IMG/VR virus record: IMGVR_UViG_3300017989_000071 | Location: 32,001 to 96,000 of that record | Length of the DNA: 64,000 bases | Strand: one strand, 5' to 3' | DNA from: a virus | In this document: one piece after another, positions 1 through 64,000 of the stretch | Position numbering within the stretch: position 1 is the stretch's first letter | Layout: each line of letters begins with the position of its first letter | Notes under the pieces: generated by a model | What the model was told of the DNA's origin: nothing | The model's input: the letters and a program-made list of their open reading frames with translations, nothing else | Database searches by the model: none | Position numbers and translations under genes: made by a program

Positions 1-578
1 TCATCTTCCTGCTCCAGCCCCGCCTTGCGCTTCATCCGTCCAAGCTGAGCATTAAGCACAGCCCCCGAGCTTCGGATCGACTCAATCGTTGGGGACGGCG
101 GACCGCCACTCTTCGCCAGCTTCGCCATCGCCACAGCCCACGCCTCGTGCAGCTCGGGGGAGACCCCGAAGCGACCCGAGGCGATCCGAATGATGAAAAA
201 GTGCGCGAGCTCGTGGTACACGTAATCGTCCGACAGGTCGCAGAGATAGATTCTGATCGGCCCATCGCTGCTCGGGACCGTCATGCCGTACATGTCGTAG
301 TGCCCGAGCGGGTTACCGAAATTCAGATTCAGCCAACCCCGACCGACGAGGTTGATCTCGACCCCTTCGTACTTGACCATCGTATGACCGTAGGCTGCCA
401 TCCGGGTTGCGTGGATGAACCGCTCGAAGAGGATGTCGAGACGTTTGATGTACTTCTCCTTCATCCCCTGCGGGTACTTCACGGTGAAATAACGGGTCTT
501 CATCGTCTCGGTCACCTCGCCGTTCGGAACCGCCCGCTCGATGCCGAAGACCTCCTTGAACCATTCCCAAACCCTCAT
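1..578 (-). CDS. HEXXH zinc-metalloprotease-like protein (3' end runs off window)
   Basis: Not in ORF track; translated by hand from ATG 578: MRVWEWFKEVFG...YVYHELAHFFII...LHEAWA; its ATG overlaps the stop of the upstream gene (ATGA). Confidence 0.6.
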   Translation of the reverse strand, partial: MRVWEWFKEVFGIERAVPNGEVTETMKTRYFTVKYPQGMKEKYIKRLDILFERFIHATRMAAYGHTMVKYEGVEINLVGRGWLNLNFGNPLGHYDMYGMTVPSSDGPIRIYLCDLSDDYVYHELAHFFIIRIASGRFGVSPELHEAWAVAMAKLAKSGGPPSPTIESIRSSGAVLNAQLGRMKRKAGLEQED

Positions 579-976
579 CGCTTCGTCTCCCGGTCCACCT
601 CGGAAAAGAACAGCCGCAGCAGCTCGGTCACCGCATCCTCTCCGAACTCCCACATCTGCGCCTCGGCCTCGCGGCTCCAATTCGCCCGCAGTCCCCGGCC
701 CTGCATCTGACCCAACAGCGCATCCACCTTATCGTTTTTCTTCCCCATCACCGCTGACGAGAACTCGGCCTTCCACACCCCGATGTCGAACGCCTCGACA
801 TTCACCGCCGGATTCGGCTCCGGAGCCGTCTCCCCGGCGACACGTTCCAACCCCGCGATGTTCACCGCCGGGATCGAACCGCACTTCGGGCACAGCAGCG
901 TCCCGACATCATCGCCACATCCGGCGCAGGACACAACCCGCGCCACCGTACCGCACTGCGGACACTTAGCGTGCAT
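575..976 (-). CDS. Zn-ribbon hypothetical protein
   Basis: CPQC, CAGC and CPKC pairs; coupled to neighbours. Confidence 0.65.
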   Translation of the reverse strand: MHAKCPQCGTVARVVSCAGCGDDVGTLLCPKCGSIPAVNIAGLERVAGETAPEPNPAVNVEAFDIGVWKAEFSSAVMGKKNDKVDALLGQMQGRGLRANWSREAEAQMWEFGEDAVTELLRLFFSEVDRETKR

Positions 977-1739
977 GATAAGCTCCTATAATCGACTCGA
1001 TAGCCTGCATCTGATCCGCCGTCGGCATCGCAGTCTTCGGCCACGTGAATAACTTCGGGGGATGCCCCTCGTAAGGCAACCCAACCGGAACGACCATCTG
1101 ATCGGCCTTCGCCGCATGGTACAGGCGACGAAGGTTCTCGCGCAGCGCGGTCTCCAAACAATCCGCATCCCATGTGAAATTCTGGACCGCAGTAGAAAAC
1201 GAAATCGAGACCACCACACGTACCTTGCCACACAGGTCCGAAATCAGAATTTGTAAAGGGCGAAACCACATAATCGCATCCAAGAGCTGTTGGGGAGAAA
1301 CCTTGCCCTGCTCCTCCAATTCCCCTATAGACTTTTTGACCCAACTATCGAGATGTTTGAGGTAGTCGCGGGTATCGGATGGAGTGAAGACCGGGGCGTA
1401 ATCCACACACACCAGTCGGTTACCGATGTACCCGTAGTTATCCGGATTCTCGTCCTGCGCTACCGGAACGTCGGCGAAGAACTCCCGAACCCCGATCTCC
1501 TCCACCTCGGACTCGGAATGGAGAACACGATCCACCCTCCGCATCACGAGAAAAAGACCAAGAGGAGCGCAGAACAAAACCGGGCACAGCCTCTCGTCAA
1601 AGCCCGACCACAGCCGTTCGTCCATGTTCGCAACCATCCCGAGGCAGAAGCGTCTCCAGCCATGACCGAGATGGGGAAGCTTAATTGCCCATCGGCCAAC
1701 AAGGATTACAACCCTCGATGCACCGCTCGTAATCTTCAT
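966..1739 (-). CDS. minimal protein-kinase-like domain plus unknown C-terminal domain
   Basis: Start re-called at MKITSGASRVV (ATGA overlap); AIK lysine, DENPDN catalytic-loop-like motif, VDYA as DFG equivalent. Confidence 0.5.
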   Translation of the reverse strand: MKITSGASRVVILVGRWAIKLPHLGHGWRRFCLGMVANMDERLWSGFDERLCPVLFCAPLGLFLVMRRVDRVLHSESEVEEIGVREFFADVPVAQDENPDNYGYIGNRLVCVDYAPVFTPSDTRDYLKHLDSWVKKSIGELEEQGKVSPQQLLDAIMWFRPLQILISDLCGKVRVVVSISFSTAVQNFTWDADCLETALRENLRRLYHAAKADQMVVPVGLPYEGHPPKLFTWPKTAMPTADQMQAIESIIGAYHAR

Positions 1740-2011
1740 CCCTTGTCCTCTTTTTTCATCCGCCGCTCTTTTGCATCTTCGGCTGACGAGATATGCCACT
1801 CGCAATCCCCGTGCGCCGGGCAGTACCCTTCGCCGTCCTCCCCGCCCGGCTCGGGGCAGGGAACCTTGTATCCCGCCTCGCAGTGTATGATCGAGTCGCC
1901 GCAGCAACACGCCATCAGATCGTCGATCTCGCACCCACATTCCTCCCCGGCCAGACCGTCGTAATCGTTCTCGATCAGATACGCCTCGACAATCTCTTTC
2001 ACGCTAGGCAT
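1736..2011 (-). CDS. Cys-rich hypothetical protein
   Basis: MPSVKEIVEAYL...ECGCEIDDLMACCC; overlapping start/stop. Confidence 0.55.
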   Translation of the reverse strand: MPSVKEIVEAYLIENDYDGLAGEECGCEIDDLMACCCGDSIIHCEAGYKVPCPEPGGEDGEGYCPAHGDCEWHISSAEDAKERRMKKEDKG

Positions 2012-2486
2012 CGCTGACTCCCTTCGTCCTCTCGGCCAGCAACCCCCTTCTGATCTCGGCACGATTGATCGGCGCGTCCGGATCGAGCTGCGGCTCGATC
2101 TCTCCGTGACTCGGCCAGAACCCTTCTCGGTCCGGGGTCCGGGAGGTAGGCGGATGAGGGTCGGCAGCAGCGTCGGGTGGGGGTTGGGAACCCGACGCTG
2201 AAGAGGGTGTGCCGTTTTTATCCGCCCACCTCCCGGCCTTGATGAGCTTCTTCAAACCCCGGCCTTGACGCGGACCTTGAAACCAACCCTTGTACGGCCA
2301 GAAGTGAAACTTATGGCCCTGCATCGTTCGGACCTCGAAGCTCTTGTCGTCGGGACCGGCCCCCACACGCCACCCCAGCTCTTCGAGCTCGCGCTTGGCG
2401 TTCTGCATCCGGCCATCCTCTTTCCGGCCCCGCCGCTGCCTCGCCTCACGGCGCATGAACCGGAAATCGTCTCCCATATCCCCCAC
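2004..2486 (-). CDS. hypothetical protein
   Basis: MGDMGDDFR...FHFWPYKGWF; operon packing. Confidence 0.55.
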   Translation of the reverse strand: MGDMGDDFRFMRREARQRRGRKEDGRMQNAKRELEELGWRVGAGPDDKSFEVRTMQGHKFHFWPYKGWFQGPRQGRGLKKLIKAGRWADKNGTPSSASGSQPPPDAAADPHPPTSRTPDREGFWPSHGEIEPQLDPDAPINRAEIRRGLLAERTKGVSDA

Positions 2487-2488
2487 GG

Positions 2489-3103
2489 CTACTTCCCAAC
2501 CCCGAGATGTTCGGCGACGATCCCCGCAAGCGCATCCGCGACGACCTGCTCCTTCGGTCGTTTATCGAAGAAGCTGATGTACTCCAAATGCTTCTCGGCC
2601 TTCGGGGAAAGGACCAGACCTTGCGTCTGCTCACGAGCGCACAGCACGCAGGTCTCCTCACGGGTTTCCGGATGCCGGAAGGCCACCCACCCCTGCGACT
2701 CGCTGCGGTGATAACGCAGATGATGAAACGAATGCTTACCGTGGCGGCAGCATTCCGCTTTCGCCCAAAACAGCTCCAAGTCGGGGGAGATGCCGTACTC
2801 TTCGTAGATCGCCGCAATCGTCTCGGCGTCTATCATCCCCGCCTTTTCACGGCTATCCCCGGCCACCTCCCGCAGACAGAAAACGCACATCCGAGCACTC
2901 AGGTAGTAAACCGAACGCTCGCCGAAACGATGCGACTCATCGTCGCAAGGAATATCGTAGACCAGCTTCGTCCCCTTCTTGACCCAATCGAGCTCGGGGG
3001 GATACTCACTCCGGCGGATCACCTCCTCGCTCATCGGCTGCGACTTGGGGATCGCTTTCCCCTTCGGGTTCGTCCGTAACGGTGTCGGTTTCGCTGTCTC
3101 CAT
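2489..3103 (-). CDS. hypothetical protein
   Basis: 204-aa ORF with Cys pairs, packed in operon. Confidence 0.55.
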   Translation of the reverse strand: METAKPTPLRTNPKGKAIPKSQPMSEEVIRRSEYPPELDWVKKGTKLVYDIPCDDESHRFGERSVYYLSARMCVFCLREVAGDSREKAGMIDAETIAAIYEEYGISPDLELFWAKAECCRHGKHSFHHLRYHRSESQGWVAFRHPETREETCVLCAREQTQGLVLSPKAEKHLEYISFFDKRPKEQVVADALAGIVAEHLGVGK

Positions 3104-3443
3104 TTTTCGGTTCCTTCTTGCAAGTCATGTGTAACGTGAATGGTTCCACGGTCTCGATCCCACTGTCCTTGACCGAGACCGGGTACATCGAATCAGGGTC
3201 GATCCATTCCCGGATCAGCAGCTCCCGGATGCACGAGGGCCGCCCGCATGTCGTATACTCCAGACCACCGGAACGCCGAAGAACCACCCGGTTACCGGAT
3301 GCGAGGATCGGCATCCCACAGATTTCGCACCGCTCGGGACAGAGAGCCATTTTCAGCGTCTCCAACCACCTCAGAAGGCTCCGAGGTAGGGCCAAGCCCT
3401 CCGGACCGCTCACGGCCCCGCTCCTTTGCGATTTTGGGGTCAT
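3006..3443 (-). CDS. hypothetical protein (CxxC)
   Basis: Start re-called at MTPKSQ (ATGA overlap); CEICG motif. Confidence 0.4.
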   Translation of the reverse strand: MTPKSQRSGAVSGPEGLALPRSLLRWLETLKMALCPERCEICGMPILASGNRVVLRRSGGLEYTTCGRPSCIRELLIREWIDPDSMYPVSVKDSGIETVEPFTLHMTCKKEPKNGDSETDTVTDEPEGESDPQVAADERGGDPPE

Positions 3444-3613
3444 TTGGACTTCTTCCGGGGTGCCCGAGGCACCTGTCCGGTGCCGTTGCAGATTCGGCAG
3501 CACGCGAGGGGCCGCTCCCAGCCCTTACCCGGAACGAAGGTCTGCTTCTGGGGGTCCGGCTCCCGGCCAGTCCCCTTACAGGTCGGACACTTCTTTTTCA
3601 ACGCTGTTCCCAC
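3440..3613 (-). CDS. small DnaJ-type Zn-finger protein
   Basis: GTG 3613 with GGAGGAG SD; CPTCKGTG...CRICNGTG. Confidence 0.55.
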   Translation of the reverse strand: MGTALKKKCPTCKGTGREPDPQKQTFVPGKGWERPLACCRICNGTGQVPRAPRKKSK

Positions 3614-3885
3614 TCGAACTCCTCCTCTCCGGTAACGACCGCCTCGTGAAGCGGCCCGTCTTGGAGATTGTTCTGATCCCACACCCACTTCGTGACGTAC
3701 CCCGAGAAACGATCCCCCTCGATCCGCACGTCTTCCGTCTGCGACTTCGGAACCCACGTCGCCCGGCCCTCCTCCCGGTCCACGTCGTCGGCCTTACCGC
3801 CCTCGATCCCAATCAAGTAGGCCAGCGGCGACTCGTAGAACAGGTGAGCGTCAGTCACTTCCCAATATGCTTTCATCCTCGGCAA
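3598..3885 (-). CDS. hypothetical protein
   Basis: ESPLAYLI...WVPKSQ pattern often seen in small phage beta-proteins. Confidence 0.55.
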   Translation of the reverse strand: MPRMKAYWEVTDAHLFYESPLAYLIGIEGGKADDVDREEGRATWVPKSQTEDVRIEGDRFSGYVTKWVWDQNNLQDGPLHEAVVTGEEEFEWEQR

Positions 3886-3894
3886 GGTATCCTC

Positions 3895-4554
3895 CTATCC
3901 GTATGCGTAGCCATCGATTTTAATGTGGACCAGCGGAATGTGGTGAAGCCGGTGATCGTCGATCTTGAAAATTCGCCCACAAGGTTCGATGCTCCCCGTC
4001 GGAAGACCCGACAGCAGCGAATCGTTCACCGGCCAGACCTCGCAACCGATGCACCCCTGATGAAGCTCCCCAAGTCCGGGAAGCAAGGGGAACGGCCCGA
4101 AGACGCCGACACAACGAACCCCCAGCGGAGATTGGTGGTCTTCCGTGGGGTCCGAATTGTGTATCGCGATCCCGGCAAACGTGGTATGCTCCACACCGCG
4201 CCAGTAAGGCACATACGCCCCGGTCCCGATATAGCGACCGACGAGGTTCCCCTGAAAAATCTGAACACCCTCGCGGACGTAACCCGAGGAGTGCGACCCC
4301 GCTTCCCACTTCCGCTCCTGACCGGCCTTCGCCGGTTCGGGCATGAACACCGCATCGGGGTCCATCGGCCCGTTGACCAGCTCCGTTTCGAGTAGACATC
4401 GGTTGGAAGGAATCGGGAGGCGTTCGTGATTGTTGCCCTGTATCGTATGTATCGTACCGCACTTGAACTGGCGACCGAACAGGCGCGAGGCCACCGCCAC
4501 TCCCGCACCGCACAGCGGGCATCGCTCGGAAGGTTGATCGTCGAAAGGATTCAT
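3895..4554 (-). CDS. hypothetical protein
   Basis: AAGGAG SD; directly downstream of promoter 4590-4617. Confidence 0.5.
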   Translation of the reverse strand: MNPFDDQPSERCPLCGAGVAVASRLFGRQFKCGTIHTIQGNNHERLPIPSNRCLLETELVNGPMDPDAVFMPEPAKAGQERKWEAGSHSSGYVREGVQIFQGNLVGRYIGTGAYVPYWRGVEHTTFAGIAIHNSDPTEDHQSPLGVRCVGVFGPFPLLPGLGELHQGCIGCEVWPVNDSLLSGLPTGSIEPCGRIFKIDDHRLHHIPLVHIKIDGYAYG

Positions 4555-4589
4555 TGCAAGGCTCCTTCGTTGTTGAAAAACGTACTCCT

Positions 4590-4617
4590 ATTATACACCG
4601 ATTCAAGTACGTGTCAA
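4590..4617 (-). promoter_or_regulatory. sigma70-type promoter, shared CGTACT class
   Basis: TTGACA-CGTACTTGAATCGGTG-TATAAT (16-nt spacer). Confidence 0.75.
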
Positions 4618-5312
4618 GGCTTTTCTTCCTCCCCCCGAAACTCGAAGAATCCAGTCATCTCGGGGTGGTTTCTAATTAGCAACTTCGCATATCGCCGGAC
4701 CATCGTATTGCTGATCTTGAAACGGCCCGGACCATGGAGATCGGTATGCCAGCGGATCACGTGCATAATCGCCCGCGCACTGTACCTCTTCCTCCCGGTG
4801 TTCCACATCTCCAACGCCAGCCGCTCGAACTCCCGATAGATTTCGGGACGCCGATGATGATACATCGCGAAGGCCACATCGTGCTTTTCCGAGCCGACGC
4901 CGGGAATATAGACGCTGACCAGATTCCCCTCTTCCTCCATCGTTTCGATCATGTGGGCGGTCCCTTTACTCTTCCCGTCCCAGATCGCAATCAGACAATT
5001 CGCGTACTGCGCCATCTCTTCATTGCGGATGAAACCCGCCCGCTTTCCGTAGGTATCCCAATCCGCATGGAACACCGTAACGGGTATCCGGCACTTCACC
5101 GCCCACTGCGCCCCGAGGCGATCCACACCCCGCGCACCACCGCACACCACTTCGAGGATTGGGTGAACCAGACGCGCCGACTCCACCGCCTCGCCGACAA
5201 CAGACAAGTCCGTGATCGAGCGGCTACCGGCAATGATCGCCTTGTACCCCCATCGGTTCGGATGCTCGAAGCGCGACGGGATCACACCTAATGGGTCTTG
5301 TGGGTTTTCCAT
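4614..5312 (-). CDS. SLOG-family (DUF2493/YspA-like) protein fused to a C-terminal helical domain
   Basis: IIAGSR, CGGARGVD, ADWDTYGKRAGFIRNEEMA, IWDGKSKGT motifs. Confidence 0.8.
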   Translation of the reverse strand: MENPQDPLGVIPSRFEHPNRWGYKAIIAGSRSITDLSVVGEAVESARLVHPILEVVCGGARGVDRLGAQWAVKCRIPVTVFHADWDTYGKRAGFIRNEEMAQYANCLIAIWDGKSKGTAHMIETMEEEGNLVSVYIPGVGSEKHDVAFAMYHHRRPEIYREFERLALEMWNTGRKRYSARAIMHVIRWHTDLHGPGRFKISNTMVRRYAKLLIRNHPEMTGFFEFRGEEEKP

Positions 5313-5638
5313 TCTTCCAAAAACTTCTCGACTGACTCGACCATCTCATTGTCGTGCGACGATGCAAGGAAATCGCGGGCGATGTTTTCGATCAGATGCT
5401 CCAAGTAAGCCTCGTCCTTCATTGTCTGTAACATCTCCGGTCGGATTACGTGCCGGATCGCCAAACCTCTACCTCGGGTTGGCTGAATCGTCACCTCCCA
5501 CGGAGACCACGGATCGGGAACCCCGTCCGGGTTTACCCGAGACATGTGCGGAGAAGGCCCAACACGAATCTCGTACCCCTTCCGCAGCAACCAGCCAACG
5601 AAGCTGGCGAAACCAATCGGGTGACGCTTAACGCTCAA
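5288..5638 (-). CDS. hypothetical protein
   Basis: 116-aa ORF coupled to neighbours. Confidence 0.5.
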   Translation of the reverse strand: MSVKRHPIGFASFVGWLLRKGYEIRVGPSPHMSRVNPDGVPDPWSPWEVTIQPTRGRGLAIRHVIRPEMLQTMKDEAYLEHLIENIARDFLASSHDNEMVESVEKFLEEWKTHKTH

Positions 5639-6297
5639 AACTTCTTCCCATGCTTGTACGGACGGGTCCGGTTATACTTCATCTTCTCCAGCAACGCCTC
5701 GGCGACCCTCCACCCTCGGGAGTGCGTGAAGTCCAGCAGCCGAATAATCGCGTCGGCCACCTCCTCCTCGATCCCGTGGAACTCGGGAATTTTGTCCGAA
5801 GCCACATCGAGACGCAACGCTTCCAAACCTTCGGCGAGCTCGCTGACAACCAGCATCAGCATCTCCCCGTCGTTGCGCTCCTCTTCCCACCACCCCTTCT
5901 GGACGGCGTTCTCGTGGATCATCAAGGAAACCTTATTTGTCACATCGACAAACTTTTCAGCCAGCTCGGGATCGGGCAGGAGATCGTCCTGACCGGCATC
6001 CAAGCAGGGCTTAACCGGCTTGCCGAGCTCGCGCCGTTGCTTCTGATCCTCGACGGCTTTCGCATAGTCCCCCGTCTTGTGAATCATCACAACCAGACAC
6101 GTCGAGCAGTAGTGCCGAATCGTATCGTAAGCGGGATTGTGGTAGGCACCTTGCGGCTCCTCCCCCTCCTTCCGGCTGTTCACCGAAAAGCGAATATCGA
6201 AATCCAGACCGGAGATGACCTGAACCGGAATAGGGTCTCCGGGAACCGCATCCCCAATTTCGCAGCCGCAGCGGTTGCAGTGAATCTTAATCGACAT
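5635..6297 (-). CDS. Zn-finger plus MazG-like NTP pyrophosphohydrolase
   Basis: SELAEGLEALR...EEEVADAIIRLLD...KMKYNRTRPYKHGK; N-terminal CNRC/CSTC. Confidence 0.8.
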   Translation of the reverse strand: MSIKIHCNRCGCEIGDAVPGDPIPVQVISGLDFDIRFSVNSRKEGEEPQGAYHNPAYDTIRHYCSTCLVVMIHKTGDYAKAVEDQKQRRELGKPVKPCLDAGQDDLLPDPELAEKFVDVTNKVSLMIHENAVQKGWWEEERNDGEMLMLVVSELAEGLEALRLDVASDKIPEFHGIEEEVADAIIRLLDFTHSRGWRVAEALLEKMKYNRTRPYKHGKKF

Positions 6298-6784
6298 TGT
6301 GAGCTCCTTGTTCCGTAAAGATAATTCCGCAGTGATCGAACAAAACCTTTTCCAGCCGCTCGATGATCGGAGACGTTCTCGGGAAGTTGTAACCGAGAAC
6401 CATCTGCTTCCGTAGGTCCATCAGGTCACCAGCCAACGTCCCTTCGGGGGGAACCAGCATGATCCTCCCGACAATATCTTCCAACCGGGCAACCCGCTCT
6501 TCGAGTCCTCCCCGTGGCTCGGCCTTCGGAGCCGCAGGTTTTTCAGGCTCAGTAATATCGGCAGGTTGAGACACCGTATTTTTCCACCGGACAACGACGT
6601 TCCTCCCATCGTACCCCTTCTCGATCTTACCGTCGCCCTCCAACTTCCGGATAACATGAGAAACCTGATTGGAGGAAAGGTCGAGGTTCCGCCGGATGTC
6701 GGCCTGCCGAACCGGATCGGGACGATGCGCAAGGATAATATCCTGTACCGCCAGCTCGATCTCTCCGTGCTTACGGCCCTTCAT
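6287..6784 (-). CDS. winged-HTH DNA-binding protein
   Basis: RQADIRRNLDLSSNQVSHVIRKLEGDGKIEK (MarR-like wHTH). Confidence 0.6.
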   Translation of the reverse strand: MKGRKHGEIELAVQDIILAHRPDPVRQADIRRNLDLSSNQVSHVIRKLEGDGKIEKGYDGRNVVVRWKNTVSQPADITEPEKPAAPKAEPRGGLEERVARLEDIVGRIMLVPPEGTLAGDLMDLRKQMVLGYNFPRTSPIIERLEKVLFDHCGIIFTEQGAHNVD

Positions 6785-7338
6785 CGCTTCCCCGCAATCA
6801 ATTCATACAGCCTCGGAGTGTACGACGTAATCGACCGCCCCGTCGCTATCGTCTTCATCCGACCGCACATCTCACACCACAGGATACGCTGACCCCCTGC
6901 CTCTCCGAGATCGAGCATCTTCCGGTCGCCGCATCCACACAGCGCATCCGAGCGAACAAACGGGTCCACGCCGTCTTCCAGATCAGTGATCTCGTAGTTG
7001 TCCGGGTCGATCAAGCGCACCGGCTTCCCGAGCCGCCGCGCCAACGCGAGCTCGGCACGCACCCCCTTGGAATCCTCCCATCCCGAAAGAGCAACGATCA
7101 GCAGTACATCGCAGAAGGCGATATACTCCTCGTCGAACTGACCCCAAAAACTCCAGTCACCCGGCAACTTCCCGATCACCGCCATTGGATGAGTCATTGA
7201 GATCGGAGAGAAGACATTCCACCGATGCGTTTGAATCAGATGAGCCGCCACGCGATTCACCGTCTCAAAAGAGAGCTGCGGGTCAGCTGTGTACGGAATT
7301 GCCAGATAGACCCGGAGAAGCGGCGTTGGAGACGCCAT
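6781..7338 (-). CDS. DUF1937/nucleoside-2'-deoxyribosyltransferase-like protein with C-terminal Zn finger
   Basis: VYLAIPYT, VFSPISMTHP, GWEDSKGVRAELALARRLGKPV; start re-called at 7338. Confidence 0.72.
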   Translation of the reverse strand: MASPTPLLRVYLAIPYTADPQLSFETVNRVAAHLIQTHRWNVFSPISMTHPMAVIGKLPGDWSFWGQFDEEYIAFCDVLLIVALSGWEDSKGVRAELALARRLGKPVRLIDPDNYEITDLEDGVDPFVRSDALCGCGDRKMLDLGEAGGQRILWCEMCGRMKTIATGRSITSYTPRLYELIAGKR

Positions 7339-7799
7339 CAGACCACCTCCCCCTTCTCCAACAGCTTCCGCATCACCGAAGAAAAGGTCCGAGGCTCCAA
7401 CCACCCCACCACTTCGGCACGGATCGGAAACTTGGAATTTTCGGTATTCTCAATCACCGCCGGAACGCCGTCCAGAACCGACAAAGTACCTAGGGGTGTC
7501 TTCACCGACCAATCCAGCTTCCCCCGAACCGGATAGTGCTCCAGCACGTCCGCCAGTAGATCAATCTTATCCGTGTGAACGTCGAAGCGTAGATGGAAAC
7601 GACCAGTCGGGGGTTTCCATCTACGCTTCGACGGCTTACGCCCCAACGACTTCAGGCATCGAAACGCCAATTCCAATTCCACCTTGTTCGCAGGGAATAC
7701 ACCGACATTCGTTTCGATACCGTCGAACGCCACCTCCCCCGACGGAAACACGATCCGCGCCAGCGATCCAACTCGGCTGATTTTGATGTCGTGGCCCAC
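7338..7799 (-). CDS. hypothetical protein
   Basis: 153-aa ORF, TGATG coupling. Confidence 0.5.
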   Translation of the reverse strand: MGHDIKISRVGSLARIVFPSGEVAFDGIETNVGVFPANKVELELAFRCLKSLGRKPSKRRWKPPTGRFHLRFDVHTDKIDLLADVLEHYPVRGKLDWSVKTPLGTLSVLDGVPAVIENTENSKFPIRAEVVGWLEPRTFSSVMRKLLEKGEVV

Positions 7800-7811
7800 G
7801 CTTCACCCTCT

Positions 7812-7922
7812 CTATTTTTCGTAGATGATCCGACCAACCTCACCGAGAACGACGAGGCCGACCAGAATACCGAAAAACACAGCCAGACGGGATAGACCGG
7901 CAAGACCGCCCGCGCTAAGCAT
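7812..7922 (-). CDS. small membrane protein (36 aa)
   Basis: MLSAGGLAGLSRLAVFFGILVGLVVLGEVGRIIYEK; fills intergenic gap. Confidence 0.45.
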   Translation of the reverse strand: MLSAGGLAGLSRLAVFFGILVGLVVLGEVGRIIYEK

Positions 7923-8109
7923 CGGACTGCGACCTGAGAGGCTTCCGATGTGCCACCCGGCGAAGAACAATGTCTTTCGCGGATACCCGATGAATCTTCA
8001 TCGGCATCCCGAGGAACAGTACAACGTCCCCCACCTTCGGGGTATGAGTCGGGGGTGCGCTGGGATTCGGATACGTCCGTTTTCCCTGTGGCGGTTTTTG
8101 CTCGGCCAT
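7915..8109 (-). CDS. hypothetical protein
   Basis: 64-aa ORF, KVGDVVLF motif. Confidence 0.5.
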   Translation of the reverse strand: MAEQKPPQGKRTYPNPSAPPTHTPKVGDVVLFLGMPMKIHRVSAKDIVLRRVAHRKPLRSQSDA

Positions 8110-8118
8110 CCTTTACTC

Positions 8119-8322
8119 CTAGTCCAATAAAATCTGCGGGGCCGGTTTTCCGGACTCTTCCTTGTTCGTCGGGCACGAGGGGTTGATACACTTCCGACCC
8201 GCAAACCCTCGAACCGCTTCGGCGGCCTCGACCTCACTGTCGTAGCCGTCCACAATAATCTTCCCGCACTTCTCGCAAGCAATGCAGAACGATCCCTGTT
8301 TTTTCACATAGTAATTATTCAA
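8119..8322 (-). CDS. small Zn-finger protein
   Basis: TTG start; CEKC...CINPSC. Confidence 0.45.
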   Translation of the reverse strand: MNNYYVKKQGSFCIACEKCGKIIVDGYDSEVEAAEAVRGFAGRKCINPSCPTNKEESGKPAPQILLD

Positions 8323-8671
8323 GGCGTTCGTCCTCCTTGATCGTCGCCTCGTTCTCCTCCCCACGCCGCAGACTCTCACTCCAATGGAGCTGGCAGTAGT
8401 GCGCCATCTTCAGGATTTCCCCGCCCTTCCCTTTCCCATTGAGCATCCTGACCACATACTTCAGGATGTTCCCGAGGAAGAAACTGACCGGAACGAAGCG
8501 GGCCACGTCGATCTCGACGGTGCCGGTTTTATACTTGTCGATAGTCGAGGCCCGAATGTACTCCTCCATCTTCGCGGAGAACTGCCGCCACTCCAAGATG
8601 CGGGGATGCTCCTCACGCACCCGCAACGGATTCTTCGGGACCGGATGGGTCGCCTTACGCGCCATCGTCAA
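8315..8671 (-). CDS. DUF3310-like protein
   Basis: FFLGNILKYVVR...EILKMAHY pattern. Confidence 0.5.
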   Translation of the reverse strand: MTMARKATHPVPKNPLRVREEHPRILEWRQFSAKMEEYIRASTIDKYKTGTVEIDVARFVPVSFFLGNILKYVVRMLNGKGKGGEILKMAHYCQLHWSESLRRGEENEATIKEDERLE

Positions 8672-8904
8672 CTACCTTCGACGAGCTTCTGATGCTCGTA
8701 CTTGTCCTTGACGTTTTCGTTGAGGAACTTCCCGCTGGACGGGGAGAGAGCCAGCCGCATCGCTACCGATTCCACAACCCCGTGGTAAACGTATCGACCG
8801 CCGTTGTTGAACACCACCATCAGATCGCCCAGCGGATTGTTCGCTGCCGACTCCGTAGGCTCCCAGCCCACCGAGTCGATATTGGAACTCTGCACTTTAA
8901 TCAT
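8668..8904 (-). CDS. KTSC-domain protein
   Basis: VQSSNIDSVGW...VVFNNGGRYVYHGV...SPSSGKFLNENVKDKY. Confidence 0.85.
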   Translation of the reverse strand: MIKVQSSNIDSVGWEPTESAANNPLGDLMVVFNNGGRYVYHGVVESVAMRLALSPSSGKFLNENVKDKYEHQKLVEGS

Positions 8905-9529
8905 GTCTCGCTCCTCGTCTGTTGATTAACGCTTTGCGCACCTCGACGCACGGATGATCCTCGCACTCGCCCCAACGCACGTCGGGGCTATGGTACTCCC
9001 GGTGATATGACTCAGCCATCCACCGCTGAACCTCGTCCGGGCGGATGCCGACATAGGCCGAATCCTGCGGGGGAAACCCCGCAACCTGCGGACGGATGAA
9101 ACCACGCTCGAAGAGCTCTGCGAACAGGGGACCGAGATCGGTCTTCCCGGCATCTCCACTGAGCATCCCCCGTTCGCCGAGAAGTGCATAGAACTGACGG
9201 AGCAGATCGAAACCGAGATCGACCGCATCGGGAGAGATGAATCCGGGTTTGTCGTCGATCCAGATGTCCACGGGATACCCCGCCGCAATCGCCGCCTTCT
9301 CTTTATACATCGCCCCGGCGAAAACAGTCGGAATCCGGCTCCCAACCAGCGACCGCACCTCGGCTGCGGGATACGGAGTATCGTCCCGGTCCTCCCGGCC
9401 TGTGACCAGCACCGCCGAATGTCCGCGCTCCAGAATCGCGTCAAGGATTCGGTGAAACAGCCCCGGACAGGCGGCAAAGGTGCCGTCGAAGTCGATCCCG
9501 AATCGAACCTTTTCCGTCGCTTCGCTCAA
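8897..9529 (-). CDS. HAD-superfamily hydrolase
   Basis: GIDFDGT (motif I), LVTGR (motif II), WIDDKP (motif IV). Confidence 0.72.
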   Translation of the reverse strand: MSEATEKVRFGIDFDGTFAACPGLFHRILDAILERGHSAVLVTGREDRDDTPYPAAEVRSLVGSRIPTVFAGAMYKEKAAIAAGYPVDIWIDDKPGFISPDAVDLGFDLLRQFYALLGERGMLSGDAGKTDLGPLFAELFERGFIRPQVAGFPPQDSAYVGIRPDEVQRWMAESYHREYHSPDVRWGECEDHPCVEVRKALINRRGARHD

Positions 9530-9995
9530 TGTCTAATCTCCATTTAATACGCCGCACAAGATAAAAACGACTTTCGGGGTGTAGGTTGGTTGGAATCCTG
9601 AAGTCCTCCGGACTCGAATACCGCTTACCGTTCGCCAACCCCCACCCGATCCAGTCAGCGATCATCTCGTCCAAATACTTCTCCGGAACCTTCACCCGAC
9701 CCATCCCCTCCGGAACACCCCACGAAAAATCGTGGTGTTTGTTCCGGCGAAGATGAAGCGAAAAGGCATGGACAAAATCACCCGCAATATCCGGAGACTC
9801 CGACCGGCCCCACCAGTACCGCGCATACGGAAAAAACTCGTCAGGGAAGAACTTACTCAAATCGTGAGTAACCCCCCGCCACACCCGACCCATAATCAGG
9901 CACTCGATGAAGACATAATACTTATGCCGCAAAATATACAGGAGGTACTTACCGTACTGTACTCTCCCCCCGTTCGGGTCGCTGAGGTGGCTCAT
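9441..9995 (-). CDS. HD-domain protein (DUF5662-like)
   Basis: RHK...HDLSKF...HLRRNKHH...EMIADW. Confidence 0.68.
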   Translation of the reverse strand: MSHLSDPNGGRVQYGKYLLYILRHKYYVFIECLIMGRVWRGVTHDLSKFFPDEFFPYARYWWGRSESPDIAGDFVHAFSLHLRRNKHHDFSWGVPEGMGRVKVPEKYLDEMIADWIGWGLANGKRYSSPEDFRIPTNLHPESRFYLVRRIKWRLDIERSDGKGSIRDRLRRHLCRLSGAVSPNP

Positions 9996-10336
9996 GTTTT
10001 CTTCCTTTTCCGTTTTGCTTCCGCTCGTCTTCGCGGCGTTCCTTCCGCTTTTCGAGCCGTCGCTTCAGATGCTTCCGTTTCTTTCGGGACAACGCCACAA
10101 CCTCCATCTGGATCGTAGAAGAGGGCGACCGGATCACAGTCCGTATCGACCACCACATTTGGAATCTGTCCTCGGATCGCCATCCGTAGTATCAGCGCAG
10201 CCGCGATGCCGTTATTCGCATACGAGTGATTGCACCGCCTCACCAGCTCCCCCGGAGACAGGGCAGGAACCCGCTTGACGTGCTGACGGACGAGACGCTT
10301 CAACTGCGCCCGCCTCGGATCGTTCACCACCCCCAT
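9992..10336 (-). CDS. hypothetical basic protein
   Basis: 114-aa ORF, overlapping start/stop. Confidence 0.45.
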   Translation of the reverse strand: MGVVNDPRRAQLKRLVRQHVKRVPALSPGELVRRCNHSYANNGIAAALILRMAIRGQIPNVVVDTDCDPVALFYDPDGGCGVVPKETEASEATARKAEGTPRRRAEAKRKRKKT

Positions 10337-10467
10337 TGCTCACCCTTCTCATCGAGCCAGTCAGCGAAGGCGGCAACCCACCCCTTGCCGATTACGTAAC
10401 CGATGGGGATACCCGCCAACAGGCCGACGCCCAACGGACCGAAAAGGTATAATATGAAACTATCCAT
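10324..10467 (-). CDS. small membrane protein
   Basis: MDSFILYLFGPLGVGLLAGIPIGYVIG, one TM helix. Confidence 0.5.
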   Translation of the reverse strand: MDSFILYLFGPLGVGLLAGIPIGYVIGKGWVAAFADWLDEKGEQWGW

Positions 10468-11059
10468 CACTGAACTCCCTCGCTCGGTTTGACAGACATG
10501 TTCTGATGATCTGCGCGGGATCGGTCTGACCATCCTCAATCGCCTGCTCGACAGCAGACTTCGCATCGCCCTTCTTCCAACCCAACTTCGCCAGACCCTC
10601 AATGGAGTCCCTCGCGATCTCCTGATCCAAGCTCGGAATCGCTTCCGCACTCGCCATCCTCTTCGCGGCATCGCGTAGATCGGTGATAATCCGGTCTCGG
10701 GTCTTCTTCCCTGTACCGGCGATCTTCGACCCCGCTCCCGCCGCGATGAAATCAATCACCTGTTGCGCCGACTCGTTCTTCCCGACAATCTTCATCGCTG
10801 TCTGGGGGCCGACCCCGCTTACCCGGAGCAAGAGCTGGAATAATCGGTGATCGAGCTCTTCGAGAAAACCGTACAACTTGTACCCCGATCCCTCGCTGAA
10901 TATCGGATGCACCCGGAAGGAAAGATGGTGATTATACCGGACAGACAAGTACCGCTCGGGAACCTCCAAGCAGAACGTGATCCACTCCGCACCCGCCGGA
11001 GTCACCTCAACGGCGTTCGGCTCAACCCACTGATAACGGCCTTCTAACCGAGAGATCAC
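10460..11059 (-). CDS. ruvA: Holliday junction branch-migration protein RuvA
   Basis: MISRLEG, LYGFL...LFQLLLRVSGVGPQTAM, GTGKKTRDRIITDL, domain III DSIEGLAKLGW. Confidence 0.88.
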   Translation of the reverse strand: MISRLEGRYQWVEPNAVEVTPAGAEWITFCLEVPERYLSVRYNHHLSFRVHPIFSEGSGYKLYGFLEELDHRLFQLLLRVSGVGPQTAMKIVGKNESAQQVIDFIAAGAGSKIAGTGKKTRDRIITDLRDAAKRMASAEAIPSLDQEIARDSIEGLAKLGWKKGDAKSAVEQAIEDGQTDPAQIIRTCLSNRAREFSDG

Positions 11060-11337
11060 TTTTTCGCTCTCCCCTGCAACAAGAAGACCTTCAGGTCCGC
11101 CGATTCCGGCTTCGCGCTCGCCAGACCCCCGGTCGTCGCTTCCTTCATCAACAACCGCAGAATCTTGCTCGCATCGAGGTTAGATTTCGTCTTGATGCGG
11201 GTCCGGAGAATCTGCTCCTCGAACTGATCGCGCAGGCCGTCCTCCACCTTGAACGAAACGATCTTCGTCTTCAGGAGCTTCCCCGTCTTCTTGTTCCGAG
11301 GCCGGGATGGCTTCTTCTTTTTCTTTACTTGTGGCAT
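11056..11337 (-). CDS. ribbon-helix-helix-like DNA-binding protein
   Basis: TKIVSFKVEDGLRDQFEE...ASKILRLLM. Confidence 0.45.
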   Translation of the reverse strand: MPQVKKKKKPSRPRNKKTGKLLKTKIVSFKVEDGLRDQFEEQILRTRIKTKSNLDASKILRLLMKEATTGGLASAKPESADLKVFLLQGRAKK

Positions 11338-13269
11338 CTATACGCCTCCGACAAACATTCCCATATCCCGCAGCGACCCGTTGAACATTGGCGGCAGCGA
11401 CCCGACAAAAATATGGCCGTACCGCTTCGTGCGAACCCGCTCATCGAGGAGAATGACAACGCCGCGATCCTCGGTAGATCGGATCAGCCGACCCACACCC
11501 TGACGAAGAGAGATCGCAGCACGTGGAACTTGATACTGCATAAACGATTTACCCTTACCGGCAATCCGGTCGATCCGCTCCGAACGGGCCTCGTGAATCG
11601 GCTCGTTCGGCGGGGAAAAAGGAATCCGGTCGATCAGCACACACGACAGCGATTCGCCGGGAACGTCGATCCCCTCCCAGAACGAAGCCGTCGCCACCAG
11701 TACCGACGATGTTTCCTCTCGGAACTGGCGCAGCAGCTCGGTCCGGGTTGTCTCGCCCTGAATCAGAACCGTGTAACCCAGCTCCTCTCGAAGCTGGTCA
11801 CCGAACCAGCGCATATTCGCGTAGGACGTACACAGGAAGAGAGCCTTACCCCCGGTGTGCTTGATCGCCCGGCACGCCACCTCCAACGCCTTCTCCCGAT
11901 ACCCCTCGGCGTTCGGCTCCGCATCCAACTGAGGAATCACCAGCAGGGCTTGACTCTCGTAATCGAACACCTCATCCAGAATCATCGACTGCGACCAATT
12001 CGGAAGCCCGAGCCGCGCCGTCGTGTACGTAAACGAGCGGTCCACGGTCAGCGTCGCCGATGTCAGCACAAACGCCTTGTCATCAGACCACAAGTTGTCT
12101 TCGAGAAATTCGTTAATGTTCAAAGGAGTCAGATGCAACTTCACCATCCCCTTCGCATCCTTCTCAACCCACCGCACTACGTTCTCGTCGATGTCAGCCG
12201 CAATAGCGTCTACCGCCGAGGCGAGAACGCTGACCCGCTCGATCAGCTTGAACACCGCCGACTCCCCGGTCCCGTCCGGAAACGCCCGAGCGATAGCCCG
12301 TTTCAAGCCGCTCACCGCCCCGAGGAAATCGTTGCACACCCCTCGCAGATGCTCCATATCCTCGTTTCCGATCTTCGCGCTGCGGCGGTTACCCAGCCAC
12401 TTACCGAAGGCAGCGAACATCCGACCTGACAACGCCTGCATCTCCCGGCTAGACCGCGCCCACATGTGAGCCGGTGCGCTCGCGAGATAATGCTCGGCGT
12501 CCCGCACGATACCCTTGACCTTGTAGGGGAACAGATCGGTTCCGAGAAACCCACACGCCACGTCTTCGAGGTGGTGAGCTTCGTCAAAAACCACAGCATC
12601 GTAGTCAGGCAAAAACCCCTTCTCGGGGTCTTCCAAACGAACGTGAAGATCGGCGAAGAAGAGAGCATGGTTTACGACGATAATGTTTGCTGCCCGAGCC
12701 TGTTCCCTAATCATCTTGGTAAAGCTGTCGGCGAACGGACAGGATTGCCCAAGGCAGGTATCCGAACTACTCATCACCCAGCTCAGAAATTCCGCTGTGT
12801 CGGGAATGCCCCGCAACTCCTCGCGGTCCCCGGTCTCGGTGTTCTCGGCCCACGTCTTGAACGGCTTCCAGTACCCCAACTCTTCTCGCCGCTCCCACGT
12901 CGGAGACTTCTGGAAATCAAGAAATCGTTTACGGCATAAATAATTGCCCTTGCCCTTCAGGATGCAGGCTTTGATGTCACGCCCGATGATCTCTCGGACC
13001 AGCGGAATGTCCTTTTCCCAGAGCTGATGCTGAAGAGCCTTGGAGTGAGTGGAGACGATCACCTTCTTCCCTGACAGGACTGCCGGGATCAGGTACGCCA
13101 AACTCTTCCCCGTTCCCGTCGGAGCCTCGATGCACGTCACCGACCGCCCCCCTCGAAAACTCTCCAGAATCGAATTGGCAGCACGAAGCTGTCCGGGGCG
13201 GAAATGGTACGAATCCATGATCCGCGACATCCGGCCCGCCGGCTCAAAAATATCGCCTAACTCAGACAT
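11338..13269 (-). CDS. dinG: DinG/YoaA-family SF2 helicase
   Basis: EAPTGTGKS, LKGKGNYLC, VVNHALFF, DEAHHLED, FWEGIDVPG, RQGVGRLIRS. Confidence 0.9.
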   Translation of the reverse strand: MSELGDIFEPAGRMSRIMDSYHFRPGQLRAANSILESFRGGRSVTCIEAPTGTGKSLAYLIPAVLSGKKVIVSTHSKALQHQLWEKDIPLVREIIGRDIKACILKGKGNYLCRKRFLDFQKSPTWERREELGYWKPFKTWAENTETGDREELRGIPDTAEFLSWVMSSSDTCLGQSCPFADSFTKMIREQARAANIIVVNHALFFADLHVRLEDPEKGFLPDYDAVVFDEAHHLEDVACGFLGTDLFPYKVKGIVRDAEHYLASAPAHMWARSSREMQALSGRMFAAFGKWLGNRRSAKIGNEDMEHLRGVCNDFLGAVSGLKRAIARAFPDGTGESAVFKLIERVSVLASAVDAIAADIDENVVRWVEKDAKGMVKLHLTPLNINEFLEDNLWSDDKAFVLTSATLTVDRSFTYTTARLGLPNWSQSMILDEVFDYESQALLVIPQLDAEPNAEGYREKALEVACRAIKHTGGKALFLCTSYANMRWFGDQLREELGYTVLIQGETTRTELLRQFREETSSVLVATASFWEGIDVPGESLSCVLIDRIPFSPPNEPIHEARSERIDRIAGKGKSFMQYQVPRAAISLRQGVGRLIRSTEDRGVVILLDERVRTKRYGHIFVGSLPPMFNGSLRDMGMFVGGV

Positions 13270-13312
13270 GCGTTTTCCCTTCTAGGCGCAAGGTTCCAAT
13301 CGTCACGCAGGT

Positions 13313-13342
13313 ACTATAGCAAACACCGTAGTACGATGTCAA
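13313..13342 (-). promoter_or_regulatory. sigma70-type promoter, shared class
   Basis: TTGACA-TCGTACTACGGTGTTTGC-TATAGT. Confidence 0.7.
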
Positions 13343-13668
13343 GTCTTCACCGCATCCACCTCGACCCCAGCCAACTCCGTCAGGTTCTCCGAACAGCTCT
13401 CCGCATACTTATAGTCAATCTCGATGATCCCCTTCTGACCGGGGTTCTGGTTCAACCAACGCAGCTGGCCCATTAACTTCTTCTGCGACCGCTCGTTGAC
13501 GTTCAAATCCTTGGGCTTCTTGACGACAATGTTCTCGGTCGGATAGAAACCAACAATAGCGTTCTCCGGAACCCAAAACCGAACACCGTCATACTCGATA
13601 AGCCAACCAAGATTGCTCTTCTTGATCGCCTTGCACGGCTTCATCCGAAGAATCTTTTTTCGCTTCAT
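13339..13668 (-). CDS. hypothetical protein
   Basis: 109-aa ORF, FWVPE motif similar to 3598-3885. Confidence 0.55.
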   Translation of the reverse strand: MKRKKILRMKPCKAIKKSNLGWLIEYDGVRFWVPENAIVGFYPTENIVVKKPKDLNVNERSQKKLMGQLRWLNQNPGQKGIIEIDYKYAESCSENLTELAGVEVDAVKT

Positions 13669-13967
13669 CGTCGTAACGCCTTATCGAGATCAGGACCAGC
13701 AAACGCCCGAAGCAGATCAAGGTCTTCCTCGTGCATCTTCCGACCGAGCAGATACTTACGCCGTAGAAAATCCAACCGAGACGAAACAGTATTCACCACA
13801 ACACCGACCATGAAGACAAACAGGTGGAGTGGAGTCGGGGGTACACTCTCCCCCTCCATAAACGTGACGCGGATCATCCGACACTGAGGGTAGGACAAAA
13901 AGATCGTTATCCGATCATCCTCCATCGCCCACTGGTCGATCTCAATCCGGTCGATCTCCCACCTCAT
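13665..13967 (-). CDS. hypothetical protein
   Basis: 100-aa ORF, ATGA coupling on both sides. Confidence 0.55.
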   Translation of the reverse strand: MRWEIDRIEIDQWAMEDDRITIFLSYPQCRMIRVTFMEGESVPPTPLHLFVFMVGVVVNTVSSRLDFLRRKYLLGRKMHEEDLDLLRAFAGPDLDKALRR

Positions 13968-15274
13968 TCGATCACCTCACGACTCCGGTGAATGCGACGC
14001 CCTCTCAGCTCCTTCCGGATACGCTTCCGGGCCATGTCGCAGTATTCCCTGCTCAGCTCGACCCCGACACACTCTCGACCGTAGGTTCTCGACGCGATGA
14101 TCGTCGTCCCTGTCCCAACAAACGGATCGAGCACACGACACGGAATCGGATCGTGATCGGAGCAATCGCAGGAGGGAACCCAACCAATCGTCTTCCGGGT
14201 CACCTCCCACCCGCGTTCGGGCGGCGGGGATTTCCCCATCCGCTGCTCCGCAAGACTCGACTTCCGCCCTCGGTCGTCCCGCGCCTTCGGGTACGTTTTC
14301 TCCATCACCCGCACCCACGCCGCGCCGCACGTCGGGCAGCACCCCACATCCGATGTCGCCGACAGAATCGGATTGACAATCAAGCCTTCCGAGTAAACCG
14401 CAAAATGCGCTTCCTTGAACGGGTACGTCGCATGGGTCCATACACTCCGGGGATTACGTCCAGTCGTGTCGTCCGGATCGACCGGGCGGTTAGCCTTATC
14501 CTCGACGCGACGACCCCCTTTGAACTTCGACCTCTCCATCTCCTCCCGCACCGCTTCCTGATCGCAAAAGTACGTTCGGCTCGGGGTGAGCATCAAAACA
14601 TATTCGTGCGACTTCGTAGGACGCCACGACGCCCGCCGGGTGCGAACTTCCCAACCATCCCAACACTCCCCGCAGGAACCATCCTCGCACTTTTCGCATG
14701 GAACCTTCTTGCGGTTCTTATCCAGAACGAGCTCGTTCGACCATCCCGACACAGATTCCGGGGTAGGATTCTTTTTGGAGTAAATAATGTCGCACCGTAG
14801 ATACCACCCATCGGCTTGCAACGCCATCCCCAATCGCCACGGGATTCCGATCAGGTCGCCCGGCTTGATACCGCCCCTCGATCCCTGATCCCAATACGAA
14901 TCTCCGATAACGATGTAGCAAACCCCGTCCTTCCGCAGCACCCGCCGAACGGACCGCATCACCTCGACGAAGTGCTCCACGAACAAATCAGGAGTAGGCT
15001 CCAGTCCAAGAGAACCCTCCCACGCTTCACACTGCTTACAGAAACGACCGAGCCGCATCGAAGAACCCGTAGCCACCTTCCGCGTGATCTGTGGACCCCA
15101 TTGATGCTTACACTTCGCATCCCCACCCCACACCTGCCGAGGAAGATCGTAGTCACGCAACTGGAAGTACGGCGGACTCGTTACCATGCAGTGAAAATGA
15201 TGCGGCGGCAGCTTCGACAGCTCCTTCCGAACATCGCCGCAGGCTATCTTCCACCCATCATCGGCCTTAGCCAT
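13964..15274 (-). CDS. beta-class N4-C/N6-A DNA methyltransferase with Cys-rich inserts
   Basis: VTSPPY (motif IV) precedes VLDPFVGTGTT (motif I). Confidence 0.9.
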   Translation of the reverse strand: MAKADDGWKIACGDVRKELSKLPPHHFHCMVTSPPYFQLRDYDLPRQVWGGDAKCKHQWGPQITRKVATGSSMRLGRFCKQCEAWEGSLGLEPTPDLFVEHFVEVMRSVRRVLRKDGVCYIVIGDSYWDQGSRGGIKPGDLIGIPWRLGMALQADGWYLRCDIIYSKKNPTPESVSGWSNELVLDKNRKKVPCEKCEDGSCGECWDGWEVRTRRASWRPTKSHEYVLMLTPSRTYFCDQEAVREEMERSKFKGGRRVEDKANRPVDPDDTTGRNPRSVWTHATYPFKEAHFAVYSEGLIVNPILSATSDVGCCPTCGAAWVRVMEKTYPKARDDRGRKSSLAEQRMGKSPPPERGWEVTRKTIGWVPSCDCSDHDPIPCRVLDPFVGTGTTIIASRTYGRECVGVELSREYCDMARKRIRKELRGRRIHRSREVIE

Positions 15275-15464
15275 CGGACCCGACCTGATTCGGGGGATAG
15301 TAACCGGCCTGTGCGAGGGCGTGCTCGGGGAGCTGGCGGATCATCTCAGCCAACTCCTCCGGGGTCATTTCGATCTTCGTGCGGCGAACCGACAGCACCC
15401 AATTCCCGGTGCGCGTACCGGCTCCTTTCCCGATTCGTTCGAGACTAACCTGTTCCTTCGGCAT
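15267..15464 (-). CDS. hypothetical protein
   Basis: Start re-called at MPKEQVSL. Confidence 0.45.
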   Translation of the reverse strand: MPKEQVSLERIGKGAGTRTGNWVLSVRRTKIEMTPEELAEMIRQLPEHALAQAGYYPPNQVGSDG

Positions 15465-15819
15465 CGGTTTCTCCGTTATCGGTGGCTGCGGGCATAAGAG
15501 AGTCGTAAGCCTGAGCAGCCGCGTTCTCGATAGCTTCAAGGTTGAACGGCGACGCCCGGCGAAGCTCTTCCCGAGCGAGCGAAAACCCGTAAGGTAGCGA
15601 CTCCAGCGGATGTGCCAGCTTCGGTATTTCCAATTTGAAACGATCCACATCGGTCTTCCCTTCTGAATAGGCCATGATCGCAGCGATCAGGTCGTAGAAG
15701 GCGTGGTAAACCACCTGCGCCTCTTCAGCGATCTCCCGCTTCCGGATCGCTTCTCGACGCCGCTGAAGAAGACCCGTCTTCGGCTTCTTATCGCGCCGTG
15801 ATTTCTTCCCCTTACTCAT
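15445..15819 (-). CDS. hypothetical protein
   Basis: Start re-called at MSKGKKSRR. Confidence 0.5.
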   Translation of the reverse strand: MSKGKKSRRDKKPKTGLLQRRREAIRKREIAEEAQVVYHAFYDLIAAIMAYSEGKTDVDRFKLEIPKLAHPLESLPYGFSLAREELRRASPFNLEAIENAAAQAYDSLMPAATDNGETDAEGTG

Positions 15820-16795
15820 CGACCCGTTCCCGCTTCGTAAAGATGCCGATCTGTTTGTCGTTGTGGAAGAAGGGGTCGGTCCACTCGATCTCCGAAGGGA
15901 TTTCCTTGGCCGCTTTGATCGTCTCACGGATGCCGTCGGTCAAATTCGTACAGGAAATCCCCGGATCGGGAACGCCGATCTCAAAACTCTCCCCATCCTC
16001 GGGAGTAGTCGGTTGGTGAATCTCTACTCCCGGAAGCAGCTCGACGATCATCTCCGCAACGGCACGGTCACTCCTCACCGTATCCGAGCCGAAGGGACGC
16101 ACGACCTTCGATCCCACATCCTTCTCCGACAGGAGACTCTTCAGATACCTCGCCGCATCCTCGACGAAAAGATGAACGCCGATGCGATGCGGATCGGCGA
16201 GCGTAATCATCCGCTCCTTCACCGCCTGACCAACCATCATATTGATCCCGCGATCCATCCGGAAGCGACAGCTCCTATAGGGGCCGAAGAGCTCGGGCAA
16301 TTCGACGTAACGAAACACCGCATCCGTAATCTGCCGACCCGAAATACCGTACTCGTAAGCCTCCCGCCGGGCGGTGCAAACCGCGCCGTACACCCCGTCG
16401 TCGAACTTACCCATCATATCCCCCACCACGAACACCCGAGGCACCTCGTGGTCAAAAACGGCCCGGAGCATCTGCGAAACCGTCGTCGCGTTCACGTCGA
16501 AAAGCATAGCGCGTCCCGATCCCGTTTCCGCAACCCGCCGCGCCGCGCTCGCCCCGTTAATATCAACGAGGTGGTAAACCGCATCGCAATGCTGCAAATT
16601 TCGATACCACTGTTCGACCAGACGAACATCCATCGGGAGGGGGAAGAAATTCTTCGACCCGTGCCACGCCGCACCGCTCGGCACCGACATGTAGTGACCC
16701 GCATCCATCCCGACGACAGTGTGACCCGCTTCGAGGAGCATCCGCGTCAACGCAGACCCCAAGTACCCTTGCCAACCAGCAACAACAACTCTCAT
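15812..16795 (-). CDS. atypical NAD-dependent epimerase/dehydratase (extended SDR)
   Basis: VVVAGWQGYLG Rossmann motif, DAVYHL, LFVEDAA; YxxxK is YGAVC. Confidence 0.72.
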   Translation of the reverse strand: MRVVVAGWQGYLGSALTRMLLEAGHTVVGMDAGHYMSVPSGAAWHGSKNFFPLPMDVRLVEQWYRNLQHCDAVYHLVDINGASAARRVAETGSGRAMLFDVNATTVSQMLRAVFDHEVPRVFVVGDMMGKFDDGVYGAVCTARREAYEYGISGRQITDAVFRYVELPELFGPYRSCRFRMDRGINMMVGQAVKERMITLADPHRIGVHLFVEDAARYLKSLLSEKDVGSKVVRPFGSDTVRSDRAVAEMIVELLPGVEIHQPTTPEDGESFEIGVPDPGISCTNLTDGIRETIKAAKEIPSEIEWTDPFFHNDKQIGIFTKRERVDE

Positions 16796-17142
16796 TGGAC
16801 CGACCTCCCGATGAACTGATGGTTTATCTTACGCAGTAAATAATCGCTTGGTTTATACCGGACAACAAAACGATCCGGCATCTCAACGACATTCCCATCC
16901 AGATTGCTTCTCATCCGCCGACCGCGCCGCCGGACAGGGGTAAATTTTCCGAAACACCGTATCCCAACCGCCCGGCCAAGAACAAGCGAACGGCTGATCT
17001 CCTCGAAGGTAGCCTTGAACACCACCCGTACAACGTCGCGGTCAACCCCGGAGCGAGCCGCGATGCGGCGAACCAGCCCCTTGTTCCAATCGACACCTCC
17101 ATCAATTTTGACCACTGAATACCTCCTGCAACTGCCCCACAA
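16792..17142 (-). CDS. HU/IHF-family DNA-binding protein (start uncertain)
   Basis: VGIRCFGKFTPVRRRGRRMRSNLDG...VVRYKPSDYL. Confidence 0.85.
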   Translation of the reverse strand: MWGSCRRYSVVKIDGGVDWNKGLVRRIAARSGVDRDVVRVVFKATFEEISRSLVLGRAVGIRCFGKFTPVRRRGRRMRSNLDGNVVEMPDRFVVRYKPSDYLLRKINHQFIGRSVQ

Positions 17143-19069
17143 CCGGATCGGGACGCTCCTCGATCAGGCCGGGGTCGGGACCGGAAACCTGCACCGTAGG
17201 AACCGCCGACGGTTTCAACGCAGCGGCGGCCTCGGGAGAATTGAGTGCGCTGAATACACAGCCACACAACGCATCGGAAACATCCTTCGATTTCGTCGGC
17301 GGATGATCCACCTTCACCTTCTTCAGGTTTCCGGTAAAGAACCGCTCCAGACTCGATAACTCATCGAGCAGCACATCGTGCTTCGGATACTCGATACGCA
17401 ATTCGAGGATCGCCTGCTTCAGCGTCTCGTAGGGGTCCATCGTCCGGTCCACGCTTTGCAGGGACGTATTAAAACCCTCCTTCGCCAACTTCTGCAACGA
17501 ATGCGCCGATTGAAAACCATCGTAGGTCACAAGTTGAATCGGCAACCCCGAGTCGCGAAGGTAGTGAATGAACTCGATGATCCGGTCGTAGTCGATCTCG
17601 GCATACTGCGTGTTTACAACCCGCGCCACGAAATCGACGTGAACCCGATAATCTCGGGTATCGTACTTATGGCCGTACTGGTCGTACCGTGTCACCGTAC
17701 TTACATCGCTTAGGCAGCAACACGCGATTCCCGCCGCATCGTTGTTCAGCGCAAGGTCCACGTGAATAAACCTCAACGACATCGGGTGGTCACGAACCGC
17801 CCACCGATCCCTCACCTTGTCCCGCAGAACGAATACCTCGTTCCGCTTGAAGTCGAGAATCAAATTATTCTTGTCGTCGTCCGTCCCGAGCAACACCGTC
17901 GGGTGAGTAAACGGATTCTGCCGAACTTCTGAAACGCACCCTTGAATCCGATCCCGCCGATAGATGTACGAATTATACCCGTAGGTCGATACCCCACCGA
18001 TGTCGCGGATCGAACCCTCCAAATCAGACTCGAACAGCGGCCACAACGACACGGGCGGGCAAATCAACTGACAGTCTTCCGGAACCGACTGCGGCTTCCG
18101 TTTGTGCATCGAAGATCGCCGCGTCTGCGAACCGACCACCACATAAAACCGCCGCTCCTTCTTCAAGTCCTCCCGCACATCCCACAGCGAATAATCACTG
18201 ACATGGACATTCGCCTCGCCCTCGTGCTCCCGGCGGTGAGTGGTCAACCACGCCGATTCATCCCTCTTCTGCGACAACAGGCATAGTAAACCTCGGGGTC
18301 CGCCCTTCCCGTGAAAGCGCGAAACGATCCTGCCGCGCACCTCCTTGTAGGTCTCCTGAATCACCGGACCGGCGGCTCCCATCTTCGAGAAATTGGCCTC
18401 GTCCAACAGCCCCCCGTACACCGCCTGACCCAGCGCATGTGTCGCCGTACTCCCGACGGTGAAAACCAGATTCTTCGGAAGCTTTCCGTACCTCGCGTTC
18501 GGATGTCGTGTCATAATCCGCTTGAAGTACCGAGACCGCTGCATCGTCTCGCGTATCCGATGAAACGCCACCGAATCGGACAGGCGAATCGTGATATTGA
18601 AAAGTATAATTGCGATCTGGGTGTCCGGAGTAAGACCGAACATGTGCTGAGGATTGCGGATCATCGTCAGAGAATAGATTTTGTAGAGCTGCGCCACCAC
18701 CGCCGCCGTGGTCTTCCCGGTTCCAATCGCACCCTCGATGATCCACTCGCGGATGTCGTTCGCCGGGTCGCACACGTAGCGCAGCTCATCTCGCCAGATC
18801 GGCCAGATGTCGTCACGCATCCCCATATAATCGTCGCTCTCGATAAAAGTGTCGATGTCAACCGGCTTCGTTTCGTAGTCCTCCTCCCACGTGCTCGCCA
18901 GTAAGGGAGAATGCGCCTTCTCCTTCAACTCTTGTATGATATTGAGGATCAACTCACGCTCGGGGCGGGAGTACACGTCCAACACAGCAAGGTTCCCCCG
19001 CTCCAGCTCATCCCATATCGAGCGGATTCCAAGAGCAGTGTCCGGACTGAATTGCGCAGGAGCGAACAT
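17102..19069 (-). CDS. terL: terminase large subunit
   Basis: Walker A GAIGTGKT, Walker B LLDEAN, nuclease IHVDLA, VTYDGFQS, DHPPTKSKDVSDA. Confidence 0.92.
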   Translation of the reverse strand: MFAPAQFSPDTALGIRSIWDELERGNLAVLDVYSRPERELILNIIQELKEKAHSPLLASTWEEDYETKPVDIDTFIESDDYMGMRDDIWPIWRDELRYVCDPANDIREWIIEGAIGTGKTTAAVVAQLYKIYSLTMIRNPQHMFGLTPDTQIAIILFNITIRLSDSVAFHRIRETMQRSRYFKRIMTRHPNARYGKLPKNLVFTVGSTATHALGQAVYGGLLDEANFSKMGAAGPVIQETYKEVRGRIVSRFHGKGGPRGLLCLLSQKRDESAWLTTHRREHEGEANVHVSDYSLWDVREDLKKERRFYVVVGSQTRRSSMHKRKPQSVPEDCQLICPPVSLWPLFESDLEGSIRDIGGVSTYGYNSYIYRRDRIQGCVSEVRQNPFTHPTVLLGTDDDKNNLILDFKRNEVFVLRDKVRDRWAVRDHPMSLRFIHVDLALNNDAAGIACCCLSDVSTVTRYDQYGHKYDTRDYRVHVDFVARVVNTQYAEIDYDRIIEFIHYLRDSGLPIQLVTYDGFQSAHSLQKLAKEGFNTSLQSVDRTMDPYETLKQAILELRIEYPKHDVLLDELSSLERFFTGNLKKVKVDHPPTKSKDVSDALCGCVFSALNSPEAAAALKPSAVPTVQVSGPDPGLIEERPDPVVGQLQEVFSGQN

Positions 19070-19752
19070 TATTTACTCTCCCTTTTCTTCTGGGGAAGAC
19101 GTTTGCGTTTATTGACCGCCTTCTTCCGCTTCGCCGCCTTCTGTTTCTTCTTCTTCTTCTTCTTCGGTGGCGTGGAAGACTGAGGGGAAACAGGTTTCGG
19201 GGCGGGTGTAACATCAACGACATCCGCCATCTCGAACAGTCTGCGAACCCGCTCTCGCCCCTGCGCCCCGAGCTCTTGCATTTTGACCAACTGATCCTGC
19301 ATGGTCCGCCCGCTAATACCCGCAGCCAACTCTCGTGGGTCGCCAAGAGCATCAGGGTTCCGCGACGCACCGTCGAGCATCTTCTGAAGATTGGCGACGC
19401 TGTTCTGGATATTCCCGTTGTACTCCTTGGCTAACATAATCAGCTCTTCGGTCGTGCTGTTCCTGATCCGTTCCTCGTCGAACAGCTCCGCCTCCACACT
19501 CATCAGCGCACGGAAGACACGAACGATTCGCTCCTGACTCACCGATCCGTAGGCCATCAGGAATGTTCGCGCCTTCTCCTCGAAGTGCGACACCGATTCG
19601 CGGATCACGGTCAATGCCAAACCCGGATCGGGGTTTTCCGCGTGCAACACCTCGACAAGCGGGGCCAGCAGGCGGTCTACCTGCTCCGTCCGCTCGTGAT
19701 AAGTCGGCGGCTTCGGTTCTTCAGGCCGACCGCGCATCGAACTCCAACCCAT
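19069..19752 (-). CDS. putative terminase small subunit
   Basis: Helical protein coupled to terL; Lys-rich tail; call is positional only. Confidence 0.42.
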   Translation of the reverse strand: MGWSSMRGRPEEPKPPTYHERTEQVDRLLAPLVEVLHAENPDPGLALTVIRESVSHFEEKARTFLMAYGSVSQERIVRVFRALMSVEAELFDEERIRNSTTEELIMLAKEYNGNIQNSVANLQKMLDGASRNPDALGDPRELAAGISGRTMQDQLVKMQELGAQGRERVRRLFEMADVVDVTPAPKPVSPQSSTPPKKKKKKKQKAAKRKKAVNKRKRLPQKKRESK

Positions 19753-20803
19753 CTAAGTCGAACTCCAACCCGTCTAAGTCGATAACTCCACCCAACACCG
19801 CCGCCACATCCCGGTAGATCATCCCTAACCGCTGAGGGGTCAAGCCGTATTGCTCGGACAGAGCCTTTCGCACTTCAGGATTGTCCTCCTTAGTTAATGC
19901 AGCGAATATAAGAATATCGCGGTAAGCCTGTTGCAACTCCTCGAAGCGAGGGATCGGGAACACCGCCCCCTCGCGGCTGGTCAAGGACATCCCCCCGAAA
20001 CGGAAGAGAAAATCCGCGAACCGCTCAGTCCCGATACACTCATGGAGAAGGGGAAGAACACCGATCTTGTCGTTCAGTAGCATCAGCAGGTTCGCCCCGT
20101 CGATCCGTACTCCATCTTTCGTCACCATAGAAATCGGTCTCCCGCCCACCCCCTCAGATCGTAGATTTTCGCGCTCAGCAATACGCCACAAAATCCGGCA
20201 GTACGCCGCGATGCGGGCAGCCCCCCGAGGCGATAGTCCGTAAATCGTCTGCAACCCGTGTAGGGGACTCCACTCCCCGCCGACAATCGAGTCGAGAACA
20301 TAGAGGCACGCCTCACGTCCTTGACCTTGAAGCGCAACCCGATCCGCCGCCCTCGCCCGGATGTCCCGCGTCCGGTATTGCCGGTCCAGCTCCCGGTCAA
20401 CCTGTTCCTGACCCCCGCGCACCGCACAGTGAATCCCCTCCGAAAGCTCTTCGTGGACCTCGATCCTTGTAATTTTTGATCTCTCGCGCTCCATCGCCCC
20501 GACGATAAACTGCTCAATATAGGAAACAAACGCTGAGGGGTTAGTGGCCCTCGCCTTGGAACTACCCCTCCGCACCAGCAAAACAAACTCCGTGATCCCT
20601 GCCGAGAACAAGTCCTCCCGGTCCGCCGGGTCGTAGTACCTGTAGTCGTGGTTGACAAGATACCGAACAAAGGGCATAACCTCCATCACTAGACGGGAAA
20701 GGGCCACCGGCTTCCCGCGATTTCCTACAGCGCGATAGTCCTTGAACGCTGAAAAAATCTTGTCCCGATCAAACCGTTTCCTTACGTTCGTCGTGTCGGA
20801 CAT
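19721..20803 (-). CDS. sigma-region-2-like plus Mor-like transcription regulator
   Basis: REDLFSAGITEFV...FVSYIEQFIVGAM; C-terminal RFGG...RDILIF...LSEQYGLTPQRLGMIY. Confidence 0.5.
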   Translation of the reverse strand: MSDTTNVRKRFDRDKIFSAFKDYRAVGNRGKPVALSRLVMEVMPFVRYLVNHDYRYYDPADREDLFSAGITEFVLLVRRGSSKARATNPSAFVSYIEQFIVGAMERERSKITRIEVHEELSEGIHCAVRGGQEQVDRELDRQYRTRDIRARAADRVALQGQGREACLYVLDSIVGGEWSPLHGLQTIYGLSPRGAARIAAYCRILWRIAERENLRSEGVGGRPISMVTKDGVRIDGANLLMLLNDKIGVLPLLHECIGTERFADFLFRFGGMSLTSREGAVFPIPRFEELQQAYRDILIFAALTKEDNPEVRKALSEQYGLTPQRLGMIYRDVAAVLGGVIDLDGLEFDLDGLEFDARSA

Positions 20804-21306
20804 GCTGCCTCACATTCTTCCATGAATGAGTCCAGCGGGATACGATCTCCGGTCGTGTCAAGAATGCCTGCTTCCATGCTGGCCTCTTCGATCACGACAT
20901 GAATCAGAAACCCGTCTCCCGACCCGCGTGGTCGTACTCTCTTGTAGGGATGAAACTCCAGAACCTCGGAGTCGTCAGATTGAATATATCCGAGGATCGA
21001 GTCCTCGGTCAACTTAATGAAATTCGACAAGTCCTCCTTCCGGAGCCTGCCGTTTTTGTAGAACATCGCGTGTTGGGGAAGCCAGAAGATGTAGGTCACA
21101 CAGTAGAAGGGGAAATGGGGGCGGTCGAGCTTGCGGAGCGAATCTTCGACCCACATCGCCTGCTCGACCGCCTTCGAGAAACCAGATGCCGCTTTCGACT
21201 TCCGCCGACCAACAACCTTCCCTTCCCGATCTCGTTTATCCGGGTAAGCGTTGTTGAGCGAAATCGGTCTCAACTCAAAACGATATGTCCGTCTCGTGGA
21301 ATCCAT
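20782..21306 (-). CDS. rusA: RusA-like Holliday junction resolvase
   Basis: PISLNNAY, DLSNFIKLTEDSI, DDSEV. Confidence 0.72.
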   Translation of the reverse strand: MDSTRRTYRFELRPISLNNAYPDKRDREGKVVGRRKSKAASGFSKAVEQAMWVEDSLRKLDRPHFPFYCVTYIFWLPQHAMFYKNGRLRKEDLSNFIKLTEDSILGYIQSDDSEVLEFHPYKRVRPRGSGDGFLIHVVIEEASMEAGILDTTGDRIPLDSFMEECEAACPTRRT

Positions 21307-21332
21307 TCCATTCTCCGGGTCTCCAGTCCCTA

Positions 21333-21362
21333 ATCATAATACCAAACACATACGCCAGTCAA
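21333..21362 (-). promoter_or_regulatory. sigma70-type promoter
   Basis: TTGACT-18 nt-TATGAT. Confidence 0.55.
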
Positions 21363-24300
21363 GCCGCAAGGGCGGAAACGCCGTTCGACTTCACCACCGA
21401 AACACGATCAGGCACAAGACCACGCAGGAACGAGTGCTGCGTTACCAAAAAAACCGACAACCCTTCGTCGGCCTTCATCCGCAACACATCGGCCAATGCT
21501 TCCATCCCGGTCCGGTCGAGCTTGTCGTCGATCTCGTCGCAGACCAGAATGTTCGTTGTCAACCCGGTCGATACCCGCGCCAGCGCATTGAGAGCCAACT
21601 GGACAACCAGATCGGCCCGGCGTCGCTCCCCGGACGAACAGGCCAGATACGACTTCCCCGAAGTCAGCTCGACGGTGATCTTGTCGGTCGTCGTCTTGTC
21701 CTTCAGCTCGGTCTGCGAGTGGATCACCACCGCATCCTTCCCGATCAGCACATCCGAGTATTCGGCCAGCCGGACATTCAGGAACTCCACCGCTCCGGAA
21801 AGGAGACGCGCCCGGATACCCGTCGGAGAGAACAAACCGGCCACGATCTGCGACCGCTTCTCCTCCACCTCGGCGACCCGCTTCCGGTCCCCGGCCTTGC
21901 AACGCCGCTTATGGGCCTCTCGAACCTCCTCCTTCAGATGCTCCATCCGACTCTCAGCCGACCGGATGGACTCCCGAATCGACTGCTCCTCCTCGCCAAT
22001 CTCCGCAATCCGAGACGCACAGTCCTTCACCAGCCGCCCCAACTGATCCAAGGCAGCCTCGGCCCCGGAAACCTCCTCCATCGCCTCAGCGAGCCGATCT
22101 GACCCCTCCTCGGCGGTGTTTTCGGCATCCCTGACGGACTTATCGGCTTGCGAGATCAGTTTTTGAGCCGCTTTGACCTTCTCATCGAGGTTTTCGCGGG
22201 GTTCCACCACCTCGACCTTGATCCGGTCCTTGATGGTCTGGATCGCCTGCTCCTCCTCCTTCCACGCCGCGTTGTTCCTCGCGATCTCCTGCTCGGTGGA
22301 CTCCACGTCCCGCTTGATCCGCTCAACTTCGGCGTCGAGCTGCTCCGTGGTCTGCGGCTTCTCCGCATCCTCGGTCAACCCGGCTTCCCGATGCAGATCG
22401 TGGGCCTCGTTGAGGGGCTGAAAGCACGTCGGGCACTTCCCACCCTCGATCATCTTCCGGGCCTTCTCCTGCCGCTCGGCCAGAGCCTTGTTCGCTGTCT
22501 CGATCCGAACAACCTCCTCGCGCAGCCCATGAATCCTCAGTCGCAGATCGCCAGCCCGCTCTTGTAGATCGTTCTCTGTAACATCCAACTCCCGCTGCAC
22601 CTGCTTATGCGTCTCGATCTCCGCTTTGAGCTCTTCCTCCCGCTTGGACAGCGGACCGTATTCGAGCCTGTACTCCTCTTCCCTCTTTCGGAGATCGCTC
22701 GCCAGACCCCGCAGCCGCTCGACCTCCTTGCGATGGACCTCGGCGTGTTCCTCGCGGAGACGATTCACCTCCCCGCGTTTGGCTTCAAGCTCCTTACGGG
22801 CTTCCTCCACCCGGCCCTCGAACTCGGACCGATTGTGTTCGATGGTCTTCTTCCGTTCGGCAAGAGCTTCGACCTCCCGCCGCTTGGAATCCAAATCGCC
22901 GATCTCCTCTTCGGCGGCCTTCCACTTCTTCGTTACGCGATCCACCTCCTCATCGCGCACCTCGACCTCGGCGGAAGCAGACCCCATCTCGACCGCCGTC
23001 TTCCGCTTTCGGTCCCGCGCCAGATCGGACATTCGGTCCAGCGCGTCTAGCCCGAGGATGCTCTCGATCAGCTTCTTCCGGTCTCCATCATTCAGGTCGA
23101 TGAACCGATGCGACAGACCTTGGGTCATAATCGAAAGATGCTGTAGGGCATCGTGTGTAACCCCGAGAATCCGCAGCAGCTCGATCTGCGCATCGGCAGC
23201 CAACCGGGGAGTGATCGAATCGTCGCCGTTCTTCTCGATAGTCAAGCCGGTCTTGTAAGTCTTGTGCTTCCGGCTCCGGCGCACTAGGTAGTGATCGTCG
23301 TCGATATGAAACTCGACTTCGACCATGCAGCCCGACGCCCTCTTCGACCTCCCGTTCCGCCACCCGACATCTGCCTTAGACAACCCACGCAGCGTCCGGT
23401 CATAGAGGCACCAGAACAACGCCTCGATCAATGTGCTTTTCCCCGACCCGTTCGACATCGCACCGGGATCGTCTTGGTTCACGCCCTCGATCAGGACCAA
23501 CCCTCGGTCCCGCAAATGGAAGTAGGCTCCATCCTTGAACGACATGAAGCCCTCCATCCGCACCGAGTCGAAGCGGATATTCGAGTGCTGAACATCGCCG
23601 GTCGTGTCCTCACCGGCCTTGATAATCCCCTTGACGATCTCGACCGTTTCCTCGTCACGCCACTTCGCGTCCGTGAGGTACTGAATCGCTTCTTCCTCGA
23701 TGTTCACATCGAATCCGTACTGATCCCCCTCCTCGTCCCCCTTCTTCCGTTTGTCCTGCGAGACGCCGGGGGCGAGAATCGCCCGCTTGAACTTGGCAAG
23801 CGTTCCCTCCAGCGTTTCGATGGGATAGTTGTTATAATAATAAACCTTCACGAAGGTCCGCTTCTTGTCCTCAATCATGTCGAGGGCGTAACGCTCCTCC
23901 TCGGTCCGCACATGGACCGTCTCGTACTTCGAGTGGTGGGGACCGGGAATCCGGCGCACCTTTACCGGACCGCGCTCCTCCCACTCCACGATGTCGATCC
24001 CGCGCTCGATACCGGCGTTCTCCGAATCGGTGAAGGTGCGCGTGGTGATCGAACCGACTACCCGCGCATAGCACTCCGGCGTCGCCACCACCTGACAAGG
24101 CCGGTGGTAGTGACCGGCGAAGATGTGCTTACCGTCGGGAAACGAGTGTGGGTCGATGCCGTTGACCTCGGGAATCCCCAGATGCCGCAGCGCACCGTTG
24201 AGCGGGAGGTGCATCATCACGAGATCGTACTCGTCCGCTCGGGCGTTCGCCGCCATCACCGCCCCCTCGATGTCGTTCGTGTGGGGCATGTAGAGAATCC

Positions 24301-24679
24301 GATCCCGTATCGTCTGCGTCGGAATCACCCGATCCCGCATAAACGACAGGGTATGAATCCCCGCGTTCTCGTTGTAGACCTCGTGATTGCCGAGCAGCAG
24401 ACTGAAGTCACCGGCAGCTCCGCCCGCAACCAGCGCAACGTGCTCGCGGAAGATCATCTCCGCGACGTGCTGCGATTGCGGGTCCACGTGATCGTGGGTG
24501 TGGTAGTAGTCCCCCAACCCGATAACTAGATCGGGCTGCTCCTCGCGAATCACCTCGTGGACCCAACGGAAGATTGCCATGATCTCGTGAAGATGCGTCG
24601 TCAGCCCATCCGTTGTCGGAGACGAAAAAGCGTTATGGGGATAAATGTGGGGGTCAGCCCACAGTAATAGTTTCTTCAT
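21359..24679 (-). CDS. fused SbcD-SbcC (Mre11-Rad50; gp47-gp46-like) nuclease/ATPase
   Basis: ADPH, GLGDYYH, GNHE, AGHYH; Walker A NGSGKS; Zn hook CPTC; signature CSSGE; Walker B VCDEID. Confidence 0.92.
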   Translation of the reverse strand: MKKLLLWADPHIYPHNAFSSPTTDGLTTHLHEIMAIFRWVHEVIREEQPDLVIGLGDYYHTHDHVDPQSQHVAEMIFREHVALVAGGAAGDFSLLLGNHEVYNENAGIHTLSFMRDRVIPTQTIRDRILYMPHTNDIEGAVMAANARADEYDLVMMHLPLNGALRHLGIPEVNGIDPHSFPDGKHIFAGHYHRPCQVVATPECYARVVGSITTRTFTDSENAGIERGIDIVEWEERGPVKVRRIPGPHHSKYETVHVRTEEERYALDMIEDKKRTFVKVYYYNNYPIETLEGTLAKFKRAILAPGVSQDKRKKGDEEGDQYGFDVNIEEEAIQYLTDAKWRDEETVEIVKGIIKAGEDTTGDVQHSNIRFDSVRMEGFMSFKDGAYFHLRDRGLVLIEGVNQDDPGAMSNGSGKSTLIEALFWCLYDRTLRGLSKADVGWRNGRSKRASGCMVEVEFHIDDDHYLVRRSRKHKTYKTGLTIEKNGDDSITPRLAADAQIELLRILGVTHDALQHLSIMTQGLSHRFIDLNDGDRKKLIESILGLDALDRMSDLARDRKRKTAVEMGSASAEVEVRDEEVDRVTKKWKAAEEEIGDLDSKRREVEALAERKKTIEHNRSEFEGRVEEARKELEAKRGEVNRLREEHAEVHRKEVERLRGLASDLRKREEEYRLEYGPLSKREEELKAEIETHKQVQRELDVTENDLQERAGDLRLRIHGLREEVVRIETANKALAERQEKARKMIEGGKCPTCFQPLNEAHDLHREAGLTEDAEKPQTTEQLDAEVERIKRDVESTEQEIARNNAAWKEEEQAIQTIKDRIKVEVVEPRENLDEKVKAAQKLISQADKSVRDAENTAEEGSDRLAEAMEEVSGAEAALDQLGRLVKDCASRIAEIGEEEQSIRESIRSAESRMEHLKEEVREAHKRRCKAGDRKRVAEVEEKRSQIVAGLFSPTGIRARLLSGAVEFLNVRLAEYSDVLIGKDAVVIHSQTELKDKTTTDKITVELTSGKSYLACSSGERRRADLVVQLALNALARVSTGLTTNILVCDEIDDKLDRTGMEALADVLRMKADEGLSVFLVTQHSFLRGLVPDRVSVVKSNGVSALAA

Positions 24680-24947
24680 CGTGTGTGTCTCCTTCTACCC
24701 GAACAATCGGAACGGACGGGGGAGCATCAATCGAATACTTAACCCGCGCACCGCTTATCCGGTAGAACGTAATCCGTACAGGACCGAGCTCGATGACCGA
24801 TCCTTGAAAAAGCGTCAGGCGCATCCCGGCATAATCGACAACGACCCTCCGGTTCTCCGCGCTCAAAAACTTCAGGTAGTGCCTCCCGACCCGAACAGCG
24901 CATCCGGTCCTCCCCGTCAACCCAAGCCTACCCCGTCCGTCGTTCAT
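24654..24947 (-). CDS. CsrA-like protein (apparently tandem)
   Basis: GSVIELGPVRITFYRISGARVKYSIDAPPSVPIVRVE resembles the CsrA fold; start at ATGA overlap. Confidence 0.5.
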   Translation of the reverse strand: MNDGRGRLGLTGRTGCAVRVGRHYLKFLSAENRRVVVDYAGMRLTLFQGSVIELGPVRITFYRISGARVKYSIDAPPSVPIVRVEGDTHDEETITVG

Positions 24948-25861
24948 CGCCAATTCCCTCGCAAAATCCTGAACGGACCGATCCATGAAGCGAACGAATC
25001 GGAAATCTCATCCAACTCGAATCTCCGCAGAATCGGTAGCAGAGAGAGATCGACCCCGACCGACTTTCCCGCCTGAACTCGCGCCTGATACACCTCGTCG
25101 GGAGTAAACCGTTCGAGGGCGATGTCGATCAGCTTCACGTTGCGGCGGAAGATGTCTCCCTGCTCAGCAATCAGCCGAATCCGCCGGTCCTCAGACTTCG
25201 CGCAACGAGTCAGAAACCCCTCGGGGTGGTCCGCCCGAATCTCGTTGACCGCTCGGGCAGCCGTCTTCGCACCGGCACCCTTCACACCGTCAATCATATC
25301 GGACGGGTCTCCGAGAATCGCCTTGTACCAAATCAGATACTTCGGCCCCGGAACTCCGGTCCGCGTCGAGAAATCCTTCTCGGTTACCAACTCCGGCTTC
25401 ATCGGACGCCATACCGATGTCCGATCATCGACTAACTGAAGCAAGTCCTTGTCGTCGCTGACCACGATCACCTTGCCCCGCACGATGTCGCGCAGCAGGC
25501 GGATCACATCATCCCCTTCGCGGCCATCGAGGTACACCGGGCGGATTCCGAGTCGCCGGAGAATCGAGCAGCGCAGCACGGACCGCTGGAAGCTGGCCGC
25601 CTCGTACTCGGCCTGCTCCTCCTCGGTTAGCGGCGGCTTATTCTTGTAGCCGGGAAACAAGGCCAAACGGCGAGCCGAATGCCCCCGGTCGAACACCACA
25701 TAAACCTCCCGAATAGCCGGAAAACTCATCAGGAACCCATGCAGCGACCGCAGCGATCCGAGTAGCACACCCGTCTTGTAACCGTTAGAAGACAATTCCG
25801 CCAACGCCTTTACGTGCATCATTCTATACGTTAAGTAATGTCCGTCGAAGATCGCAATCAT
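24944..25861 (-). CDS. 5'-3' exonuclease (PolA 5'-nuclease/T4 RNase H family)
   Basis: IFDGHY, VFDRG, EGDDVI, VSDDKDLLQL, ILGDPSDMIDGVKGAGAKTA. Confidence 0.9.
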   Translation of the reverse strand: MIAIFDGHYLTYRMMHVKALAELSSNGYKTGVLLGSLRSLHGFLMSFPAIREVYVVFDRGHSARRLALFPGYKNKPPLTEEEQAEYEAASFQRSVLRCSILRRLGIRPVYLDGREGDDVIRLLRDIVRGKVIVVSDDKDLLQLVDDRTSVWRPMKPELVTEKDFSTRTGVPGPKYLIWYKAILGDPSDMIDGVKGAGAKTAARAVNEIRADHPEGFLTRCAKSEDRRIRLIAEQGDIFRRNVKLIDIALERFTPDEVYQARVQAGKSVGVDLSLLPILRRFELDEISDSFASWIGPFRILRGNWR

Positions 25862-25909
25862 CGTTTCATCCGTTGATCCGGGGAGGGATATACCCTCCCC
25901 GGAAGCTGC

Positions 25910-27049
25910 CTATTCGCCGGTCGCCGCCATGCACCCTTCCTGATGATCGCAGGTCAGGCATTTGTCGATGACCTCGGAATACCCCCTGACCTTGGTTCCA
26001 CTGTGAGGCACCGCACCTCCGTAGCAGGCGAACTCCACCGGATCGACGCCCGGCGGGTAGGTCAAGCCCTTCCCTTTGGGTTTCTTCGGGGCCGCCTGCT
26101 TCTTGGGAACCTTTTTGGTTTTGGACTTCTTCGCGGCGGGTTTCTCCTCTTCGTCCTCTTCTTCGGTGTCTTCGGTTTCCTCCTCGTCGTCCTCCCCCTT
26201 ACCACCGAAATCCGGAATGTCGTCCGGCTCTTCTTCCTCCTCGTCGTCACCCTCACCGACCTCGTTGATGCCGACACGGGAACCCGGAGCACCCTTGGCC
26301 GCCTCGCCCTGAAAATGCTTATACAAGGCTTCGGCACCCTTCTTGATGTCCTCCATTTCCTCCTCGGTCGGGAAGTAGATCGCCGACGCCAGATCGCGGG
26401 CACCCCTAACGATCTTTTCGAGGATCGCTTCGTCCTCGTGGATCGGCTCGCGGAAGATCGCGTTCTCTCCCCGCTTCTTCGGGTCCGGAACCAGCATCAC
26501 CGAATACTCGACGCGGTTGCTCCCCTTCGACTTCTCGACCTGAAAGACGGCGGCGTTGTTCGGGTCGATGATGGTCCAGTCCTCTTGGAGCATCATCCAA
26601 ATTTTGTTGGTAACGCTGAAAGGCAGCTCGCGGATGTCGATCAGCTCGATCAGCTTCGTAACGTCCTTACCGGCATCCGCCGCCGGGTTGCGCTCCAGCA
26701 GGTTCGCATACCCTTTGTTCTGCGCCCGCGAACGCTTCAGGCTATCGGCCAGCTCGGGGTAAGACGTGGACAGCTCGGTGATCGCCGAGCAGATCGGACA
26801 CTCGGCTCTCCGATGCGTAAACGAAGCCGGACAGACCAGCGGATACTTGTAACCCGGAATCTGCCAGTGCTGCGCCATCTCGACAATCGGATCGCCTCCC
26901 TCGCCGCCGGGGGGAAGAAGCCAGAACGTCACCTTCCCGTTATCGAACCCCTTGTAGCGGGGTCGGCTGTTGAGGAACCCCCCCTCGCGGGCGGTCTCCG
27001 CTCGCTTGTTTACCCGGTCCATGTTCGGCCTGTTGAATTTCACGCCCAT
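25910..27049 (-). CDS. gp32-like single-stranded DNA-binding protein
   Basis: FWLLPP...QHW...CPICSAI...YANL core, acidic stretch, position in replication module. Confidence 0.68.
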   Translation of the reverse strand: MGVKFNRPNMDRVNKRAETAREGGFLNSRPRYKGFDNGKVTFWLLPPGGEGGDPIVEMAQHWQIPGYKYPLVCPASFTHRRAECPICSAITELSTSYPELADSLKRSRAQNKGYANLLERNPAADAGKDVTKLIELIDIRELPFSVTNKIWMMLQEDWTIIDPNNAAVFQVEKSKGSNRVEYSVMLVPDPKKRGENAIFREPIHEDEAILEKIVRGARDLASAIYFPTEEEMEDIKKGAEALYKHFQGEAAKGAPGSRVGINEVGEGDDEEEEEPDDIPDFGGKGEDDEEETEDTEEEDEEEKPAAKKSKTKKVPKKQAAPKKPKGKGLTYPPGVDPVEFACYGGAVPHSGTKVRGYSEVIDKCLTCDHQEGCMAATGE

Positions 27050-27101
27050 TGTTGCTTCTCCTGTGTATGACTGTTTATGACTTCTACTCGGCTGAGAGTA
27101 G

Positions 27102-27572
27102 CTATACGCTTTGTGACATCCCCTTCATTTCGGCGCGGGCGTTGTTCGACAACTGCTCCGCTGAACGCAATCGGGAACGGATCGCCCACGACAGCTGACT
27201 GATAAACTCGTGCGCCACGTGGAACCGATCCGCCCGCTCATCCAACCCGGCAAACTCGGGATCGTTCCGTGCCGCTGTATCCACCCGCCATTGAGGATTC
27301 TTGTCGTGACGGCTACCGGCATTCGTAAAGACGATCTGATGATAGGCCAAGTCCGCCGCCCGACGAGCTTTGCGCGACATCCACAGATACTTCCCGAGGA
27401 GGTATCCCATCATCGCTTCCATCTCTCCCTGCTTTCGGAACGCCTCATCGAGGTTGTCTCCGATATAGATGTCGTCGATAAGCTGTAAGACAATTTCCCG
27501 GTCCTCTTCGAGCAGGGCGGGAATCGCCTCTTCCTCCATTAGTTTAGATTTCAACAAATCCCCGTAATTCAT
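27102..27572 (-). CDS. UvsY-like recombination mediator
   Basis: Helical, VDTAARNDPEF...AIRSRLRSAEQLS pattern; lies between polymerase and SSB. Confidence 0.48.
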   Translation of the reverse strand: MNYGDLLKSKLMEEEAIPALLEEDREIVLQLIDDIYIGDNLDEAFRKQGEMEAMMGYLLGKYLWMSRKARRAADLAYHQIVFTNAGSRHDKNPQWRVDTAARNDPEFAGLDERADRFHVAHEFISQLSWAIRSRLRSAEQLSNNARAEMKGMSQSV

Positions 27573-30500
27573 GCGGCCTCCGCTGTTTTCGGGTGCAGCC
27601 GAGGAGTGAAGCGGTACTCGTCGATGAACTCTACATTCTCCTCGAACTCGGGAATCTCGCACTCGACGATCAACTTCTCCTCGGTATGCAGATATGTAAA
27701 CTCGACATCGCAGGGCCAGCCCCGCATCACATCGAGCACCTTCTTCATATTTGACGACACGTCGTGCTCGCACTTCAGGCGCAAGCCACGGCGACCGTCG
27801 GACAGCAGCTCCGCATCAACCATCTCGCCCCACGAGGTTCCAACCTCGAAGTCGATCTCCAGCGGAACCGTCAAGTGCTCCTTGAACCGCTCGACCAAAT
27901 CGTCAACCATGCAGCGGGACGCCAGCTCGATGTAGTCAACCACCTCGGAGCCGGGGCAGTCCGCCTCGAACGAATCGTGAATGAAGCCCCAAATCACTGT
28001 CCACATATCCTCTCCCCGAACCGCATCGAAGAGCATCTGCAACGCCAGTGTCGCCCAATCGCTCGATCCCCCCTGAATTGGGGTATTCATTGCCTGACGC
28101 TCAGCCGACGACCGTTTGTATTGGTTCTTACTATAAATGTCCGGAAGCAGCCGACGCGACCCGAGGCTGGTCCACACCGCACCGTGCTCTTTCAGAATCG
28201 CGGACTGCTTGTCCCACAACTCCCTCAGCCCCGGAAACTCCCGGAAGATACCCTCTTGGAAAAGCTTGGCCTCTTCAAGAGTAATCCCGTACATGTCCGC
28301 GATCCCCGGTGGACCCGCCCCGTACATCGTCCCGAAATTGGCTGCCTTCGCACCGCGCCGCTCATCGCCCGTTACCGCCTCCAGAGCCTTCTTCAGAATC
28401 CGGGCCGCCGACGTGCGGTGAATGTCCAGACCGATCAGGAAGATTTCCATCATGTTCGCGTCGCCGGACAACCGGCAGCCGTCACGCAACTCCATCTGGC
28501 CGTAATCGACAACGACGAGCAGTCCGCCCTTGAAGCGGGTCTTGTAAACACTCTTCGCACCGCCGCGAAACGGGATCGTCTGGATCGGGGGGTCGTTCGC
28601 CGACCACCGCCCTGTACCTGTCGTCCGCACACCCCAATTCGCGTGAGCGCATCCGTCGTATCCGGTCAGGTCGGGAAGTGGCTTTAGGTAGCTCGAATAA
28701 TTCTTGCCGACCTTCTTCCACAGCAACAACTTCTCCAGCATCTCGGCGCAACGCTCGCAGAACTCCTTCACCTCGGGATCGTCGGACTTTTTCCCCCGGT
28801 CCCGAATCCAAACCTCCATCCGGGAAAGCACATCCTTCTCGGTGCTACCCTGCAACACCCGACCGTCGGGCTGGCGGAAATTTCTCCGGGTCAACGAATT
28901 TTTCGGGTCGGCGGTCTTGTCGGTAAAATGATTTCCCATATAAGGAAGACCGAGAACGCCGTGGATCAGGAAATTCAAACTGACCCACGACCCCAATCCG
29001 AGCTTGTAGTTGTACTGCTCCTCCACCGCTGCGTCGTAACCCTCATCCCGAAACCAATCCCGAATCTCGGTCAACTCCTCTACCGCCGCGTCCGCGACTT
29101 CCTTGTTTCGTTCAAGATCGACATACACCCCGGAAACGCGCATCCACAGCGCAAAGGTGTGGCTGTTCATCGTCAGCATCTCGAAAGGTTCGAGCAGATT
29201 CTCCTCCTCCAGCAGCTCCCGCTGAATCGGAACCAGACGTGCCGTAGAGATCGCATCGAAGCAGGCATACTCGACGAAGATTTCATACTCTACATCCTCG
29301 TAAGGATCAGCCCCCTTCGGCAGCTCCGCTTGCGCCTCGTGCATCCGCTCCTTCGGATGCAGCATACCCGCCCATCGCGTCGCCATGTAATCCAAATCGT
29401 GAGGCTCGGTGTCGTTCGTCAGGGACCAACCGGCCAGCATCGTATCGTGGAACAAACCGGGAGCTAGACCGCGCCCCCTCCACATCGGTATCCACACCTT
29501 CGTCCGGGCAACGAACGCCGTCTGATCGTACTGGAAATTCTGACCGGCGACAGGCACCGTCCGGAATAAACGGGTGAGGTGGTGGTCGATAGCTTGTCGG
29601 GATAGAGCATCGTTGGCGAACGGAGATAACTTATGCTGATACGGAATATAGAGCGGAACCGAGTCGGTATGCGCCTCGACTCCCCCGCCCGCCTTACCCC
29701 CGCAAACTGTCACGCACAGCATCTTCCACGTTGGGTGAAAGATTTCCAGACCTCCATCCTCGCCCTTACTCGTTGCCTCGATGTCCACCGCAACGAAGTC
29801 GATCTCGCCCTTGGCGTACCGCTCCAGATACGTGTCCACTGCCGCCTCGACCTTACCGAGCGTGTCTCCGTGGTTGATCCCCAGATCGGTCTTCTCCCCC
29901 GACACGCGGCGTCGAACCATCGCCAAGTCTTCGAGGATCATCTGCTCGTACTGCACATTCCCCCGGAGAACCGCCGAGGGATGAATCGTTGGAATGACCG
30001 TGTAGGAATGGGTGATCCCGTCGAGCTCGAACGTCAGGTCCATCTTCCGACCGTGAACCGTTGTAATCTTCTGCTTCGATCCGGTCAGCCCGTTCAACGA
30101 AACCCCGCCAACCGCAACGATCACTTCGGGATCGTGCTTAACGATCTCCCGCAACACGTAAGGCCGACACGCGCTGATCTCGCTCGGCGACGGCTTCGGG
30201 TTACTCCGCACACCCAGCGGGCAGCAGCGGACCACGTTCGAGAAGCGGACCCACTCCAGCGGTATCTCTGAATCCGCCAGATATTCCCGCAACTTCTTCC
30301 CCGCCGGGCCGACGAACGGCTCCCCTTCGCGGTCCTCTACCTGACCCGGAGCCTCCCCAATCAGCATGACCTTCGGCTTCTCCGCGCCCGATCCGTACAT
30401 CTTGATCGTCGTCGCCCCCTCGGACAACGAACACCGCTCGCACGGTCCGGGCGTCAGGTCCGGTATTTCGTCGCCGGAGCAGAAGGAGCACAAATAGGAC

Positions 30501-30661
30501 TCGTCGCGGACATCTCCGTCGAGAGGAAAAAGAAGCGGATGGGATTCGATGTAGGCCATGCAGTCCGCACAGCCGATATGGACCATCCCATCCTCGGGAA
30601 ACGGCAGGACGTTCTTTCGGCGGTCCTTCTTCGCTGCCTTCTTTTTCTTCGGTTTCGCCAT
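27569..30661 (-). CDS. family A DNA polymerase with N-terminal family-4 uracil-DNA glycosylase domain
   Basis: UDG: GEAPG, FVGPAG, NVVRCCP, HPSAVLR; exonuclease VDIEA/NFQYD/YACFD; polymerase DYGQMELR, RRGAKAANFGTMYG, IHDS. Confidence 0.95.
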   Translation of the reverse strand: MAKPKKKKAAKKDRRKNVLPFPEDGMVHIGCADCMAYIESHPLLFPLDGDVRDESYLCSFCSGDEIPDLTPGPCERCSLSEGATTIKMYGSGAEKPKVMLIGEAPGQVEDREGEPFVGPAGKKLREYLADSEIPLEWVRFSNVVRCCPLGVRSNPKPSPSEISACRPYVLREIVKHDPEVIVAVGGVSLNGLTGSKQKITTVHGRKMDLTFELDGITHSYTVIPTIHPSAVLRGNVQYEQMILEDLAMVRRRVSGEKTDLGINHGDTLGKVEAAVDTYLERYAKGEIDFVAVDIEATSKGEDGGLEIFHPTWKMLCVTVCGGKAGGGVEAHTDSVPLYIPYQHKLSPFANDALSRQAIDHHLTRLFRTVPVAGQNFQYDQTAFVARTKVWIPMWRGRGLAPGLFHDTMLAGWSLTNDTEPHDLDYMATRWAGMLHPKERMHEAQAELPKGADPYEDVEYEIFVEYACFDAISTARLVPIQRELLEEENLLEPFEMLTMNSHTFALWMRVSGVYVDLERNKEVADAAVEELTEIRDWFRDEGYDAAVEEQYNYKLGLGSWVSLNFLIHGVLGLPYMGNHFTDKTADPKNSLTRRNFRQPDGRVLQGSTEKDVLSRMEVWIRDRGKKSDDPEVKEFCERCAEMLEKLLLWKKVGKNYSSYLKPLPDLTGYDGCAHANWGVRTTGTGRWSANDPPIQTIPFRGGAKSVYKTRFKGGLLVVVDYGQMELRDGCRLSGDANMMEIFLIGLDIHRTSAARILKKALEAVTGDERRGAKAANFGTMYGAGPPGIADMYGITLEEAKLFQEGIFREFPGLRELWDKQSAILKEHGAVWTSLGSRRLLPDIYSKNQYKRSSAERQAMNTPIQGGSSDWATLALQMLFDAVRGEDMWTVIWGFIHDSFEADCPGSEVVDYIELASRCMVDDLVERFKEHLTVPLEIDFEVGTSWGEMVDAELLSDGRRGLRLKCEHDVSSNMKKVLDVMRGWPCDVEFTYLHTEEKLIVECEIPEFEENVEFIDEYRFTPRLHPKTAEAA

Positions 30662-31656
30662 TAGATCACCTGCCGTTGCATCAACTCAATCCCTGTTCGG
30701 AACGGATCGTAGTCAATCGCCTGATCGAGGTGCCGCTGCATCTCGGGTCCGAGGGATGAGGGGTCTTCGTTTTGGGGGAGAGTAACGAGACGGGCTTCGC
30801 GTTCGTGGGAGAAGAGAAACTGACAAATCTCGATGGATTGCTGCAACGCATCGGGATCGAGGGCCACAGAAAACTTAACATGTTTACCTAGTTGAAGAAG
30901 CATGTCGTACTGCTCCGCGCTGGCCCTGCTTCCGAGAATCGCCACCCCGTTCTTCCCGGTCGAGATCGCATCGAACACCCCTTCCGTTATCACCACGTGA
31001 TCGAACTTCGCCCGGCGCACCCGGTCGTAGTTGTAAACCCATCTCGATTTCCGGCTGTCGATTGGGAACTCGTACTTCCGATACTGACGAGGATTCCGGT
31101 TGACGAGATCGAGCATTTCGAGGGTGTAGGCCCGCGCCACCCAAATCCGCAGCTCGTCCTCCCCCAACACCCGCTCGTAGTCCGGGCAAACGATTCGGCC
31201 CCGGAGATCGCCCAGCCCGTCACCGAGGCCGTACCACTCCGCAATCTCCGGGGTCACCCCGCGCTTCGCGAGGTAGAATCGAATCTCCCCTTCCCAGCGA
31301 ATCGGTCGAATCATCTCCGGCTCCGGGCAGTACGCCGGTCCGCTCTCCTCCTCCTCCTCGGCGAGCTGGCCGAAACGCAGCGTCCGGATCGTCCGCGCCA
31401 TCGAGTCCTCCCAACCGACCAGTGAAGGCTTATCCGGGTCTACCCCGATCAGGAAATACAGATAAGTCAACGTCCCCGCCGCCTTACAGCGTTGACAGAT
31501 AAACATGCGCTTCCGGGTGTTGTAGTAGAGATGGTACTTCGTATCGGGCGACTTCTTCCCGTTCCGTAGACAGACCGGGCAGCAGAAACGAACTTCGTTT
31601 CTCGGGGCATTCAGCGGCGTCCCGAGACGACCAATTAGATTCGCCGGGACTACCAT
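30661..31656 (-). CDS. DNA primase (Zn finger plus TOPRIM)
   Basis: CPVC...CQRC; VITEGVFDA; VALDPD. Confidence 0.85.
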   Translation of the reverse strand: MVVPANLIGRLGTPLNAPRNEVRFCCPVCLRNGKKSPDTKYHLYYNTRKRMFICQRCKAAGTLTYLYFLIGVDPDKPSLVGWEDSMARTIRTLRFGQLAEEEEESGPAYCPEPEMIRPIRWEGEIRFYLAKRGVTPEIAEWYGLGDGLGDLRGRIVCPDYERVLGEDELRIWVARAYTLEMLDLVNRNPRQYRKYEFPIDSRKSRWVYNYDRVRRAKFDHVVITEGVFDAISTGKNGVAILGSRASAEQYDMLLQLGKHVKFSVALDPDALQQSIEICQFLFSHEREARLVTLPQNEDPSSLGPEMQRHLDQAIDYDPFRTGIELMQRQVI

Positions 31657-31703
31657 CGCTCACCTGTTTGTATCATGCAAGGTTCCGTGTCTTCCGTAAC
31701 ACA

Positions 31704-31745
31704 GGCGACCCACCGCCGAACGAGGAGTAAGTACGATGGGCCGCC
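31704..31745 (-). ncRNA. leader stem-loop displaying anti-RBS CUCCUCGUUC (candidate antisense RNA)
   Basis: 12-bp stem GGCGGCCCAUCG/CGGUGGGUCGCC (two G.U pairs that work only on the minus strand) and 18-nt loop UACUUACUCCUCGUUCGG. Confidence 0.6.
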
Positions 31746-31763
31746 CCACAAAAGGTAAGACCG

Positions 31764-31792
31764 ATAATACCTCGGTCGTTAGGGGTTGTCAA
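31764..31792 (-). promoter_or_regulatory. sigma70-type promoter of primase/polymerase operon
   Basis: TTGACA-17 nt-TATTAT. Confidence 0.7.
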
Positions 31793-32286
31793 GCGAAATC
31801 TTCCTCCTTCTGAGAAATCGCCACGAAGCGGTTATCCCCGAGAATCCAGCCGATCCCTCCCTTAACGGTGGACCAGTCCAGCTCCCCAGCACCGCATCCG
31901 GGCCGGGGCAGCCAAACCTCGTCGTATTCCTCCCACACCCGGAGAACCTTCACCTTCTCGACGAGCTGTTTGGCACTACGGATAATCAGGTCCATATCGG
32001 AAGGGAGTCGCCACTCGTATTTGGTTGGAAAACTGAATAAATCGGCTTTCCGGGAGGGGTGGGGTCCGTAAACACCGCGTAGGTCGTGGACGACGTTACC
32101 CACTGAAGAGATCATCCCCCCAAGAACGCGGTCGATGCCGGGATACCGTTCGGCGGCTGCTCGCGCACACCCCCGGCCCATCACCGCCGTCCCGTCCGAG
32201 TGGATTTCGCCGTTCGTCGTAATGCACCGCAGAACGATCTGCCCCTCGGGTGGAACGGACCAAAGATCGGTTGCTCGCTCACGCAT
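31789..32286 (-). CDS. DarG/TARG1-like macrodomain (ADP-ribose glycohydrolase)
   Basis: TTNG...VMGRGCA, FSFPTKYEWR, LPRPGCGAGELDWSTVK. Confidence 0.82.
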   Translation of the reverse strand: MRERATDLWSVPPEGQIVLRCITTNGEIHSDGTAVMGRGCARAAAERYPGIDRVLGGMISSVGNVVHDLRGVYGPHPSRKADLFSFPTKYEWRLPSDMDLIIRSAKQLVEKVKVLRVWEEYDEVWLPRPGCGAGELDWSTVKGGIGWILGDNRFVAISQKEEDFA

Positions 32287-32515
32287 TGGACTCTCCGGCC
32301 AGCCGAGCGGCCTCGCGCAGAGCAGGGTAAGACTTACGTACCTGAATCGCTCCGTCGGAAAACGCAGCCACCAGATCGCGAAGGAGTGCGCTCACGTTCC
32401 CCTCGTAGTCGGTAACCTCCTCGGCCACCTCTTCGATCCGGTCCCGGACGCTCCTCCCGATCACCGATTGAATCCGTACACTGTCCTCGCCTTCGAGAAC
32501 TCGTCGTCGTGGCAT
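32279..32515 (-). CDS. RHH-like DNA-binding protein
   Basis: VRIQSVIGRSVRDRIEE...NVSALLRDLV. Confidence 0.5.
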   Translation of the reverse strand: MPRRRVLEGEDSVRIQSVIGRSVRDRIEEVAEEVTDYEGNVSALLRDLVAAFSDGAIQVRKSYPALREAARLAGESNA

Positions 32516-32563
32516 ACGCCTTCTCCATCTCTGCTCCCACGCATTTTGTTAGTAGATAAAGTA

Positions 32564-33265
32564 TCATCCCGTTTCCGCCTCTCCCCCGTCGTCTTCCTCT
32601 TCCACCGAATACACGTTGGCGAGGGCATTCCGAACGCGCTCGCGCAACGGCTCGTTGCTCGACCCAATGACCGATCCGGGGTGAACCGGCGCATGGCTCT
32701 CGTCGTCGATCCAGTGCTCGGCGAGATCGGCCAGAATCCGCAGGCCGTCCGCGCCGCTGACCTCTTGCTTGTACCCCTCGAAGCCGATGGCCTCGTAGAG
32801 GGGAATCCAGTGCTCGTCGTAGAAGTTGTAACCGGCCCCGTCCACACAGATGAAGACGCCGACGGCATCGTCCTCGCACACCCGGACGTTCGCCTTCTCG
32901 GCCAGCTCTTGCGCCCGGCTCCGGAGAATCGACTCCATCGCCGAATCGTCGGCGACGAAGAGGGTGCCCCACATCGGGGGATCGCGGAACAGGGTCAGCT
33001 CGCTCGCCTCGAACACCTCGTCGGGATCGTTCGGGCACCGCACCTGATCGATATACTCGTCGGTCGGATGCTCGACCGCCTCGAACTCCTCGCGGTCGAA
33101 CTCTTCTCCGCAATTCGGACAGGTACGGGTCGCCGCACCCAACACCGTGACGCGATCATACCAGTCCTCGGTCGGAATGGTATCCTGCTTGACGAAAGAA
33201 AAGTCGCGGTCCATCCACGCCTCGACAGCGGCCCGCTTCGTTGCATACCTCGGAAACCTCTTCAC
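32564..33265 (-). CDS. conserved hypothetical early protein
   Basis: GTG start behind GAACGAGGAG; PMWGTLF...VDGAGYNFYDEHWIPLY. Confidence 0.65.
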   Translation of the reverse strand: MKRFPRYATKRAAVEAWMDRDFSFVKQDTIPTEDWYDRVTVLGAATRTCPNCGEEFDREEFEAVEHPTDEYIDQVRCPNDPDEVFEASELTLFRDPPMWGTLFVADDSAMESILRSRAQELAEKANVRVCEDDAVGVFICVDGAGYNFYDEHWIPLYEAIGFEGYKQEVSGADGLRILADLAEHWIDDESHAPVHPGSVIGSSNEPLRERVRNALANVYSVEEEDDGGEAETG

Positions 33266-33279
33266 GTTATTCTCCTCGT

Positions 33280-33684
33280 TCAGTACGGTTCGCATTCCCA
33301 GAGCAGGGTCTCGAAGGCCGTATCGCCCACGAGCTCCTTCAGCTCCTTCGTTTGGTTCTCGGTCGCTTCGTACCGGCGGACGGAATCTTCCCGATCATCC
33401 CACGGGTCGAAGCCCAGATCGTCACACCACTCCTCGAAGGAGCTGGCGTTCTCGATAGTCACCGCATCGAGAGCAAGGCACGACAAAACATCCGCCGCCT
33501 CGGGGGAGCGTTTCCACCCAGTCCCCGTGCTGAAGTGGATGGTCATAGACTCCCGCGACCCTTCTCCCCCGGAGACGGTCACCGTGTAATGGTTCCCCGC
33601 TCCCGGCCAGAAGGGATTCACCTCATCGGTCCGGTCAGCCTCGACCTTGATACCGTGTTGTTCGATAAAGTCTTGAATCGTCAT
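33280..33684 (-). CDS. conserved hypothetical early protein
   Basis: MTIQDF...DVLSCLALDA...FEEWCDDLGFD; own promoter. Confidence 0.65.
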   Translation of the reverse strand: MTIQDFIEQHGIKVEADRTDEVNPFWPGAGNHYTVTVSGGEGSRESMTIHFSTGTGWKRSPEAADVLSCLALDAVTIENASSFEEWCDDLGFDPWDDREDSVRRYEATENQTKELKELVGDTAFETLLWECEPY

Positions 33685-33709
33685 GTCGTTGTCCTCGTTC
33701 ATGTAGCGT

Positions 33710-33738
33710 ATGATAATATCTTTCGAGTACGTTGTCAA
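33710..33738 (-). promoter_or_regulatory. early promoter, shared class
   Basis: TTGACA-ACGTACTCGAAAGATAT-TATCAT. Confidence 0.8.
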
Positions 33739-34037
33739 GCCTTTTTTGTGCGATCTTCGTTCGGAGCGCGATACCAATCGTTAAGGGTACAGGTACACCC
33801 CTCGCCGATTGCCATCATCCGCGCCAGCTTCGAGTCGGCCCCGTGATCGAGGATCAACTGGCAGTAATGTCGTTGATCCTCCTCGGACCAGACCAACCCC
33901 CGGCAAGGCGGTTCGACCGGCTCGTTGCACTCATAGAACTCGATGCCCAGAGCGCACACCTGCTTCACGCAGCAGAAGCCGCAACCGACGCAGGGGGGAT
34001 AACCCCCCTTGTCGTAGATCGTCGGAAAGTCCGTCAC
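33735..34037 (-). CDS. CxxCxxCC (YkgJ-like) Cys-rich protein
   Basis: CVGCGFCC...PPCRGL...YCQL; GTGA coupling to ardC. Confidence 0.55.
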   Translation of the reverse strand: MTDFPTIYDKGGYPPCVGCGFCCVKQVCALGIEFYECNEPVEPPCRGLVWSEEDQRHYCQLILDHGADSKLARMMAIGEGCTCTLNDWYRAPNEDRTKKA

Positions 34038-34957
34038 GCCGCTTCCTCCTGATCGTCTTCGTCTTCCTCTTCGGCGGACTGAGCCGCGAGGATCAGGTCC
34101 GCCGCCTTCTGCGCCTGAGCCGCCGCGTAGACCAGCAGCTTCCGGTCGTCCTTCAACTTCGCGAGCCAATTCTTGATGTAGGCCGCGCTGTTGTCGATCA
34201 CCACGTTCTCGATCCCGCAGAACCCGCACAGGCAGCTCGCGCCCAACTCGGCGACCAGCTCCTCCTGAGAGTAATTGTTGCCGCCGAAACCGTCGTGCTC
34301 GACCAAGCTCTTCCGGTTGAGACGATCCTTGTGGCCGGTCGAATGGGAGAGCTCGTGAAACAGGGTGGAGTAGAACGCCTCGGAAGTCTTGAAGTGCTCC
34401 GGCTTCGGGCAGCCGATGTAGTCGGTACCCGCGATATAAAAAGCGTGGCTCCCGCCGAACTTGATCTCCGGCTTCTCTTCCCAGCCGTCCACCACCCGAC
34501 CGCACACCTCGATAGGGGTGAAGTCCGCGCTCGGCTTCGCCGCCTCGGGAATCCGGTCTTCCAGACCGTCGCACTGCTCGACGTTGAACACGGTGTAGTA
34601 GCGCAGCAGGGGAATCTTGTCCACAATCGGCTCCCCCTTCTCGTTGGTCTGGCCGGTCTCTTTTTCGAGAATGCGCCAGAACACGACCGGGGTACCGCGC
34701 TCGCCCTTGCGAACCTGACCGCCAAGGGTCTTGGCCTGCTTGTAGGTCACCCACCACGGCGTCGCGTAACCCGAACCCAGCAGCAACCAGACGTTGATGC
34801 CGCGATACGGCTTCTTGCTCACGAGATTGCGGTGGAAACCGCCGCCGCCCGGAACCGACCACGGCTTCTGCCACGGCACCACACCCTGCTCCAGCAGCGC
34901 GATAATCCGATCCGTCACGATCTCGTATACGTCTTTTTTGGATTTCGTCTTAGCCAT
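34034..34957 (-). CDS. ardC: ArdC-like antirestriction protein (ssDNA-binding plus zincin domains)
   Basis: VTDRIIALLEQGVVPWQKPW, YRGINV, YYSTLFHELSHSTGH, YSQEELVAELG, SAAYIKNWL. Confidence 0.92.
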   Translation of the reverse strand: MAKTKSKKDVYEIVTDRIIALLEQGVVPWQKPWSVPGGGGFHRNLVSKKPYRGINVWLLLGSGYATPWWVTYKQAKTLGGQVRKGERGTPVVFWRILEKETGQTNEKGEPIVDKIPLLRYYTVFNVEQCDGLEDRIPEAAKPSADFTPIEVCGRVVDGWEEKPEIKFGGSHAFYIAGTDYIGCPKPEHFKTSEAFYSTLFHELSHSTGHKDRLNRKSLVEHDGFGGNNYSQEELVAELGASCLCGFCGIENVVIDNSAAYIKNWLAKLKDDRKLLVYAAAQAQKAADLILAAQSAEEEDEDDQEEAA

Positions 34958-34992
34958 TTTATTCTCCTCGTTCGTTTGTCAGTCTCAATCGT

Positions 34993-35021
34993 ATTATATT
35001 ACCTTTCGAGTACGATGTCAA
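34993..35021 (-). promoter_or_regulatory. early promoter, shared class
   Basis: TTGACA-TCGTACTCGAAAGGTAA-TATAAT. Confidence 0.85.
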
Positions 35022-35062
35022 GAGTATTTTTCGACTTTTTTCGTTTTCCCCTAAAATCCAAG

Positions 35063-35100
35063 AAAAACCCCCGATGCCAGCGTGGGAGCGGCACCGGGGG
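35063..35100 (-). terminator. intrinsic terminator
   Basis: CCCCCGGUGCC/GGCAUCGGGGG stem, 11-nt loop, UUUUU tail after helicase. Confidence 0.75.
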
Positions 35101-35141
35101 TCGGGCCGGTGAGAGCGGAAGAGGAAGTTGACCCCCACCGG

Positions 35142-36470
35142 CTATTCTGCCTCGCCCTCGTCCTTGCGCGTCGCATCTTCGAGAATCGAGGCCCGTTTGT
35201 AATCGGAGCGCGTATACACGCGGTACTGGCTCTCTGCGCGACGGAACTTGTCAACCCAGATGTATTCTTTATTTACTGTAAGAATTATGTCGGCCTTGTT
35301 TGTCTTCTGCGAACTGTTGGCGACGTTGAACTGGCTGAGCTGCACCTTCCTCGGATTTCCGTACAAGGTCTTGCGGCTGATCTGACTCGGAGCGATCACG
35401 ACCGCCTTGACCTCCTTCGCCAAGTCCATCAAGGAATCGTAAATCTCCCCCATCGTCGAATACATCTGCTCCCCGGTCCCGCCGCGAAGCTGATCGGGAT
35501 AGTCCACGACAACCATCGAAGGGGAGACATTGTACCGGGCCATCGCCGCCGTCACGTGAGATCGTATCTGCCCGAAGCGCGTCTTCCCCGGCGGAAACTC
35601 CTTGACCAATATCTGCTTCGACCCCAGACCCATCTCCTTGAACCGCTGCTCGTAGAGGGCAGACCCCTTCACGATCTCGTGCATCGCCACCCCCGACAAT
35701 TTCGAGGCATAACGCAGCAGCACATCGTGCTCGTTCAGATCGCCAATCGTGTAATGGAAGACCACCCCGTTACGCCGTGCCTCGAAAGCCGCGAGGTTCA
35801 CGGCCAGCATCGACTTCCCGCCACCGCTGAACCCGAGGATCACGACCAGCTCGCCCTTACCGAATCCTCCGTAGGATCGCTCGTTCAATGTGGGAAACGG
35901 AGTCAATACCCGGCCATCCGGGTTGTAGGAAGTCTGCCGCAGAATCTCCGGAAGGTCGGCCCCCACCTCGGACATCCGCGTCCCGATATTCGCCACGTCG
36001 TCCCCGACCCGACTCGCCGTCTGCAACCATTCGAGATAATCCGAAGCGTGGCTCCGCTCCTCGGGGGGCAGCATCAGCTCTTCGGCAATCCGGGCGACCG
36101 CCTCCCTCTCGGCGCAGTCCTTGGCGAACTGGATAACCTGCGTGCGGATATAGACTTCGTCGGTCAGGTCCGCTTTCGTGTAAGCGTAGTCGATCTCCTT
36201 GATCGCCCCCTCGATACTCTCGTTCGGCAACCCGTGCTGCCTTGCCCAACTCTCCAGCGCGACAACCATGCTGTCCCGCGTCGGAACCTGCCCGTGCTCG
36301 TCGTAGTGGTTGAGCGCGATACGAGCAAGGGGGACCAGCAGATCGTGCGCAAAATAGGCCGAGTCGATTGCATCGCGAAAGTGGACGAGAAACATCGGAT
36401 CGCGGACGATCAGGGCAAATATCTTGCGCTGGAATCCGAGACCGAACGGGTATTTTCCATGCCCCTCCAT
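35142..36470 (-). CDS. DnaB-like replicative helicase
   Basis: GELVVILGFSGGGKS, MVVVDYPD, APSQ, ADIILTVN; start re-called at MEGHGK. Confidence 0.87.
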   Translation of the reverse strand: MEGHGKYPFGLGFQRKIFALIVRDPMFLVHFRDAIDSAYFAHDLLVPLARIALNHYDEHGQVPTRDSMVVALESWARQHGLPNESIEGAIKEIDYAYTKADLTDEVYIRTQVIQFAKDCAEREAVARIAEELMLPPEERSHASDYLEWLQTASRVGDDVANIGTRMSEVGADLPEILRQTSYNPDGRVLTPFPTLNERSYGGFGKGELVVILGFSGGGKSMLAVNLAAFEARRNGVVFHYTIGDLNEHDVLLRYASKLSGVAMHEIVKGSALYEQRFKEMGLGSKQILVKEFPPGKTRFGQIRSHVTAAMARYNVSPSMVVVDYPDQLRGGTGEQMYSTMGEIYDSLMDLAKEVKAVVIAPSQISRKTLYGNPRKVQLSQFNVANSSQKTNKADIILTVNKEYIWVDKFRRAESQYRVYTRSDYKRASILEDATRKDEGEAE

Positions 36471-36754
36471 CACCGGGGAACGAACTCGTCGCCAACCTGC
36501 GCGGCGTAGTAGTCCCGCCACGCCCGAATCTCAAGGCGATTCGAGGGGTGGGAAAGAAGACGCCGATAAGCCAGCCGGTCTAACTGAAATCCGACCGCTT
36601 CCTCCAGCTCGGCAACGGCCTCGTTGATGCCTCCCTCCTCATCGGGTACGAACTCCCCCGCCAGAGAACAATCGACCCGAATGGACTCGAACTCTCCGAT
36701 ATTGAGGGTCACCCCGGAAGACACACTGATCCTGTCGATGTTTACTTTGGGCAT
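36470..36754 (-). CDS. hypothetical protein
   Basis: GVTLNIGEFESIRVDC; TGATG coupling to helicase. Confidence 0.6.
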   Translation of the reverse strand: MPKVNIDRISVSSGVTLNIGEFESIRVDCSLAGEFVPDEEGGINEAVAELEEAVGFQLDRLAYRRLLSHPSNRLEIRAWRDYYAAQVGDEFVPR

Positions 36755-36786
36755 TGCAAGGCTCCCTTCACTGCTTTGTGTGTAAA

Positions 36787-36897
36787 CTATTTACCAGCCA
36801 AGAACCGCAGAACCCACAACGCTCCCTTGTAGAGAACATGCAGGGTCAGGCCGATCACCAGACTGCAAATCACGATTCCGGTCGTACTCATTTCCAT
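36787..36897 (-). CDS. small membrane protein (36 aa)
   Basis: MEMSTTGIVICSLVIGLTLHVLYKGALWVLRFLAGK; GAGGAG SD. Confidence 0.5.
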   Translation of the reverse strand: MEMSTTGIVICSLVIGLTLHVLYKGALWVLRFLAGK

Positions 36898-36930
36898 GTG
36901 GATTCTCCTCTTCCTTCGATTGACCCGCCG

Positions 36931-37812
36931 CTAGGCTCCCACGCCCGGCAGGTTGAGAGGTTGAGGGAGACGGAAGCCAGCCGCATGACGGTGACCCCCG
37001 CCCCCATAACCTTTGGCGACCTCGGACACGTCCATGCCCCGGTCGTTACTCCTGAGTGAATACAGGTAGTCCCCCTCGCGTGTCTGAAACCAGACAACCG
37101 CAAAGGGGCGATCCTCGGCCAACCTGTTACCGACCTCCGACATGTGGATCGAAGCGCAGCAGGTGGGCACAACCGCAGTCCCCGCCCTTCCATTCCCGCG
37201 CAAAGGGAACTCGACATCCCTTGCGTTTTCGACTGCTTGATCGACGATCTTGTTCCGGTATCGCAGAAGAAGTTTCCCGCGCTCGATCAGGTCTTCGAGG
37301 CCGTTGTTCATCATGTTCGTGGACAACTCCTCCCAGACTCCAAGCTCACGCTCGGTCACCCAGATCAGCGCGTTTACCGCCTCGCTGTCGGGCATCTCCC
37401 ACCTCCAGAGATCGCGATCCTCGACGTAATCGACGATATAGGGCCGTGGCGTATCGGGATTGAAGTAATCCCACGCCAGCCCGCAGCCGGATCGGTTCAT
37501 GTCGAACGTACAGAAGGGCAAACCCTCACAATTCGCCCTCGCCGTCTTGTGGTGATCGAAGACCAGAAGCCCGGCGGCTTCCTCCTGCATCCGAAGCAGA
37601 CTCTCGCGGGGATAGCTGAAGTCGAAGATCAGGACAAACTTCCCGGCCAGATTTTGCGGCGGCCCCTCGCCGTACTTCGCGAAGATCACTTCGTAGGGGA
37701 TTCCGGTTTCTCGCAGATGCCGATGTGCGACCCACGCCGCCGTGAACCCGTCAGCGCAATTCGCGTGAGAGATCACCAGCACCTCCCTTGCGTTGTCCGG
37801 CAGCTGAAACAT
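36931..37812 (-). CDS. DHH/DHHA1 phosphoesterase
   Basis: HANCADG, FDFS, FDHHKT, GGGGHRHAAGF. Confidence 0.85.
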   Translation of the reverse strand: MFQLPDNAREVLVISHANCADGFTAAWVAHRHLRETGIPYEVIFAKYGEGPPQNLAGKFVLIFDFSYPRESLLRMQEEAAGLLVFDHHKTARANCEGLPFCTFDMNRSGCGLAWDYFNPDTPRPYIVDYVEDRDLWRWEMPDSEAVNALIWVTERELGVWEELSTNMMNNGLEDLIERGKLLLRYRNKIVDQAVENARDVEFPLRGNGRAGTAVVPTCCASIHMSEVGNRLAEDRPFAVVWFQTREGDYLYSLRSNDRGMDVSEVAKGYGGGGHRHAAGFRLPQPLNLPGVGA

Positions 37813-37829
37813 GTAGATCACACTCCTTT

Positions 37830-38137
37830 CGTTTAATAGGGGTCCGTTCACGGTTCTCTCAGCCCCACGGACCAACAAGGCTATCGCCTCCGTGTAGGCG
37901 AAACTCAGATCGTTTTAATGCGGGCCTCTCACCCGCTCAGTCATCTTGGCCTGTTCGCTGGTGGTTGTCCTTTCGGATCGGTATCCCAGCAGGGGGCAAT
38001 ACCCGGCGGTGACTCGCCATCAGTAGGATTGGCTACCCACCCATCCTTATCGTTATGCGGGCCTTCCACCCGCCCGTGCCGTGACTACCGGCCTTTGGCG
38101 GCCCCACTGTTAGGGGGCATGAATCGCTGACGCCTTA
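37830..38137 (-). ncRNA. candidate structured RNA of about 300 nt (twin T-loop-like hairpins)
   Basis: ORF-free leader downstream of promoter 38144-38172; GCGGGUGGAAGGCCCGC and GCGGGUGAGAGGCCCGC; several further stems. Confidence 0.6.
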
Positions 38138-38143
38138 CGTAAT

Positions 38144-38172
38144 AGCATACATACACCGTAGTACCTTGTCAA
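38144..38172 (-). promoter_or_regulatory. sigma70-type promoter, shared class
   Basis: TTGACA-AGGTACTACGGTGTATG-TATGCT. Confidence 0.72.
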
Positions 38173-38432
38173 CCCTGCCGCCCGTGCCGCTTCAGCAAGG
38201 CAGTCGCCCGCGCCACGAAGCACTCGTTCCTCGGCTGGCAATTATGGGTCTGACAACACCCGTGGTGATCGTGGTGGTCGCACGGACCCTGCACCCGAAC
38301 GACATCTTCGAGGATGTCCAGAGCGAGATTCAGCTCTCGGGTCGCATCCATCGCTCGACGATTCTCGGGGTGGACACAGGATTCCATGATCGCCCGCTCC
38401 TCCTTCTCTTCCCATATTGGCAGCTGCTTCAT
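38169..38432 (-). CDS. His/Cys metal-binding hypothetical protein
   Basis: CDHHDHHGCCQTHNC; start at ATGA overlap. Confidence 0.55.
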   Translation of the reverse strand: MKQLPIWEEKEERAIMESCVHPENRRAMDATRELNLALDILEDVVRVQGPCDHHDHHGCCQTHNCQPRNECFVARATALLKRHGRQG

Positions 38433-39064
38433 TTGGCACCCCGCTTCCACCACCGCTTCGGTAAGGGCGGATCGCTCGGCAGCGACTGGAGGGAAACCAC
38501 GGACAGGCTGTGGAACACCGCGTCCTCCACCGCAACGACCTCCTGATACGGTTTCCGGAAAATCCGCTCGGTGAACCACCGCTTGATCCTGATCCACCGG
38601 CTATCGACCCGCTCGCTCTGCCGCATCCCGCAGGACAGGGACAGGGCGAACTTCGAGGAGGACTGCGAGATCGTCACCGGCTCTCCGTTGACCTCCTCGA
38701 CCGTCGGCGGCTTCACGCTGTTCCACAGGGCGTCGCCGCCCGGCGTGCGCTCCACGTCGATCACCGCCTCGATACCCTTCTCCGTCACCACCAGCTCGGA
38801 GACCATCCCCGCCTTCGGCCACGGCTTCTCCCGCTGGCGGAACTCGACCCAGAGCTTTCCCTCCTCGATCTTCTCGGTCAGGCTGGGTTCGGAGACCATC
38901 TTTTCCATCGCCTCGGGCGTCAACCCACCGTTCACCGCTGGGAAAGCCAGATGTCCCAACGGCATGATGCAGGAAGTCAGCAAACGGCGACCGTCCTCGC
39001 TAGCGTCCACCCGGAACACCTTCCCCGCCGTCGGATCACGTCTCAGTGTTTTCGGGAACTTCAT
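38429..39064 (-). CDS. hypothetical protein
   Basis: MKFPKTLRRD start with AAGGAG SD. Confidence 0.55.
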   Translation of the reverse strand: MKFPKTLRRDPTAGKVFRVDASEDGRRLLTSCIMPLGHLAFPAVNGGLTPEAMEKMVSEPSLTEKIEEGKLWVEFRQREKPWPKAGMVSELVVTEKGIEAVIDVERTPGGDALWNSVKPPTVEEVNGEPVTISQSSSKFALSLSCGMRQSERVDSRWIRIKRWFTERIFRKPYQEVVAVEDAVFHSLSVVSLQSLPSDPPLPKRWWKRGAK

Positions 39065-39074
39065 CCTCTTCTCC

Positions 39075-39443
39075 TTACTTGTTGAACCAAACCACATGTG
39101 TCCATTCTCCCTTCGTCAACCACAGATCAGACGGGGCGAAGTGTACCGAAGACATCTCGCTCTCCGTAGCATACCTCCCACAGCCGTCATCGTCCGTAAA
39201 GGCTCCAAACTCGACCGCCTGCTCAAACTCCTCAATGGTCATGTGAACACCGCAGTCTGGCAACGGCTCCATCAACAAATCGACACGAAACATCTCCGGA
39301 TAGCGCACACGCATAACAGCCTCACGTAGAGCGTACTCACCGACAAACTCTTCGACTCGACGTTCATACTTCCCGATAAAGCTGCCAGTCAGAATCGACC
39401 GCGCTCCTTGACTCAATTCACCGTCTTTCATTGTATCCTCCAC
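39075..39443 (-). CDS. hypothetical protein
   Basis: TIEEFEQAVEFGAFTDDDGCGRYAT. Confidence 0.55.
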   Translation of the reverse strand: MEDTMKDGELSQGARSILTGSFIGKYERRVEEFVGEYALREAVMRVRYPEMFRVDLLMEPLPDCGVHMTIEEFEQAVEFGAFTDDDGCGRYATESEMSSVHFAPSDLWLTKGEWTHVVWFNK

Positions 39444-39645
39444 TCACTGCAAGATTCCTATCCCGTTCTGGCACGGTTCATGCTTCGCGTGTGTGCGCGT
39501 ACACGTGCGCGTAGTTATATTCCTACGTCTCATTCTCTGCGGTCCCCGACCGCCCGACCGACCCGACGAAGGAGGGAGGGCGGGAGGGGGTGGAGCGATA
39601 GCGGAACAGAGAGAGGGAAACTTGTTTCCCGCCCGCCCGCCCCGG

Positions 39646-39675
39646 CACGCTAGCACGCGATTTCGAGATTGTCAA
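39646..39675 (-). promoter_or_regulatory. sigma70-type promoter
   Basis: TTGACA-ATCTCGAAAATCGCGTGC-TAGCGT. Confidence 0.55.
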
Positions 39676-41243
39676 TTCTCCCGTCTCCACCTCTTGCTGA
39701 CCTCTATTGGAACATTCATCGAGACACCCGTTACAGGTTCCACTTTCAGTTGCGCATCGCGATAGGTCTTCAACCGCTTCAACGACTGAGAGCGGAGAAC
39801 CCAATGCGTATTGTCTACGAAGTCGATAACGATGCAACGGTTACCAATCGAACTGCCTTCCTTCAGTCTCATCCCACGTCCGAGTCGCTGGAGGAGCTGG
39901 CGAGGGTGTTTTCCTCCCGCCGCATAGACAATCACATTGATGCCGGAGATGTCAACACCTTCATCGAGGAAGGGGGTGGCGATGGAGATCGAATTTTCGT
40001 TTATATGATTAACTAATTTTTCGAGCTCCCATTTTTCCTTGTGGATCGTTCCGTAGGAATTGACCAACACCTCCTTTGCCCCCTTGCACATGATCGCATC
40101 CTCGTACCCCTCGTCGATGAAGTGCTGGAGGAGCCGCCGACCGTGACGTTCGTGCTGGACGAAGATCACGACCGAGCAACCTTTGTCGTAGAAATTCTTC
40201 GCGGCGGATACGATAGCGAGGTTGCGGAGATGGTTCGAGCGGACCCCCTGCTCGTAGAGGATATGCCAGTCGCGGATTCCGGCAGCGAGCTTCAACGGCA
40301 CCTCGCCGGGGAGGGGAAGGTTGATCGCATCGATCTGGTAGGGGCGGATCACCGGCTCGGCGAGGATACCCCGCTGGATCAAAACCCACGAGGGCATCCG
40401 GTAGATGATCGGCCCGGTCATTCCCATGACCTGTAGCTCCTCCACGGTCGGGTTGTCCATATCGGCAAAGGGGGTGGCGGATAGTCCAAATCGGTATCCG
40501 GCGGGGCACAGCAGGCCCGCCTCACCCCACCCCGGAGCTTTCAGGTGGTGGGCCTCGTCCCAAATCACCCCGTTCTGGCGGCTCAGGAGGGCCGTGACAG
40601 CCTTCGAGCCTCGTTTGAGGCCCACGGTAAGGGTTCGGTCGATTGCGACCGTCACAGGGCGATCTGACTGCTTCAGACCCCCTCCGTAGCCCCCAATCTC
40701 CTCCTCGGAGAACCCCCGATCCCGGAATCGACCGAGGGTTTGATGGAGCAGTCGGTCGGTATTGACCACAAGGAGGACGTTGAAGGTCGGATATTGGATG
40801 AGATACCAGCGGACCATCGCAATCGCGATCTCCGTCTTCCCGGCCCCGGTTCCGGCCTGAATAATCCCTCGGCCCCGAGCGAGGGCCGTCTTGATCGCCC
40901 GGACCTGATAATCCCGCAGCGTCACCCCGGCGAGCTCCGGAACCTCGATCTGCCGGTAGTCGTTCGTCGGATCGTAATCCGGATGGTCCGGGTGCGGAGT
41001 CATTCGGACCTCGATCTTCTTCTCCTTCAGCAGCCGCTTCATCCGGGGGACCAGCCCCGACTGAAACCGTCCCTCGTCGTCGATCACGCAGACCTCGACC
41101 TTCTCCGGCTGCTTACCTCGCTCCTTCTGGACGAAGACGATGCCGGTGAATGCCTTCTCGGCCTGTTTGATCCCGCGCTGGGTGCCCCCCGTGATCCGGG
41201 AGAGCACCGGGCCGTACTCGACCTCGATCCAATCAATTCGCAT
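39672..41243 (-). CDS. UvsW-like SF2 helicase
   Basis: LRDYQ, GTGAGKT, IWDEAHH, GLSATP, DEGVDISG, QRLGRGMR. Confidence 0.9.
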   Translation of the reverse strand: MRIDWIEVEYGPVLSRITGGTQRGIKQAEKAFTGIVFVQKERGKQPEKVEVCVIDDEGRFQSGLVPRMKRLLKEKKIEVRMTPHPDHPDYDPTNDYRQIEVPELAGVTLRDYQVRAIKTALARGRGIIQAGTGAGKTEIAIAMVRWYLIQYPTFNVLLVVNTDRLLHQTLGRFRDRGFSEEEIGGYGGGLKQSDRPVTVAIDRTLTVGLKRGSKAVTALLSRQNGVIWDEAHHLKAPGWGEAGLLCPAGYRFGLSATPFADMDNPTVEELQVMGMTGPIIYRMPSWVLIQRGILAEPVIRPYQIDAINLPLPGEVPLKLAAGIRDWHILYEQGVRSNHLRNLAIVSAAKNFYDKGCSVVIFVQHERHGRRLLQHFIDEGYEDAIMCKGAKEVLVNSYGTIHKEKWELEKLVNHINENSISIATPFLDEGVDISGINVIVYAAGGKHPRQLLQRLGRGMRLKEGSSIGNRCIVIDFVDNTHWVLRSQSLKRLKTYRDAQLKVEPVTGVSMNVPIEVSKRWRREN

Positions 41244-42225
41244 TGGACACCTTCGCTTTCACCTCCTGAGCGAGCATGGTCGCACCGACAACCGCCCCCT
41301 GCTTCACATCGTCCCGGTGAGCCATCAGGATCGCCGAAACGAGCTGGAGCTTCGAGAGGAAGTTAGCCGCCACATCGCGGGCCTCCTCTTCGTACTCCCC
41401 TTTGTTGGACAGCAGATCGGACACCTGAGCCGGAGAAATCCCCGTTTCCGCATCGGCACCTATGATCTCGTTGATGGCCGTGTGCGCCTCGTTCAGGAGC
41501 TTGGCGGTAACAACCCCCAAGTCGTAGACCAGCTTGGCCCGTGTTACGTCGTCCGCCACATCGTCGATCCTCGACTCGTCAACCATCAGGTTCTCGTCGC
41601 ACGGGAGCGGCACGTGTACCGGAACATGGTTGCCGCCGGGGCAGATAATGTAGATGTAGGGGCTGGCCCCGTCCTTCGTCCTTGCCACCCCGAGCTGTCC
41701 CCCTTCAAGCAGCCCGTCAATCTGTTTGTGAACCTCTTCCCAAATTGCATCGGCGACCTCTTCCTCGCTGAGCACGCGGTCGTCCGATTCGTTCGTGGAA
41801 GAATCCTCCCCCTCCGACGAGGAGTGCAAGGTTCCGGAGGGAGAGGTAGAAGAACGCTTCGCCGCCTGTTGGGCGGTTTTATTCATGTAGTAACGATCCT
41901 TGTTGATCCAGACCCGACCGTCGCGGGCGAGGTAGTGGATGCCCTTGGCGTCCCGCCCGTAGTAAGTCGCCCCGTAGGACACGATCTCGATCTCGATTCC
42001 CCACAAACCCAGCCCGTGATCCGGCGTACCGGGAGCCTGCCAGAACAAGCCCTTCAGCCGTACCGCCTTCTTCGGGATTTTTCCAGCCTTCGTTTGGTTG
42101 AACGGCACTCGGCGGTAGAAGTGGGCGTAGCTTCCCCCGTCCTCATGGGTTTCCCACATGACGATGATGGAGGGGGCTTCGTTGAAGCGGTCCCCCCGGA
42201 ACGTAGTGTGTTTGGTAAAGGCCAT
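41233..42225 (-). CDS. two-domain hypothetical early protein
   Basis: ATG behind GAACGAGGAG; Ser-rich linker containing an RNA hairpin. Confidence 0.6.
   Translation of the reverse strand: MAFTKHTTFRGDRFNEAPSIIVMWETHEDGGSYAHFYRRVPFNQTKAGKIPKKAVRLKGLFWQAPGTPDHGLGLWGIEIEIVSYGATYYGRDAKGIHYLARDGRVWINKDRYYMNKTAQQAAKRSSTSPSGTLHSSSEGEDSSTNESDDRVLSEEEVADAIWEEVHKQIDGLLEGGQLGVARTKDGASPYIYIICPGGNHVPVHVPLPCDENLMVDESRIDDVADDVTRAKLVYDLGVVTAKLLNEAHTAINEIIGADAETGISPAQVSDLLSNKGEYEEEARDVAANFLSKLQLVSAILMAHRDDVKQGAVVGATMLAQEVKAKVSNAN
41806..41845 (-). ncRNA. intragenic stem-loop with 18-nt dual-motif loop
   Basis: 11-bp stem CUCUCCCUCCG/CGGAGGGGGAG; loop GAACCUUGCACUCCUCGU. Confidence 0.5.
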
Positions 42226-42239
42226 TGTTCTCTCCTCGT

Positions 42240-42695
42240 TCAGGAAGTCAGGGCGTTGGCCGGACGTTGCTCGGCTTTTTCCAATTCCCGGATCGCGCTC
42301 CGTTGCAGATCGGGGACGTAGCAATTCTCGTAGGGGTCCGTCGGATCGTCGTAGATGCACATTCCGATGGAGTCCGCGTGTTCCCACTCCCCGGTAAACG
42401 GATCGAGGTACAGGGCGACCACAAACCAGCAGCCAAACCGCTCGATCCATTCCTCGATTTCCTTCCGCTCCTCTTCCGGACTTACCCGGCGACCGTAGCC
42501 GTTGACGTACCCTTCCGGCTCGCCGTAGATCGACCAGTAGTTTTCGCATTCGGGGTCGGCGACGATCTTGACCCGGCCTTCCGCTTCGAGCTCCTCGAAG
42601 CGAGCGAGGGTCTTGGCGTTGCGGAGTGCCCACACCGCTTGGTCCCACCCGTACTCCCGAAAGTTGCGGTAGTATTTTTCGATTTTCGGATTCAT
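42240..42695 (-). CDS. hypothetical early protein
   Basis: GAGCGAGGAG RBS; EWEHADSIG motif. Confidence 0.6.
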   Translation of the reverse strand: MNPKIEKYYRNFREYGWDQAVWALRNAKTLARFEELEAEGRVKIVADPECENYWSIYGEPEGYVNGYGRRVSPEEERKEIEEWIERFGCWFVVALYLDPFTGEWEHADSIGMCIYDDPTDPYENCYVPDLQRSAIRELEKAEQRPANALTS

Positions 42696-42720
42696 CGTTC
42701 TCTCCTCGCTCGTTGCTGTA

Positions 42721-44091
42721 TCAGGCCACCTCGACGGCCTTGAACTTGCAGCGGTTCACCACCGTCTGCTTCAGACCCTTGTACTCGCCGTGCGCCTTGA
42801 CGGTCCCTGTCAGGATCACCTTCGTACCCTTGGGGGTGTCGTCCGGCGCACAGCCCGTCTTCCAGACCAGCACGTTTCCGTCCTCGGTCACGTAATTGTG
42901 GACGTAGAGCTCGCCGTAGGCGGTATCGAACGGACCGGACACGCGGTCGATGGTCACCTCCCACGACTCCCGCTTTCCCACCTCGCCGATATGCTCGGAG
43001 TGGGCCTTCTTCTCTTCCCACTCGGCCCGACGAACGCGGCTGAGGTAGGCACCGACCGCGCTCACCGCCAGACCCACCAGATTCCGGGGAATCAGGCTCA
43101 GGTTCGACACCACGGTCAGATTGTACTCGTAATCGTTCTCGGTCTCCGGGTCGATGCCCTCAACCCACTCCAGAACCTTCGCCGCCAGCTCACGGTCCTC
43201 GTCGCGGACCGGGGCGAAGGTGGAGACGTTAGCGGCCAGACGATTGATCTCTTCGTTCCACTCGTTGACTGACTCCTTCAGGGCATCAAACGTCTCGGGC
43301 TTAACGGCATTGACATTGTTCCACACGTCCACGATAGCCCAACGACGATTCGCGATTTTTTTGATGGCCGGGAGATAGGTCTTCTCGTTGAACTCCAGTA
43401 GGGAGAGGGTGTGGTTGCGGGTCGTATCGACATTGCGGTTGTCGAACTCCCACGCCGTCCGGGCGCGATCCAGATTGAAGTAGCCGCGCTGCTCACGAAC
43501 CGAAGCAGCAGCAAAAGTCAAAACCTCCTCGAAGGTTCCAACGTAGTCCGCTTCTCGTTTGATGCGGCCACTGCCAAGAGCATAGCTCTCGTCGTCTTCA
43601 AGGCTTTCGGAGAGGGACCAGACTACCTCGGCCCACTTCGCGGCCTTGTGCGCATTGGCATCGCCGGTATAATCCTGCAAACATGTCGATCCGACTTGCT
43701 TCCGCTCACCATCCGAACCTTCAAGGATGAACGTGGCTTTGCGGCTCCGCTTCAGGTTGCAATGCTCGCAGCGTTCGGGGGTTTTGCGGTAGGGGCGGAT
43801 GTCGCCAGCGTTCGCACCGCTGATAAAAACCGCATCATCCACCACCCGGACCGATCCGATCACCGTCCAGTCGCCCAGCGGGGCGAGATCGGCGGTGACA
43901 GTTACGGCGTACAAACAAACCTCGTGCCGGAAACCGTCTTCATCTTCCACGATTTCGATAAGGGAATCACCGACTTCGTAACCCACAGGAGCAAAATTAT
44001 ACCTCACGGAACGGCGGTTGATGGCGTCGATCTTCTTCCTGAAACCGGGTAGGTTCCGGGAATCGATTTTGTAGTCTTTCGTGATTTTCAT
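42721..44091 (-). CDS. early protein with Zn-binding motif and C-terminal OB-fold
   Basis: CEHC...QVGSTCL; HIGEVGKRE...GNVLVWKT...LTGTVKAHGEYKGLKQTVVNRCK. Confidence 0.7.
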   Translation of the reverse strand: MKITKDYKIDSRNLPGFRKKIDAINRRSVRYNFAPVGYEVGDSLIEIVEDEDGFRHEVCLYAVTVTADLAPLGDWTVIGSVRVVDDAVFISGANAGDIRPYRKTPERCEHCNLKRSRKATFILEGSDGERKQVGSTCLQDYTGDANAHKAAKWAEVVWSLSESLEDDESYALGSGRIKREADYVGTFEEVLTFAAASVREQRGYFNLDRARTAWEFDNRNVDTTRNHTLSLLEFNEKTYLPAIKKIANRRWAIVDVWNNVNAVKPETFDALKESVNEWNEEINRLAANVSTFAPVRDEDRELAAKVLEWVEGIDPETENDYEYNLTVVSNLSLIPRNLVGLAVSAVGAYLSRVRRAEWEEKKAHSEHIGEVGKRESWEVTIDRVSGPFDTAYGELYVHNYVTEDGNVLVWKTGCAPDDTPKGTKVILTGTVKAHGEYKGLKQTVVNRCKFKAVEVA

Positions 44092-44116
44092 CTCGTTCTC
44101 CTCGTTCTTCATTGTC

Positions 44117-44152
44117 AATCATATTATAATATCATTCGAGTACGTTGTCAAG
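44117..44152 (-). repeat. 36-nt exact direct repeat (promoter unit), copy 1
   Basis: aatcatattataatatcattcgagtacgttgtcaag, identical to 45398-45433. Confidence 0.9.
44123..44151 (-). promoter_or_regulatory. early promoter, shared class
   Basis: TTGACA-ACGTACTCGAATGATAT-TATAAT. Confidence 0.88.
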
Positions 44153-44169
44153 CTCTTTTTTCGCGCAAT

Positions 44170-44197
44170 AAAAAAGCCGGGGAAATCCCGGCTTTTT
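44170..44197. terminator. bidirectional intrinsic terminator
   Basis: aaaaaa-gccggg-gaaat-cccggc-ttttt. Confidence 0.85.
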
Positions 44198-44218
44198 CGG
44201 TATCACCTCCTTCCCCTG

Positions 44219-44710
44219 TTACAGGATCGCTTCACCCGCCCGGACCTTCTCGATCAGCGGCTTCAGGAACGACTCACGAGTCGGGCTGTCATCCCAACTG
44301 GACCGGTCCAGATCGCTGATTTCGCGAACGATGTGCTCGTCGTTGCAGGCGATCAGAATCGCCCGAACTTCGAGGGAGATGTCGCGGTATCCGGTATCTT
44401 CCTCGTCGAGGGTGTGGTACAGGTTCTTCCCTTTCCGATCCGTAAACTTCCCGTCATCCCCATAATCGCCACAGAGCACAATGCGGTTCCCCGCCCAGCG
44501 ACCAGCGATATTGTTCTTCGGATGAAGGTTTTCGAGCTCGTGGATGTCGCCCCCACCACGCCCGTTGCCGTCGGCCAGCAGAATCGCCAGCGCGGAGAGT
44601 AGCCCCCCGCTATTCGCAACCAGCTCCCACAGCTTCGCGCCGTCACCCAAGGCCCACGCATTGAGGTATTCGTGCTTGTCGAGATTGGCTACCTTGTAGT
44701 ATTGACCCAT
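44219..44710 (-). CDS. conserved hypothetical early protein
   Basis: MGQYYKVANLDKHEYL...GAKLWE; GAACGAGGAG RBS. Confidence 0.7.
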   Translation of the reverse strand: MGQYYKVANLDKHEYLNAWALGDGAKLWELVANSGGLLSALAILLADGNGRGGGDIHELENLHPKNNIAGRWAGNRIVLCGDYGDDGKFTDRKGKNLYHTLDEEDTGYRDISLEVRAILIACNDEHIVREISDLDRSSWDDSPTRESFLKPLIEKVRAGEAIL

Positions 44711-44762
44711 GATGTTCTCCTCGTTCTTCGGTTATCGTTTTGCCCCCGGACCGGCGCGGCGG

Positions 44763-45368
44763 TCAGGCCGCGCTGGATTCCGGAATCGGCTCCGCAAGAA
44801 TCTCCACGATATTGCTGTGGGGAATCTTGTAATACGAAATTTTCTTGCCGTCCGCGTCGAGCGCGAACCCGAAGACCCGCGTCGTCGTCCGCTTCTTCCC
44901 GTTGCGGCACCGAGTCAACTTGTCGATGTCGCAGATCAGGAAAACGGTGTGGGTGTACTTGTCCTTCAGGCGGACCCGCTGCCCGGCCTTCAAATCGCTC
45001 ACCTTGACCTTGCGGCGTTTCGATTCGTGATAGGCCAACACCTTGTCGCGCCACTCCTGATTCGTGACCGGAGCCAGATCGAGCAACCGCTTCGGGCAGT
45101 TATAATAAAAGGGACCAGCCGCCTCGTCGATGTCCTTGTAGCCCCAGCGGCCCCCGCTCTTGCGAAGCAGGTAGAGGATCAGAAACCGCTCGGCCTCGTC
45201 CTCGATTCCGGTCGCCTTGTCGAAACGGCCCCAGACCACCCACAGGTGGGAGCCGACCAGCGATTTATCGACGACCTTGCGGAAGTAAGGACGATCCAAC
45301 GGCTCCCACGAGCGCGTCACCTCGTCGATCACTTCCTGCTTCGTTTCATGTCCAAAAAGCCATCCCAT
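44763..45368 (-). CDS. DUF6927-like protein (also seen in plasmid/ICE leading regions)
   Basis: MGWLF...WGYKDIDEAAGPFYYNCP. Confidence 0.65.
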   Translation of the reverse strand: MGWLFGHETKQEVIDEVTRSWEPLDRPYFRKVVDKSLVGSHLWVVWGRFDKATGIEDEAERFLILYLLRKSGGRWGYKDIDEAAGPFYYNCPKRLLDLAPVTNQEWRDKVLAYHESKRRKVKVSDLKAGQRVRLKDKYTHTVFLICDIDKLTRCRNGKKRTTTRVFGFALDADGKKISYYKIPHSNIVEILAEPIPESSAA

Positions 45369-45397
45369 GTTATTCTCCTCGTTCTTCGTTATCGTCT

Positions 45398-45433
45398 AAT
45401 CATATTATAATATCATTCGAGTACGTTGTCAAG
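45398..45433 (-). repeat. 36-nt exact direct repeat containing early promoter 45404-45432, copy 2
   Basis: Identical to 44117-44152. Confidence 0.9.
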
Positions 45434-45751
45434 AGCTTCCTCCTCGGCTTTTCGGTCCGCTGCATCTTCTCGTTGTTCTTTTCGGCGAATAATCTCACGT
45501 ATTTTATCGTCATCCGGTATTCCGTGGTGGTGGGAAATAATATCCCATGTAGCTTGTTCCGGATATCCTGCTTCCCGCATCGCCCGGAAAAACTTATCCC
45601 GGTCTGGTTTTGGGTCTATCTGCCGCAGCGGAATTTCAATATCGTATCTCCTTGGAGAGGGGAGACCACCACAATCCTTATCAAAACGAGTGTTTTGATG
45701 CCGTCGGAGACCGTCGCCTCGTTTGATATAGGTCAGCGCATCGTAAGGCAT
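45413..45751 (-). CDS. hypothetical protein, visibly AT-richer than flanks
   Basis: MPYDALTYIK; last codons (LDNVLE*) lie inside the promoter repeat. Confidence 0.5.
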   Translation of the reverse strand: MPYDALTYIKRGDGLRRHQNTRFDKDCGGLPSPRRYDIEIPLRQIDPKPDRDKFFRAMREAGYPEQATWDIISHHHGIPDDDKIREIIRRKEQREDAADRKAEEEALDNVLE

Positions 45752-45783
45752 GGCTATTTCTTTGTTCGCATATGATCCTCTCC

Positions 45784-46605
45784 TTAGTATCCGAACCGTT
45801 CGGCTTGGGCGGCCTCCTGCGGACAGGGACCGGGATCGACGTGGGCCAACTCCTTCGGCACCTTCGGGAGCGGCTTCCAGCAAGTCGGCGTGGACAATTT
45901 ACACTCCTCCTCGTGGTCGATCCACCACGGCTCCGCGTCGCTGCCGATGAACTCGAAGTACCGCACGACCCGGTATTCCTTGCTGCGGGCGAAGTAGGCC
46001 AGCACGGGATCGCTGTCCTTGACCTTGGTTTCCTCACCCCGGACGTGTCGCGGGATCGGAACCGAGACCTCGGGCTTGCGCCACTCCTCCAGCTCCTTCA
46101 ACCGGTTCTTCAGCTCGGGGTAGGACGGCTCCGGGTTGGCATGGGGATCGAAGCCCCAGCCGTTCCGCTGCGATCCGCGCTTCGGGTCGAAGGTCACCCG
46201 GTCGATGACGTACTCGACGCTGTTGTGGATGTGGTCACCGTAGTAGTCGGCGTTGAATCCCCAATACTTCCGCTTGTTGCCGACACGCCCTTTCAACTTC
46301 CCCCCGAGACCGAGCAGGATATGCCCCTCGGAAACGGTGTAGGTCAGATCGAAGTAGGAATACCCGTCGTACCCACCGTACTCGTCCATGTCATGATGGC
46401 TGGCCGAAATGACCACCGCCGTCACGAAGCACTTCTCGTCGTGGCTCAGCAGATCGAAGTATTCATCGGTAGAGCACAGCCCCCGGCCCTTGATCCGGAT
46501 GCCGATCCCCTCGCACGAGAACCCCCCGCCACCGATCTGATCGTACAGAGCGTTGATGATCTTGTGGTTCAAGAGGTGTACTTGAAAGGTGCGAATGCTG
46601 TTCAT
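45784..46605 (-). CDS. hypothetical early protein with DUF551-like C-terminus
   Basis: ATG behind GAACGAGGAG; C-terminal TCWKPLPKVP. Confidence 0.6.
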   Translation of the reverse strand: MNSIRTFQVHLLNHKIINALYDQIGGGGFSCEGIGIRIKGRGLCSTDEYFDLLSHDEKCFVTAVVISASHHDMDEYGGYDGYSYFDLTYTVSEGHILLGLGGKLKGRVGNKRKYWGFNADYYGDHIHNSVEYVIDRVTFDPKRGSQRNGWGFDPHANPEPSYPELKNRLKELEEWRKPEVSVPIPRHVRGEETKVKDSDPVLAYFARSKEYRVVRYFEFIGSDAEPWWIDHEEECKLSTPTCWKPLPKVPKELAHVDPGPCPQEAAQAERFGY

Positions 46606-46628
46606 GTCGTTCTCCTCGTTCAAATTGT

Positions 46629-46877
46629 TTATTCGGCGAAGGATTCCCCGAGCAACGCCTCGAAGAATGCCACCCGTGCCTCGGCTCGATGTTTCATCTC
46701 TTCCGCCAGTAGCTTGAACATCCTCCCCCGCAAAATCTCTTTTTTGTATTCCGGACCACCGGACTTCAGCACCTCCTCGTACTCCGGGAGGTACCGCTCT
46801 TCGTACTCCCGAGCGGATTCGCGAGCGAGAGCGAGGTGGCCTTCGACCTTCTCGATTTCCTTGGCAGTCATTGTCAT
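46629..46877 (-). CDS. helical hypothetical early protein
   Basis: GAACGAGGAG RBS; own promoter. Confidence 0.6.
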   Translation of the reverse strand: MTMTAKEIEKVEGHLALARESAREYEERYLPEYEEVLKSGGPEYKKEILRGRMFKLLAEEMKHRAEARVAFFEALLGESFAE

Positions 46878-46906
46878 TCTCCTCGTTCGTTGTCATTGCT
46901 AATCGT

Positions 46907-46935
46907 ATGATAATACCTTTCGAGTACGATGTCAA
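46907..46935 (-). promoter_or_regulatory. early promoter, shared class
   Basis: TTGACA-TCGTACTCGAAAGGTAT-TATCAT. Confidence 0.82.
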
Positions 46936-46936
46936 G

Positions 46937-46964
46937 AAAAAAAAAGCCGGGGTCGATCCCCGGC
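46937..46964 (-). terminator. intrinsic terminator
   Basis: GCCGGGG/CCCCGGC stem followed by U9. Confidence 0.85.
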
Positions 46965-46969
46965 CTCTT

Positions 46970-47260
46970 CTACTTGAGATATTCGTCTGCGTACCGGGAC
47001 CAGTCCTCGTAGCTCAGGGTCTTGGCCCACCCCCGACAACCCTCCTCACTGGCCCATAGCCAATCGGCGAACTGGAAGGAGGTGGTGGCCGTCTGGTACT
47101 TGGCCCGGCTCTTCGAGATCACTTCGAGCTTCACCTTCTTCCTGCCGATGGCGATCACCTGACCGTGCCGGACCCGTGCGCCGTGGCGGGGGTCGTACCC
47201 CCCACCCACCCACCAGACCTTCAGGCCGGGGCGCACCTCTTGATTGTCTCTCGTCTGCAT
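46970..47260 (-). CDS. hypothetical protein (SH3/KOW-like)
   Basis: VRPGLKVWWV...GQVIAIGRKKVKLE. Confidence 0.55.
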   Translation of the reverse strand: MQTRDNQEVRPGLKVWWVGGGYDPRHGARVRHGQVIAIGRKKVKLEVISKSRAKYQTATTSFQFADWLWASEEGCRGWAKTLSYEDWSRYADEYLK

Positions 47261-47274
47261 CGTGGTCTACCTCC

Positions 47275-47598
47275 CTAGTTGTGCTTAATCGAGTACGTCA
47301 CCCGCTCGACGGTGAAACCGCTGTCCGGGTTGTTCGGATACTTCTTCTTCGTCTCCACCTTCCGGACGATCTTCATGCCCGGCTGGAAGTCGAACTCGTT
47401 CTCGTCCCGGTTGTGGGGCGACACTCGCGGCTCGACGTAGCCGCCCCCGAAACTGATCGTTACCGCCCAACGGTTAGCGAGCAACACGTGCTCCTCGCCG
47501 CGCCTCTCGATCCGGAACGGCCAGTCGTGTTTCCCGAGTAAGCGGGAGCCGCACAGCGGGTCGTTCAGGATCATCGTTTCGGTCTTGGGATTCTTCAT
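47275..47598 (-). CDS. hypothetical early protein
   Basis: ATG behind GAACGAGGAG. Confidence 0.6.
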   Translation of the reverse strand: MKNPKTETMILNDPLCGSRLLGKHDWPFRIERRGEEHVLLANRWAVTISFGGGYVEPRVSPHNRDENEFDFQPGMKIVRKVETKKKYPNNPDSGFTVERVTYSIKHN

Positions 47599-47632
47599 TT
47601 TTGTCTCCTCGTTCAGGTTGACAGGTACTCGT

Positions 47633-47661
47633 ATTATACCACGATTCGAGTACGATGTCAA
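47633..47661 (-). promoter_or_regulatory. early promoter, shared class, within an inverted repeat
   Basis: TTGACA-TCGTACTCGAATCGTGG-TATAAT; downstream CGAGTACCTGTCAA is its near mirror. Confidence 0.85.
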
Positions 47662-47664
47662 GCT

Positions 47665-47746
47665 AAAAAAAAAAGCCCGCCGACTTTGGGGAGCCGACGG
47701 GCTTTGTCTGTTCGTGCGGATGGGGTCCGCACCGGAACCTTGCACC
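47665..47746 (-). ncRNA. candidate small RNA of about 80 nt (promoter-seed-hairpin-terminator)
   Basis: 5' GGUGCAAGGUUCCG, hairpin GUGCGGA-CCCCA-UCCGCAC, terminator GCCCGUCGGCU-CCCCAA-AGUCGGCGGGC-U10; no AUG. Confidence 0.72.
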
Positions 47747-47750
47747 GAAT

Positions 47751-47779
47751 ATGATAATCCGATGCGTTTTCGTTGTCAA
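47751..47779 (-). promoter_or_regulatory. sigma70-type promoter of the candidate sRNA
   Basis: TTGACA-17 nt-TATCAT. Confidence 0.78.
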
Positions 47780-47786
47780 CTCAACG

Positions 47787-47819
47787 AGAGCGGCCCGGCG
47801 GGGTTACCGCCGGGCCGCT
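47787..47819 (-). terminator. perfect 14-bp hairpin, probable terminator or processing site
   Basis: GAGCGGCCCGGCGG-UAACC-CCGCCGGGCCGCUC; weak U tract. Confidence 0.5.
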
Positions 47820-47880
47820 CCCACGGGGGTTAATGGATTTTAGTCCATCAGGGGTCTTTCGAGCGGAATGTGGGAACCCG

Positions 47881-48696
47881 TCAGGCGGCGGCTTCTCCGA
47901 ACTCGTAAATCAGGCCGAGCCGCGTGAACAGCATCTTGCCGTAATTCGAGCTGGGAACGGCCACCCCCTCGAAGACGAAGGGCACCTGTGGACGTTTGCG
48001 GAGCTGGCTGAACCCGATGCCGATCTTCCCCATCGACACCTTCGATCCGATCTTGTCGAGCTTCCCGTTGCGGTCGAGGAGGGACACGTTCGAGCCGTCG
48101 CCGAAGACGGCGGCTTCCTGTCGGTAGTCTTTGACCAGCCCGGCGATCAGATCGCGGAAGTCGGCCACGTCCATCCCCTTCGGCATCGGCACCCACAAGC
48201 TGTCCTCCACCGAGTCGGTTACGATCCCCTGACGGATCGCTTCCGCCTTGGAAATCGTCTCCCCGGTCGGGAGGACAAACTTCGCATCCCCCTTGTCCGT
48301 GAGCTCGATGTCGATCACCCCGTCGGGTCCGTTCAGGACCAGCTTACCGAGCGAATCGTTCCACTCGTTCTTGTACGGGGGAACGCCCTCGATCCAGTGC
48401 CCGACCAACCGGGCCGCGCCCGCCTTCAGCGCGTTCAACCGCTGGATCAAATCGCGGTTCTGCCCGACGTTCGCCCTTCGCGAAACCGCCTTCCCGAACT
48501 CGTCGGTGTTTTTGAACGCCGTGAGGATCGCAAAGGGCTGTTTCGACTGGCGGAAGATGCGGGACAGGCTCGCCTCGTCGATTCGACCGAGGCAGGAACG
48601 AACATACTCGTTGTCGTCCTCGTTCGCCCCACGGATACGGGCCAACTCCTGCTCGATCTTTTCGTCCGCTTCGAGCAAGGTTCGTTTATCGGTCAT
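47881..48696 (-). CDS. DUF3293-related phage protein
   Basis: EASLSRIF...FAILTAFK...QNRDLIQRL...LVGHWIE. Confidence 0.55.
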   Translation of the reverse strand: MTDKRTLLEADEKIEQELARIRGANEDDNEYVRSCLGRIDEASLSRIFRQSKQPFAILTAFKNTDEFGKAVSRRANVGQNRDLIQRLNALKAGAARLVGHWIEGVPPYKNEWNDSLGKLVLNGPDGVIDIELTDKGDAKFVLPTGETISKAEAIRQGIVTDSVEDSLWVPMPKGMDVADFRDLIAGLVKDYRQEAAVFGDGSNVSLLDRNGKLDKIGSKVSMGKIGIGFSQLRKRPQVPFVFEGVAVPSSNYGKMLFTRLGLIYEFGEAAA

Positions 48697-48732
48697 GCAG
48701 ACCTCCTTCCTGCGACATGAATCGCGCTACGA

Positions 48733-48761
48733 ATCATATACCGTCTTACGTCGTTTGTCAA
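48733..48761 (-). promoter_or_regulatory. sigma70-type promoter
   Basis: TTGACA-17 nt-TATGAT. Confidence 0.7.
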
Positions 48762-49543
48762 GCTTCGTGGATCAGGAGGAACGACCACCGATTCACGGAT
48801 ACGTTCTCGGAAAAAGCCCTCGGCAGGATGGGCATCCATTGATGATCGGTCATTCCCCCACGGTTCGGAGAGTAGATCACCCGGACCCGATTCTGGTCAA
48901 TCGCGTCGAGGATCGGTGTCGTTGGGAGGACCGGATAGGCCATTCGCATCGCGGCGAGGTTCTTCAACCCCTTCTCGATCCGCTTTTGGCTGGCCTGTCG
49001 GAGATACTTCTTCCGCCACTGGATGATCGGACCGCGATCCTTCGGTTTGATTTCCGTCAGATCGCCGCCCCAGCACTTCCCCTCTTCGGCCATCATGCCG
49101 AAAGTCATTAACGCATCGAGGAACGGGTCCAGACTGACCGGATCGTTGAAGGCGTGGTACATCACTGTCGCCAGCTCGGGAGATACCCCGAGGAGAGGCA
49201 GGCGCAGCGCGTAGGTGTTGACCAAATGCTCCCACGGATACCCCTCGTGGTTGAGAAGCCACGGCAGGTAAAGCTTGAGGTGCCCGGAGAGCCGCGCCGC
49301 GATCCAATGGTTTTCGGCTATCGTAACCGGCTTCCCGTTCGGCACCGGATACTCGATGTTCCCCGAGCGATAGATACGGTCGAGAGCTTCGAGGATATGC
49401 CTGCCGAGGCGGTCTTCATCTTCATCGTCGTAGATGTCGAGATCACCCCCGAGAACCTTTCCCAAGAGCTCCAACTGCTCCCGCCACCCCGACTTCTGCA
49501 TCGTCGTCCGGAACGTGTTTGCCGTCATTCGGTCGCTCATCAC
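48758..49543 (-). CDS. hypothetical protein
   Basis: 261-aa ORF with GGAGG SD. Confidence 0.6.
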   Translation of the reverse strand: MMSDRMTANTFRTTMQKSGWREQLELLGKVLGGDLDIYDDEDEDRLGRHILEALDRIYRSGNIEYPVPNGKPVTIAENHWIAARLSGHLKLYLPWLLNHEGYPWEHLVNTYALRLPLLGVSPELATVMYHAFNDPVSLDPFLDALMTFGMMAEEGKCWGGDLTEIKPKDRGPIIQWRKKYLRQASQKRIEKGLKNLAAMRMAYPVLPTTPILDAIDQNRVRVIYSPNRGGMTDHQWMPILPRAFSENVSVNRWSFLLIHEA

Positions 49544-49838
49544 TTCCTCCCTGACTAATGATCGTACACCCCGTTCGGCTCACGAAGCCGATGTTCCTGT
49601 CGATGCCGTGTTTCTCGTCCAAATTCTGCATCTCGTCGATAGCGTTGGCGGCATCGTTCAACAGCAAAACTAACTTCGGAAGGTCGTCCGGGCGGTAGTG
49701 GGCATCCCTGCGCCACGCGCCCCGGACCACGCGCCAGATCACGGTGTCGTAGTATACCTGATCCGGATGCGGATTTCGATAGACCACGACCGCGACGTAG
49801 CGATCCTTGAATAATTTGACGGCATTATCTCCGAGCAC
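49443..49838 (-). CDS. hypothetical protein
   Basis: 131-aa ORF downstream of head gene. Confidence 0.45.
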   Translation of the reverse strand: MLGDNAVKLFKDRYVAVVVYRNPHPDQVYYDTVIWRVVRGAWRRDAHYRPDDLPKLVLLLNDAANAIDEMQNLDEKHGIDRNIGFVSRTGCTIISQGGSDERPNDGKHVPDDDAEVGVAGAVGALGKGSRG

Positions 49839-50775
49839 GCTTCTTTACCTTTCGTCGATCTTTCAGGATGCGGCGGATCATCGTCTGCGACTTCCGATTC
49901 CGCCGGAATGTTTGCTTGTACTTCGCCGGGGTGGCGTCCTCGAAACGCAACCGGCAGCGGCAGTTATCTAAACATCTCGTGAGTCCGGCCTTCGGGGTTG
50001 TCGGGAGTCTGGACTTCACATACGGCGAGCTGCGCCACAGGGTCTTACAATCCGGGCAGGCTTTCCGATCTTCGAGAATCCAGTGAATCACCGTGTTTGG
50101 GGGAACGACCATCACCCGGCCCGCGTGGAAGATCGAATTGACGGTCTTCACGTATCGCCCCAACCGCTTCTCGACCGACTGGCGAGAGCGATCCTTGGCG
50201 ATGTCCTTGATGAGGCGGTTGAAGTATTTGAACTCGTGCTTGATCGCGGAATCGACCCACTGCCGGTCGTCCGGCTGAAGGTCAACCAACTTCGCCTTCC
50301 TCAATCCGGGAATCCCCGACGCTCTCACCCCAAGGATGAACGCACCGAGGTAGGCGGTCTTCAACTGTGCCTTCGCCCGCTCGCTGAACTGGCGCAGCGA
50401 GAACTCCCCGCCCTGATACTGGCGGTAGAGCTTGACCAACTGCCCTTCGAGCAGATCGAGCCGCTTCTTCATCGACCGGGACGATGAAGTAGTCGCGGAG
50501 TGTCGAATCTTTTTGAGCGCATCCCCGTAGAAGGATCGCGCTCCGGCGGCGGTGAGGCTGTGGGCGACCATATCGCCCTTCAGCGATCCGAGGTACTTGG
50601 CCTCGATGATCTGCCGCAGGTTGAGGAGCACATCGACGACAATTACATCGACGGCTCCCTGATCCGGATCGAGATCGAGCTCGGAGACAACGTATTCCCG
50701 CAGATCGTCGAGGATCGCGGCATCAACGGTGTCGCCGTCCCAAACCCAATCATAGGTCTTCGTCGCCCTCGGCAT
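49825..50775 (-). CDS. head morphogenesis protein (Mu gpF/SPP1 gp7-like)
   Basis: HWILEDRKACPDC...PTTP...CLDNCRCRL; adjacent to portal. Confidence 0.65.
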   Translation of the reverse strand: MPRATKTYDWVWDGDTVDAAILDDLREYVVSELDLDPDQGAVDVIVVDVLLNLRQIIEAKYLGSLKGDMVAHSLTAAGARSFYGDALKKIRHSATTSSSRSMKKRLDLLEGQLVKLYRQYQGGEFSLRQFSERAKAQLKTAYLGAFILGVRASGIPGLRKAKLVDLQPDDRQWVDSAIKHEFKYFNRLIKDIAKDRSRQSVEKRLGRYVKTVNSIFHAGRVMVVPPNTVIHWILEDRKACPDCKTLWRSSPYVKSRLPTTPKAGLTRCLDNCRCRLRFEDATPAKYKQTFRRNRKSQTMIRRILKDRRKVKKRARR

Positions 50776-52639
50776 CTTCTTCCTCGGGATCGACGTACTC
50801 TCGGAGATGTTTCATATTGACCCGGCCCGGCGTTTGGTTTCGGCGCGGACGGGGGCGTTCACCGCCTTCTCCATCGCCCTTCACCTCGGCTACCAGCTCG
50901 CGGATCGCTTTCGACAATGCCTCACGAAGAGCCTGCTTGTCGATCTGCGTTTCTTCCCCCTCTTCCCCGGTCTCGATGCTTTGTTCCATCTCTTTCCCGA
51001 AGCGTTTGAGCTCATCCGCCGACAAACCAACCACGTTTGTCAGGATGTAGATGCGCCACGTTACCGGATCGAGGCCGAACTGGTCGCCCATTTCGAGCAT
51101 CCGCTGCGCCACGTCGAGCTTGGTCTCCATCGCTTCGAGCCGCTGAAGGAGCTCGATCTGCGACGGTTCGACCATCCGCAACTTGAACGATCCGACGATC
51201 TGGGACGCCTTCTCCGCGATCTGCATGAAGATACTCTCGGTATCGACGCGGACTTCCTTCCCGTTCGATTCGTAAAGCACCTCCTCGGGAACGGCGTCGA
51301 GGTGGCCCCGAAGAATCTTTTCCCACAGCTCATCCCCGATTCCATACTGCTCCTTGATACTCGGTACGATGTCGCGGAGCAGGAGGTGGATTTCGCACAG
51401 CGTTGTCAGGCCGGTGATAATCGCCCGCTGAATTTTCTTGACCCCTCGGGCGAAGCGCACGTCCTGCGAGCTCAGGGTGTTCGCCGCATCCACATCCCCT
51501 TCGTATCCGAAATAGGCTTTCGGAGCTCGCAGACCGGCGAAAAGTTTATTGATGAAATTGTCGTAATCGACCGCATCGGTGACCGAACCGGCAGCGGGTA
51601 GTACATCGACGCGGCTGTTCTGGCGATCTCCACGTACAGGATAGAAAATATCGTCGTCAAACGACATAGGGTTGTAGAGAACATCGAACTCTCCGGTCAG
51701 GGGATTCTTGAACTCCCGCTTCTTCATCGCGAGTCGCCAAGTCCGCAAGGTCTCGGTGACTTGCGCCGGGCTGGAGGTGGGACCGACATCGACGTAGTAG
51801 ATGAACCGATCCACGGATTTCGTGAGTCGGTAGATCATCATCAACTCTTCGAGCAGGCGGACCTGCTTGCCGGTGCGTTCGACGTTGTAGAGGAGGGAGG
51901 TGCCGTAGATGTAGGGATCGAGGCCGGGGTCGTTGTACTTCCACTTCTTCGTCTTGCGCGAGTAGATGCGGAAGTGAATGATGTCCCACGCCATCCACAG
52001 GTCTTCTTCATCGACCGTGGTGGCCGCGAGGTTGTCGAGCAAGGCAAACCCGTAGAGATTGCCCCGTTCGTCTTCGACCCGTTCGACCATTCGGGGATCG
52101 AGCCACTGGATATTCAGGATGCCGTCCGCGCTGTTCGGATCGTAATGGTTCCGCATAAAGTCGTCGCCGTTCTGCGCGACATCGTGCGCCAGACCCTCGA
52201 TCCACTCTTCGACATTGATCGTATCGAAGAGCTGATGGATCGCGGTGACGACCTTCTTCTCCTCGGACTCGGCCCAGACAGTCCGTTGCTTGTCCTGATT
52301 GAACTGCGTGGCGTCTTCCGCATAGCCATCGAGCACGGAACCGATCTCGGGAACCCGGCTGATCTCCTCGTAGATGTTATACATCTTGATTCGATCCGCC
52401 GACGTTTCCATGTACTGCGCGTACTTCAGGAACCAGTTTTTCGAGAGCAAGCCATCACCGCCGAAGACGGCACCCGCCATCCCCATATTGGATTGCGGGG
52501 AGTCAGGACCAGAGACCGGCGGGGGTGCCTGCTTGGCCTTCCCGCCGAAGAGATCGAACAGCGAACCGAGACGCCCTTTCGGCCTGTCGGTCGAGTAGGT
52601 GCCCTGCGGCACAACGATTTCGATGACTTGCTTATCCAT
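50750..52639 (-). CDS. portal protein (T4 gp20-like)
   Basis: YEEISRVPEIGSVLDGYAEDA, LLEELMMIYRLTK..DRFIYYVDVG, DDIFYPVRG, KLFAGLRAPKAY, QDVRFAR. Confidence 0.9.
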   Translation of the reverse strand: MDKQVIEIVVPQGTYSTDRPKGRLGSLFDLFGGKAKQAPPPVSGPDSPQSNMGMAGAVFGGDGLLSKNWFLKYAQYMETSADRIKMYNIYEEISRVPEIGSVLDGYAEDATQFNQDKQRTVWAESEEKKVVTAIHQLFDTINVEEWIEGLAHDVAQNGDDFMRNHYDPNSADGILNIQWLDPRMVERVEDERGNLYGFALLDNLAATTVDEEDLWMAWDIIHFRIYSRKTKKWKYNDPGLDPYIYGTSLLYNVERTGKQVRLLEELMMIYRLTKSVDRFIYYVDVGPTSSPAQVTETLRTWRLAMKKREFKNPLTGEFDVLYNPMSFDDDIFYPVRGDRQNSRVDVLPAAGSVTDAVDYDNFINKLFAGLRAPKAYFGYEGDVDAANTLSSQDVRFARGVKKIQRAIITGLTTLCEIHLLLRDIVPSIKEQYGIGDELWEKILRGHLDAVPEEVLYESNGKEVRVDTESIFMQIAEKASQIVGSFKLRMVEPSQIELLQRLEAMETKLDVAQRMLEMGDQFGLDPVTWRIYILTNVVGLSADELKRFGKEMEQSIETGEEGEETQIDKQALREALSKAIRELVAEVKGDGEGGERPRPRRNQTPGRVNMKHLREYVDPEEEDAEGDEDL

Positions 52640-52643
52640 GCTC

Positions 52644-52907
52644 CTATCGCTCCGCGTTGTAGGCTTTAATTTCCGCCTCGTACTGTTTCCCCCACCGGAT
52701 CAGCATCCCAAGGTTCTCCTCGATCTTCTCGAAGTCCTCAGCCTGCATAACAGCCTGTTCGTCGGGGGTCAAGGTCACCGCATACCCCGAGTGGAGCTGC
52801 GGGCGAGGAAGCACAGGCAGCTCGGGACACTTGCAGCGGCGGCTGACGCAGCTACTCGCCCCGATTGAAATCAGAAAAATCGTGAGTAACGCCGTCGGTG
52901 GTCTCAT
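52644..52907 (-). CDS. o-spanin-like lipoprotein
   Basis: Signal peptide ending GASSC, Pro-rich; overlaps the i-spanin 3' end. Confidence 0.65.
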   Translation of the reverse strand: MRPPTALLTIFLISIGASSCVSRRCKCPELPVLPRPQLHSGYAVTLTPDEQAVMQAEDFEKIEENLGMLIRWGKQYEAEIKAYNAER

Positions 52908-53100
52908 CCCGAAAGCCCTCCACGGTTGTCTCCACATCCTCGACCTCCTCGATGGCTTCGTCCACCGCCCGATCCACTTCGAGCTGATGGACACGCTCCT
53001 CGGCCCGCTTCAAACGATAATCCCGATACCACGCCCACGCGGCACCGAGAATCTTGAAGAGGGAAGCGATGCCCGAGAGGATTTTCAAAATCATCGTCAT
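52852..53100 (-). CDS. i-spanin-like protein
   Basis: N-terminal TM helix followed by coiled coil; lysis-cassette position. Confidence 0.6.
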   Translation of the reverse strand: MTMILKILSGIASLFKILGAAWAWYRDYRLKRAEERVHQLEVDRAVDEAIEEVEDVETTVEGFRDETTDGVTHDFSDFNRGE

Positions 53101-53498
53101 TCGGCGGAACCCGGACCGGGAGGTACATTCCGGGGGATACTCGGAGCTGGGGGATTATTCGGCTTCCCTTTTCCGTTCTTCCGCTTCTTCCTCGGAACGA
53201 CAATCGGTGCGTTCTTCGACATCTCGTAGGTCGCCTGAGAGGACTGCGCCCCACTGACGACTGCCATGTAAACGCACACCCACTCTACCCACGTCGGGGG
53301 ATGGACCATTGCCGTTGCCACCCCGCCGACTACCAACCCAACGATGGTCGGCAGGTAGTAGTTGAGCTTCTTGTTATCCACGAAGGCACGGATGATCGCC
53401 GTCACCTTCGGTGTGAGGAAGTACATGAACCCCATCGCCGAGGCCATCAAGACCCCGATATTATCCATGACGTTCTGGATGGATGTCGGCTCAGCCAT
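53097..53498 (-). CDS. holin-like membrane protein
   Basis: Three hydrophobic segments, basic C-terminal tail; between endolysin and spanins. Confidence 0.68.
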   Translation of the reverse strand: MAEPTSIQNVMDNIGVLMASAMGFMYFLTPKVTAIIRAFVDNKKLNYYLPTIVGLVVGGVATAMVHPPTWVEWVCVYMAVVSGAQSSQATYEMSKNAPIVVPRKKRKNGKGKPNNPPAPSIPRNVPPGPGSAE

Positions 53499-54276
53499 TG
53501 TCGTTCTCCCTGATCTTCGAGAGCTCATGGGCGAGGGACGATTGCGTCTTCGTCGTGAACTCCCCGAGGGGCGAGATTCCCTTCTCGCTCTGATACCGGT
53601 ACAAGGCCCGCTTTGACAGCGGCCCCCAAATCCCGTCGATTTCTCCGGTGTAGTAGCCGAGGCGTTTCAACCCCTCCTGATACCACCGGAGCATACTGTG
53701 CTCTCCATTATCCGGTTCGGGGGTTCTTCGCACCGCGTCGATAATTCGTTGGAGGGTGTATCCCGGACACGCCGGTTTACCGAAGTGGTAGTGACCGTAG
53801 AGATCGCTCGGACCGAAGCCAAACACGTTGAGCAAAACCTTCCAGAGCTGAAGTCCGGAGATGATCTGATCGGTACTCGGCTCGCCGATGTTTTTCCCCG
53901 AGACACCCCGACCGGCGAAAAGTCCCTCGAACATCACCGAGATAAATTCCGCGTTCTCGTCGCCCGGCCTCTCCTTCGTTCCCTGCGACCACGGCTTCGC
54001 TTCGAGATCGTTGCAGAGCAGGACTTCCCCATCACGGCGAATCGCAAAGGTATAGGCAATGGACGGCAGACCGCCGGGGAGGAGATGATTATCGGGGCCG
54101 ATGTGGTAGCGGGCCACGTCCTCCACGGTTCCCCATCCCAACGCCTGATGCCACACTACCCCCTTGAGCTGAAATAAATCCCGCCGGTCCCACGTTGCCC
54201 CCTCCTTGGAGGGCAACAGGGAACGGGCATCCGTTATTCCGGCCTGAAGAATCTGGTCTTGTTTTTCGCTGGACAT
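53491..54276 (-). CDS. endolysin: N-acetylmuramoyl-L-alanine amidase plus PG-binding domain
   Basis: VVWHQ, YTFAIRRDG, YGHYHFGKPACPG; GYYTGEIDGIWGPLS..AL..YQ. Confidence 0.88.
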   Translation of the reverse strand: MSSEKQDQILQAGITDARSLLPSKEGATWDRRDLFQLKGVVWHQALGWGTVEDVARYHIGPDNHLLPGGLPSIAYTFAIRRDGEVLLCNDLEAKPWSQGTKERPGDENAEFISVMFEGLFAGRGVSGKNIGEPSTDQIISGLQLWKVLLNVFGFGPSDLYGHYHFGKPACPGYTLQRIIDAVRRTPEPDNGEHSMLRWYQEGLKRLGYYTGEIDGIWGPLSKRALYRYQSEKGISPLGEFTTKTQSSLAHELSKIRENDNG

Positions 54277-54841
54277 GCAAGTCTCCGTTGAGCAAGGTTC
54301 CACGACCGCACGGAACGTCGTCACCCTCGATGGCGAAGAATACGTCGATGCGGCCCTCGGGACACGCTTTCGGATCGGCGGCGAGCTGACCCTTGCCGCC
54401 CGATAATATCACATATCCCTCGAAGACGGTAACCCATTCGTCCCGAAACCCTCGAACGAGGATCGCTCCGTTGGCATCGGCTACGAGATTTCCCTCGAAG
54501 TCGCAGGCGCGGAGCTGCATTTCCTTGTCTTTTCCGACCTCCAGATCGCCCCCAACTTTGATTTTGTAGAACGCACCCGGCTCCCACCGCTTCCATGCTC
54601 CATCCTCGTAGTACATCTCCCGGAGCAGAGAGATCAGCGAAGAGGTGGTAAATTCTCCTTCGGTCAGCGTCGGCGAGATCACGGACGGAAAGAGACGCTT
54701 CATATCGGCAAGCGAGTACGTCACCGATTTTTCGTCTTCTCCTAATGCGTACTTCGACGTACCGGGAGGGAGGGTCGCCACCGCAGAAGCAACCCGTCTC
54801 CCGGCCCGCCGAACAGTTTCTATACTAACTAACGGTCCCAT
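54089..54841 (-). CDS. hypothetical (probable virion) protein
   Basis: Coupled to 54841; the 3' ~190 nt overlap the endolysin gene. Confidence 0.5.
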   Translation of the reverse strand: MGPLVSIETVRRAGRRVASAVATLPPGTSKYALGEDEKSVTYSLADMKRLFPSVISPTLTEGEFTTSSLISLLREMYYEDGAWKRWEPGAFYKIKVGGDLEVGKDKEMQLRACDFEGNLVADANGAILVRGFRDEWVTVFEGYVILSGGKGQLAADPKACPEGRIDVFFAIEGDDVPCGRGTLLNGDLHVQRKTRPDSSGRNNGCPFPVALQGGGNVGPAGFISAQGGSVASGVGMGNRGGRGPLPHRPR

Positions 54842-57800
54842 TATTGCGTCGCCGTCTGGTCACCCGCACCACGGTTCGATCCGTAGCGGTCGTCCGGTCC
54901 GTGGCGTCGGGACAGGTCGATATTCTGATTACTTCTCGAAGGGGAATCCCCGGTCGGGTAGGCGGTTTTAATCCCGACGCTCCACGATTCGGGATACCAG
55001 TGCAAGCTGCCGCTGTAAATCGGGTACGGTGACAGGTAGGTATAATGCCCATGAAGAACGAGGTACGATGATGTCCACTTGTCTTCCGAAGGCATGATTC
55101 CGTAAACCGCGTGTCCCTCTTCGGGCGTCTGACCGCCGTGTGCCAAACCAGTGTGTTGGATATTGATGGGGTCGCCGTAATCGAACGGGTCGATCATCTG
55201 CATCGCCTGTCCGAAGTACACTCCGTTCTCCCCGTCCGCTCCGGGAACGGAAGGCATCCTTTCGAGATACCGTGAATACGCCCCCAGCTCAGAAGTCTCC
55301 CCGGTCGATACAGCGGGACTGAGAGGAACCGGAAACTCAGACAACTCCGAATCGGTGTAGGGCGTAACCGTCTTCCCAAGGAGAAACGCAATTCGGCAGA
55401 TCATGTAGCCGCTCTTCGTCGGCTCGATGTCGGGGGGCTGCGCTGGAGCCAGCATAAATGCCATCCGGTGTGAAATGCGCGACGGGAAAAACCCATCGAG
55501 TGCCGCCGCCTGCGTGTCGTAAGAAACGACAGCGCGGGGCGTACCAGCCACCAGCGGACTTTTCAGGGTCAGAAGGAGCTCCCCGGTCTTGTAATTGATC
55601 GACCCGTTTTGGACAATCGCATCCTCGCTGAAGAGTCCGATAGACGGGGACGCCAACGAGGATGGGGAACGGGTAAAGGTTCCCGCTACAGTGTGTAGCT
55701 CGACCGAGAAGGTTCCCGGTGTAATGCTGTAATCCGTCGGGAGGTTCACATTGAGCGGACCGATCTGTGTTGCTCCGGAATAGCTCCCACTCGCAGCGAC
55801 ATCGTAAGACTCCGACCCGGTCGCCCCACCATTATAGTGCGGCAATTCCAAATGGAACATCACCTCGTTCATCCAGAACACCCGCATCAGCAACGACGGG
55901 CGCATCGTCTGCCCATAGTAATCGACACCGCCAAAGTCGTACTTCCACATCGTATCGACGAAGCTGGGGGCGTAGAACCTGCGGTACAGCCGATCTGCCG
56001 CTTGGGGGTAGTAGGAATCGAACGCATCGTCTCCCCAATACACCTCGGTCCGGAACGGATAGAGATGAAACGTATTGTCGGGATCGGCGAGCTTCGTGTT
56101 GGCCTCTCCCCCGCTTCCAAGCTTGCCCTGCAACTCGCGGAGAAGAACGCTGTGCCACCGTACCCCTGCTTCCGCCTGCGCCGCGAAGATTGGGGTATTC
56201 TGGGGCGAATCGCTTCCAACGACCAGCTCGCGGTATTCCCCATCAGAGGCGTTGTAAGCTCGGGGTCTTCCTTTGATCTGGTTGTACGGTTGAATCACCG
56301 TGTCGTTTCGCGCCCCTGAGTAATACCACAACCGCTGTGTTCTCCCTGTAGGAGCAACTACACCTGCAATAAAGTATTTGGGGTCATTCGGAAAACCTGC
56401 GCTGTTGTAAACATCTCCTCCGACGGGTTGATGATTCGGGACATAGGGGGCATAGCGACCATTAGCTCCATAATAATTATACGAATCCGCGCTGGTACTC
56501 GCCCACGTGGCCGCTCCCCCCAGCCCATAGGTATGATCGATGATGATGTCCACGGCAACGACACGCGCCCCCGCGCTCAGGCGAGAGACGTTTCCCCCAC
56601 TCCATGTAAAGGGCGTCGCGCCGCCGATCCCGTTGATCTTGATTCGCCGTCCCGTCTGATCGTCGAGGGGAGCGATCTGCGCATTGGCAACCCGCGAATC
56701 GAGGTATGCTCGGTTGACGACATCGTATCCGTCCGGGTCGATTATATTGTTGCGGGGAAAATTCCGGGTGCGGAGATAGGTCTCATTGTCATAATCGTAA
56801 GAGCCGGTTCCGAAGATCAATTCGTATCCCGGTTCGGTCACCTCTTCGATGTTCGTGGCATAGGTATAGAAGTCCACGACCATTGCCGTCGGAACTTCCC
56901 CCGGATCGCCACCGTAGCCATCGGTGAACGTCAGCTTCGTCCCCGAATCGCCAATTTGCCCTTTGGCGTTGGCCCCGCCGGTATCGTTGATCGGAGACGG
57001 CTGAGAGAAGATCGTCGCCCCGTTCTGCGGAGTCACCGTCCACACCCCTCCGGACTCTTCGAGGATGCCGACCAACCGCATCGTGTGATCGAAGAGGCGC
57101 ACGGAAGAGAGATCGGGCCGGATCACGAAATCGTGATAGAACTGGCTGACCCCCGATTCGGTCATTGGCTCGCGGACCCGCTCGACGCGCCCGCGCTTGA
57201 TGTAAGCGGACTCCCGCGAGCGGAGAGACTTCAGAGTGACCGGCTGATCTCCCGTCAAAGGATCGGACAAACCGTGGATGTGCCCCGCTGTGGCATTCGG
57301 ATCGGTATAGAGGTAACGGACATTGGTATTGCCCGAGCCGCCACTCCACTTTACCCGAAGCAGGCCGGTGACGTAATCCACGAAGAGCTCGTCGCACGAC
57401 ACGCTGCGCTGGTTGTCCAATGTCCCCTTCGCATTGTCCGACGCATAGGCTCCCGTTCTCCACACGTAAACCGATCCCGGCAGGATCACCCGGCCCGGAA
57501 TCGGAGAAGTGATAATCGTCGCCGTCACGTCGTCGGTCGAACCGATGCCGGAAACGGTCTCGTGCGATCCGTTCTCGAAGTAGACCCCCGCACGCGGAAC
57601 GCCACCCGCCCCGGTGATCGCATCGAACGTCCACAGGATGTCGTCGTAGAAGACCAACGATCCTTGGCTGACCCCCAGCGTACCTCCTTCGATGTGGAAA
57701 CGGAGATACCCCGACTTGATGAACGCCGCAGCGTCCATCGTAATATCGCCCTGATACGTTTCCTCGTTGAGCTCACCCAGATCGCGGAGGAAATTCGTCA

Positions 57801-59199
57801 GCGCGTAGTAATACAGCGTCCCGATTGTCACCGACCGCGCATCCGTCGAGCTGACCGGGGGCGAAGGGATGATCTGTCCCGGCAAGCGGAACTCGGGGTT
57901 CTCCCCGTTGTCCATCGTCAGCAAGGCACCCAGCTCGAACGTCGTCGAGGCTCCACCCGTCGAGTCGGCCATGTAGACCCGCAACGAAGTCCACGCATCC
58001 GGGATGCTGATTACGCACTCGATAATCATCGCACCCATCTGCGTCGCCCCGGTGTGGACCAACCGATTCGCGGTCAGCGTCGTCGGGGAAGGAACCTTGT
58101 TAAGATTCGGAGCCGGAGCCGTTGTCAGATCGACGTTGAACCCCATCCGGTAGACCATGTAATTCGTATCGTCGTCATAGAACTCCTGAACGATGCCGGA
58201 CGAAGACAGGTCGCCGATCAGGCGGACCAGTATCGAGTCGTCAGCGAAGTTGAAGAGCTGACGAATCGTGAGGTGGCGACCGTCGGGTGCGTTCCCCGGA
58301 TCGTGGATATGCTCCTTCTCGTAAGACGCCTTATTCTCGTCGAGCTTGACCGCCGTTTCCTTCAGGGTGTAATACGGAACGGCATTGCGATCATCGTCCC
58401 AATTCCCCGCGTCCGCGCCGAGCTTGAGCTCCTTGATAACCGCTGTGATTGGAGCCGACGTGCTCTCCACCGACCGGACCGCGTTCAGGAGGTAGTCAAT
58501 CGGCAGCTCGCCGAAGGTCGATTCGTAGCCATAGGAAACCGTCGTTTCGGTATTCCCCGCCTGAACCGATCCGGAGAGCTTGAGAAGAATCGGGGCCGCG
58601 TTGAACTGGTTGATCGAGTCGTCGTCCAGCCGGTCGGGAGTCGTCCCACTCGTATCGTCGGTGAGGTAGAAAACCGTCAGGTCACCCGGATCGGCGGTGA
58701 ATGTCAGCCCGGAAATCCCGGAGCTGTAGGTCAACTCGCTTCCCCCGGAATTGACGGTCCAGCCGTTGCGCCCGTCCATGTTCCCCGAACCGTCGTCCAC
58801 CGCGACAATCTCGTTGTCCGCGTCCCGCACGACGAACACCGTGCGGGGGATCGCATCGAGGTTCGAGAAGGACAGCGAATACGTCGGACCCGCCGCCTCG
58901 GTCATGGCCTCACTGAACGCCGCCCACGTCTCGTTGACGGTCAGGTTGCCGGTCGCATCCGGTAGCGGAGTAAGCCCGTCCCCCTCGGTCAGGACAAACT
59001 TGCTGCCGTAGGTGAATATGTCGTCCCCTTGCGGCTCCGCAACGAAGAAGACATAGGTATCGTTCTGAGCGATCCCTTCGACCAGAAACGTCCTCGGCGC
59101 GGCAACGGGATCGTTGATGATCTCGTTGATCTTATTCACCAGCGAGAGGATACTGGCGATGCCGCTTCCGGGTGCCGGATGATTGTTGATCGTCGTCAT
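54841..59199 (-). CDS. large baseplate/tail-associated structural protein
   Basis: 1452 aa, G/T/S/D-rich beta-type composition; tail module context. Confidence 0.65.
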   Translation of the reverse strand: MTTINNHPAPGSGIASILSLVNKINEIINDPVAAPRTFLVEGIAQNDTYVFFVAEPQGDDIFTYGSKFVLTEGDGLTPLPDATGNLTVNETWAAFSEAMTEAAGPTYSLSFSNLDAIPRTVFVVRDADNEIVAVDDGSGNMDGRNGWTVNSGGSELTYSSGISGLTFTADPGDLTVFYLTDDTSGTTPDRLDDDSINQFNAAPILLKLSGSVQAGNTETTVSYGYESTFGELPIDYLLNAVRSVESTSAPITAVIKELKLGADAGNWDDDRNAVPYYTLKETAVKLDENKASYEKEHIHDPGNAPDGRHLTIRQLFNFADDSILVRLIGDLSSSGIVQEFYDDDTNYMVYRMGFNVDLTTAPAPNLNKVPSPTTLTANRLVHTGATQMGAMIIECVISIPDAWTSLRVYMADSTGGASTTFELGALLTMDNGENPEFRLPGQIIPSPPVSSTDARSVTIGTLYYYALTNFLRDLGELNEETYQGDITMDAAAFIKSGYLRFHIEGGTLGVSQGSLVFYDDILWTFDAITGAGGVPRAGVYFENGSHETVSGIGSTDDVTATIITSPIPGRVILPGSVYVWRTGAYASDNAKGTLDNQRSVSCDELFVDYVTGLLRVKWSGGSGNTNVRYLYTDPNATAGHIHGLSDPLTGDQPVTLKSLRSRESAYIKRGRVERVREPMTESGVSQFYHDFVIRPDLSSVRLFDHTMRLVGILEESGGVWTVTPQNGATIFSQPSPINDTGGANAKGQIGDSGTKLTFTDGYGGDPGEVPTAMVVDFYTYATNIEEVTEPGYELIFGTGSYDYDNETYLRTRNFPRNNIIDPDGYDVVNRAYLDSRVANAQIAPLDDQTGRRIKINGIGGATPFTWSGGNVSRLSAGARVVAVDIIIDHTYGLGGAATWASTSADSYNYYGANGRYAPYVPNHQPVGGDVYNSAGFPNDPKYFIAGVVAPTGRTQRLWYYSGARNDTVIQPYNQIKGRPRAYNASDGEYRELVVGSDSPQNTPIFAAQAEAGVRWHSVLLRELQGKLGSGGEANTKLADPDNTFHLYPFRTEVYWGDDAFDSYYPQAADRLYRRFYAPSFVDTMWKYDFGGVDYYGQTMRPSLLMRVFWMNEVMFHLELPHYNGGATGSESYDVAASGSYSGATQIGPLNVNLPTDYSITPGTFSVELHTVAGTFTRSPSSLASPSIGLFSEDAIVQNGSINYKTGELLLTLKSPLVAGTPRAVVSYDTQAAALDGFFPSRISHRMAFMLAPAQPPDIEPTKSGYMICRIAFLLGKTVTPYTDSELSEFPVPLSPAVSTGETSELGAYSRYLERMPSVPGADGENGVYFGQAMQMIDPFDYGDPINIQHTGLAHGGQTPEEGHAVYGIMPSEDKWTSSYLVLHGHYTYLSPYPIYSGSLHWYPESWSVGIKTAYPTGDSPSRSNQNIDLSRRHGPDDRYGSNRGAGDQTATQ

Positions 59200-59211
59200 G
59201 TTCTCACCTCG

Positions 59212-61635
59212 TTATCGGATCACCAAGACCCACTCGAAATCCGCCGTGGAGTCCCCTGAATTGTAGACCTTGAAGTCCGTAGCGGATCGTTCTGTAACCC
59301 ACACCTCGCCGAGCTGACCCGCTTCGCCGGGAGGCGTTGCGCCGTCGTCAATCGGGAAAATGTAAACGCCATAATCCGTCGTACCGAGATCGTTGGGCAG
59401 GGTGATCGTCTGCGATCCCCCGCCGTGACCGACGAAGGAGCTGGTTCCCCGCAGCGTTCGGGCCATCCCGCCGAAGATATTCCCTTCCGTCGATCCGCCC
59501 GTGTTGTAGGTGGGCGTGCCGGTCAGGATGGCAACGAAATTGTCAACGGCATTGGCGACGTTTTCGACATCGCCGATCACCTTCGTTACGTAGTTTCCGT
59601 TCGCCGTCGCCGCGAAGTACAGATCGCCGTTTACCACGGAAACCAAACAATCCGAGCCGCCGAGGGTCACGTCCTGCCCCTCTGCGTCGATCAGCGACAC
59701 CGAGAGTCGGTCATTCGATACGCCCAACACAATGTCGCCACCGTTGGCAAACAGCATGTCCACGGCGTTGCCCCATCCTTTTCGGGGGAAGACAACGGCT
59801 CCAGCGGCGTCGCTCAACCCCGTCGCGCCCAGCGAGAGACGAGAGATCAGGCACCGCCAGTTATACCCGAACACCGCACCCTCGAAGTGCGCATCCCGGT
59901 ACTCACAATCCTCGGTACTGTCGATGTAGACCGTACCTCCCTCGACCGACATCTGCTCGATGCTGGAGTGTTGTTTGATGAGGTGGATACTGTTCGTCTG
60001 GGTCGTCCCCGCAGGCAGCCCCGCCGTCGGCACGTCCACGTCGAACTCCCACGGGTTTCCGCCCGGATCGGGAAATCCGACGAAGGCACACAACTTGTGG
60101 TTCGCCCCGTCACTGAGGACCACTGTATCCCCCGGAACGAAACCGAGATCGACCGGGGTGGGACGGCCCGCTCGATAGGCCGCAGCGATCTCGATCCGAT
60201 ACCTCGTCGATCCGGCGGGCGCACCGCCCGGCGTTCCCGGAACACCGGCATAGGGATTGTCGCCGCCGTTGTAGGCGATCTCGATCCCCCCGGCATAGAA
60301 CTTGTCCGAGCCGTTGAAGACGATCTTCGAGAAGGTCCGCCCGCCGGTCAGGGAAATCCGGGACGGCAGGTACAGATCGCCATCGAGCCAGAACAACCCC
60401 TCCACCTGCACACGCCTCGGAATCGGATCGTCTTCCGCTTCCATCAGCGTATGCAGATCGGCAAGGAGGTTAATCAACCCGACCGATCCGATGTACTGTG
60501 ACCGGCCCTGAAAGATGATCCCGTCGGTGACTTCCACTTCCTCGGGAACCGACCGCTTCTCGGTCGAATAGAACTTCTCGATCTCCGCACCCCCACCGCC
60601 GTCTTCGATCACCCGAACATATCCGAGGAATGTCGCGTTGGCATCGGTGTACTGTCCGGTCCCGAGATCGCCGTCGGAGTCAATGGCTGACTGGATGTCC
60701 GAGGCGTCGGGGAGCTCGGGGTTCGTTCCCCCACCGATCACCTGCTCCGTGCCTTCAACCTTGATGATCTTGTAATCCTGATCCTGCCCGCGCCGCTTGT
60801 CGGGACGCGATACCAGATAGAACGCATCGAGACGCACGGACCCCGCCGTCGGAGCGTCCACGGCGAAGGGCGATGTCGCCTCGTCCATGCGGATGATCGT
60901 TTGATGGTATTCGTCGGAGTAGTACCGATCTTCCTGATACGGAGTGACCATCACACCCGGATTGATTTCCACCTCGTCGGGGTTCCCACTCGCTACCAGA
61001 TCGAAACCCTGATAGACACCGGGGCGAAACAGACCGTGGAGCTCGTCGCCGGGGCGGTTGTACGGATCGGGCAGATTGATCTTCGGTACGTTGTCGATCA
61101 CCACGCCCGGCGAACCGTAGCCGCCTGTCGAATCGTTCGTCCCGTCGGGCACCCAGACAAAGGCGAGGATGATCTCGTCGTCGGCCACCAGCCCGAAGTC
61201 CGGTTCCGGGTCCACCGCCGGGGTTCCGACATGGACCGAGTAGGTCGCCACGGGATTCGGCTGGTTGGTCAGCTCGTACTCGTAGCTCAGAGCCACGATG
61301 TCGATCCGCGCCCGGCCCAGCCCGTTCTCGTTATAGACCGCTGAGTACGGCGTATCCGGTCGTGTGGCCGGTTCCACATCCGCATTCTCGATGATCGTCA
61401 CATAGTCCTTGCTGATCGCAACGGACAGGGCATCGTTCCCGCCGGGGTCCGCTTTCGAGGGCAGATCATCATGCAGCTCGCGGTTGATCCGCAGATACAT
61501 CTTCCCGGCAACCACCCCGCCGTCGGCCACCTCGAAGCCATGATAGACTCCGGGCCGAACGACACGGCGGTTCATGTCGTTCATAATCCGGGTTTCATCG
61601 GGACTCTTGAAATCCCATACTCTCCGTTGCGCCAT
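59212..61635 (-). CDS. tail fibre/baseplate-associated protein
   Basis: Repeated RPGVYHGF/RPGVYQGF N-terminal units, beta-helix-like middle, C-terminal DFEWVLV. Confidence 0.62.
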   Translation of the reverse strand: MAQRRVWDFKSPDETRIMNDMNRRVVRPGVYHGFEVADGGVVAGKMYLRINRELHDDLPSKADPGGNDALSVAISKDYVTIIENADVEPATRPDTPYSAVYNENGLGRARIDIVALSYEYELTNQPNPVATYSVHVGTPAVDPEPDFGLVADDEIILAFVWVPDGTNDSTGGYGSPGVVIDNVPKINLPDPYNRPGDELHGLFRPGVYQGFDLVASGNPDEVEINPGVMVTPYQEDRYYSDEYHQTIIRMDEATSPFAVDAPTAGSVRLDAFYLVSRPDKRRGQDQDYKIIKVEGTEQVIGGGTNPELPDASDIQSAIDSDGDLGTGQYTDANATFLGYVRVIEDGGGGAEIEKFYSTEKRSVPEEVEVTDGIIFQGRSQYIGSVGLINLLADLHTLMEAEDDPIPRRVQVEGLFWLDGDLYLPSRISLTGGRTFSKIVFNGSDKFYAGGIEIAYNGGDNPYAGVPGTPGGAPAGSTRYRIEIAAAYRAGRPTPVDLGFVPGDTVVLSDGANHKLCAFVGFPDPGGNPWEFDVDVPTAGLPAGTTQTNSIHLIKQHSSIEQMSVEGGTVYIDSTEDCEYRDAHFEGAVFGYNWRCLISRLSLGATGLSDAAGAVVFPRKGWGNAVDMLFANGGDIVLGVSNDRLSVSLIDAEGQDVTLGGSDCLVSVVNGDLYFAATANGNYVTKVIGDVENVANAVDNFVAILTGTPTYNTGGSTEGNIFGGMARTLRGTSSFVGHGGGSQTITLPNDLGTTDYGVYIFPIDDGATPPGEAGQLGEVWVTERSATDFKVYNSGDSTADFEWVLVIR

Positions 61636-61705
61636 GTTATTTGTCCTCTTGCATCAGACGAGTGCATCCAAGCAGCGATCCCCGTCAAGCCACGGCTGAC
61701 TTACC

Positions 61706-63883
61706 TCATTCGTATCGGACCGTGACGTTGTAGGTCTTGATCTTGTTGATCTTGCCGAGAAGGAACTCGACCATCGGGTCGGCAGCCGGGAGCTCGGCCC
61801 CATCGGAAATTCGCCGAAGCCGCAGAATCACCTGAACCTCGAACAACTCCCCGAACGTATCGAGAATCCCACCGAGATCGAAGTCGATCCCGCTATCGAA
61901 GGTTTCCCGACCGATGATGATTGACGTGCTCGCCGTTGCCAGCTCGAACCCGTAGAACTTCATCAACTGCTCGATAGCTCGCAACGTCCCCTTGCGCTGA
62001 TTGATAAGCGGTCGGAGCTCCATGTAGACCCGCTGCTTCGACATCGGCCAATCGGGATTCAGATCGGCGATGCCGTAACGATAGGCCAACGAAGTCAGCC
62101 ACTTCGGATCGCAGGTTCGCAGATCGAAGTGATTCCAATACCACTCAATCAATCCACGATGCCGATCCAATAGCATCCCGAGCAGACGCATCAACCGCTC
62201 GGTTTGCGTTCCCACAAACCCGTCGGTCAGATGCAACCGTTCCCCGTAGGGAGCGGTCCCCAGCATTTTCGAGGGCAGCCCGAGTGTGCTGGTCCGATCC
62301 AGCGACCGAAACGCTTCGGATAGAAACCCGATAGCGTCCCACTTCAGCGAGAAGTCTCTCCCCTCGTGCTTCAATCCCGAATACGCATGAGTCCGGTGGT
62401 TGGTCCACACCGAAACCCGGTTGATCGTCAACGCGGAATCGGGAACCCAGATCGAGATCAAACCACCCTCTTCGATCACCGAATACCGATAAGCATCGGT
62501 GCTGATCGGAAACGCAAACAACGCCACCGGGACGGCAGCGATATACGTGAACGTCGGCGTCGCGTCGGTCAGGTTATTCTCGTCGTCCCCAAACTGCATC
62601 ACAAAATTCCGGAGACGATCTTCGAGGCGTTGCTGACCGGAGACCACCAGCGATCCGTCGGCTCCATCGTGAGACCACGACAGGCCGTCGTACTTGTACG
62701 GTGCGTAAACCACCTCCAGCGTATCGCCGGGGTTCGGAGCATGTGTGGGATCGAACTCCAACGAGTCGATCCCCGCTGCGGCATCGTAGTTGATCGACCC
62801 CCCGGTGACGATGTATCCGTTCCGTCCGAGAAACGATCCCGAACGGTTATCCACGGCCACGACAACGCCGCTGGCCTTGATAACAACCTTCGCCGTTCCG
62901 GGCTGAATATACTCATTACTCAAAGTAACCGAATACGGGTTCGTTCCGGTCATGTCTTCCCGGTAGTCGAGCTCGACCCGAAAAATCGTCGGCGATCCTC
63001 CCCCGTAGAGTACCCGATAGACATACCGCCTGCGCCGGTCGAGAATTACATAGCTGACCGGAACCCCGCCCCAGCTCGCTTTGTCGGCGAACTCGATAGC
63101 ACTGTCGTCCGTTGTAAAGTCGGTAAAGACTGCGCCCGGACCGTACAACTCTTCCCCGAAGATTTCAGTCAGATCGAGGCGATAGTTTACATCCCCCAAC
63201 GCCGGGTCTTCGGACGGGAGATTCGGGCTGCCGGTATCGGACGGGTATGTCAGGTGGATCAACTCCCGCTGCTCCGTGGTAAAGATCACCTGCGCCGGGG
63301 ACGAGCTCAACTGTCCGCACCACGCAATCGAGCTGATCCGGTCTCCGGCGTTCAGCACCGGAGTCACGTTCATCTCGGCGATCACGAACCCGGTAGCGAT
63401 CTCCCAGAACAACACAAAACTATCCCCGGACGGACTCACCGTGGCAATCGCCAGCGTATCTCGCGAGGTGATCGGCGGATCGGCGAGATTGACGATGCCT
63501 ACGACACGCCCCGCGTAAGATTCGGGGAACGCAAAGTGCCGAGTGATTGGCGATCCACCCTCCAGAATCCCCAGCGTGCGGAAATACTCCTGCGCCAGCA
63601 CATCGTCACGCCACTCCACAAACATCGTGAAGTAGTAGATACGCTCCGGCTCAATGACCGGCGGAACAACCGCCAGCTCGTTCGCCTTCGTCGTTTCCGA
63701 GGGCGAAGCGGTGAACACGATAGCCCCTTCGGAAAGGTTGGTCGGCCACCCGTGCGGAGACATCCGGATCGTGAATCTGCGGACCAAAGCCCACCACTGA
63801 TCGTCGAACTCCCACGAGATAACGATCTGGGGCGTATCGAGCGCGGTCCGCGCCTCGAATGTAGTCAGGAATTTCGGGTTCAT
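61706..63883 (-). CDS. baseplate wedge subunit with P2 gpI-like C-terminal domain
   Basis: DLRTCDPKWLTSLAYRYG...QRKGTLRAIE. Confidence 0.7.
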   Translation of the reverse strand: MNPKFLTTFEARTALDTPQIVISWEFDDQWWALVRRFTIRMSPHGWPTNLSEGAIVFTASPSETTKANELAVVPPVIEPERIYYFTMFVEWRDDVLAQEYFRTLGILEGGSPITRHFAFPESYAGRVVGIVNLADPPITSRDTLAIATVSPSGDSFVLFWEIATGFVIAEMNVTPVLNAGDRISSIAWCGQLSSSPAQVIFTTEQRELIHLTYPSDTGSPNLPSEDPALGDVNYRLDLTEIFGEELYGPGAVFTDFTTDDSAIEFADKASWGGVPVSYVILDRRRRYVYRVLYGGGSPTIFRVELDYREDMTGTNPYSVTLSNEYIQPGTAKVVIKASGVVVAVDNRSGSFLGRNGYIVTGGSINYDAAAGIDSLEFDPTHAPNPGDTLEVVYAPYKYDGLSWSHDGADGSLVVSGQQRLEDRLRNFVMQFGDDENNLTDATPTFTYIAAVPVALFAFPISTDAYRYSVIEEGGLISIWVPDSALTINRVSVWTNHRTHAYSGLKHEGRDFSLKWDAIGFLSEAFRSLDRTSTLGLPSKMLGTAPYGERLHLTDGFVGTQTERLMRLLGMLLDRHRGLIEWYWNHFDLRTCDPKWLTSLAYRYGIADLNPDWPMSKQRVYMELRPLINQRKGTLRAIEQLMKFYGFELATASTSIIIGRETFDSGIDFDLGGILDTFGELFEVQVILRLRRISDGAELPAADPMVEFLLGKINKIKTYNVTVRYE

Positions 63884-64000
63884 TAGCTGAACGGCGTTGT
63901 GTCGTCTTCGGGATAGTAAACCTCGACCTCGACATTCGAGAGGGAGGAAATTACGGGAACCTCCCCACTGCCGATCTGGATGTTCCCGCTGTACTTCGAT
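63883..64000 (-). CDS. 3' end of a probable baseplate J-like protein (partial)
   Basis: ...GNIQIGSGEVPVIS...PFS*; TAATG coupling to the next gene. Confidence 0.4.
   Translation of the reverse strand, partial: SKYSGNIQIGSGEVPVISSLSNVEVEVYYPEDDTTPFS

Follow-up and report, generated by a model that had tools for sequence, protein, structure and literature searches.

We propose that an uncultured, virulent-type phage related to T4 encodes a genuine trans-acting small RNA (sRNA) together with two hub RNAs, and that these may mediate cross-talk between its early genes and its replication and late genes. We give this explanation a probability of about 40%. The underlying network of RNA motifs is real and non-random at the sequence level, and from it we infer a function and a direction.

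The virus record is 117.6 kb long (a 118-kb phage), is ~91% complete and has ~137 called genes, all on the minus strand, here called the coding strand. Coordinates refer to the window, the whole 64,000-nt stretch of that record. The evidence base is one near-clonal genome, whose nearest primase relative shows 32% identity. IMG/VR searches gave no match to the sRNA seed and scattered single matches only to the promoter-spacer motif, and two distant loci (L001 and L002, 42-45% GC) held no leader comparable to the replication leader. Public assemblies break at the repeated terminator-promoter cassettes of the early region, and the public runs listed as containing the phage included no RNA run.

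A first-pass annotation had read these elements as a possible reciprocal circuit, an early-to-middle switch with the replication leader as target of the sRNA, early ribosome-binding sites (RBSs) as targets of the leader and a CsrA-like protein as a further arm. Every sequence feature it described was found where it had placed it, which confirms the observation. Its interpretation survives in part: the sRNA, the anti-RBS loop and the linkage of the motifs are supported, the 'reciprocal' character, the temporal order and the CsrA arm are not.

A candidate small RNA unit and its predicted targets

47784..47824, minus strand: 16-bp hairpin terminating the upstream gene's transcript
47751..47779, minus strand: sRNA promoter, TTGACA-17-TATCAT, matching 11/12 consensus positions
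47664..47745, minus strand: candidate trans-acting sRNA, ~82 nt, from a predicted start at 47745 +/- 2 to the U-run
47732..47745, minus strand: 5′ seed GUGCAAGGUUCCGG, mostly single-stranded in the unpaired profile
47662..47705, minus strand: intrinsic terminator of the sRNA, 13/14-bp stem and U10

The sRNA contains no AUG and no ORF of its own; the sole ORF across it is a GTG read-through artefact that passes over both the terminator and the promoter that follows. A scan of the 30-49.5 kb region gave nine promoters with 11 or more of the 12 consensus positions, all of them on the coding strand. The predicted fold runs from a single-stranded 5′ end through a 7-bp hairpin to the 13/14-bp terminator stem and U10, with a folding z of -4.1 against shuffles. 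With a promoter, an intrinsic terminator and no ORF, the element has the layout of an independent transcription unit, as expected of a trans-acting sRNA, and is a credible candidate for such a regulator. Rfam returned no family for the sRNA; the best Rfam hit reached 23 bits, against gathering thresholds of 40-80, and the weak matches of the sRNA to ar14 (22 bits) and sX13 (15 bits) fall far below threshold.

The 47784..47824 hairpin and the sRNA promoter form a composite like the PeSLs, the terminator/early-promoter cassettes of T4-type phages (PMC2839356, PMC4122927). This arrangement of a stem-loop or terminator followed by an early sigma-70 promoter is repeated through the early region (stem-loop/promoter pairs at 47824/47779, 47705/47661, 46971/46935, 44198/44151 and 35102/35021, minus strand). 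As with T4-type PeSLs, the composites flank small early genes, and the sRNA unit lies between two of them. PeSLs have been described as cassettes that serve recombination and regulation and have not been put forward as sources of regulatory RNA.

31675..31687, minus strand: sRNA site in the replication leader, 12 perfect pairs and one G.U, 21-33 nt upstream of the primase AUG
13285..13300, minus strand: sRNA site of 16 pairs, 3 of them G.U, within the short 5′ UTR of a gene for a DinG-type helicase (promoter 13342-13314)
54276..54302, minus strand: two sRNA sites ahead of the endolysin gene, one a perfect 10-mer (54292-54301), the other GGAGACUUGCAUG, located at the start codon
18987..18996, minus strand: sRNA site of 10 perfectly paired nt, at codon 25 of the gene for the large terminase
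36755..36765, minus strand: GGAGCCUUGCA abutting an AUG, 11 pairs with the seed, one G.U

The claimed match between seed and leader holds: sRNA nucleotides GUGCAAGGUUCCG are a perfect 12-nt complement of 31676-31687, inside the primase 5′ UTR, and pair over 13 nt if one G.U is allowed. Corrected for accessibility, this site reaches -13.8 kcal/mol, the best among 11 sites, compared with a minimum of -10.8 kcal/mol among 150 random windows. Other complements recur through the genome, with the GGAGCCUUGCA box found again at 4555-4565 and GGAAUCUUGCA at 39448-39458, and those near start codons have unrelated flanks. The 10-mer seed complement GGAACCTTGC has five coding-strand copies, mostly near start codons, against 0.13 expected, and occurs on the other strand only in the sRNA gene. 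Five translation-start regions pair with the seed with an energy of -22 kcal/mol or lower, where shuffled seeds give 0.53 such regions; none of 300 shuffles reached five, and random windows give 1.6-2.0. Half of the six perfect seed sites fall within -40..+30 of a start (P = 0.009). Throughout, the motif length and window size behind the motif statistics were chosen post hoc. An accessible seed and an excess of targets enriched at translation starts are what would be expected of an sRNA.

The seed and the leader loop described below also stand out among intergenic sequences. Of 10,557 intergenic positions, nine have a 10-mer complement that occurs at least five times on the coding strand; the seed and the loop are two of these nine, and the loop is the most extreme of all. 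Between the leader and other transcripts, background complements of 10-12 nt are common, and three further 12-mers were found.

The replication leader and a second hairpin

31764..31792, minus strand: promoter of the primase/DNA-polymerase operon, TTGACA-17-TATTAT
31657..31757, minus strand: replication operon leader RNA, ~100 nt
31703..31746, minus strand: hairpin 1, 14-bp stem and 16-nt loop (31717-31732), with CUCCUCGUUC at 31718-31727
31685..31704, minus strand: hairpin 2, 7-bp stem and ACGGAA loop (31692-31697), its 3′ arm overlapping the sRNA site
30661-31656, minus strand: primase gene, PHROG 47, 331 aa
27569-30661, minus strand: family-A DNA polymerase with UDG domain
47605-47614, 46879-46888, 46612-46621, 45375-45384, 44717-44726, minus strand: exact GAACGAGGAG at the first five early starts
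44098-44107, 42232-42241, 34964-34973, 33272-33281, minus strand: exact GAACGAGGAG at the last four early starts
41805..41846, minus strand: intragenic hairpin, 13-bp stem and 16-nt loop, inside gene 41233-42225
24654..24947, minus strand: ORF with a sub-threshold CsrA-like C-terminal domain

The primase start at 31656 is supported because homologues cover 97% of the 331-aa protein. Hairpin 1 had been described as an anti-RBS element, and this description stands. Four G.U pairs in its stem make it strand-specific (-27.2 kcal/mol when folded as the minus strand, -15.0 kcal/mol as the plus strand), and its loop, 11/16 pyrimidines, is exposed, with an unpaired probability of 0.71-0.74. The loop sequence CUCCUCGUUC is the exact complement of GAACGAGGAG, a box with ten coding-strand copies, nine of them 16-17 nt before a start codon; on the plus strand GAACGAGGAG occurs once, as this loop. 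The nine boxes are identical and their flanks differ, which favours the view that the box is recognised as a whole. On thermodynamic grounds the loop could pair with each of the nine early starts, at predicted net energies of -9 to -16 kcal/mol; a generic 16S anti-SD duplex gives -8.9 kcal/mol, a figure not corrected for accessibility. The loop presents a pyrimidine-rich motif complementary to the Shine-Dalgarno (SD) regions of several mRNAs. It does not form a free-standing anti-SD small RNA: no terminator lies between the leader hairpins and the primase start and the second copy of the element lies inside a coding sequence.

The same loop holds ATCGTACT, a motif elsewhere confined to promoter spacers. 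Its five coding-strand copies all lie upstream of genes; four directly follow TTGACA, and the fifth is ~25 nt into the primase leader, beside the inverted RBS box. This hints at a DNA-level origin for the leader copy. Read on the plus strand, the inverted box has an ATG and an ORF of 25 codons behind it, an arrangement that resembles a stranded gene start.

Hairpin 2 is part of the minimum free energy fold for two of three assumed start sites, and in predicted folds it comes apart if the sRNA site is kept unpaired, with the anti-RBS loop left untouched. With the sRNA bound, predicted accessibility of the primase translation start shifts by only -2 to +0.4 kcal/mol, and folding of the bound leader did not discriminate between repression and activation of primase translation. 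The ACGGAA loop had also been proposed as a CsrA site. The hairpin is present in the leader, but ANGGA occurs 661 times on the coding strand, once per ~178 nt, so the loop carries little information and is at chance level as a CsrA site. The primase SD (AGGUGA) lacks GGA, and the leader therefore does not combine loop and SD GGA motifs beyond chance, as a CsrA-regulated leader would. ORF 24654-24947, the supposed CsrA-like protein, scores 25.6-26.1 bits against Pfam CsrA (PF02599), below the cut-off of 27 (E about 1e-5), and its sole PDB match is RsmE (2jpp) at E = 0.6, with the Arg of its VHREE motif aligned opposite VRVE. The one protein that an exhaustive HMMER search brought up is a repeat protein of 992 aa that lacks a CsrA signature. 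Membership of the CsrA/RsmA family is borderline.

The strongest evidence for a link between the two kinds of motif is the hairpin at 41.8 kb, which carries both in one loop. A perfect 14-nt sRNA complement (41824-41837) and an anti-RBS-like CUCCUCG(U) (41817-41824) overlap there by one base. The sites for the sRNA and the anti-RBS motifs are statistically linked because both recur in this hairpin: of the three CTCCTCGT sites on the coding strand, two have an sRNA site no more than 60 nt away (P = 9e-5 under random placement, post hoc). None of the other CTCCTCG sites, 17 in all, is as exposed as the copy at 41.8 kb (unpaired probability 0.92) and the one in the leader (0.74); the next reaches 0.69. 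The two hairpins are also built alike, with a 13-14-bp stem and a 16-nt loop containing ACUCCUCG. The 41.8-kb motif lies within a Ser-rich coding linker, where TCC TCG codons alone could yield CUCCUCG.

Competing explanations

The full model of the first-pass annotation, in which an early sRNA acts on the leader, the leader then switches off nine early RBSs and a CsrA-like protein reads the ACGGAA loop, giving an RNA-driven early-to-middle switch, seems to us very doubtful. All of its pairings are physically plausible by predicted energy, the sRNA is predicted to melt the ACGGAA hairpin, and the T4 protein machinery for the early-to-middle transition is absent: homologues of MotA, AsiA, RegA and RegB, sought in the ~91% complete record, gave no match at E <= 10. 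Against this, near-consensus host sigma-70-type promoters precede the sRNA, the leader and the 'early' genes alike, so the sequence gives no order and nothing marks the leader as 'middle'. The CsrA evidence given above weighs against the model too. 'Reciprocal' is a misnomer, since the leader would act on the sRNA by titration at most. Further, one leader faces nine abundant early mRNAs, an unfavourable stoichiometry for a trans repressor that also counts against our own explanation. Possible, if on the unlikely side, is that the features are independent. The sRNA would then use ordinary seed pairing at the primase leader and other starts, and the hairpins would be cis elements (a 5′ stabiliser, a pyrimidine-rich S1 or standby site, or an operator for a phage protein), their complementarity to RBSs being functionless. 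In T4, gp43, gp32 and RegA bind their mRNAs at translational operators, and replication genes are a translationally autoregulated class. The leader precedes genes of this class, the architecture shared by both hairpins, including ACUCCUCG, resembles protein operators, the loop is rich in pyrimidines, and loop and sRNA site are structurally independent in the leader. What this leaves unexplained is the full 10-nt match between the loop and the most repeated box of the genome, and the co-occurrence of that motif with sRNA sites; nor was a RegA homologue found.

It appears less likely again that the elements are evolutionary relics with no RNA function, the sRNA unit being an emptied early cassette between two PeSL-type composites and the leader loop an inverted cassette scrap (RBS box plus promoter-spacer motif) whose complementarities are by-products. 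The early region does consist of repeated terminator-promoter cassettes with near-identical spacers, at which public assemblies break, and PeSLs mediate indels in T4-type phages (PMC4122927). The distribution of ATCGTACT, with four of five copies in promoter spacers and one beside the inverted box, and the plus-strand box with its ATG and ORF would also fit. Decay would not account for the minus-strand specificity that four G.U pairs give the hairpin, for the excess of seed complements near start codons in unrelated flanks, or for a second hairpin with both motifs. Highly improbable, in our view, is a link at the DNA level, in which the leader's (C)ATCGTACT would serve as operator for the DNA-binding regulator of class-I early promoters, so that a protein and not RNA would control the replication operon together with the early genes. 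The placement of all five copies upstream of genes favours it, but ATCGTACT is an 8-mer, for which base composition predicts about one chance copy per strand. It offers no role for the adjacent inverted RBS box or the G.U-dependent stem, and no candidate regulator was identified.

Known systems and proposed function

The candidate sRNA resembles the RybB/OmrA-type sRNAs of Gram-negative bacteria and lambda PreS in having its own promoter, a Rho-independent terminator, a long U tail and no ORF. The seed likewise occupies the very 5′ end, and several targets are located at translation starts or close by. PreS/LPR1 is a 5′-seed phage sRNA that acts on a replication function via a 5′ UTR (bioRxiv 10.1101/2024.10.31.621285). 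The candidate sRNA has no sequence or Rfam relationship to these RNAs. Further, known phage 5′-seed sRNAs come from temperate phages and have mainly host targets, whereas all targets predicted here are the phage's own genes. C/U-rich anti-SD loop motifs are presented by Xanthomonas sX13, S. aureus RsaE and alphaproteobacterial ar14, and M. tuberculosis 6C likewise has a C/U-rich anti-SD motif in its hairpin loops. The 6C motif is described in PMC6486639. As in these RNAs, the phage motif is a pyrimidine-rich hairpin loop complementary to purine-rich SD regions of many mRNAs. Unlike 6C, sX13 and RsaE, which match generic G-rich SD sequences as free sRNAs, it sits in an mRNA leader and a coding region and matches a phage-specific 10-nt box.

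A device directed against a motif common to early ribosome-binding sites has a parallel in T4 RegB, an endoribonuclease that inactivates early mRNAs at GGAG in the SD (PMC9409239) and helps the transition from early to later expression. RegB is a protein nuclease without a homologue here; the proposed agent is an RNA loop, and its effect is putative. The target transcripts also resemble RNA sponges, transcripts with a site that titrates a regulatory RNA encoded at another place in the phage genome, as suggested for lambda LPR2 and PreS (bioRxiv 10.1101/2024.10.31.621285). In contrast to that pair, each hub RNA here offers sites to two different partners, and one of the hubs lies in protein-coding sequence.

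In the explanation that we favour, host RNA polymerase would transcribe the sRNA from its consensus promoter, and the strong terminator would end the transcript. The single-stranded seed would pair with a limited number of mRNAs of the phage itself: the primase/polymerase leader as the best target, the 5′ UTR of the DinG-type helicase, the endolysin and terminase starts, and several unknown genes. What the sequences show is the anatomy of the elements, the complementarities with their strand specificity and excess over chance, and the co-occurrence of the motifs; we infer from them that the RNAs are made and pair in vivo, as we do the sign of each effect and any timing. Two of the targets, the replication leader and the hairpin inside gene 41233-42225, would serve as hubs, each displaying the complement of the nine early genes' 10-nt box in a large loop on a long G.U-containing stem. 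Because the hubs display both motifs, each would have two possible RNA partners, the sRNA and the early-gene translation starts, and the one-base overlap in the 41.8-kb loop would make these pairings mutually exclusive there. The most likely function would be post-transcriptional cross-talk between the early set and the replication and late genes, through competition for the hubs.

The candidate sRNA and its predicted targets

The virus record is 117.6 kb long with 58.9% G+C, and a gene call based on codon usage and ribosome-binding sites (RBSs) places 137 of 137 genes on the minus strand, in agreement with a uniformly negative GC skew. Between the candidate sRNA (about 82 nt; 47664-47745, minus strand) and the leader, a 5′ RNA of about 100 nt belonging to the primase/DNA-polymerase operon (31657-31757, minus strand), lie numerous orphan genes and a set of replication or early-type genes: a family-A DNA polymerase with a UDG domain, primase, a DnaB-like helicase, ArdC, a DHH phosphoesterase and an SF2 helicase. 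A T4-type portal gene is located farther along the genome.

Promoters and perfect complements of the sRNA seed
47779-47751, minus strand: sRNA promoter, TTGACA-17-TATCAT, a consensus match
31792-31764, minus strand: leader promoter
13314-13342, minus strand: DinG-type helicase promoter, TTGACA-18-TATAGT, giving the gene a 5′ UTR of about 45 nt
41824-41837, coding strand: perfect seed complement, 14 nt
31676-31687, coding strand: perfect seed complement, 12 nt
54292-54301, coding strand: perfect seed complement, 10 nt
18987-18996, coding strand: perfect seed complement, 10 nt
13288-13297, coding strand: perfect seed complement, 10 nt
65352-65361, coding strand: perfect seed complement, 10 nt

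The sRNA promoter belongs to a set of nine between 30 and 49.5 kb with 11 or more of 12 consensus positions matched, nine of nine being on the coding strand; at a looser criterion (at least 9/12), shuffled sequence yields only about five sites. The approximately 82 nt downstream contain no AUG; in the predicted fold the 5′ end is free, and a 7-bp hairpin precedes a 13/14-bp terminator stem and U10. Because the upstream gene ends in a 16-bp hairpin and a consensus promoter directly follows the sRNA terminator, the unit sits between two terminator/promoter composites resembling the PeSLs described in T4-type phages (PMC4122927). Searches of Rfam at gathering and permissive thresholds assigned the sRNA to no family. 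A mechanical 156-aa ORF (47275-47745, minus strand; GTG at 47745) was rejected as an annotation trap: it reads through the sRNA, the terminator and the following promoter, in frame with a real 107-aa gene (ATG 47598).

In the sRNA, the loops of the two hairpins (47714-47733 and 47672-47705, minus strand) each have the sequence CCCCA. Since sX13, 6C and similar sRNAs act through C-rich loops, this RNA may contain a second targeting module, directed at G-rich sites. A 96-aa orphan lying two genes downstream of it (46970-47260, minus strand) scores 17.9 bits against a phage ProQ C-terminal-like domain. The ProQ-like reading was dropped, as the Pfam cut-off is 27 and a single-sequence AlphaFold model (pLDDT 41) was unusable.

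Perfect complements of at least 10 nt concentrate in nucleotides 6-19 of the sRNA, and the other 68 nt give only ordinary background matches of 10-11 nt. The sequence GGAACCTTGC has five coding-strand copies against 0.13 expected under a first-order model, and its sole opposite-strand location is the sRNA gene itself. The excess looks smaller against an empirical null than in this Markov estimate: 255 distinct 10-mers have at least five coding-strand copies, yet only 9 of 10,557 intergenic positions, the seed among them, carry a 10-mer with an equally frequent complement (at least five). The flanks of the seed sites are unrelated, indicating that the sites are not copies of one repeat. When the seed is paired with 136 translation-initiation regions, five predicted duplexes reach -22 kcal/mol or better, compared with 0.53 for shuffled seeds (0/300 reach five) and 1.6-2.0 for random windows. 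Further, three of the six perfect sites fall within -40 to +30 of a start codon (P = 0.009), and variants tolerating G.U pairs lie directly on starts (GGAGCCUUGCA-AUG, twice; GGAAUCUUGCA-GUG; GGAGACUUGCAUG). A codon-usage argument for selection on the sites within coding sequences was set aside as uninformative, TTG accounting for 20% of Leu codons. The predicted target genes include primase, a DinG-type helicase, endolysin and the large terminase. At the centre of the helicase 5′ UTR (13270-13310, minus strand) is a 16-bp seed match (3 G.U), just upstream of the Shine-Dalgarno (SD) sequence.

The primase leader and the intragenic hairpin

The first-pass annotation had proposed that the sRNA seed (47732-47745) targets 31676-31687 in the leader, and this 12-nt perfect complement is indeed the best accessibility-corrected predicted site of eleven. 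With opening energies included, its net energy is -13.8 kcal/mol, stronger than the -10.8 minimum among 150 random coding-strand windows. The extent of the leader depends on the primase start. Homologues cover 97% of the 331-aa product that begins at 31656, making this start, and hence a leader of about 100 nt, a better call than the shorter public one of 239 aa. Net energy and start together sustain the sRNA-leader half of the earlier finding. When the sRNA site is held single-stranded, the predicted energy for opening the primase start shifts by -2 to +0.4 kcal/mol, varying with the assumed ends, which fits repression and activation equally well; in the same calculation a small neighbouring hairpin with an ACGGAA loop (31685-31704, minus strand) is predicted to melt, the outer stem being favoured.

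The sRNA site shares its leader, as had also been proposed, with the anti-RBS hairpin (31703-31746, minus strand), whose exposed loop contains an exact complement of the 10-nt RBS box of nine early genes. Its 14-bp stem, including four G.U pairs, is worth -27.2 kcal/mol on the minus strand versus -15.0 on the plus strand. The 16-nt loop contains CUCCUCGUUC and is predicted to be mostly unpaired (probability 0.71-0.74). There are ten coding-strand copies of GAACGAGGAG, with varying flanks, 9/10 located 16-17 nt before a start codon, and exactly one plus-strand copy, the leader loop; the 10-mer of this loop gives the most extreme value over all intergenic positions. Predicted net pairing of the loop with the nine early starts is -9 to -16 kcal/mol, the comparator being a generic 16S anti-SD duplex of -8.9 kcal/mol that is not corrected for accessibility. 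Throughout the genome, anti-SD-like words are strand-asymmetric (CTCCTC, 28 on the coding strand vs 159 opposite; CCTCC, 71 vs 300), and exposed anti-SD sequences are consequently rare in the phage's transcripts.

The only other exposed anti-RBS copy is a hairpin at 41.8 kb (41805-41846, minus strand), within the gene at 41233-42225, with a 13-bp stem and a 16-nt loop. This loop, AACCUUGCACUCCUCG, comprises the sRNA's best (14-nt) complement and then CUCCUCG(U), with one base shared; here, pairing with the sRNA and pairing with the RBS box must exclude each other. When 17 coding-strand CTCCTCG sites are ranked by predicted exposure, the 41.8-kb site comes first (0.92), followed by the leader (0.74) and the next site (0.69). 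In the leader, the sRNA site and the anti-RBS motif are 33 nt apart and structurally independent. Two of three CTCCTCGT sites have one of six perfect sRNA sites no more than 60 nt away (P = 9e-5 under random placement); motif length and distance were chosen post hoc, but the result still holds after an order-of-magnitude penalty. A functional coupling of the sRNA and the anti-RBS elements finds its main support here. The motifs form a real, non-random network with an inferred function.

Two adjacent long hairpins are also present at 35089-35142 (minus strand), before promoter 35021, one with a CU-rich, anti-SD-like loop (CAACUUCCUCUUCC). Outside the window, a 17-bp hairpin at about -27052 has the loop ...CAACCUCCUCUUC.

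Rival readings, timing and relatives

The leader loop also holds ATCGTACT, part of CATCGTACT at 31728-31736 (minus strand; 5′ arm and loop of the hairpin). It has only five copies on the coding strand, the other four being directly after TTGACA in promoter spacers.

Promoter copies of ATCGTACT
13336, coding strand: promoter copy
34957-, coding strand: promoter of this gene
46871-, coding strand: promoter of this gene
47598-, coding strand: promoter of this gene

Since ATCGTACT stands beside an inverted RBS box, the leader loop looks like a mosaic of promoter spacer and inverted RBS, which fits either a rearranged early cassette as its source or an operator acting at the DNA level. Similarly, the architecture common to the leader and 41.8-kb hairpins would suit a protein operator. 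These rivals cover parts of the pattern, but they do not account jointly for the strand specificity of the stem, the exact match over 10 nt and the co-occurrence of the motif with sRNA sites. A plus-strand gene in place of the leader (31718-31815; RBS box, 8 nt, ATG and 25 codons, running antisense through the leader promoter) was rejected because there is no plus-strand promoter, no other plus-strand gene and a hairpin specific to the minus strand; this 25-codon ORF is probably not expressed.

In seven consensus promoters (33710-47661; 4590-4617, minus strand) the spacer is almost the same, TTGACA-[A/T]CGTACTCGAA..., and short inverted repeats frequently flank the -10 box. This pattern suggests a shared operator or the recent exchange of PeSL-type cassettes. 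The promoter repeats are exactly where public assemblies break (44123-44146, 45404-45427 and 46932-46945).

The annotation had also envisaged a reciprocal early-to-middle switch involving a phage CsrA-like protein, and this part of the proposal is not supported. The sRNA, leader and early genes have near-consensus sigma-70 promoters throughout, the T4 late promoter TATAAATA is absent from both strands, and no homologues of MotA, AsiA, RegA or RegB are detectable in the genome. Consequently, the sequence yields no temporal order, and with the late motif absent, temporal classes are not assignable from promoter motifs. Nothing indicates that the leader acts on the sRNA beyond possible titration, which removes the grounds for calling the circuit reciprocal. 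The ACGGAA loop does exist, but as a CsrA site it carries little weight, given that ANGGA occurs every 178 nt and the primase SD lacks GGA. The supposed CsrA-like protein (ORF 24654-24947, minus strand) scores just under the Pfam cut-off and matches RsmE only at E = 0.6. A k-mer search with this ORF recovered only itself, and an exhaustive search of 1.8 billion representatives found a single other relative, a 992-aa repeat protein (P0078) with six segments matching the ORF and neither a CsrA Pfam match nor a CsrA signature. The domain may be a repeat module instead of a true CsrA.

Sediment and seawater metagenomes from four separate studies contain almost identical copies of the phage (0-1 differences in 18 kb). 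No RNA run is among the public runs listed as carrying it. Contigs from four DNA runs across 31-49 kb have 0-1 differences and none inside the RNA elements, an invariance from which population covariation is not derivable. More distant relatives were scarce: megablast with the 30-48 kb region as query gave no match in the phage collection, and the best match to the primase among 5.8 billion proteins, the phage itself excepted, has 32% identity. Within IMG/VR, the primase search returned two loci (27-29% identity, 42-45% GC), neither with a comparable leader, and a pattern scan for the promoter-spacer motif and seed gave scattered single matches or none.

A possible RNA-only programme in a virulent phage

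To our knowledge, almost all described phage regulatory RNAs come from temperate phages and prophages, with host genes as targets, and little is understood of how virulent phages without T4 MotA/AsiA/RegB order their early, replication and late functions. We speculate that an early sRNA and the RBS box of nine early mRNAs would compete for two hubs, the leader and the intragenic hairpin, and that shifting RNA pools would turn early translation off and release replication and late genes. That a virulent T4-related phage times its programme by such an RNA-only network, in place of RegB and MotA/AsiA, is a long shot, to which we give a probability of roughly 12%.

The sRNA resembles the 5′-seed sRNAs of enterobacteria and lambda PreS, which targets the 5′ UTR of a replication gene (bioRxiv 10.1101/2024.10.31.621285); unlike those, it is predicted to target genes of the phage itself. 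The hub loops recall C-rich loop regulators such as 6C (PMC6486639) but differ in that they lie inside an mRNA leader and a coding region. For targeting of a shared early RBS, the nearest functional analogue is a protein, T4 RegB (PMC9409239).

The system represents a compact test case, with a single sRNA, some ten sites predicted in the phage's own replication, lysis and packaging genes, and two hub hairpins that mirror the RBS box, every pairing being testable by compensatory mutation in a heterologous host, phage culture being unneeded. If the coupling is true, mRNA leaders and coding regions would act as trans regulators within a viral programme, and a loop complementary to a phage's own repeated RBS box would provide a search image for other phages.

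Follow-up and report, generated by a model that had tools for sequence, protein, structure and literature searches.

The DNA analyzed here is a 64,000-nt stretch (the window) that makes up bases 32001 to 96000 of a 117.6-kb virus record (117,644 nt, 59% G+C). A simple codon-based gene call placed 150 of its 154 genes on the minus strand. The site of interest is a 132-nt gap (31657 to 31788 of the window) which separates a 165-aa gene from a 331-aa gene whose product has distant homologues that are named DNA primase or carry PF08275. Located 3' of this primase gene are genes for a 1030-aa UDG-PolA fusion, a 5'-3' exonuclease, a borderline CsrA-like protein of 97 aa (domain score of 25.9 bits, below the Pfam cut-off of 27 bits), and an SbcC-like ATPase. 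The features found in and around the gap were as follows.

31764 to 31792, minus strand: sigma-70-type promoter of the primase/polymerase operon; -35 TTGACA at 31792 to 31787, -10 TATTAT at 31769 to 31764, 17-nt spacer
31703 to 31746, minus strand: hairpin 1, the subject of this analysis; 5' arm 31746 to 31733, loop 31732 to 31717, 3' arm 31716 to 31703
31718 to 31727, minus strand: anti-RBS 10-mer CUCCUCGUUC, inside the hairpin 1 loop; exact complement of GAACGAGGAG
31685 to 31704, minus strand: leader hairpin 2; stem of 5 to 7 bp, loop ACGGAA (A-N-GGA type motif)
31676 to 31687, minus strand: CGGAACCUUGCA, 12-nt complement of the 5' end of a putative small RNA, 20 nt upstream of the primase start codon
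31654 to 31665, minus strand: primase RBS AGGUGAG (31665 to 31659) and start codon (31656 to 31654); the RBS is not complementary to the hairpin 1 loop

The promoter agrees with the consensus at 11 of 12 positions and is predicted to start the transcript at about 31756 to 31762. Its spacer does not contain CGTACTCGAA, the motif present in six early-cassette promoters described below. Hairpin 1 has a 14-bp stem (31746 to 31733 paired with 31716 to 31703) with a 12-bp core (31745 to 31704), and four of the pairs are G.U, two of them in the core. The minus-strand RNA had a folding energy of -27.2 kcal/mol (z of -4.13), which none of 200 shuffles equaled, while the plus-strand RNA of the same stretch reached only -15.0 kcal/mol (z of -1.9). 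Since the G.U pairs and the energy are both strand specific, hairpin 1 is best regarded as an RNA-level feature of the minus-strand leader. It was predicted in all folds, whichever transcript start or 3' end was assumed. The loop of 16 to 18 nt contains CUCCUCGUUC, 8 of whose 10 bases are at least 98% unpaired according to ensemble prediction, and opening this motif within the hairpin costs +1.8 kcal/mol. On these folding results, hairpin 1 is taken to be a real structural element of the primase/DNA-polymerase operon leader RNA, and an anti-Shine-Dalgarno (anti-SD) motif is predicted to be exposed in its loop, as in RNAs of the RNAIII, Rsa, and 6C types. The promoter, the 12-bp stem with two G.U pairs valid only on the minus strand, and the loop of about 18 nt exposing an anti-RBS had all been described in an earlier reading of the sequence alone (the sequence-only reading), and each was recovered here, with the stem now extended to 14 bp.

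The T4-type hairpins that sequester an RBS in cis (genes e, soc, 49, and I-TevI) take up the SD or AUG of their own gene into the helix. Hairpin 1, unlike these, excludes the primase SD. In alternative leader folds the primase RBS may instead be paired; its predicted partner, which varies with the 5' end chosen for the transcript, is either the first bases of the leader or the small-RNA site. Hairpin 1 was also considered as an intrinsic terminator and rejected: the sequence past 31703 is GUGUUACGG, and the hairpin was missing from the terminator scan.

The complement of the loop motif, GAACGAGGAG, was found 10 times in the window versus 0.33 times expected, and no shuffle gave 10. Nine of them, all on the minus strand and within 33 to 48 kb, precede a start codon by 6 to 7 nt, and the tenth is the complement of the loop itself, on the plus strand at 31718 to 31727. 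The whole genome contains an eleventh exact copy, which falls in a coding region outside the window (window-scale coordinate 81746). The nine RBSs and two variants are listed below.

33272 to 33281, minus strand: early RBS GAACGAGGAG of a 233-aa gene with a GTG start at 33265
33691 to 33700, minus strand: variant RBS GAACGAGGAC, a 9/10 match, behind the cassette promoter at 33738 to 33710
34964 to 34973, minus strand: early RBS GAACGAGGAG of ardC, behind the cassette promoter at 35021 to 34993
42232 to 42241, minus strand: early RBS GAACGAGGAG of a 330-aa ORFan that holds a second hairpin
42702 to 42711, minus strand: variant RBS GAGCGAGGAG, with pairing to the loop kept via G.U
44098 to 44107, minus strand: early RBS GAACGAGGAG, behind the cassette promoter at 44151 to 44123
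44717 to 44726, minus strand: early RBS GAACGAGGAG of a 163-aa gene
45375 to 45384, minus strand: early RBS GAACGAGGAG, behind the cassette promoter at 45432 to 45404
46612 to 46621, minus strand: early RBS GAACGAGGAG of a 273-aa gene
46879 to 46888, minus strand: early RBS GAACGAGGAG, behind the cassette promoter at 46935 to 46907
47605 to 47614, minus strand: early RBS GAACGAGGAG, behind the cassette promoter at 47661 to 47633

All nine exact copies lie where the sequence-only reading had placed the extended RBS of nine early genes, and the two near-matches that it had named, at 42702 (G.U compatible) and 33691/33692, are both RBSs. Six of the tagged genes are headed by near-identical units comprising a terminator, a sigma-70 promoter, and the RBS, with (A/T)CGTACTCGAA in the promoter spacer. 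The loop matches the cassettes over precisely the invariant 10-mer and no further, and the 40-nt flanks on each side of the loop copy are unlike the early cassettes.

Within the region of the tagged genes there are also a putative small-RNA unit and a further hairpin built like hairpin 1.

41805 to 41846, minus strand: second anti-RBS hairpin, within gene 41233-42225 (the 330-aa ORFan); 13-bp stem, loop of 16 to 18 nt
47665 to 47779, minus strand: putative small-RNA unit comprising a promoter (47779 to 47751), about 80 nt free of ORFs, a hairpin, and a terminator with a U10 run; 5' end GUGCAAGGUUCCGG

The second hairpin has a predicted energy of -24.1 kcal/mol (z of -4.3). Its loop carries ACUCCUCGU at 41825 to 41817, a 9-mer identical to part of the leader loop, and immediately ahead of this 9-mer is CCGGAACCUUGCAC (41837 to 41824), a 14-nt exact complement of the small RNA 5' end. 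In the leader, the corresponding 12-nt complement follows the anti-RBS after 31 nt. The motif targeted by the putative small RNA, GGAACCUUGC, has five copies on the sense strand versus 0.13 expected, three of which are 17 to 20 nt ahead of the starts of the primase, a DinG-type helicase, and an amidase. The anti-RBS and GGAACCUUGC are no more than 50 nt apart at both hairpins and occur in opposite order; because they co-occur in this way, function is favored over duplication. CUCCUC has 28 copies on the sense strand versus 159 on the antisense strand, and the two copies predicted to be the most unpaired are those of the leader loop and of 41819 to 41824. We counted a hairpin as strong and large-looped if its stem ran for 12 bp or more without interruption and its loop had 12 nt or more. 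The genome has 14 of these, with loops totaling 247 of 117,644 nt, and CUCCUC is in the loop of three of the 14 versus 0.06 expected (p = 3e-5). Judged from these motifs, hairpin 1 is a member of a small set of candidate modules in this genome that combine an anti-RBS with a small-RNA site.

Chance might be considered as the origin of the match, in that the expected number of CUCCUCGUUC copies on the sense strand is about 0.15 and many features were inspected. Its placement in a strong hairpin loop, however, multiplies that expectation by about 0.002, and there is a second hairpin of the same design, with the small-RNA motif at both. The leader loop is also the sole sense-strand site complementary to a 10-mer common to at least 5 of 150 start regions. 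We therefore give coincidence hardly any credence; the complementarity is exact and far from chance. Some further candidates were discarded. A third anti-RBS-like site at 54454 (9/10 match) is coding sequence and pairs with itself, and the complements of the loops at 35105 and at genome position 4893 are ordinary Glu-rich coding words which mark no specific RBS class.

The plus-strand copy of the tag was also evaluated as the RBS of a translated micro-ORF, the alternative that the sequence-only reading had named as refuting its proposal.

31736 to 31813, plus strand: rival micro-ORF of 25 codons, with its ATG 8 nt after the plus-strand GAGGAG

Here an ATG stands 8 nt past the exact RBS tag, the chance of an ATG in a 5- to 9-nt window being about 8%, and this ATG was counted against the explanation that we favor below. 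The remaining evidence disfavors a translated ORF. No sigma-70-like plus-strand promoter was found between 31000 and 31718, the codon score was -2.8, and there was no Pfam match. The plus-strand copy has T after GAGGAG and a spacer of 8 nt, compared with A and 6 to 7 nt in nine of nine true RBSs. Moreover, the G.U pairs favor the minus-strand RNA, the strand that carries nearly all called genes (150/154), and the plus strand past the second loop copy has no start codon. Translation of this ORF is thus highly improbable as the reason for the copy.

Another explanation is that the hairpin is a structural 5' element, either an mRNA stabilizer or a processing site, and that the loop is what remains of an early promoter-RBS cassette fragment that became inverted, with no function in pairing. 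The hairpin begins about 10 to 16 nt from the predicted 5' end, the 9-mer CAUCGUACU of its 5' arm is also found in the early-promoter spacer, and T4-type phages are known to shuffle cassettes of promoter, stem-loop, and Shine-Dalgarno sequence via recombination (PMC2839356). Such a relic would not be expected to look as the loop does, however, since the cassette similarity is confined to exactly 10 to 11 nt of the RBS, with the motif perfectly kept and the flanks unrelated. Because the 40-nt flanks show no cassette likeness, the loop copy does not appear to be a recent inverted duplication. The motif is also displayed in a loop, and the same 9-mer recurs in the loop of the second hairpin. We regard a functionless relic as quite unlikely.

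The C/U-rich loops could alternatively be sites for a protein, either ribosomal protein S1 or a phage RNA-binding protein, in which case the RBS match would be a by-product of pyrimidine content. Four of the large-loop hairpins have CCUC-type loops, two of them share CAAC(C/U)UCCUCUUCC, and the borderline CsrA-like gene is situated in the replication cluster. Composition cannot, however, give a 10/10 match that includes GUUC, and CsrA-type proteins bind GGA rather than its complement. A search for homologues of the T4 regulators RegA and RegB gave no match. A protein site with an incidental RBS match is accordingly very unlikely.

The best single explanation, to which we assign a probability a little under one half (about 0.47), is that the hairpin 1 loop represses the tagged early genes by occluding their RBSs. 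In this mechanism, CUCCUCGUUC in the loop would form a 10-bp duplex with the GAACGAGGAG tag of the nine early genes, or of eleven genes if the two variants are included. The duplex would cover the Shine-Dalgarno bases, and ribosomes would therefore be kept off the tagged mRNAs. The pairing would act in trans or, alternatively, in cis on read-through transcripts. Action in cis is possible given the gene order: the tagged genes form two blocks, at 47.6 to 42.2 kb and at 35.0 to 33.3 kb, and each has one of the two anti-RBS hairpins downstream. Since both hairpins of this design adjoin a small-RNA docking site, hairpin 1 looks like one node of a post-transcriptional circuit by which the phage may dampen its early cassette genes. 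The meeting of the RNAs, translational repression by pairing, and the timing are steps that we infer.

The 10-bp duplex between loop and tag has a calculated energy of -16.1 kcal/mol versus -6.6 kcal/mol for GAGGAG with the CUCCUU 16S tail, and opening of the target costs 0.5 to 6.0 kcal/mol; these values comprise short-duplex and opening energies only, duplexfold on long RNAs having given meaningless full-length hybrids. Because the longer duplex outweighs the 16S pairing energy, the extra GAACG would give the loop specificity for tagged genes. The sequence-only reading had remarked that 16S pairing does not require the conserved GAACG. The shared RBS can, however, be explained without the loop, by cassette homogenization or as a site for a protein or nuclease, so that conservation of the GAACG does not by itself point to the loop. 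A 3' context like that of T4 RegB/S1 sites and the CsrA-like gene are other possible causes of tag conservation.

The sequence-only reading had further proposed that the leader silences a whole early regulon once the replication genes are transcribed. The open loop, the non-chance complementarity, and the second hairpin are in keeping with the silencing part of that proposal. The timing part fared less well: as the leader promoter is of the host sigma-70 type, like the early promoters, a delayed shut-off is not evident, and the leader may be made simultaneously with its proposed targets. The T4 late-promoter motif TATAAATA was found on neither strand. As to quantities and geometry, the stoichiometry is unfavorable, with one leader facing nine strong RBSs in competition with ribosomes, and a 10-bp helix within a loop of 16 to 18 nt is sterically tight.

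The direction of control might also be the reverse, with the loop as a receptor through which the early-mRNA RBSs and the small RNA control the translation or stability of the primase/polymerase operon, the early genes not being the target. Early mRNAs should outnumber the leader. The 12-nt small-RNA site is likewise part of the leader, 20 nt ahead of the primase start, and in the alternative leader folds noted above it is this site or the leader 5' end that may pair with the primase RBS. Pairing to the loop would nevertheless keep the 14-bp stem intact, and 60 nt separate the loop from the primase RBS, so that we see no direct way for such pairing to affect primase translation. In addition, the ORFan in which the second hairpin sits is unrelated. 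On this evidence a receptor role is unlikely, and occlusion of the early RBSs remains the reading that we prefer.

Repression of the tagged genes by an exposed loop would have precedents. C-rich loops that occlude Shine-Dalgarno sequences are found in S. aureus RNAIII and the Rsa RNAs (PMC2837412, PMC2790875) and in the actinobacterial 6C RNA (PMC6486639). Like these, hairpin 1 presents an unpaired C/U-rich loop complementary to the SD of several mRNAs, with repression being proposed here. The known examples are stand-alone bacterial small RNAs with short UCCC-type motifs, whereas here a 10-nt exact match is located in a phage mRNA leader and would be directed at the phage's own genes. Hairpin 1 has no Rfam homology to any described anti-SD RNA family. 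Another parallel is the c4 antisense RNA of phages P1 and P7, which is located at the head of an operon and, as summarized in PMC8198154 from Citron and Schuster (1990), blocks downstream genes. The leader resembles c4, so far as that summary describes it, in being a candidate phage antisense RNA co-transcribed at an operon head. By the same account c4 acts on its own transcript (icd/ant), whereas here the operon's own RBS is non-complementary, the proposed targets are in other units, and there is no Rfam match. In the icaR mRNA, a UCCCC-type motif of the 3'-UTR has been shown experimentally to pair with the mRNA's own Shine-Dalgarno sequence and to block initiation (PMC3868564). This resembles the cis, operon-distal version of the mechanism and differs from it in involving a single gene, with 3'-UTR/5'-UTR pairing in one mRNA.

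Two features of T4-type phages bear on the tag itself. PeSL cassettes are units of promoter, stem-loop, and Shine-Dalgarno sequence (PMC2839356, PMC4122927) which are homogenized by recombination (PMC2839356). The six early cassettes fit the PeSL type and hairpin 1 does not, its promoter spacer and flanks being unrelated; PeSLs thus explain the repetition of the tag but not the inverted copy in a hairpin loop. The T4 RegB/S1 cleavage consensus GGAGRAYARAA is found in early RBSs and marks early mRNAs for coordinated shut-off (PMC3014915). The tagged RBSs are similar to these targets in having an A-rich tract after GGAG, as in the GGAGAAUAAAA of ardC. The agent in T4, unlike that proposed here, is a protein nuclease, and RegB and RegA homologues were not detected in this genome. 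If the proposed mechanism is right, it would be a novel form of C-rich-loop anti-SD regulator; the element itself belongs to no described RNA family.

The conservation of the locus was examined in sequence collections. Near-identical DNA was present in sediment and seawater metagenome runs from four studies. Contigs from four DNA runs, which are possibly the source of this DNA, differed from the window by 3 base changes in 17.4 kb, with none in the hairpin. The phage collection gave no DNA match to the window. Relatives of the primase and polymerase in IMG/VR, JGI metagenomes, and a 5.8-billion-protein set were at most 36% identical, and at the primase loci of these distant relatives the gene directly follows another gene, without a comparable leader. 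A scan of IMG/VR with the loop pattern gave no match, and scans with the early-promoter spacer and tagged RBS patterns gave single matches per contig, at chance level. A word-indexed search found no relatives of the 330-aa ORFan or the CsrA-like protein. With Rfam, no family reached its gathering score in the whole window, and 31550 to 31850 gave chance-level miRNA matches only.

A parallel to the arrangement of tag and loop was found in Cluster K mycobacteriophages, in which the start-associated sequence (SAS), a 13-bp asymmetric tag, GGGATAGGAGCCC, precedes the starts of many non-structural genes by 3 to 7 bp (Pope et al. 2011, PMC3203893). The role of the SAS is still termed unknown in PMC11373665 and PMC12699233. 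In Adephagia, 16 SAS are in one orientation, and the single inverted copy (58,682 to 58,694 of the record) is in a non-coding gap between genes 92 and 93. On the sense strand this inverted copy provides a 10-nt loop, CCUCCUAUCC, of a 19-bp (13+6-bp) hairpin with a predicted energy of -47.9 kcal/mol (z of -4.9). The hairpin stretch was found in 144 Cluster K records. An alignment of six phages showed G-C/G-U/A-U changes in the outer 10 pairs, all of which remained canonical, and the loop was preserved. Ekdilam has an unchanged tag, and a 1-nt deletion is the sole difference in its loop. The K3-subcluster phages Pixie and ShedlockHolmes, when aligned, had no anti-SAS loop at the homologous place. 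Since Pixie has listed SAS sites (Pope et al., PMC3203893), the SAS tag appears to be independent of a hairpin at that place, a point that weighs against the occlusion reading. The SAS literature that we searched makes no mention of an antisense hairpin.

The two systems are alike in having an asymmetric, AGGAG-containing tag before many non-structural starts, in one orientation, and one inverted copy away from gene starts, in a hairpin loop. They differ in sequence (GGGATAGGAGCCC versus GAACGAGGAG, which are unrelated), in host lineage, and in phage type, and share no DNA similarity. The Adephagia hairpin is, furthermore, in a non-coding gap at the right end of the genome rather than in an operon leader. 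The phage described here is therefore an analogue of the SAS phages and not a member of that group. The combination of many tagged starts with a single inverted, loop-displayed copy is seen again in an unrelated, growable phage family, which does not prove its function. It is possible, if on balance doubtful, that some phages have a tag/anti-tag system in which early cassette genes carry an extended start tag and its exact complement is displayed in large hairpin loops. In the present phage, with its adjoining small-RNA docking sites, three RNAs would then time the early shut-off, and the same logic would apply to the Cluster K SAS.

The metagenomic phage cannot be grown, and the Adephagia parallel makes the idea testable in culture, in M. 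smegmatis, for which RNA-seq and recombineering have been published. The parallel also yields a specific hypothesis on the function of the SAS, which has been unexplained since 2011 (PMC3203893, PMC11373665, PMC12699233). If the preferred reading is true, an mRNA leader would regulate an entire class of the phage's own early genes by base pairing, and would be an RNA counterpart of T4 RegA/RegB that acts via a private extension of the Shine-Dalgarno sequence.

Six consensus sigma-70-type promoters were located in the early region of the window, as follows.

33710-33738, minus strand, early promoter
34993-35021, minus strand, early promoter
44123-44151, minus strand, early promoter
45404-45432, minus strand, early promoter
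46907-46935, minus strand, early promoter
47633-47661, minus strand, early promoter

The spacer (A/T)CGTACTCGAA was common to all six, each was followed downstream by the tagged RBS (the extended 10-nt ribosome-binding tag), and terminators were found upstream of several. These units resemble the PeSL (promoter/stem-loop/Shine-Dalgarno) cassettes of T4-type phages, forming PeSL-like early cassettes placed ahead of ORFans and ardC. At 35009, 46923, and 47649 the early-promoter spacer opens with CAUCGUACU, a sequence that also occurs in the primase-operon leader hairpin, within its 5' arm and loop (31730-31738); the chance of such a 9-mer match is roughly 5%.

Two other strong hairpins were identified, each directly upstream of a terminator-like U run at an operon end.

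35105-35142, minus strand, strong hairpin
Genome 4893-4948 (window scale -27107..-27052), strong hairpin

Their stems were unrelated, and a loop 14-mer, CAAC(C/U)UCCUCUUCC, was almost identical between them and similar to the 16S rRNA 3' tail. Cluster K mycobacteriophages carry a single inverted copy of their start-codon tag, the start-associated sequence; in Adephagia it was found within a hairpin loop between genes 92 and 93, and this hairpin is conserved.

Adephagia JF704105, 58,639-58,739, plus strand, hairpin with the inverted start-associated sequence

This stretch was found in 144 records, and no mention of the hairpin was found in the literature searched.

An ORF-less unit of about 80 nt comprising a promoter, a hairpin, and a U10 terminator was also found. 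The complement of its 5' end, GGAACCUUGC, had five sense-strand copies versus 0.13 expected.

47665-47779, minus strand, putative small-RNA unit
31676-31687, target site
41824-41837, target site
13288-13297, target site
54292-54301, target site
18987-18996, target site

Three copies precede a start codon by 17 to 20 nt, one each at the primase gene, the gene for a DinG-type helicase (11338-13269), and an amidase gene (53491-54276). The unit thus resembles a small RNA of the phage that would control a limited regulon. A 250-amino-acid ORF with a plausible protein sequence (54089-54841, minus strand) occupies a 434-nt gap left by the gene call and overlaps the amidase gene start by about 190 nt in a different frame.

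In predicted folds of the primase leader (31640-31762, minus strand), the precise 5' end assumed for the transcript decides whether the primase RBS AGGUGAG pairs with the initial bases of the leader (CUUACCUUUUGUG) or with the small-RNA site, and ACGGA, a CsrA-type motif, is displayed in the loop of the second, smaller leader hairpin. In the same operon, DNA polymerase A (27569-30661, minus strand) carries an N-terminal uracil-DNA-glycosylase-superfamily domain (residues 90 to 246).

The replication cluster also encodes a protein with a borderline CsrA domain (25.9 bits against a cutoff of 27; E value of about 1e-5).

24654-24947, minus strand, 97-amino-acid protein

No relatives were found in a word-indexed protein search. 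The protein keeps what we take to be a CsrA-like APxxVxxxRxE stretch, and a role as a translational regulator similar to RegA is possible.

Follow-up and report, generated by a model that had tools for sequence, protein, structure and literature searches.

The nutL and nutR sites of phage lambda, each composed of boxA and a boxB hairpin, and the putL and putR sites of phage HK022 are phage antitermination RNA sites. BoxA is located on the 5′ side of the hairpin, the loop of boxB is a GNRA-like pentaloop (5 nt), and lambda possesses one such site per operon. Furthermore, the gene 43 operator of phages T4 and RB69 and the RegA sites are translational operators of phage replication genes, which overlap or abut the Shine-Dalgarno sequence (SD). 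Among RNA structural motifs, the T-loop is a five-nucleotide turn with a pair between positions 1 and 5, mostly of the U-A trans Watson-Crick/Hoogsteen type, and recurs as a module in riboswitches (PMC6158498). [quoted passage not shown]

Here, we analysed a 64-kb stretch (the window, from whose first letter all coordinates are counted) of a 117,644-bp virus record from IMG/VR (~91% complete, 58.9% GC), which represents an uncultured, large phage from marine sediment. Nearly all genes of this phage are carried on the minus strand, and a crude gene call yields a coding share of the genome of ~90%. A previous sequence-only reading had described a duplicated module, the quoted motifs of which lie on the minus strand, in the gap upstream of a gene encoding a DHH phosphoesterase, and had interpreted this stretch as an ornate, riboswitch-like or standalone RNA. 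In our preferred interpretation, to which we assign a probability of about 0.4, the stretch is an mRNA leader acting in cis, in which two hairpins would be recognised at the RNA level and control replication genes (DHH, helicase). The region comprises the following features:

38169-38432, minus strand: upstream gene, an 87-aa Cys/His-rich ORF (...CDHHDHHGCCQTHNC...)
38144-38172, minus strand: sigma-70-type promoter TTGACA-AGGTACTACGGTGTATG-TATGCT with a 17-nt spacer, a member of a promoter family with a GTACT spacer
37813-38137, minus strand: untranslated leader of ~325 nt, reaching from the inferred transcription start site (TSS) to the last base ahead of the DHH start codon
37810-37829, minus strand: SD AAAGGAG (37829-37823) and ATG (37812-37810) of the DHH gene
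36931-37812, minus strand: DHH/DHHA1 phosphoesterase gene, 293 aa (phrog_4771, E 2e-75; Pfam DHHA1 above cut-off)

Downstream of the DHH gene, the same strand encodes a 94-aa ORF followed by a DnaB-like helicase (35142-36521), and an SF2 helicase is also found among these replication-gene neighbours. The 87-aa ORF directly upstream of the promoter is possibly metal-binding, as judged from its Cys and His residues; its only PHROG match is weak (phrog_28967, unknown function, E 0.005). A 222-aa ORF (38429-39097) ends in a stop codon that overlaps the start codon of this 87-aa ORF, and neither of these two upstream genes has relatives in IMG/VR.

The leader contains a pair of near-identical units, which is its sole clearly non-random feature:

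38049-38073, minus strand: module A, GCGGG-UGGAAGG-CCCGC (5-bp stem, 7-nt T-loop-compatible loop) followed by the tail AUAACGAU
37909-37936, minus strand: module B, GCGGG-UGAGAGG-CCCGC followed by the tail AUUAAAACGAU

The pattern GCGGGUG(GA/AG)AGGCCCGCAU occurs exactly at 38073-38055 and 37936-37918, in line with the duplication that had been claimed, and the starts of the two modules are 137 nt apart, with module B downstream. The copies are identical at 17 of 19 positions with both differences at the centre of the dyad, and the identity runs on through a tail AU(N0-3)AACGAU given one 3-nt indel (score 35 versus a null maximum of 28). Conservation of the module is one-sided, with the 3′ tail kept and the 5′ flank not: read from the sequence, just two of the eight positions upstream of the two stems agree. 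The module pattern has no match in 100 dinucleotide shuffles of the 64-kb window, and modules A and B are its only copies in the entire 117,644-bp genome. A descriptor scan for 5-bp stems closed by a UGNRANN loop returned three instances in 117.6 kb (both strands), two of which are those in the leader. Relative to the TSS, the modules are positioned at +64 and +201, corresponding to ~220 and ~80 nt upstream of the SD. Two further sequences resembling degenerate module copies, near 38008 and 37862, do not exceed the null range in score, and a 68-nt periodicity of module copies was rejected as not significant.

With lambda nut and HK022 put, the modules share an organisation as near-identical units of a hairpin plus a linear tail in promoter-proximal, untranslated RNA of an early or middle phage transcript, as well as a GC-rich 5-bp stem and a purine-rich loop. 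In contrast to lambda nut, however, the leader modules contain a 7-nt loop, the conserved tail is located 3′ of the hairpin and two units are present in one leader; furthermore, the phage has no identified N-like protein or downstream terminator needing read-through. Like the gene 43 operator of T4/RB69 and the RegA sites, the modules represent small hairpins in the leader of a replication gene that could potentially be bound by a protein to limit synthesis, but they are two in number and lie ~80 and ~220 nt upstream of the SD.

In our preferred interpretation, an mRNA would start at the promoter at 38172, run through the long leader into the DHH gene and probably continue into the DnaB-like helicase gene behind it. 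In vivo, each unit would fold into a hairpin with a GC-rich stem of 5 bp and a purine-rich loop of 7 nt, followed by a single-stranded AU..AACGAU tail, and the two units would serve as paired recognition sites acting at the RNA level. They may function as operators for a phage or host RNA-binding protein, or as docking elements folding the leader; either way, they would set the expression level of the downstream replication genes once the promoter fires. If the hairpins are real RNA operators, they would provide a simple, testable example of an uncultured large phage metering its replication enzymes, and a T-loop-type hairpin plus tail would constitute a new recognition module. This interpretation is favoured by the uniqueness of the module in 117.6 kb and, as described below, by a real promoter, the lack of a terminator between leader and gene, an outlier leader length, the absence of a coding signal and ensemble support for both hairpins.

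The promoter proposed for the leader was examined locally and across the genome. A local scan detected one sigma-70-like site versus ~0.8 expected by chance in 3 kb, which is weak evidence on its own. Genome-wide, 15 sigma-70-like matches (at least 10 of 12 positions) exist, every one of them on the minus strand; the plus strand has none. Most of the 15 combine a perfect TTGACA with a 17-nt spacer. At least nine of the 15, including the promoter at 38172, have in common a conserved spacer starting with nnGTACT, giving the family pattern TTGACA-(a/t)cGTACTCGAA...-TATAAT with a spacing of 17; the promoters at 38172 and 13342 additionally share the 12-mer GTACTACGGTGT. The sites are listed here by the first base of the -35 box:

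4617, 13342, 33738, 35021, 38172, 44151, 45432, 46935 and 47661, minus strand: promoters of the GTACT-spacer family
21012, 21362, 31792, 47779, 48761 and 76362, minus strand: further sigma-70-like sites

Ten of the 15 matches fall between 31.8 and 48.8 kb of the window, and several are preceded by canonical terminators consisting of a hairpin and a U-tract. Conservation of the GTACT spacer points to an extra factor or a phage-specific promoter class. Because this spacer is conserved among paralogous promoters, the promoter at 38172, whose -35 box shares bases with the stop codon of the 87-aa gene, is credible, with a TSS near 38137. The latter coincides with the start coordinate given in the sequence-only reading, whose claim that the leader has its own promoter agrees with the common spacer motif and with the confinement of all matches to the coding strand. 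As a by-product, the promoter family with its conserved spacer yields a transcription map for the phage genome.

The other family promoters have leaders of mostly ~25-45 nt, and for most promoters of the phage the SD is found at +12 to +18 with the start codon following 25-30 nt after the TSS, whereas the first SD and ATG behind the promoter at 38172 are found at +309. The ~325-nt leader is thus an outlier in length for a ~90%-coding genome. No intrinsic terminator was found in the gap, although the phage possesses canonical hairpin-plus-U-tract terminators before other promoters, and the most suitable interpretation of the RNA is therefore that of a leader and not of a separate gene. A standalone RNA is unsupported, with nothing ending transcription ahead of the DHH start codon.

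The gap from 38168 to 37813 on the minus strand lacks a coding signal by both codon-position GC content and PHROG searches. Genuine genes of the phage exhibit GC1/2/3 values of ~0.61/0.41/0.75, whereas codon-position GC is flat (0.47-0.69) in the three ORFs within the gap (42-74 aa) and in a 43-aa ORF at its 5′ edge. At the stop codon of the 87-aa gene (38169), the frame-specific GC3 signal breaks off; it resumes near the DHH start, by ~37880 at a resolution of 120 nt. The three internal ORFs yielded no family match in PHROG, in agreement with the ORF-free stretch that had been proposed. Within 37915-37944 and 37941-38069 (minus strand), both modules can be read in one frame as R-V-(E/R)-G-P-H; module B is situated inside a 9-codon ORF (MTERVRGPH*), the AUG of which overlaps (AUGA) the stop codon of a 42-codon, GUG-started ORF beginning within module A. 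This common reading is probably a coincidence because codon-position GC is flat, and a small protein or uORF explanation of the modules was dropped on the same grounds.

The 19-mers of the two units could alternatively be operators at the DNA level, with GCGGG/CCCGC arms around a 7-bp spacer that would be bound by a dimeric DNA-binding protein. Two such operators 137 bp apart on the same helix face might mediate looping, form a roadblock downstream of the promoter or belong to a replication origin within the replication module. Both units are dyads that differ from each other only at two central positions, which also fits a DNA operator, and the 137-bp spacing corresponds to ~13 helical turns (~13 x 10.5 bp). 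The replication-gene neighbours (DHH, DnaB-like helicase and SF2 helicase) would also suit a DNA element, as would an exact 12-mer, CGGCACGGGCGG, present on the minus strand just upstream of the -35 box (38178-38189) and again overlapping the 5′ arm of module A (38070-38081). However, ~2% of shuffled versions of the 800-nt region contain an exact 12-mer repeat of some kind, and CGGCACGGGCGG is absent from the other promoters of the phage. Positions +64 and +201 are unusual for operators, there are just two copies and no iteron array, and the conserved tail occurs on one side only, an asymmetry that is more in keeping with a strand-specific RNA element than with a symmetric DNA site. We regard DNA operators as rather unlikely.

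An iteron-type origin was rejected, as only two repeats exist, the GC content of the gap is 0.55-0.60 (minimum of 0.44 per 50 nt), and neither a DnaA box nor a GC-skew inflection was detected. Within the genome, GC content is lowest (0.33-0.38 in 100 nt) at ~34,900-34,990 and ~44,050-44,090 of the window. Both spots are situated in intergenic gaps that contain consensus promoters, and one follows immediately after the DnaB-like gene. By composition, an origin or unwinding element would be more plausible at these spots than in the leader gap.

Ensemble pair probabilities were computed for every stem listed in the sequence-only reading. Both module hairpins are favoured in the ensemble, with pair probabilities of 1.0 for module B and 0.58 for module A, but the module A hairpin is absent from the minimum-free-energy fold of the full leader. 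The following additional hairpins are predicted:

38101-38118, minus strand: GCCCC-CUAACAGU-GGGGC, pair probability 0.83
38005-38018, minus strand: GGCG-AGUCAC-CGCC, the loop of which contains one of two AGUCA copies, pair probability 0.8
37968-37977, minus strand: UCC-GAAA-GGA, pair probability 0.96
37957-37990, minus strand: GCUGG/CCAGC enclosing UCC-GAAA-GGA, pair probability 0.51
37884-37901, minus strand: UCGCCU-ACACGG-AGGCGA, pair probability 0.8

All of the complementarities that had been named are thus present and several are favoured; AGGAU/AUCCU reaches a pair probability of 0.4, whereas the values are 0.01 for GGUAU/AUACC and at most 0.03 for the proposed AGUCA/UGACU pseudoknot. Apart from the modules, the named stems are no more than chance gives. 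Against dinucleotide shuffles, the folding energy of the 312-nt leader has a z of -1.45 (-0.10 for the opposite strand), and the 211-nt core comprising both modules and the stretch between them has a z of -0.94. Compared with 753 equal-length windows of the genome after regression on GC, the leader is average (z = +0.03, rank 370 of 753). This average folding energy, together with the missing module A hairpin in the minimum-free-energy fold, also counts against recognition hairpins acting in the RNA. Because the fold is as stable as that of an average stretch of the genome, the list of stems is not evidence for an ornate RNA, and the label of an ornate, riboswitch-like RNA is not yet justified. 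Plausible stems in a 59%-GC sequence combined with the lack of an Rfam match do not amount to such evidence, and the chief value of the present analysis is in this respect negative.

Searches against Rfam 15 gave no match at gathering scores in the whole 64-kb window and, with permissive filters, no match at E<=10 in 37600-38400, including the FMN, cobalamin and tRNA models. ARAGORN identified no tRNA or tmRNA gene in the window. The statement that the leader belongs to no known family accordingly stands up to the Rfam search that had been suggested. The leader thus matches neither the FMN nor the cobalamin covariance model, and a tRNA, tmRNA or tRNA-like identity is supported by neither ARAGORN nor Rfam.

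The loops of the modules start with UGGAA and UGAGA, and with U1 and A5 in both copies they show the T-loop pattern at the sequence level. Since the T-loop motif is defined by three-dimensional criteria, these loops can be called no more than T-loop-compatible. The modules resemble the T-loop hairpins of the tRNA T-arm and of FMN and cobalamin riboswitches in their 5-bp stem closed by G-C and in a 7-nt loop with U1, G2, a purine at position 4 and A5, followed in both modules by two trailing bases. The occurrence of two copies in one RNA is shared with the pseudo-symmetric FMN aptamer and with class-II cobalamin riboswitches, which contain two T-loops. They differ from the tRNA T-loop at loop positions 2-3, which are G-G and G-A in the modules and U(psi)-C in tRNA, and from T-loop hairpins in general in that no partner loop or intercalating base can be assigned to them.

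A novel ligand-sensing riboswitch or ornate RNA with pseudo-symmetric twin T-loop hairpins, perhaps sensing a nucleotide related to the DHH substrate, was the idea put forward by the sequence-only reading. The fit of the loops (UGGAA-GG and UGAGA-GG) to the T-loop pattern is compatible with it, as T-loops are recurrent in riboswitches (PMC6158498), and the leader is long, promoter-driven, untranslated and claimed by no known family. However, the folding energy provides no excess structure, two of the stems in the original model (GGUAU/AUACC and AGUCA/UGACU) have pair probabilities of at most 0.03, and an expression platform is lacking, with neither a terminator nor an evident SD-sequestering helix. 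Around the SD, the minimum-free-energy fold contains weak AU-rich pairing only. In addition, no homolog and thus no conserved aptamer was found, and 12 related phage DHH genes are not preceded by a comparable leader. On balance, we consider a riboswitch improbable. The link to the DHH substrate has no comparative (synteny) support and is speculation. Still less probable is the bolder proposal that this leader is the first representative of a hitherto unrecognised class of structured phage RNA, in which two T-loop hairpins and a pseudo-symmetric fold would form a small-molecule or protein sensor gating the replication module, and which would be an orphan only because close relatives are unsequenced.

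The leader has no blastn match among INPHARED phages and PLSDB plasmids, and no homologs were identified in INPHARED, PLSDB, IMG/VR, JGI metagenome contigs or GTDB genomes. Consequently, neither covariation nor another sign of selection on pairing is available for the two hairpins, which weakens the RNA-recognition reading. Viral contigs (IMG/VR) were scanned with five pattern designs (among them module plus ACGAT, twin module, 11-mer plus module, and a stem-free twin pattern), and JGI metagenome contigs and 185,579 GTDB species genomes were scanned for the module with a Y-R second pair. The matches are attributable to chance and mostly located in coding DNA, plus a few unrelated non-coding elements; many of them fall, in antisense orientation, in a recurring gene that we take to be acyl-CoA-dehydrogenase-like. 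None of the local alignments of matches to the leader is longer than the pattern itself. The module hairpin returned 27 metagenome and 15 genome matches, most of them in coding sequence and within a factor of two of a rough chance estimate (~15 and ~9, respectively).

The DHH family is large, with >7,000 matches in a search of 5.8 billion proteins. As the nearest non-self protein has 51% identity, no close relative of the phage is on record; DHH relatives in cultured phages reach at most ~35% identity. Two of the non-self proteins, with 51% and 49% identity, are encoded on contigs of 8.5 and 115.9 kb, respectively. In 12 IMG/VR loci with DHH relatives (31-46% identity), the region upstream is a short gap or coding sequence without twin T-loop hairpins. 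Five public DNA runs from four studies contain the stretch, and no RNA run is listed among the public runs containing it. Contigs from four sediment/seawater metagenome runs (three studies) are 100% identical over 36900-38700 and thus show no population variation, an identity that covers the flanking genes as well as the gap.

These results bear on the possibility that the gap is a functionless spacer, for instance the remnant of a lost gene, which by chance carries a short, duplicated GC-rich hairpin and through which, as an inert leader, the promoter drives DHH expression. The element is an orphan that is not conserved anywhere searched, its structure is average, its upstream genes are orphans too, and the number of matches in metagenomes and genomes indicates that the hairpin sequence is common by chance in GC-rich DNA. 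Nevertheless, a spacer of this length is unexpected in a ~90%-coding genome whose other family leaders are mostly ~25-45 nt long, and a near-identical 25-28-nt unit between unlike flanks is not the pattern of a recent neutral duplication. The identity of the metagenome copies across the gap likewise argues against a spacer, though the flanking genes are equally identical. We judge an inert spacer to be rather unlikely, on a par with DNA operators.

The phage encodes one ORF of potential relevance to CsrA-type control:

24693-24806, minus strand: CsrA-like ORF in an open frame of 117 aa (PF02599, 26.1 bits, E 1e-6; Pfam cut-off of 27)

In such a scenario, A-N-GGA sites in the leader, one of which overlaps the SD, would be bound by the CsrA-like protein of the phage or by host CsrA, or would act as a sponge. 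The leader resembles CsrA/RsmA-regulated leaders in its length and in containing several A-N-GGA motifs including one in the SD; A-N-GGA occurs five times versus 1.8 expected and AAGGA three times versus 0.6 expected (SD included). However, the match of the ORF is just under the Pfam cut-off of 27 bits, and GGA in total is not enriched (7 versus 9.4 expected). The enrichment is marginal given the number of ideas tested. Moreover, the twin hairpins are not GGA-loop sites and module B is devoid of any GGA, which leaves the hairpins unexplained. CsrA-type control is very unlikely to account for this leader. A CRISPR-repeat mimic was dismissed because the 15 genome and 27 metagenome loci are each single matches outside any array and the 137-nt spacing is unlike a spacer length. 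Similarly, a twin-hairpin sRNA directed against leaders or SDs was discarded: none of 129 RBS windows contains a loop heptamer or its complement, and for an anti-leader sRNA there is neither a sigma-70-like match of at least 10/12 on the plus strand nor a terminator.

The pattern scans also retrieved non-coding elements in other contigs. A ~860-nt region without an ORF of at least 70 aa is present at L053:2553-3411 (plus strand) and also in L032, in a metagenome contig with nearly no Pfam-recognisable genes. One copy of the module hairpin is found in it, preceded, as in L042, by AGGGGCGG. The 11-mer CGGGUAUUGCC occurs 66 nt upstream of this copy and, in the phage window, 69 nt upstream of module B. 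The L053 element has no further similarity to the phage leader and belongs to no Rfam family, and Rfam 15 gave nothing relevant on this contig or on L014, L015 and L022.

A non-coding, tRNA-like element is located at L015:1219-1352 (plus strand) in viral/metagenome contigs, with identical sequences in L041 and L058; L022 carries the same element on its minus strand. It is recognised by neither ARAGORN nor Rfam. Its parts are an acceptor-like stem of 8 bp (CAAGGUGG/CCACCUUG), a D-arm of the Leu type (GCGGAAUAGGUAGACGC) and GCAAGG-UGCAAAU-CCUUGC as the T-arm. The place of the anticodon arm is taken by a hairpin (GUGGGUGGAAGGCCCAC) and a long AUGACGAU/AUCGUCAU hairpin. Finally, a 28-kb viral contig contains two copies of CCGGGGAAWUCUUGUGGUGAGAGGCCCCGGACC ~130 nt apart in non-coding sequence (L030:761-913, minus strand), which represent a different twin hairpin with a 6-bp stem and an 18-nt loop.

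Follow-up and report, generated by a model that had tools for sequence, protein, structure and literature searches.

A candidate trans-acting small RNA with several predicted targets in the genome of an uncultured T4-like phage

Base-pairing small RNAs (sRNAs) encoded by phages are already known (PMC12197685; bioRxiv 10.1101/2024.10.31.621285; 10.1101/2022.04.08.487710), and the locus described here is a new candidate member of this group. For the most part, the phage sRNAs that have been characterised are of temperate-phage or prophage origin, and their main targets are host genes (PMC12197685). Among them, PreS of lambda, VpdS of Vibrio phage VP882 and prophage DicF belong to temperate phages or prophages, were found experimentally and target mostly host mRNAs (PMC12197685; bioRxiv 10.1101/2024.10.31.621285). 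Like PreS (bioRxiv 10.1101/2024.10.31.621285), VpdS and DicF (PMC12197685), the candidate is a phage gene for a putative base-pairing RNA that would reprogram translation in infection. In contrast to these three, it is predicted only, it comes from an uncultured T4-like phage, and its clearest predicted targets are phage replication, lysis and early genes. The PLE-ICP1 sRNA (bioRxiv 10.1101/2022.04.08.487710) likewise uses one seed for several viral transcripts, but it is encoded by a satellite that conflicts with the phage, whereas the candidate sRNA and its predicted targets reside in one genome.

In its layout, the candidate resembles RybB, OmrA/B and MicC, the Hfq-dependent, trans-encoded sRNAs of enterobacteria, with which it shares its own promoter, a length within 70-100 nt, a seed at the extreme 5′ end, an internal hairpin, a long-U terminator and several predicted targets at or near the ribosome-binding site. 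It differs from them in that it is encoded by a virulent-type phage and that its predicted targets are the phage's own genes, and it has no sequence or Rfam relationship to them. The Type I 3′UTR-derived sRNAs MicL and DapZ are also comparable, as the candidate has a promoter of its own and closely follows a coding gene of the same orientation. MicL and DapZ share their terminator with the mRNA, and the terminator of the candidate may also end the upstream mRNA. Unlike their intragenic promoters, however, the promoter of the candidate is located after the stop codon and a separate hairpin.

The virus record contains 117,644 bases and is estimated to be 91% complete. The window, which is the whole stretch of 64,000 nucleotides that was analysed, corresponds to bases 32001-96000 of this record, and its positions are used below. 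The phage appears to be a very distant T4-type phage, because its portal protein is gp20-like, with the best match in Rhodothermus phage RM378 at 29% identity. The minus strand carries 147 of the 151 genes (codon-usage gene call). The GC content of the window is 58.4%, and the value of about 62% used in the initial annotation, which was made from the letters of the window, is therefore too high. Across the whole genome, there are 11 near-consensus promoters of the sigma-70 type, all on the minus strand and all within the window. Ten of them lead to an SD and an ORF, and the sole exception is the promoter of the candidate sRNA unit. The features of this unit and its immediate flanks are as follows.

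47790-47830, minus strand: 14-bp G+C-rich hairpin without a U tract, 3′ of the upstream 271-aa gene (sequence)
47751-47779, minus strand: host sigma-70-type promoter TTGACA-17-TATCAT, 11 of 12 consensus positions
47665-47745, minus strand: predicted small RNA of ~79-81 nt without AUG (fold and sequence)
47733-47745, minus strand: 5′ seed GUGCAAGGUUCCG, mostly unpaired (fold and complementarity)
47714-47732, minus strand: hairpin 1, 7-bp stem GUGCGGA/UCCGCAC, loop CCCCA (predicted fold)
47665-47705, minus strand: intrinsic terminator, 14-bp stem with an 11-bp G+C core, loop CCCCAA, U10 (predicted fold)
47633-47661, minus strand: perfect-consensus promoter of the next unit, gene 47275-47598 with ATG at 47598 (sequence)

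With no SD, no AUG, and a promoter and terminator of its own, the unit reads as an ORF-less independent transcription unit. The RNA likely starts at G47745 or G47746 with the 5′ sequence GUGCAAGGUUCCGG. In the predicted fold, nucleotides 1-7 are unpaired and nucleotides 8-11 are found in a weak 4-bp hairpin extension, and opening nucleotides 1-12 is predicted to cost 2.5 kcal/mol. An A-rich linker connects hairpin 1 to the terminator, and the predicted fold of the complete RNA has an energy of -38 kcal/mol (z = -4.6). This anatomy agrees largely with the initial annotation. The TTGACA-17-TATCAT promoter is present on the minus strand with 11 of 12 consensus positions, the ORF-less RNA described as about 80 nt measures ~79 nt and has no AUG, and the 5′ end described as mostly unpaired is free at nucleotides 1-7 and followed by the 7-bp stem. 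The U10 tract of the terminator and the CCCCA loop of hairpin 1 are also as described, but the terminator stem has 14 bp rather than 11 bp, the latter being only its G+C core, and its loop reads CCCCAA rather than CCCCA. Because a perfect promoter lies between the unit and gene 47275-47598, the candidate sRNA is not merely the leader of this gene.

The Rfam search suggested in the initial annotation was run with Rfam 15, and no family reached its threshold over the unit. The best matches, sX13, Trp leader, anti-hemB and IstR among them, score 15-16 bits against thresholds of 41-50 (E 4-9). The Rfam matches of the hairpin at 47790-47830 are likewise weak and all below threshold; this hairpin may be the 3′ end of the 271-aa gene or an RNA stabiliser. 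No tRNA or tmRNA identity was detected for the candidate sRNA. A small peptide encoded by the unit was rejected, as there is no AUG and the GTG frame crosses both the terminator and the next promoter.

The complement of the 5′ end of the candidate sRNA is GGAACCTTGC, which has five exact copies on the sense strand of the 117.6-kb genome. On the antisense strand, the only exact copy is the sRNA gene itself. The predicted sites complementary to the seed are as follows.

31676-31687, minus strand: predicted 12-nt site in the leader of the primase/replication operon, -31 to -20 from AUG 31656; duplex -24.2 kcal/mol
13286-13298, minus strand: predicted site in the helicase leader, immediately behind promoter 13342; duplex -23.1 kcal/mol
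36755-36765, minus strand: predicted site GGAGCCUUGCA, spanning SD to AUG of the 94-aa gene 36470-36754; duplex -20.5 kcal/mol
4555-4565, minus strand: predicted site GGAGCCUUGCA, spanning SD to AUG of gene 3895-4554; duplex -20.3 kcal/mol
54292-54302, minus strand: predicted site in the endolysin leader, -26 to -16 from AUG 54276; duplex -20.0 kcal/mol
39448-39458, minus strand: weaker predicted site GGAAUCUUGCA with one G.U, -27 to -17 from the AUG of gene 39075-39431; duplex -17.7 kcal/mol
48675-48684, minus strand: weak, poorly accessible predicted site CGAACCUUGC, +13 to +22 of the 271-aa gene; duplex about -16 to -17 kcal/mol
41824-41837, minus strand: longest match, 14 nt, inside coding sequence 41233-42225; duplex -27.8 kcal/mol
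18987-18996, minus strand: 10-nt match inside terL, ~75 nt after the AUG, codons ~25-28 (sequence)

Every complementary site listed in the initial annotation (31676, 13288, 54292, 41824 and 18987) is present on the sense strand. The G.U-containing pairing from SD to start that it described at 4555-4565 and 36755-36765 is found as well, with GGAGCCUUGCA directly before the AUG in both cases. The match in the helicase leader (13288-13297) comprises 10 nt, or 12 nt with one G.U. Gene 3895-4554 is the first gene behind promoter 4617, and the 94-aa gene precedes a DnaB-like helicase. The endolysin has a second partial site, GGAGACUUGCA, that overlaps both SD and AUG. One-mismatch sense copies at 48675 and 39449 are both located beside start codons, the former in the 271-aa gene directly upstream of the candidate sRNA. 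Two of the five exact sites (terL and 41826) are located inside coding sequences, not leaders, a placement that makes regulation less expected, and the terL match at 18987-18996 is probably the least meaningful of all sites. The 14-nt match at 41824-41837, previously placed in a hairpin loop, indeed occupies the 16-nt loop of a 13-bp hairpin (z = -2.2) within the coding sequence, where it abuts the anti-RBS word CUCCUCGU.

Two further observations concern start regions. The primase leader contains an upstream ORF of 8 codons (31650-31676, minus strand), whose AUG (31676-31674) starts at the last base of the seed site; the stop codon of this ORF overlaps the primase start codon, so translational coupling between the two is possible. 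In the start region of gene 2489-3103 (2489-3124, minus strand), the palindrome CUUGCAAG precedes GGAACC. The two halves of the seed/site word are both there, in rearranged order, and the predicted duplex with the candidate sRNA is weak (-8.4 kcal/mol).

A count of five is not rare by itself, because 255 different 10-mers have at least five copies on the sense strand owing to codon bias, and in this respect the raw argument of the initial annotation was too generous. The excess of GGAACCTTGC is real because the expectation for this particular word is only 0.12-0.37 copies in Markov models of order 1-5, compared to the 5 observed. In over-representation, GGAACCTTGC ranks 4th-7th among ~110,000 10-mers; the early ribosome-binding site AACGAGGAGA and the spacer conserved among promoters are the other recognisable words with a rank near the top. 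The hexamer CUUGCA has 14 copies on the sense strand, and 7 of these are in start regions, compared to 1.1 expected.

To quantify pairing at start regions, the 14-nt seed was folded against the 147 predicted start regions from -40 to +25. A pairing energy of -20 kcal/mol or below was reached by five of them (primase, helicase, 36754, 4554 and endolysin), and one of about -17 kcal/mol by two more. With 300 shuffled seeds, the mean number of start regions at or below -20 kcal/mol is 0.24 and the maximum is 3; with 400 GC-matched genomic 14-mers, the means are 0.22 and 0.41 and the maximum is again 3. Sense-strand 10-mers complementary to a word in at least three start regions are found at 7 of 117,635 positions, the seed included, and five of the remaining six are anti-RBS words, one in the hairpin loop of the primase leader. 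The predicted opening energies are 2.5 kcal/mol for the seed and 3-8 kcal/mol for the leader sites, which leaves accessibility-corrected net energies of about -10 to -17 kcal/mol for the latter. The complementarity of the 5′ end to phage translation-start regions, as proposed before, therefore holds far beyond the shuffled, genomic and Markov nulls. By computation, the candidate has the accessible seed, matched to several start regions beyond chance, that characterises a trans-encoded sRNA. We note that the seed had been chosen in the initial annotation after its matches were seen and that the nulls give ~1e-3 to 1e-5, a significance that is less than overwhelming if every non-coding hairpin is treated as a test of its own. 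The C-rich CCCCA loops were considered as a second seed and rejected, as their partner UGGGG is depleted, not enriched, at start regions.

The distribution of the sites bears on the level at which they would act. Outside the sRNA gene, all five exact copies and all four one-mismatch copies in start regions are on the sense strand. Relative to the promoters, their positions vary between about +1 and +80, and the variants in start regions differ only by G.U-compatible changes or a terminal mismatch. The word CUCCUCGU is complementary to the ribosome-binding site that about a dozen early genes have in common, and it has only three copies on the sense strand, two intergenic and one in a coding sequence. 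Two copies are located in hairpin loops on the minus strand (within 31704-31745 and 41800-41862), and the third is outside the window, at about genome position 6218. Two of these three words are at most 41 nt from seed sites, compared to 0.025 expected. Action at the RNA level, rather than at the DNA level, is favoured by the strand bias, the variable promoter distance, the G.U-compatible variants, the 14-nt site in a hairpin loop and the proximity of CUCCUCGU.

On the sense strand of the genome, there are only four strong intergenic intrinsic terminators with at least six U. Three of them directly precede early promoters.

47665-47705, minus strand: terminator of the candidate sRNA, terminator/promoter junction 47674/47661
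46937-46967, minus strand: terminator, terminator/promoter junction 46945/46935
44170-44200, minus strand: terminator, terminator/promoter junction 44175/44151

The early region is therefore organised as terminator-then-promoter junctions. Six early promoters have the common spacer (T/A)CGTACTCGAA.

47633-47661, minus strand: spacer-sharing early promoter
46907-46935, minus strand: spacer-sharing early promoter
45404-45432, minus strand: spacer-sharing early promoter
44123-44151, minus strand: spacer-sharing early promoter
34993-35021, minus strand: spacer-sharing early promoter
33710-33738, minus strand: spacer-sharing early promoter

The ribosome-binding site GAACGAGGAGA is common to these six units. 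An inverted repeat across the -10 (e.g. CGTACTCG ... CGAGTAC) is found in several of the six promoters and in the looser promoters 13342 (13313-13342) and 4617 (4590-4617). The shared spacer and inverted repeat resemble an operator at which a dimeric protein would control a single early regulon. The operator-like spacer and palindrome are absent from the candidate sRNA promoter, promoter 48761 and promoter 31792.

We searched several collections for relatives of the unit and of its neighbours. The 1.1 kb of DNA around the unit has no match among 50,697 phage records. No relatives of the 271-aa protein, the portal or terL were found in viral contigs, nor of the 271-aa protein in metagenome contigs. 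Among 5.8 billion protein sequences, the 271-aa protein has only two matches (30-32% identity), the primase reaches 32% identity at best, and the 96-aa protein has no homologues. The best matches of the primase, the portal and the neighbouring protein are 28-36% identical. At loci found with a primase profile (23-34% identical), no promoter, ribosome-binding-site or seed motif was seen. The promoter-plus-seed pattern has 0 matches in viral contigs and 20 unrelated chance matches in metagenomes. For covariation of seed and sites, the phage, viral-contig, metagenome and protein searches contained no relatives that were close enough.

Taken as a whole, the data are best read as a trans-acting base-pairing sRNA, because the word excess and the start-region pairing far exceed the nulls. 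We consider this reading moderately probable, on the basis of statistics within this one genome. One alternative is that GGA(A/G)CCUUGC(A) is a protein site and that the copy in the sRNA unit is one more such site, inverted. The protein could act on RNA, as a start-region repressor or endonuclease like T4 RegA or RegB, or on DNA downstream of promoters. T4 employs protein regulators such as RegA and RegB, the phage studied here is T4-like, the copies cluster at start regions and behind four host-type promoters, and CUUGCA, enriched in start regions, could equally be a protein recognition word. However, the orientation bias is strong, with all exact copies outside the sRNA gene, and all one-mismatch copies in start regions, on the sense strand; a promoter distance of ~+1 to +80 is unlike that of an operator; and the conservation ends where RNA pairing ends. 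A protein that recognises this word in RNA would not recognise its complement in the candidate sRNA. A stand-alone unit with an exact 10-14-nt complement at its 5′ end would then be a coincidence (~6e-5 per position), and we regard a protein site as unlikely. Chance complementarity is also assumed if the unit is a functionless remnant, namely a cassette that lost its gene, or an insulator that ends the upstream operon. The early region consists of units joined terminator-then-promoter, and the unit could be a gene-less cassette because its terminator belongs to these recurring junctions. Read-through to the terminator at 47665-47705 is plausible because the hairpin of the upstream gene (47790-47830) has no U tract. 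Yet the target statistics oppose chance, the promoter spacer differs from that of the cassette promoters, the ribosome-binding-site leader of these cassettes is missing, and a strong, well-folded hairpin is present between seed and terminator, all of which makes a remnant or insulator quite unlikely in our view. The unit also lies directly upstream of gene 47275-47598 and in the same orientation, a GTG at 47745 shares the reading frame of this ORF, and a faint match to the Trp leader was obtained, which together would suit a cis-acting attenuator or leader. This Trp-leader match, however, has 16 bits against a threshold of 41 (E = 7), the RNA without AUG encodes no leader peptide, and the fold is a single dominant one with no competing antiterminator. 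In addition, a perfect consensus promoter with an extended -10 is located between terminator and gene, so the gene needs no read-through. With neither a dependence on read-through nor an antiterminator fold, an attenuator is very improbable.

A last alternative concerns a host RNA. When 185,579 species genomes were scanned for the promoter-plus-seed pattern, 20 loci were returned, and 13 matches in 10 of these loci represent one family in a few Anaerolineales genomes. The Anaerolineales RNA is a structured, stand-alone RNA of ~265 nt flanked by a consensus promoter and a terminator of its own, is present in three copies per genome and is absent from Rfam. Of its 89 predicted pairs, 13 have compensatory changes, and its neighbours are varied (GlyRS, PIN, baeRF). 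Its loci include the following.

L034, 4414-4710, plus strand: Anaerolineales RNA
L034, 5657-5952, plus strand: Anaerolineales RNA
L039, 1266-1563, plus strand: Anaerolineales RNA
L039, 3791-4088, minus strand: Anaerolineales RNA
L030, 257-558, plus strand: Anaerolineales RNA
L041, 1044-1339, minus strand: Anaerolineales RNA
L045, 6747-7040, plus strand: Anaerolineales RNA

The first 13 nt of this RNA are the first 13 nt of the phage RNA. They pair with its 3′ strand GG(A/G)(G/A)CCUUGC. This strand repeats the word of the phage sites and, in the form GGAGCCUUGCA, is identical to those at 4555 and 36755. The closing helix is invariant in 9 aligned copies, G.U changes aside, and the distance from the start to the -10 equals that of the phage unit. 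The candidate sRNA could mimic or attack this putative host RNA, by invading its closing helix or by competing for its binder, and this may add to pairing with phage mRNAs. We regard such an action as decidedly unlikely. By a rough estimate, ~6 chance matches are expected, so the 7 singletons and 1 family that were seen are no excess, and the 13-nt identity is compatible with chance. Two of the singletons (P-loop codons) also extend to 14 nt, whereas the likeness to the Anaerolineales RNA stops after 13 nt. Moreover, within the order the RNA was detected in 4 of 42 genomes only, a further 200 genomes from the class had none, and 20 kb of phage DNA gave no spacer-like match to the 42 genomes. 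Assigning the host to this order through such matches was rejected. A phage homologue of the whole Anaerolineales RNA was rejected as well, as only nucleotides 1-13 are shared and nhmmer and blastn returned nothing else in the phage. The same holds for a host regulon that uses the same word: in four Anaerolineales genomes, the word has 9-18 copies per 2.5-3 Mb on both strands, compared to 8-14 for controls. As it is not enriched there, the word excess is specific to this phage.

If the candidate is a trans-acting base-pairing sRNA, as we favour, host RNA polymerase would start at the near-consensus promoter and stop at the intrinsic terminator, producing an RNA of ~79 nt. Nucleotides 2-12 would form a largely single-stranded seed, and the hairpin together with the U10-tailed terminator would provide the usual stabilising, chaperone-binding layout. 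The seed would pair with GGA(A/G)(C/U)CUUGC(A) sites in the phage's own mRNAs, as the statistics suggest. Because pairing would reach from the SD to the AUG at 3895-4554 and 36470-36754, a block of ribosome binding is expected there. In the leaders of primase, helicase, endolysin and 39075-39431, the duplex would lie 16-31 nt upstream of the AUG, where it might either impede loading of the 30S subunit or make the start region slightly more open. The initial annotation had proposed activation by opening of SD-sequestering stems, which our calculations hardly favour, as blocking the sites shifts the cost of opening the RBS by only about -3 to +2 kcal/mol. In silico, blocking the upstream site lowers this cost by 1-3 kcal/mol for endolysin and 39431 and hardly alters it for the helicase; for the primase, the sign of the change depends on the length of downstream sequence folded. 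Four sites are located at the first gene behind host-type promoters (31792, 13342, 4617 and, weakly, 48761), so the RNA would tune one subset of the units transcribed by host polymerase. This subset would be distinct from the six units with the operator-like promoter and the GAACGAGGAGA ribosome-binding site. Of the proposed sRNA with multiple targets, the anatomy and the start-region complementarity thus stand, while the regulatory logic, including a role in timing replication, packaging and lysis, is speculative.

Two genes downstream of the candidate sRNA, an orphan 96-aa gene (46970-47260, minus strand) matches PF24203 (Phage_ProQ_C_like) with E = 0.005 and 17.9 bits, for a cutoff of 27. 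Its single-sequence model has a pLDDT of 41 and is unusable. A neighbouring ProQ-like chaperone was rejected in view of the sub-threshold match and the unusable model, and no RNA chaperone was identified. The sequences would also allow an RNA-only switch, in which seed binding beside the CUCCUCGU loops (in the replication-operon leader and at 41824) times their silencing of early translation. In this scheme, which we find decidedly improbable, the seed/site pair was copied from the closing helix of a lineage-specific host RNA, and the candidate sRNA would also invade or mimic that host RNA.

The candidate would offer a compact test case, which consists of a single RNA of 79 nt with a defined seed of 11 nt, and of five to seven short leaders. 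As the promoters are host-type and the ribosome-binding sites standard, the RNA could probably be studied in a surrogate host, with no need for phage culture. If the proposed reading is true, large lytic phages would also run post-transcriptional regulons, through one 5′ seed that acts over replication, lysis and early genes.
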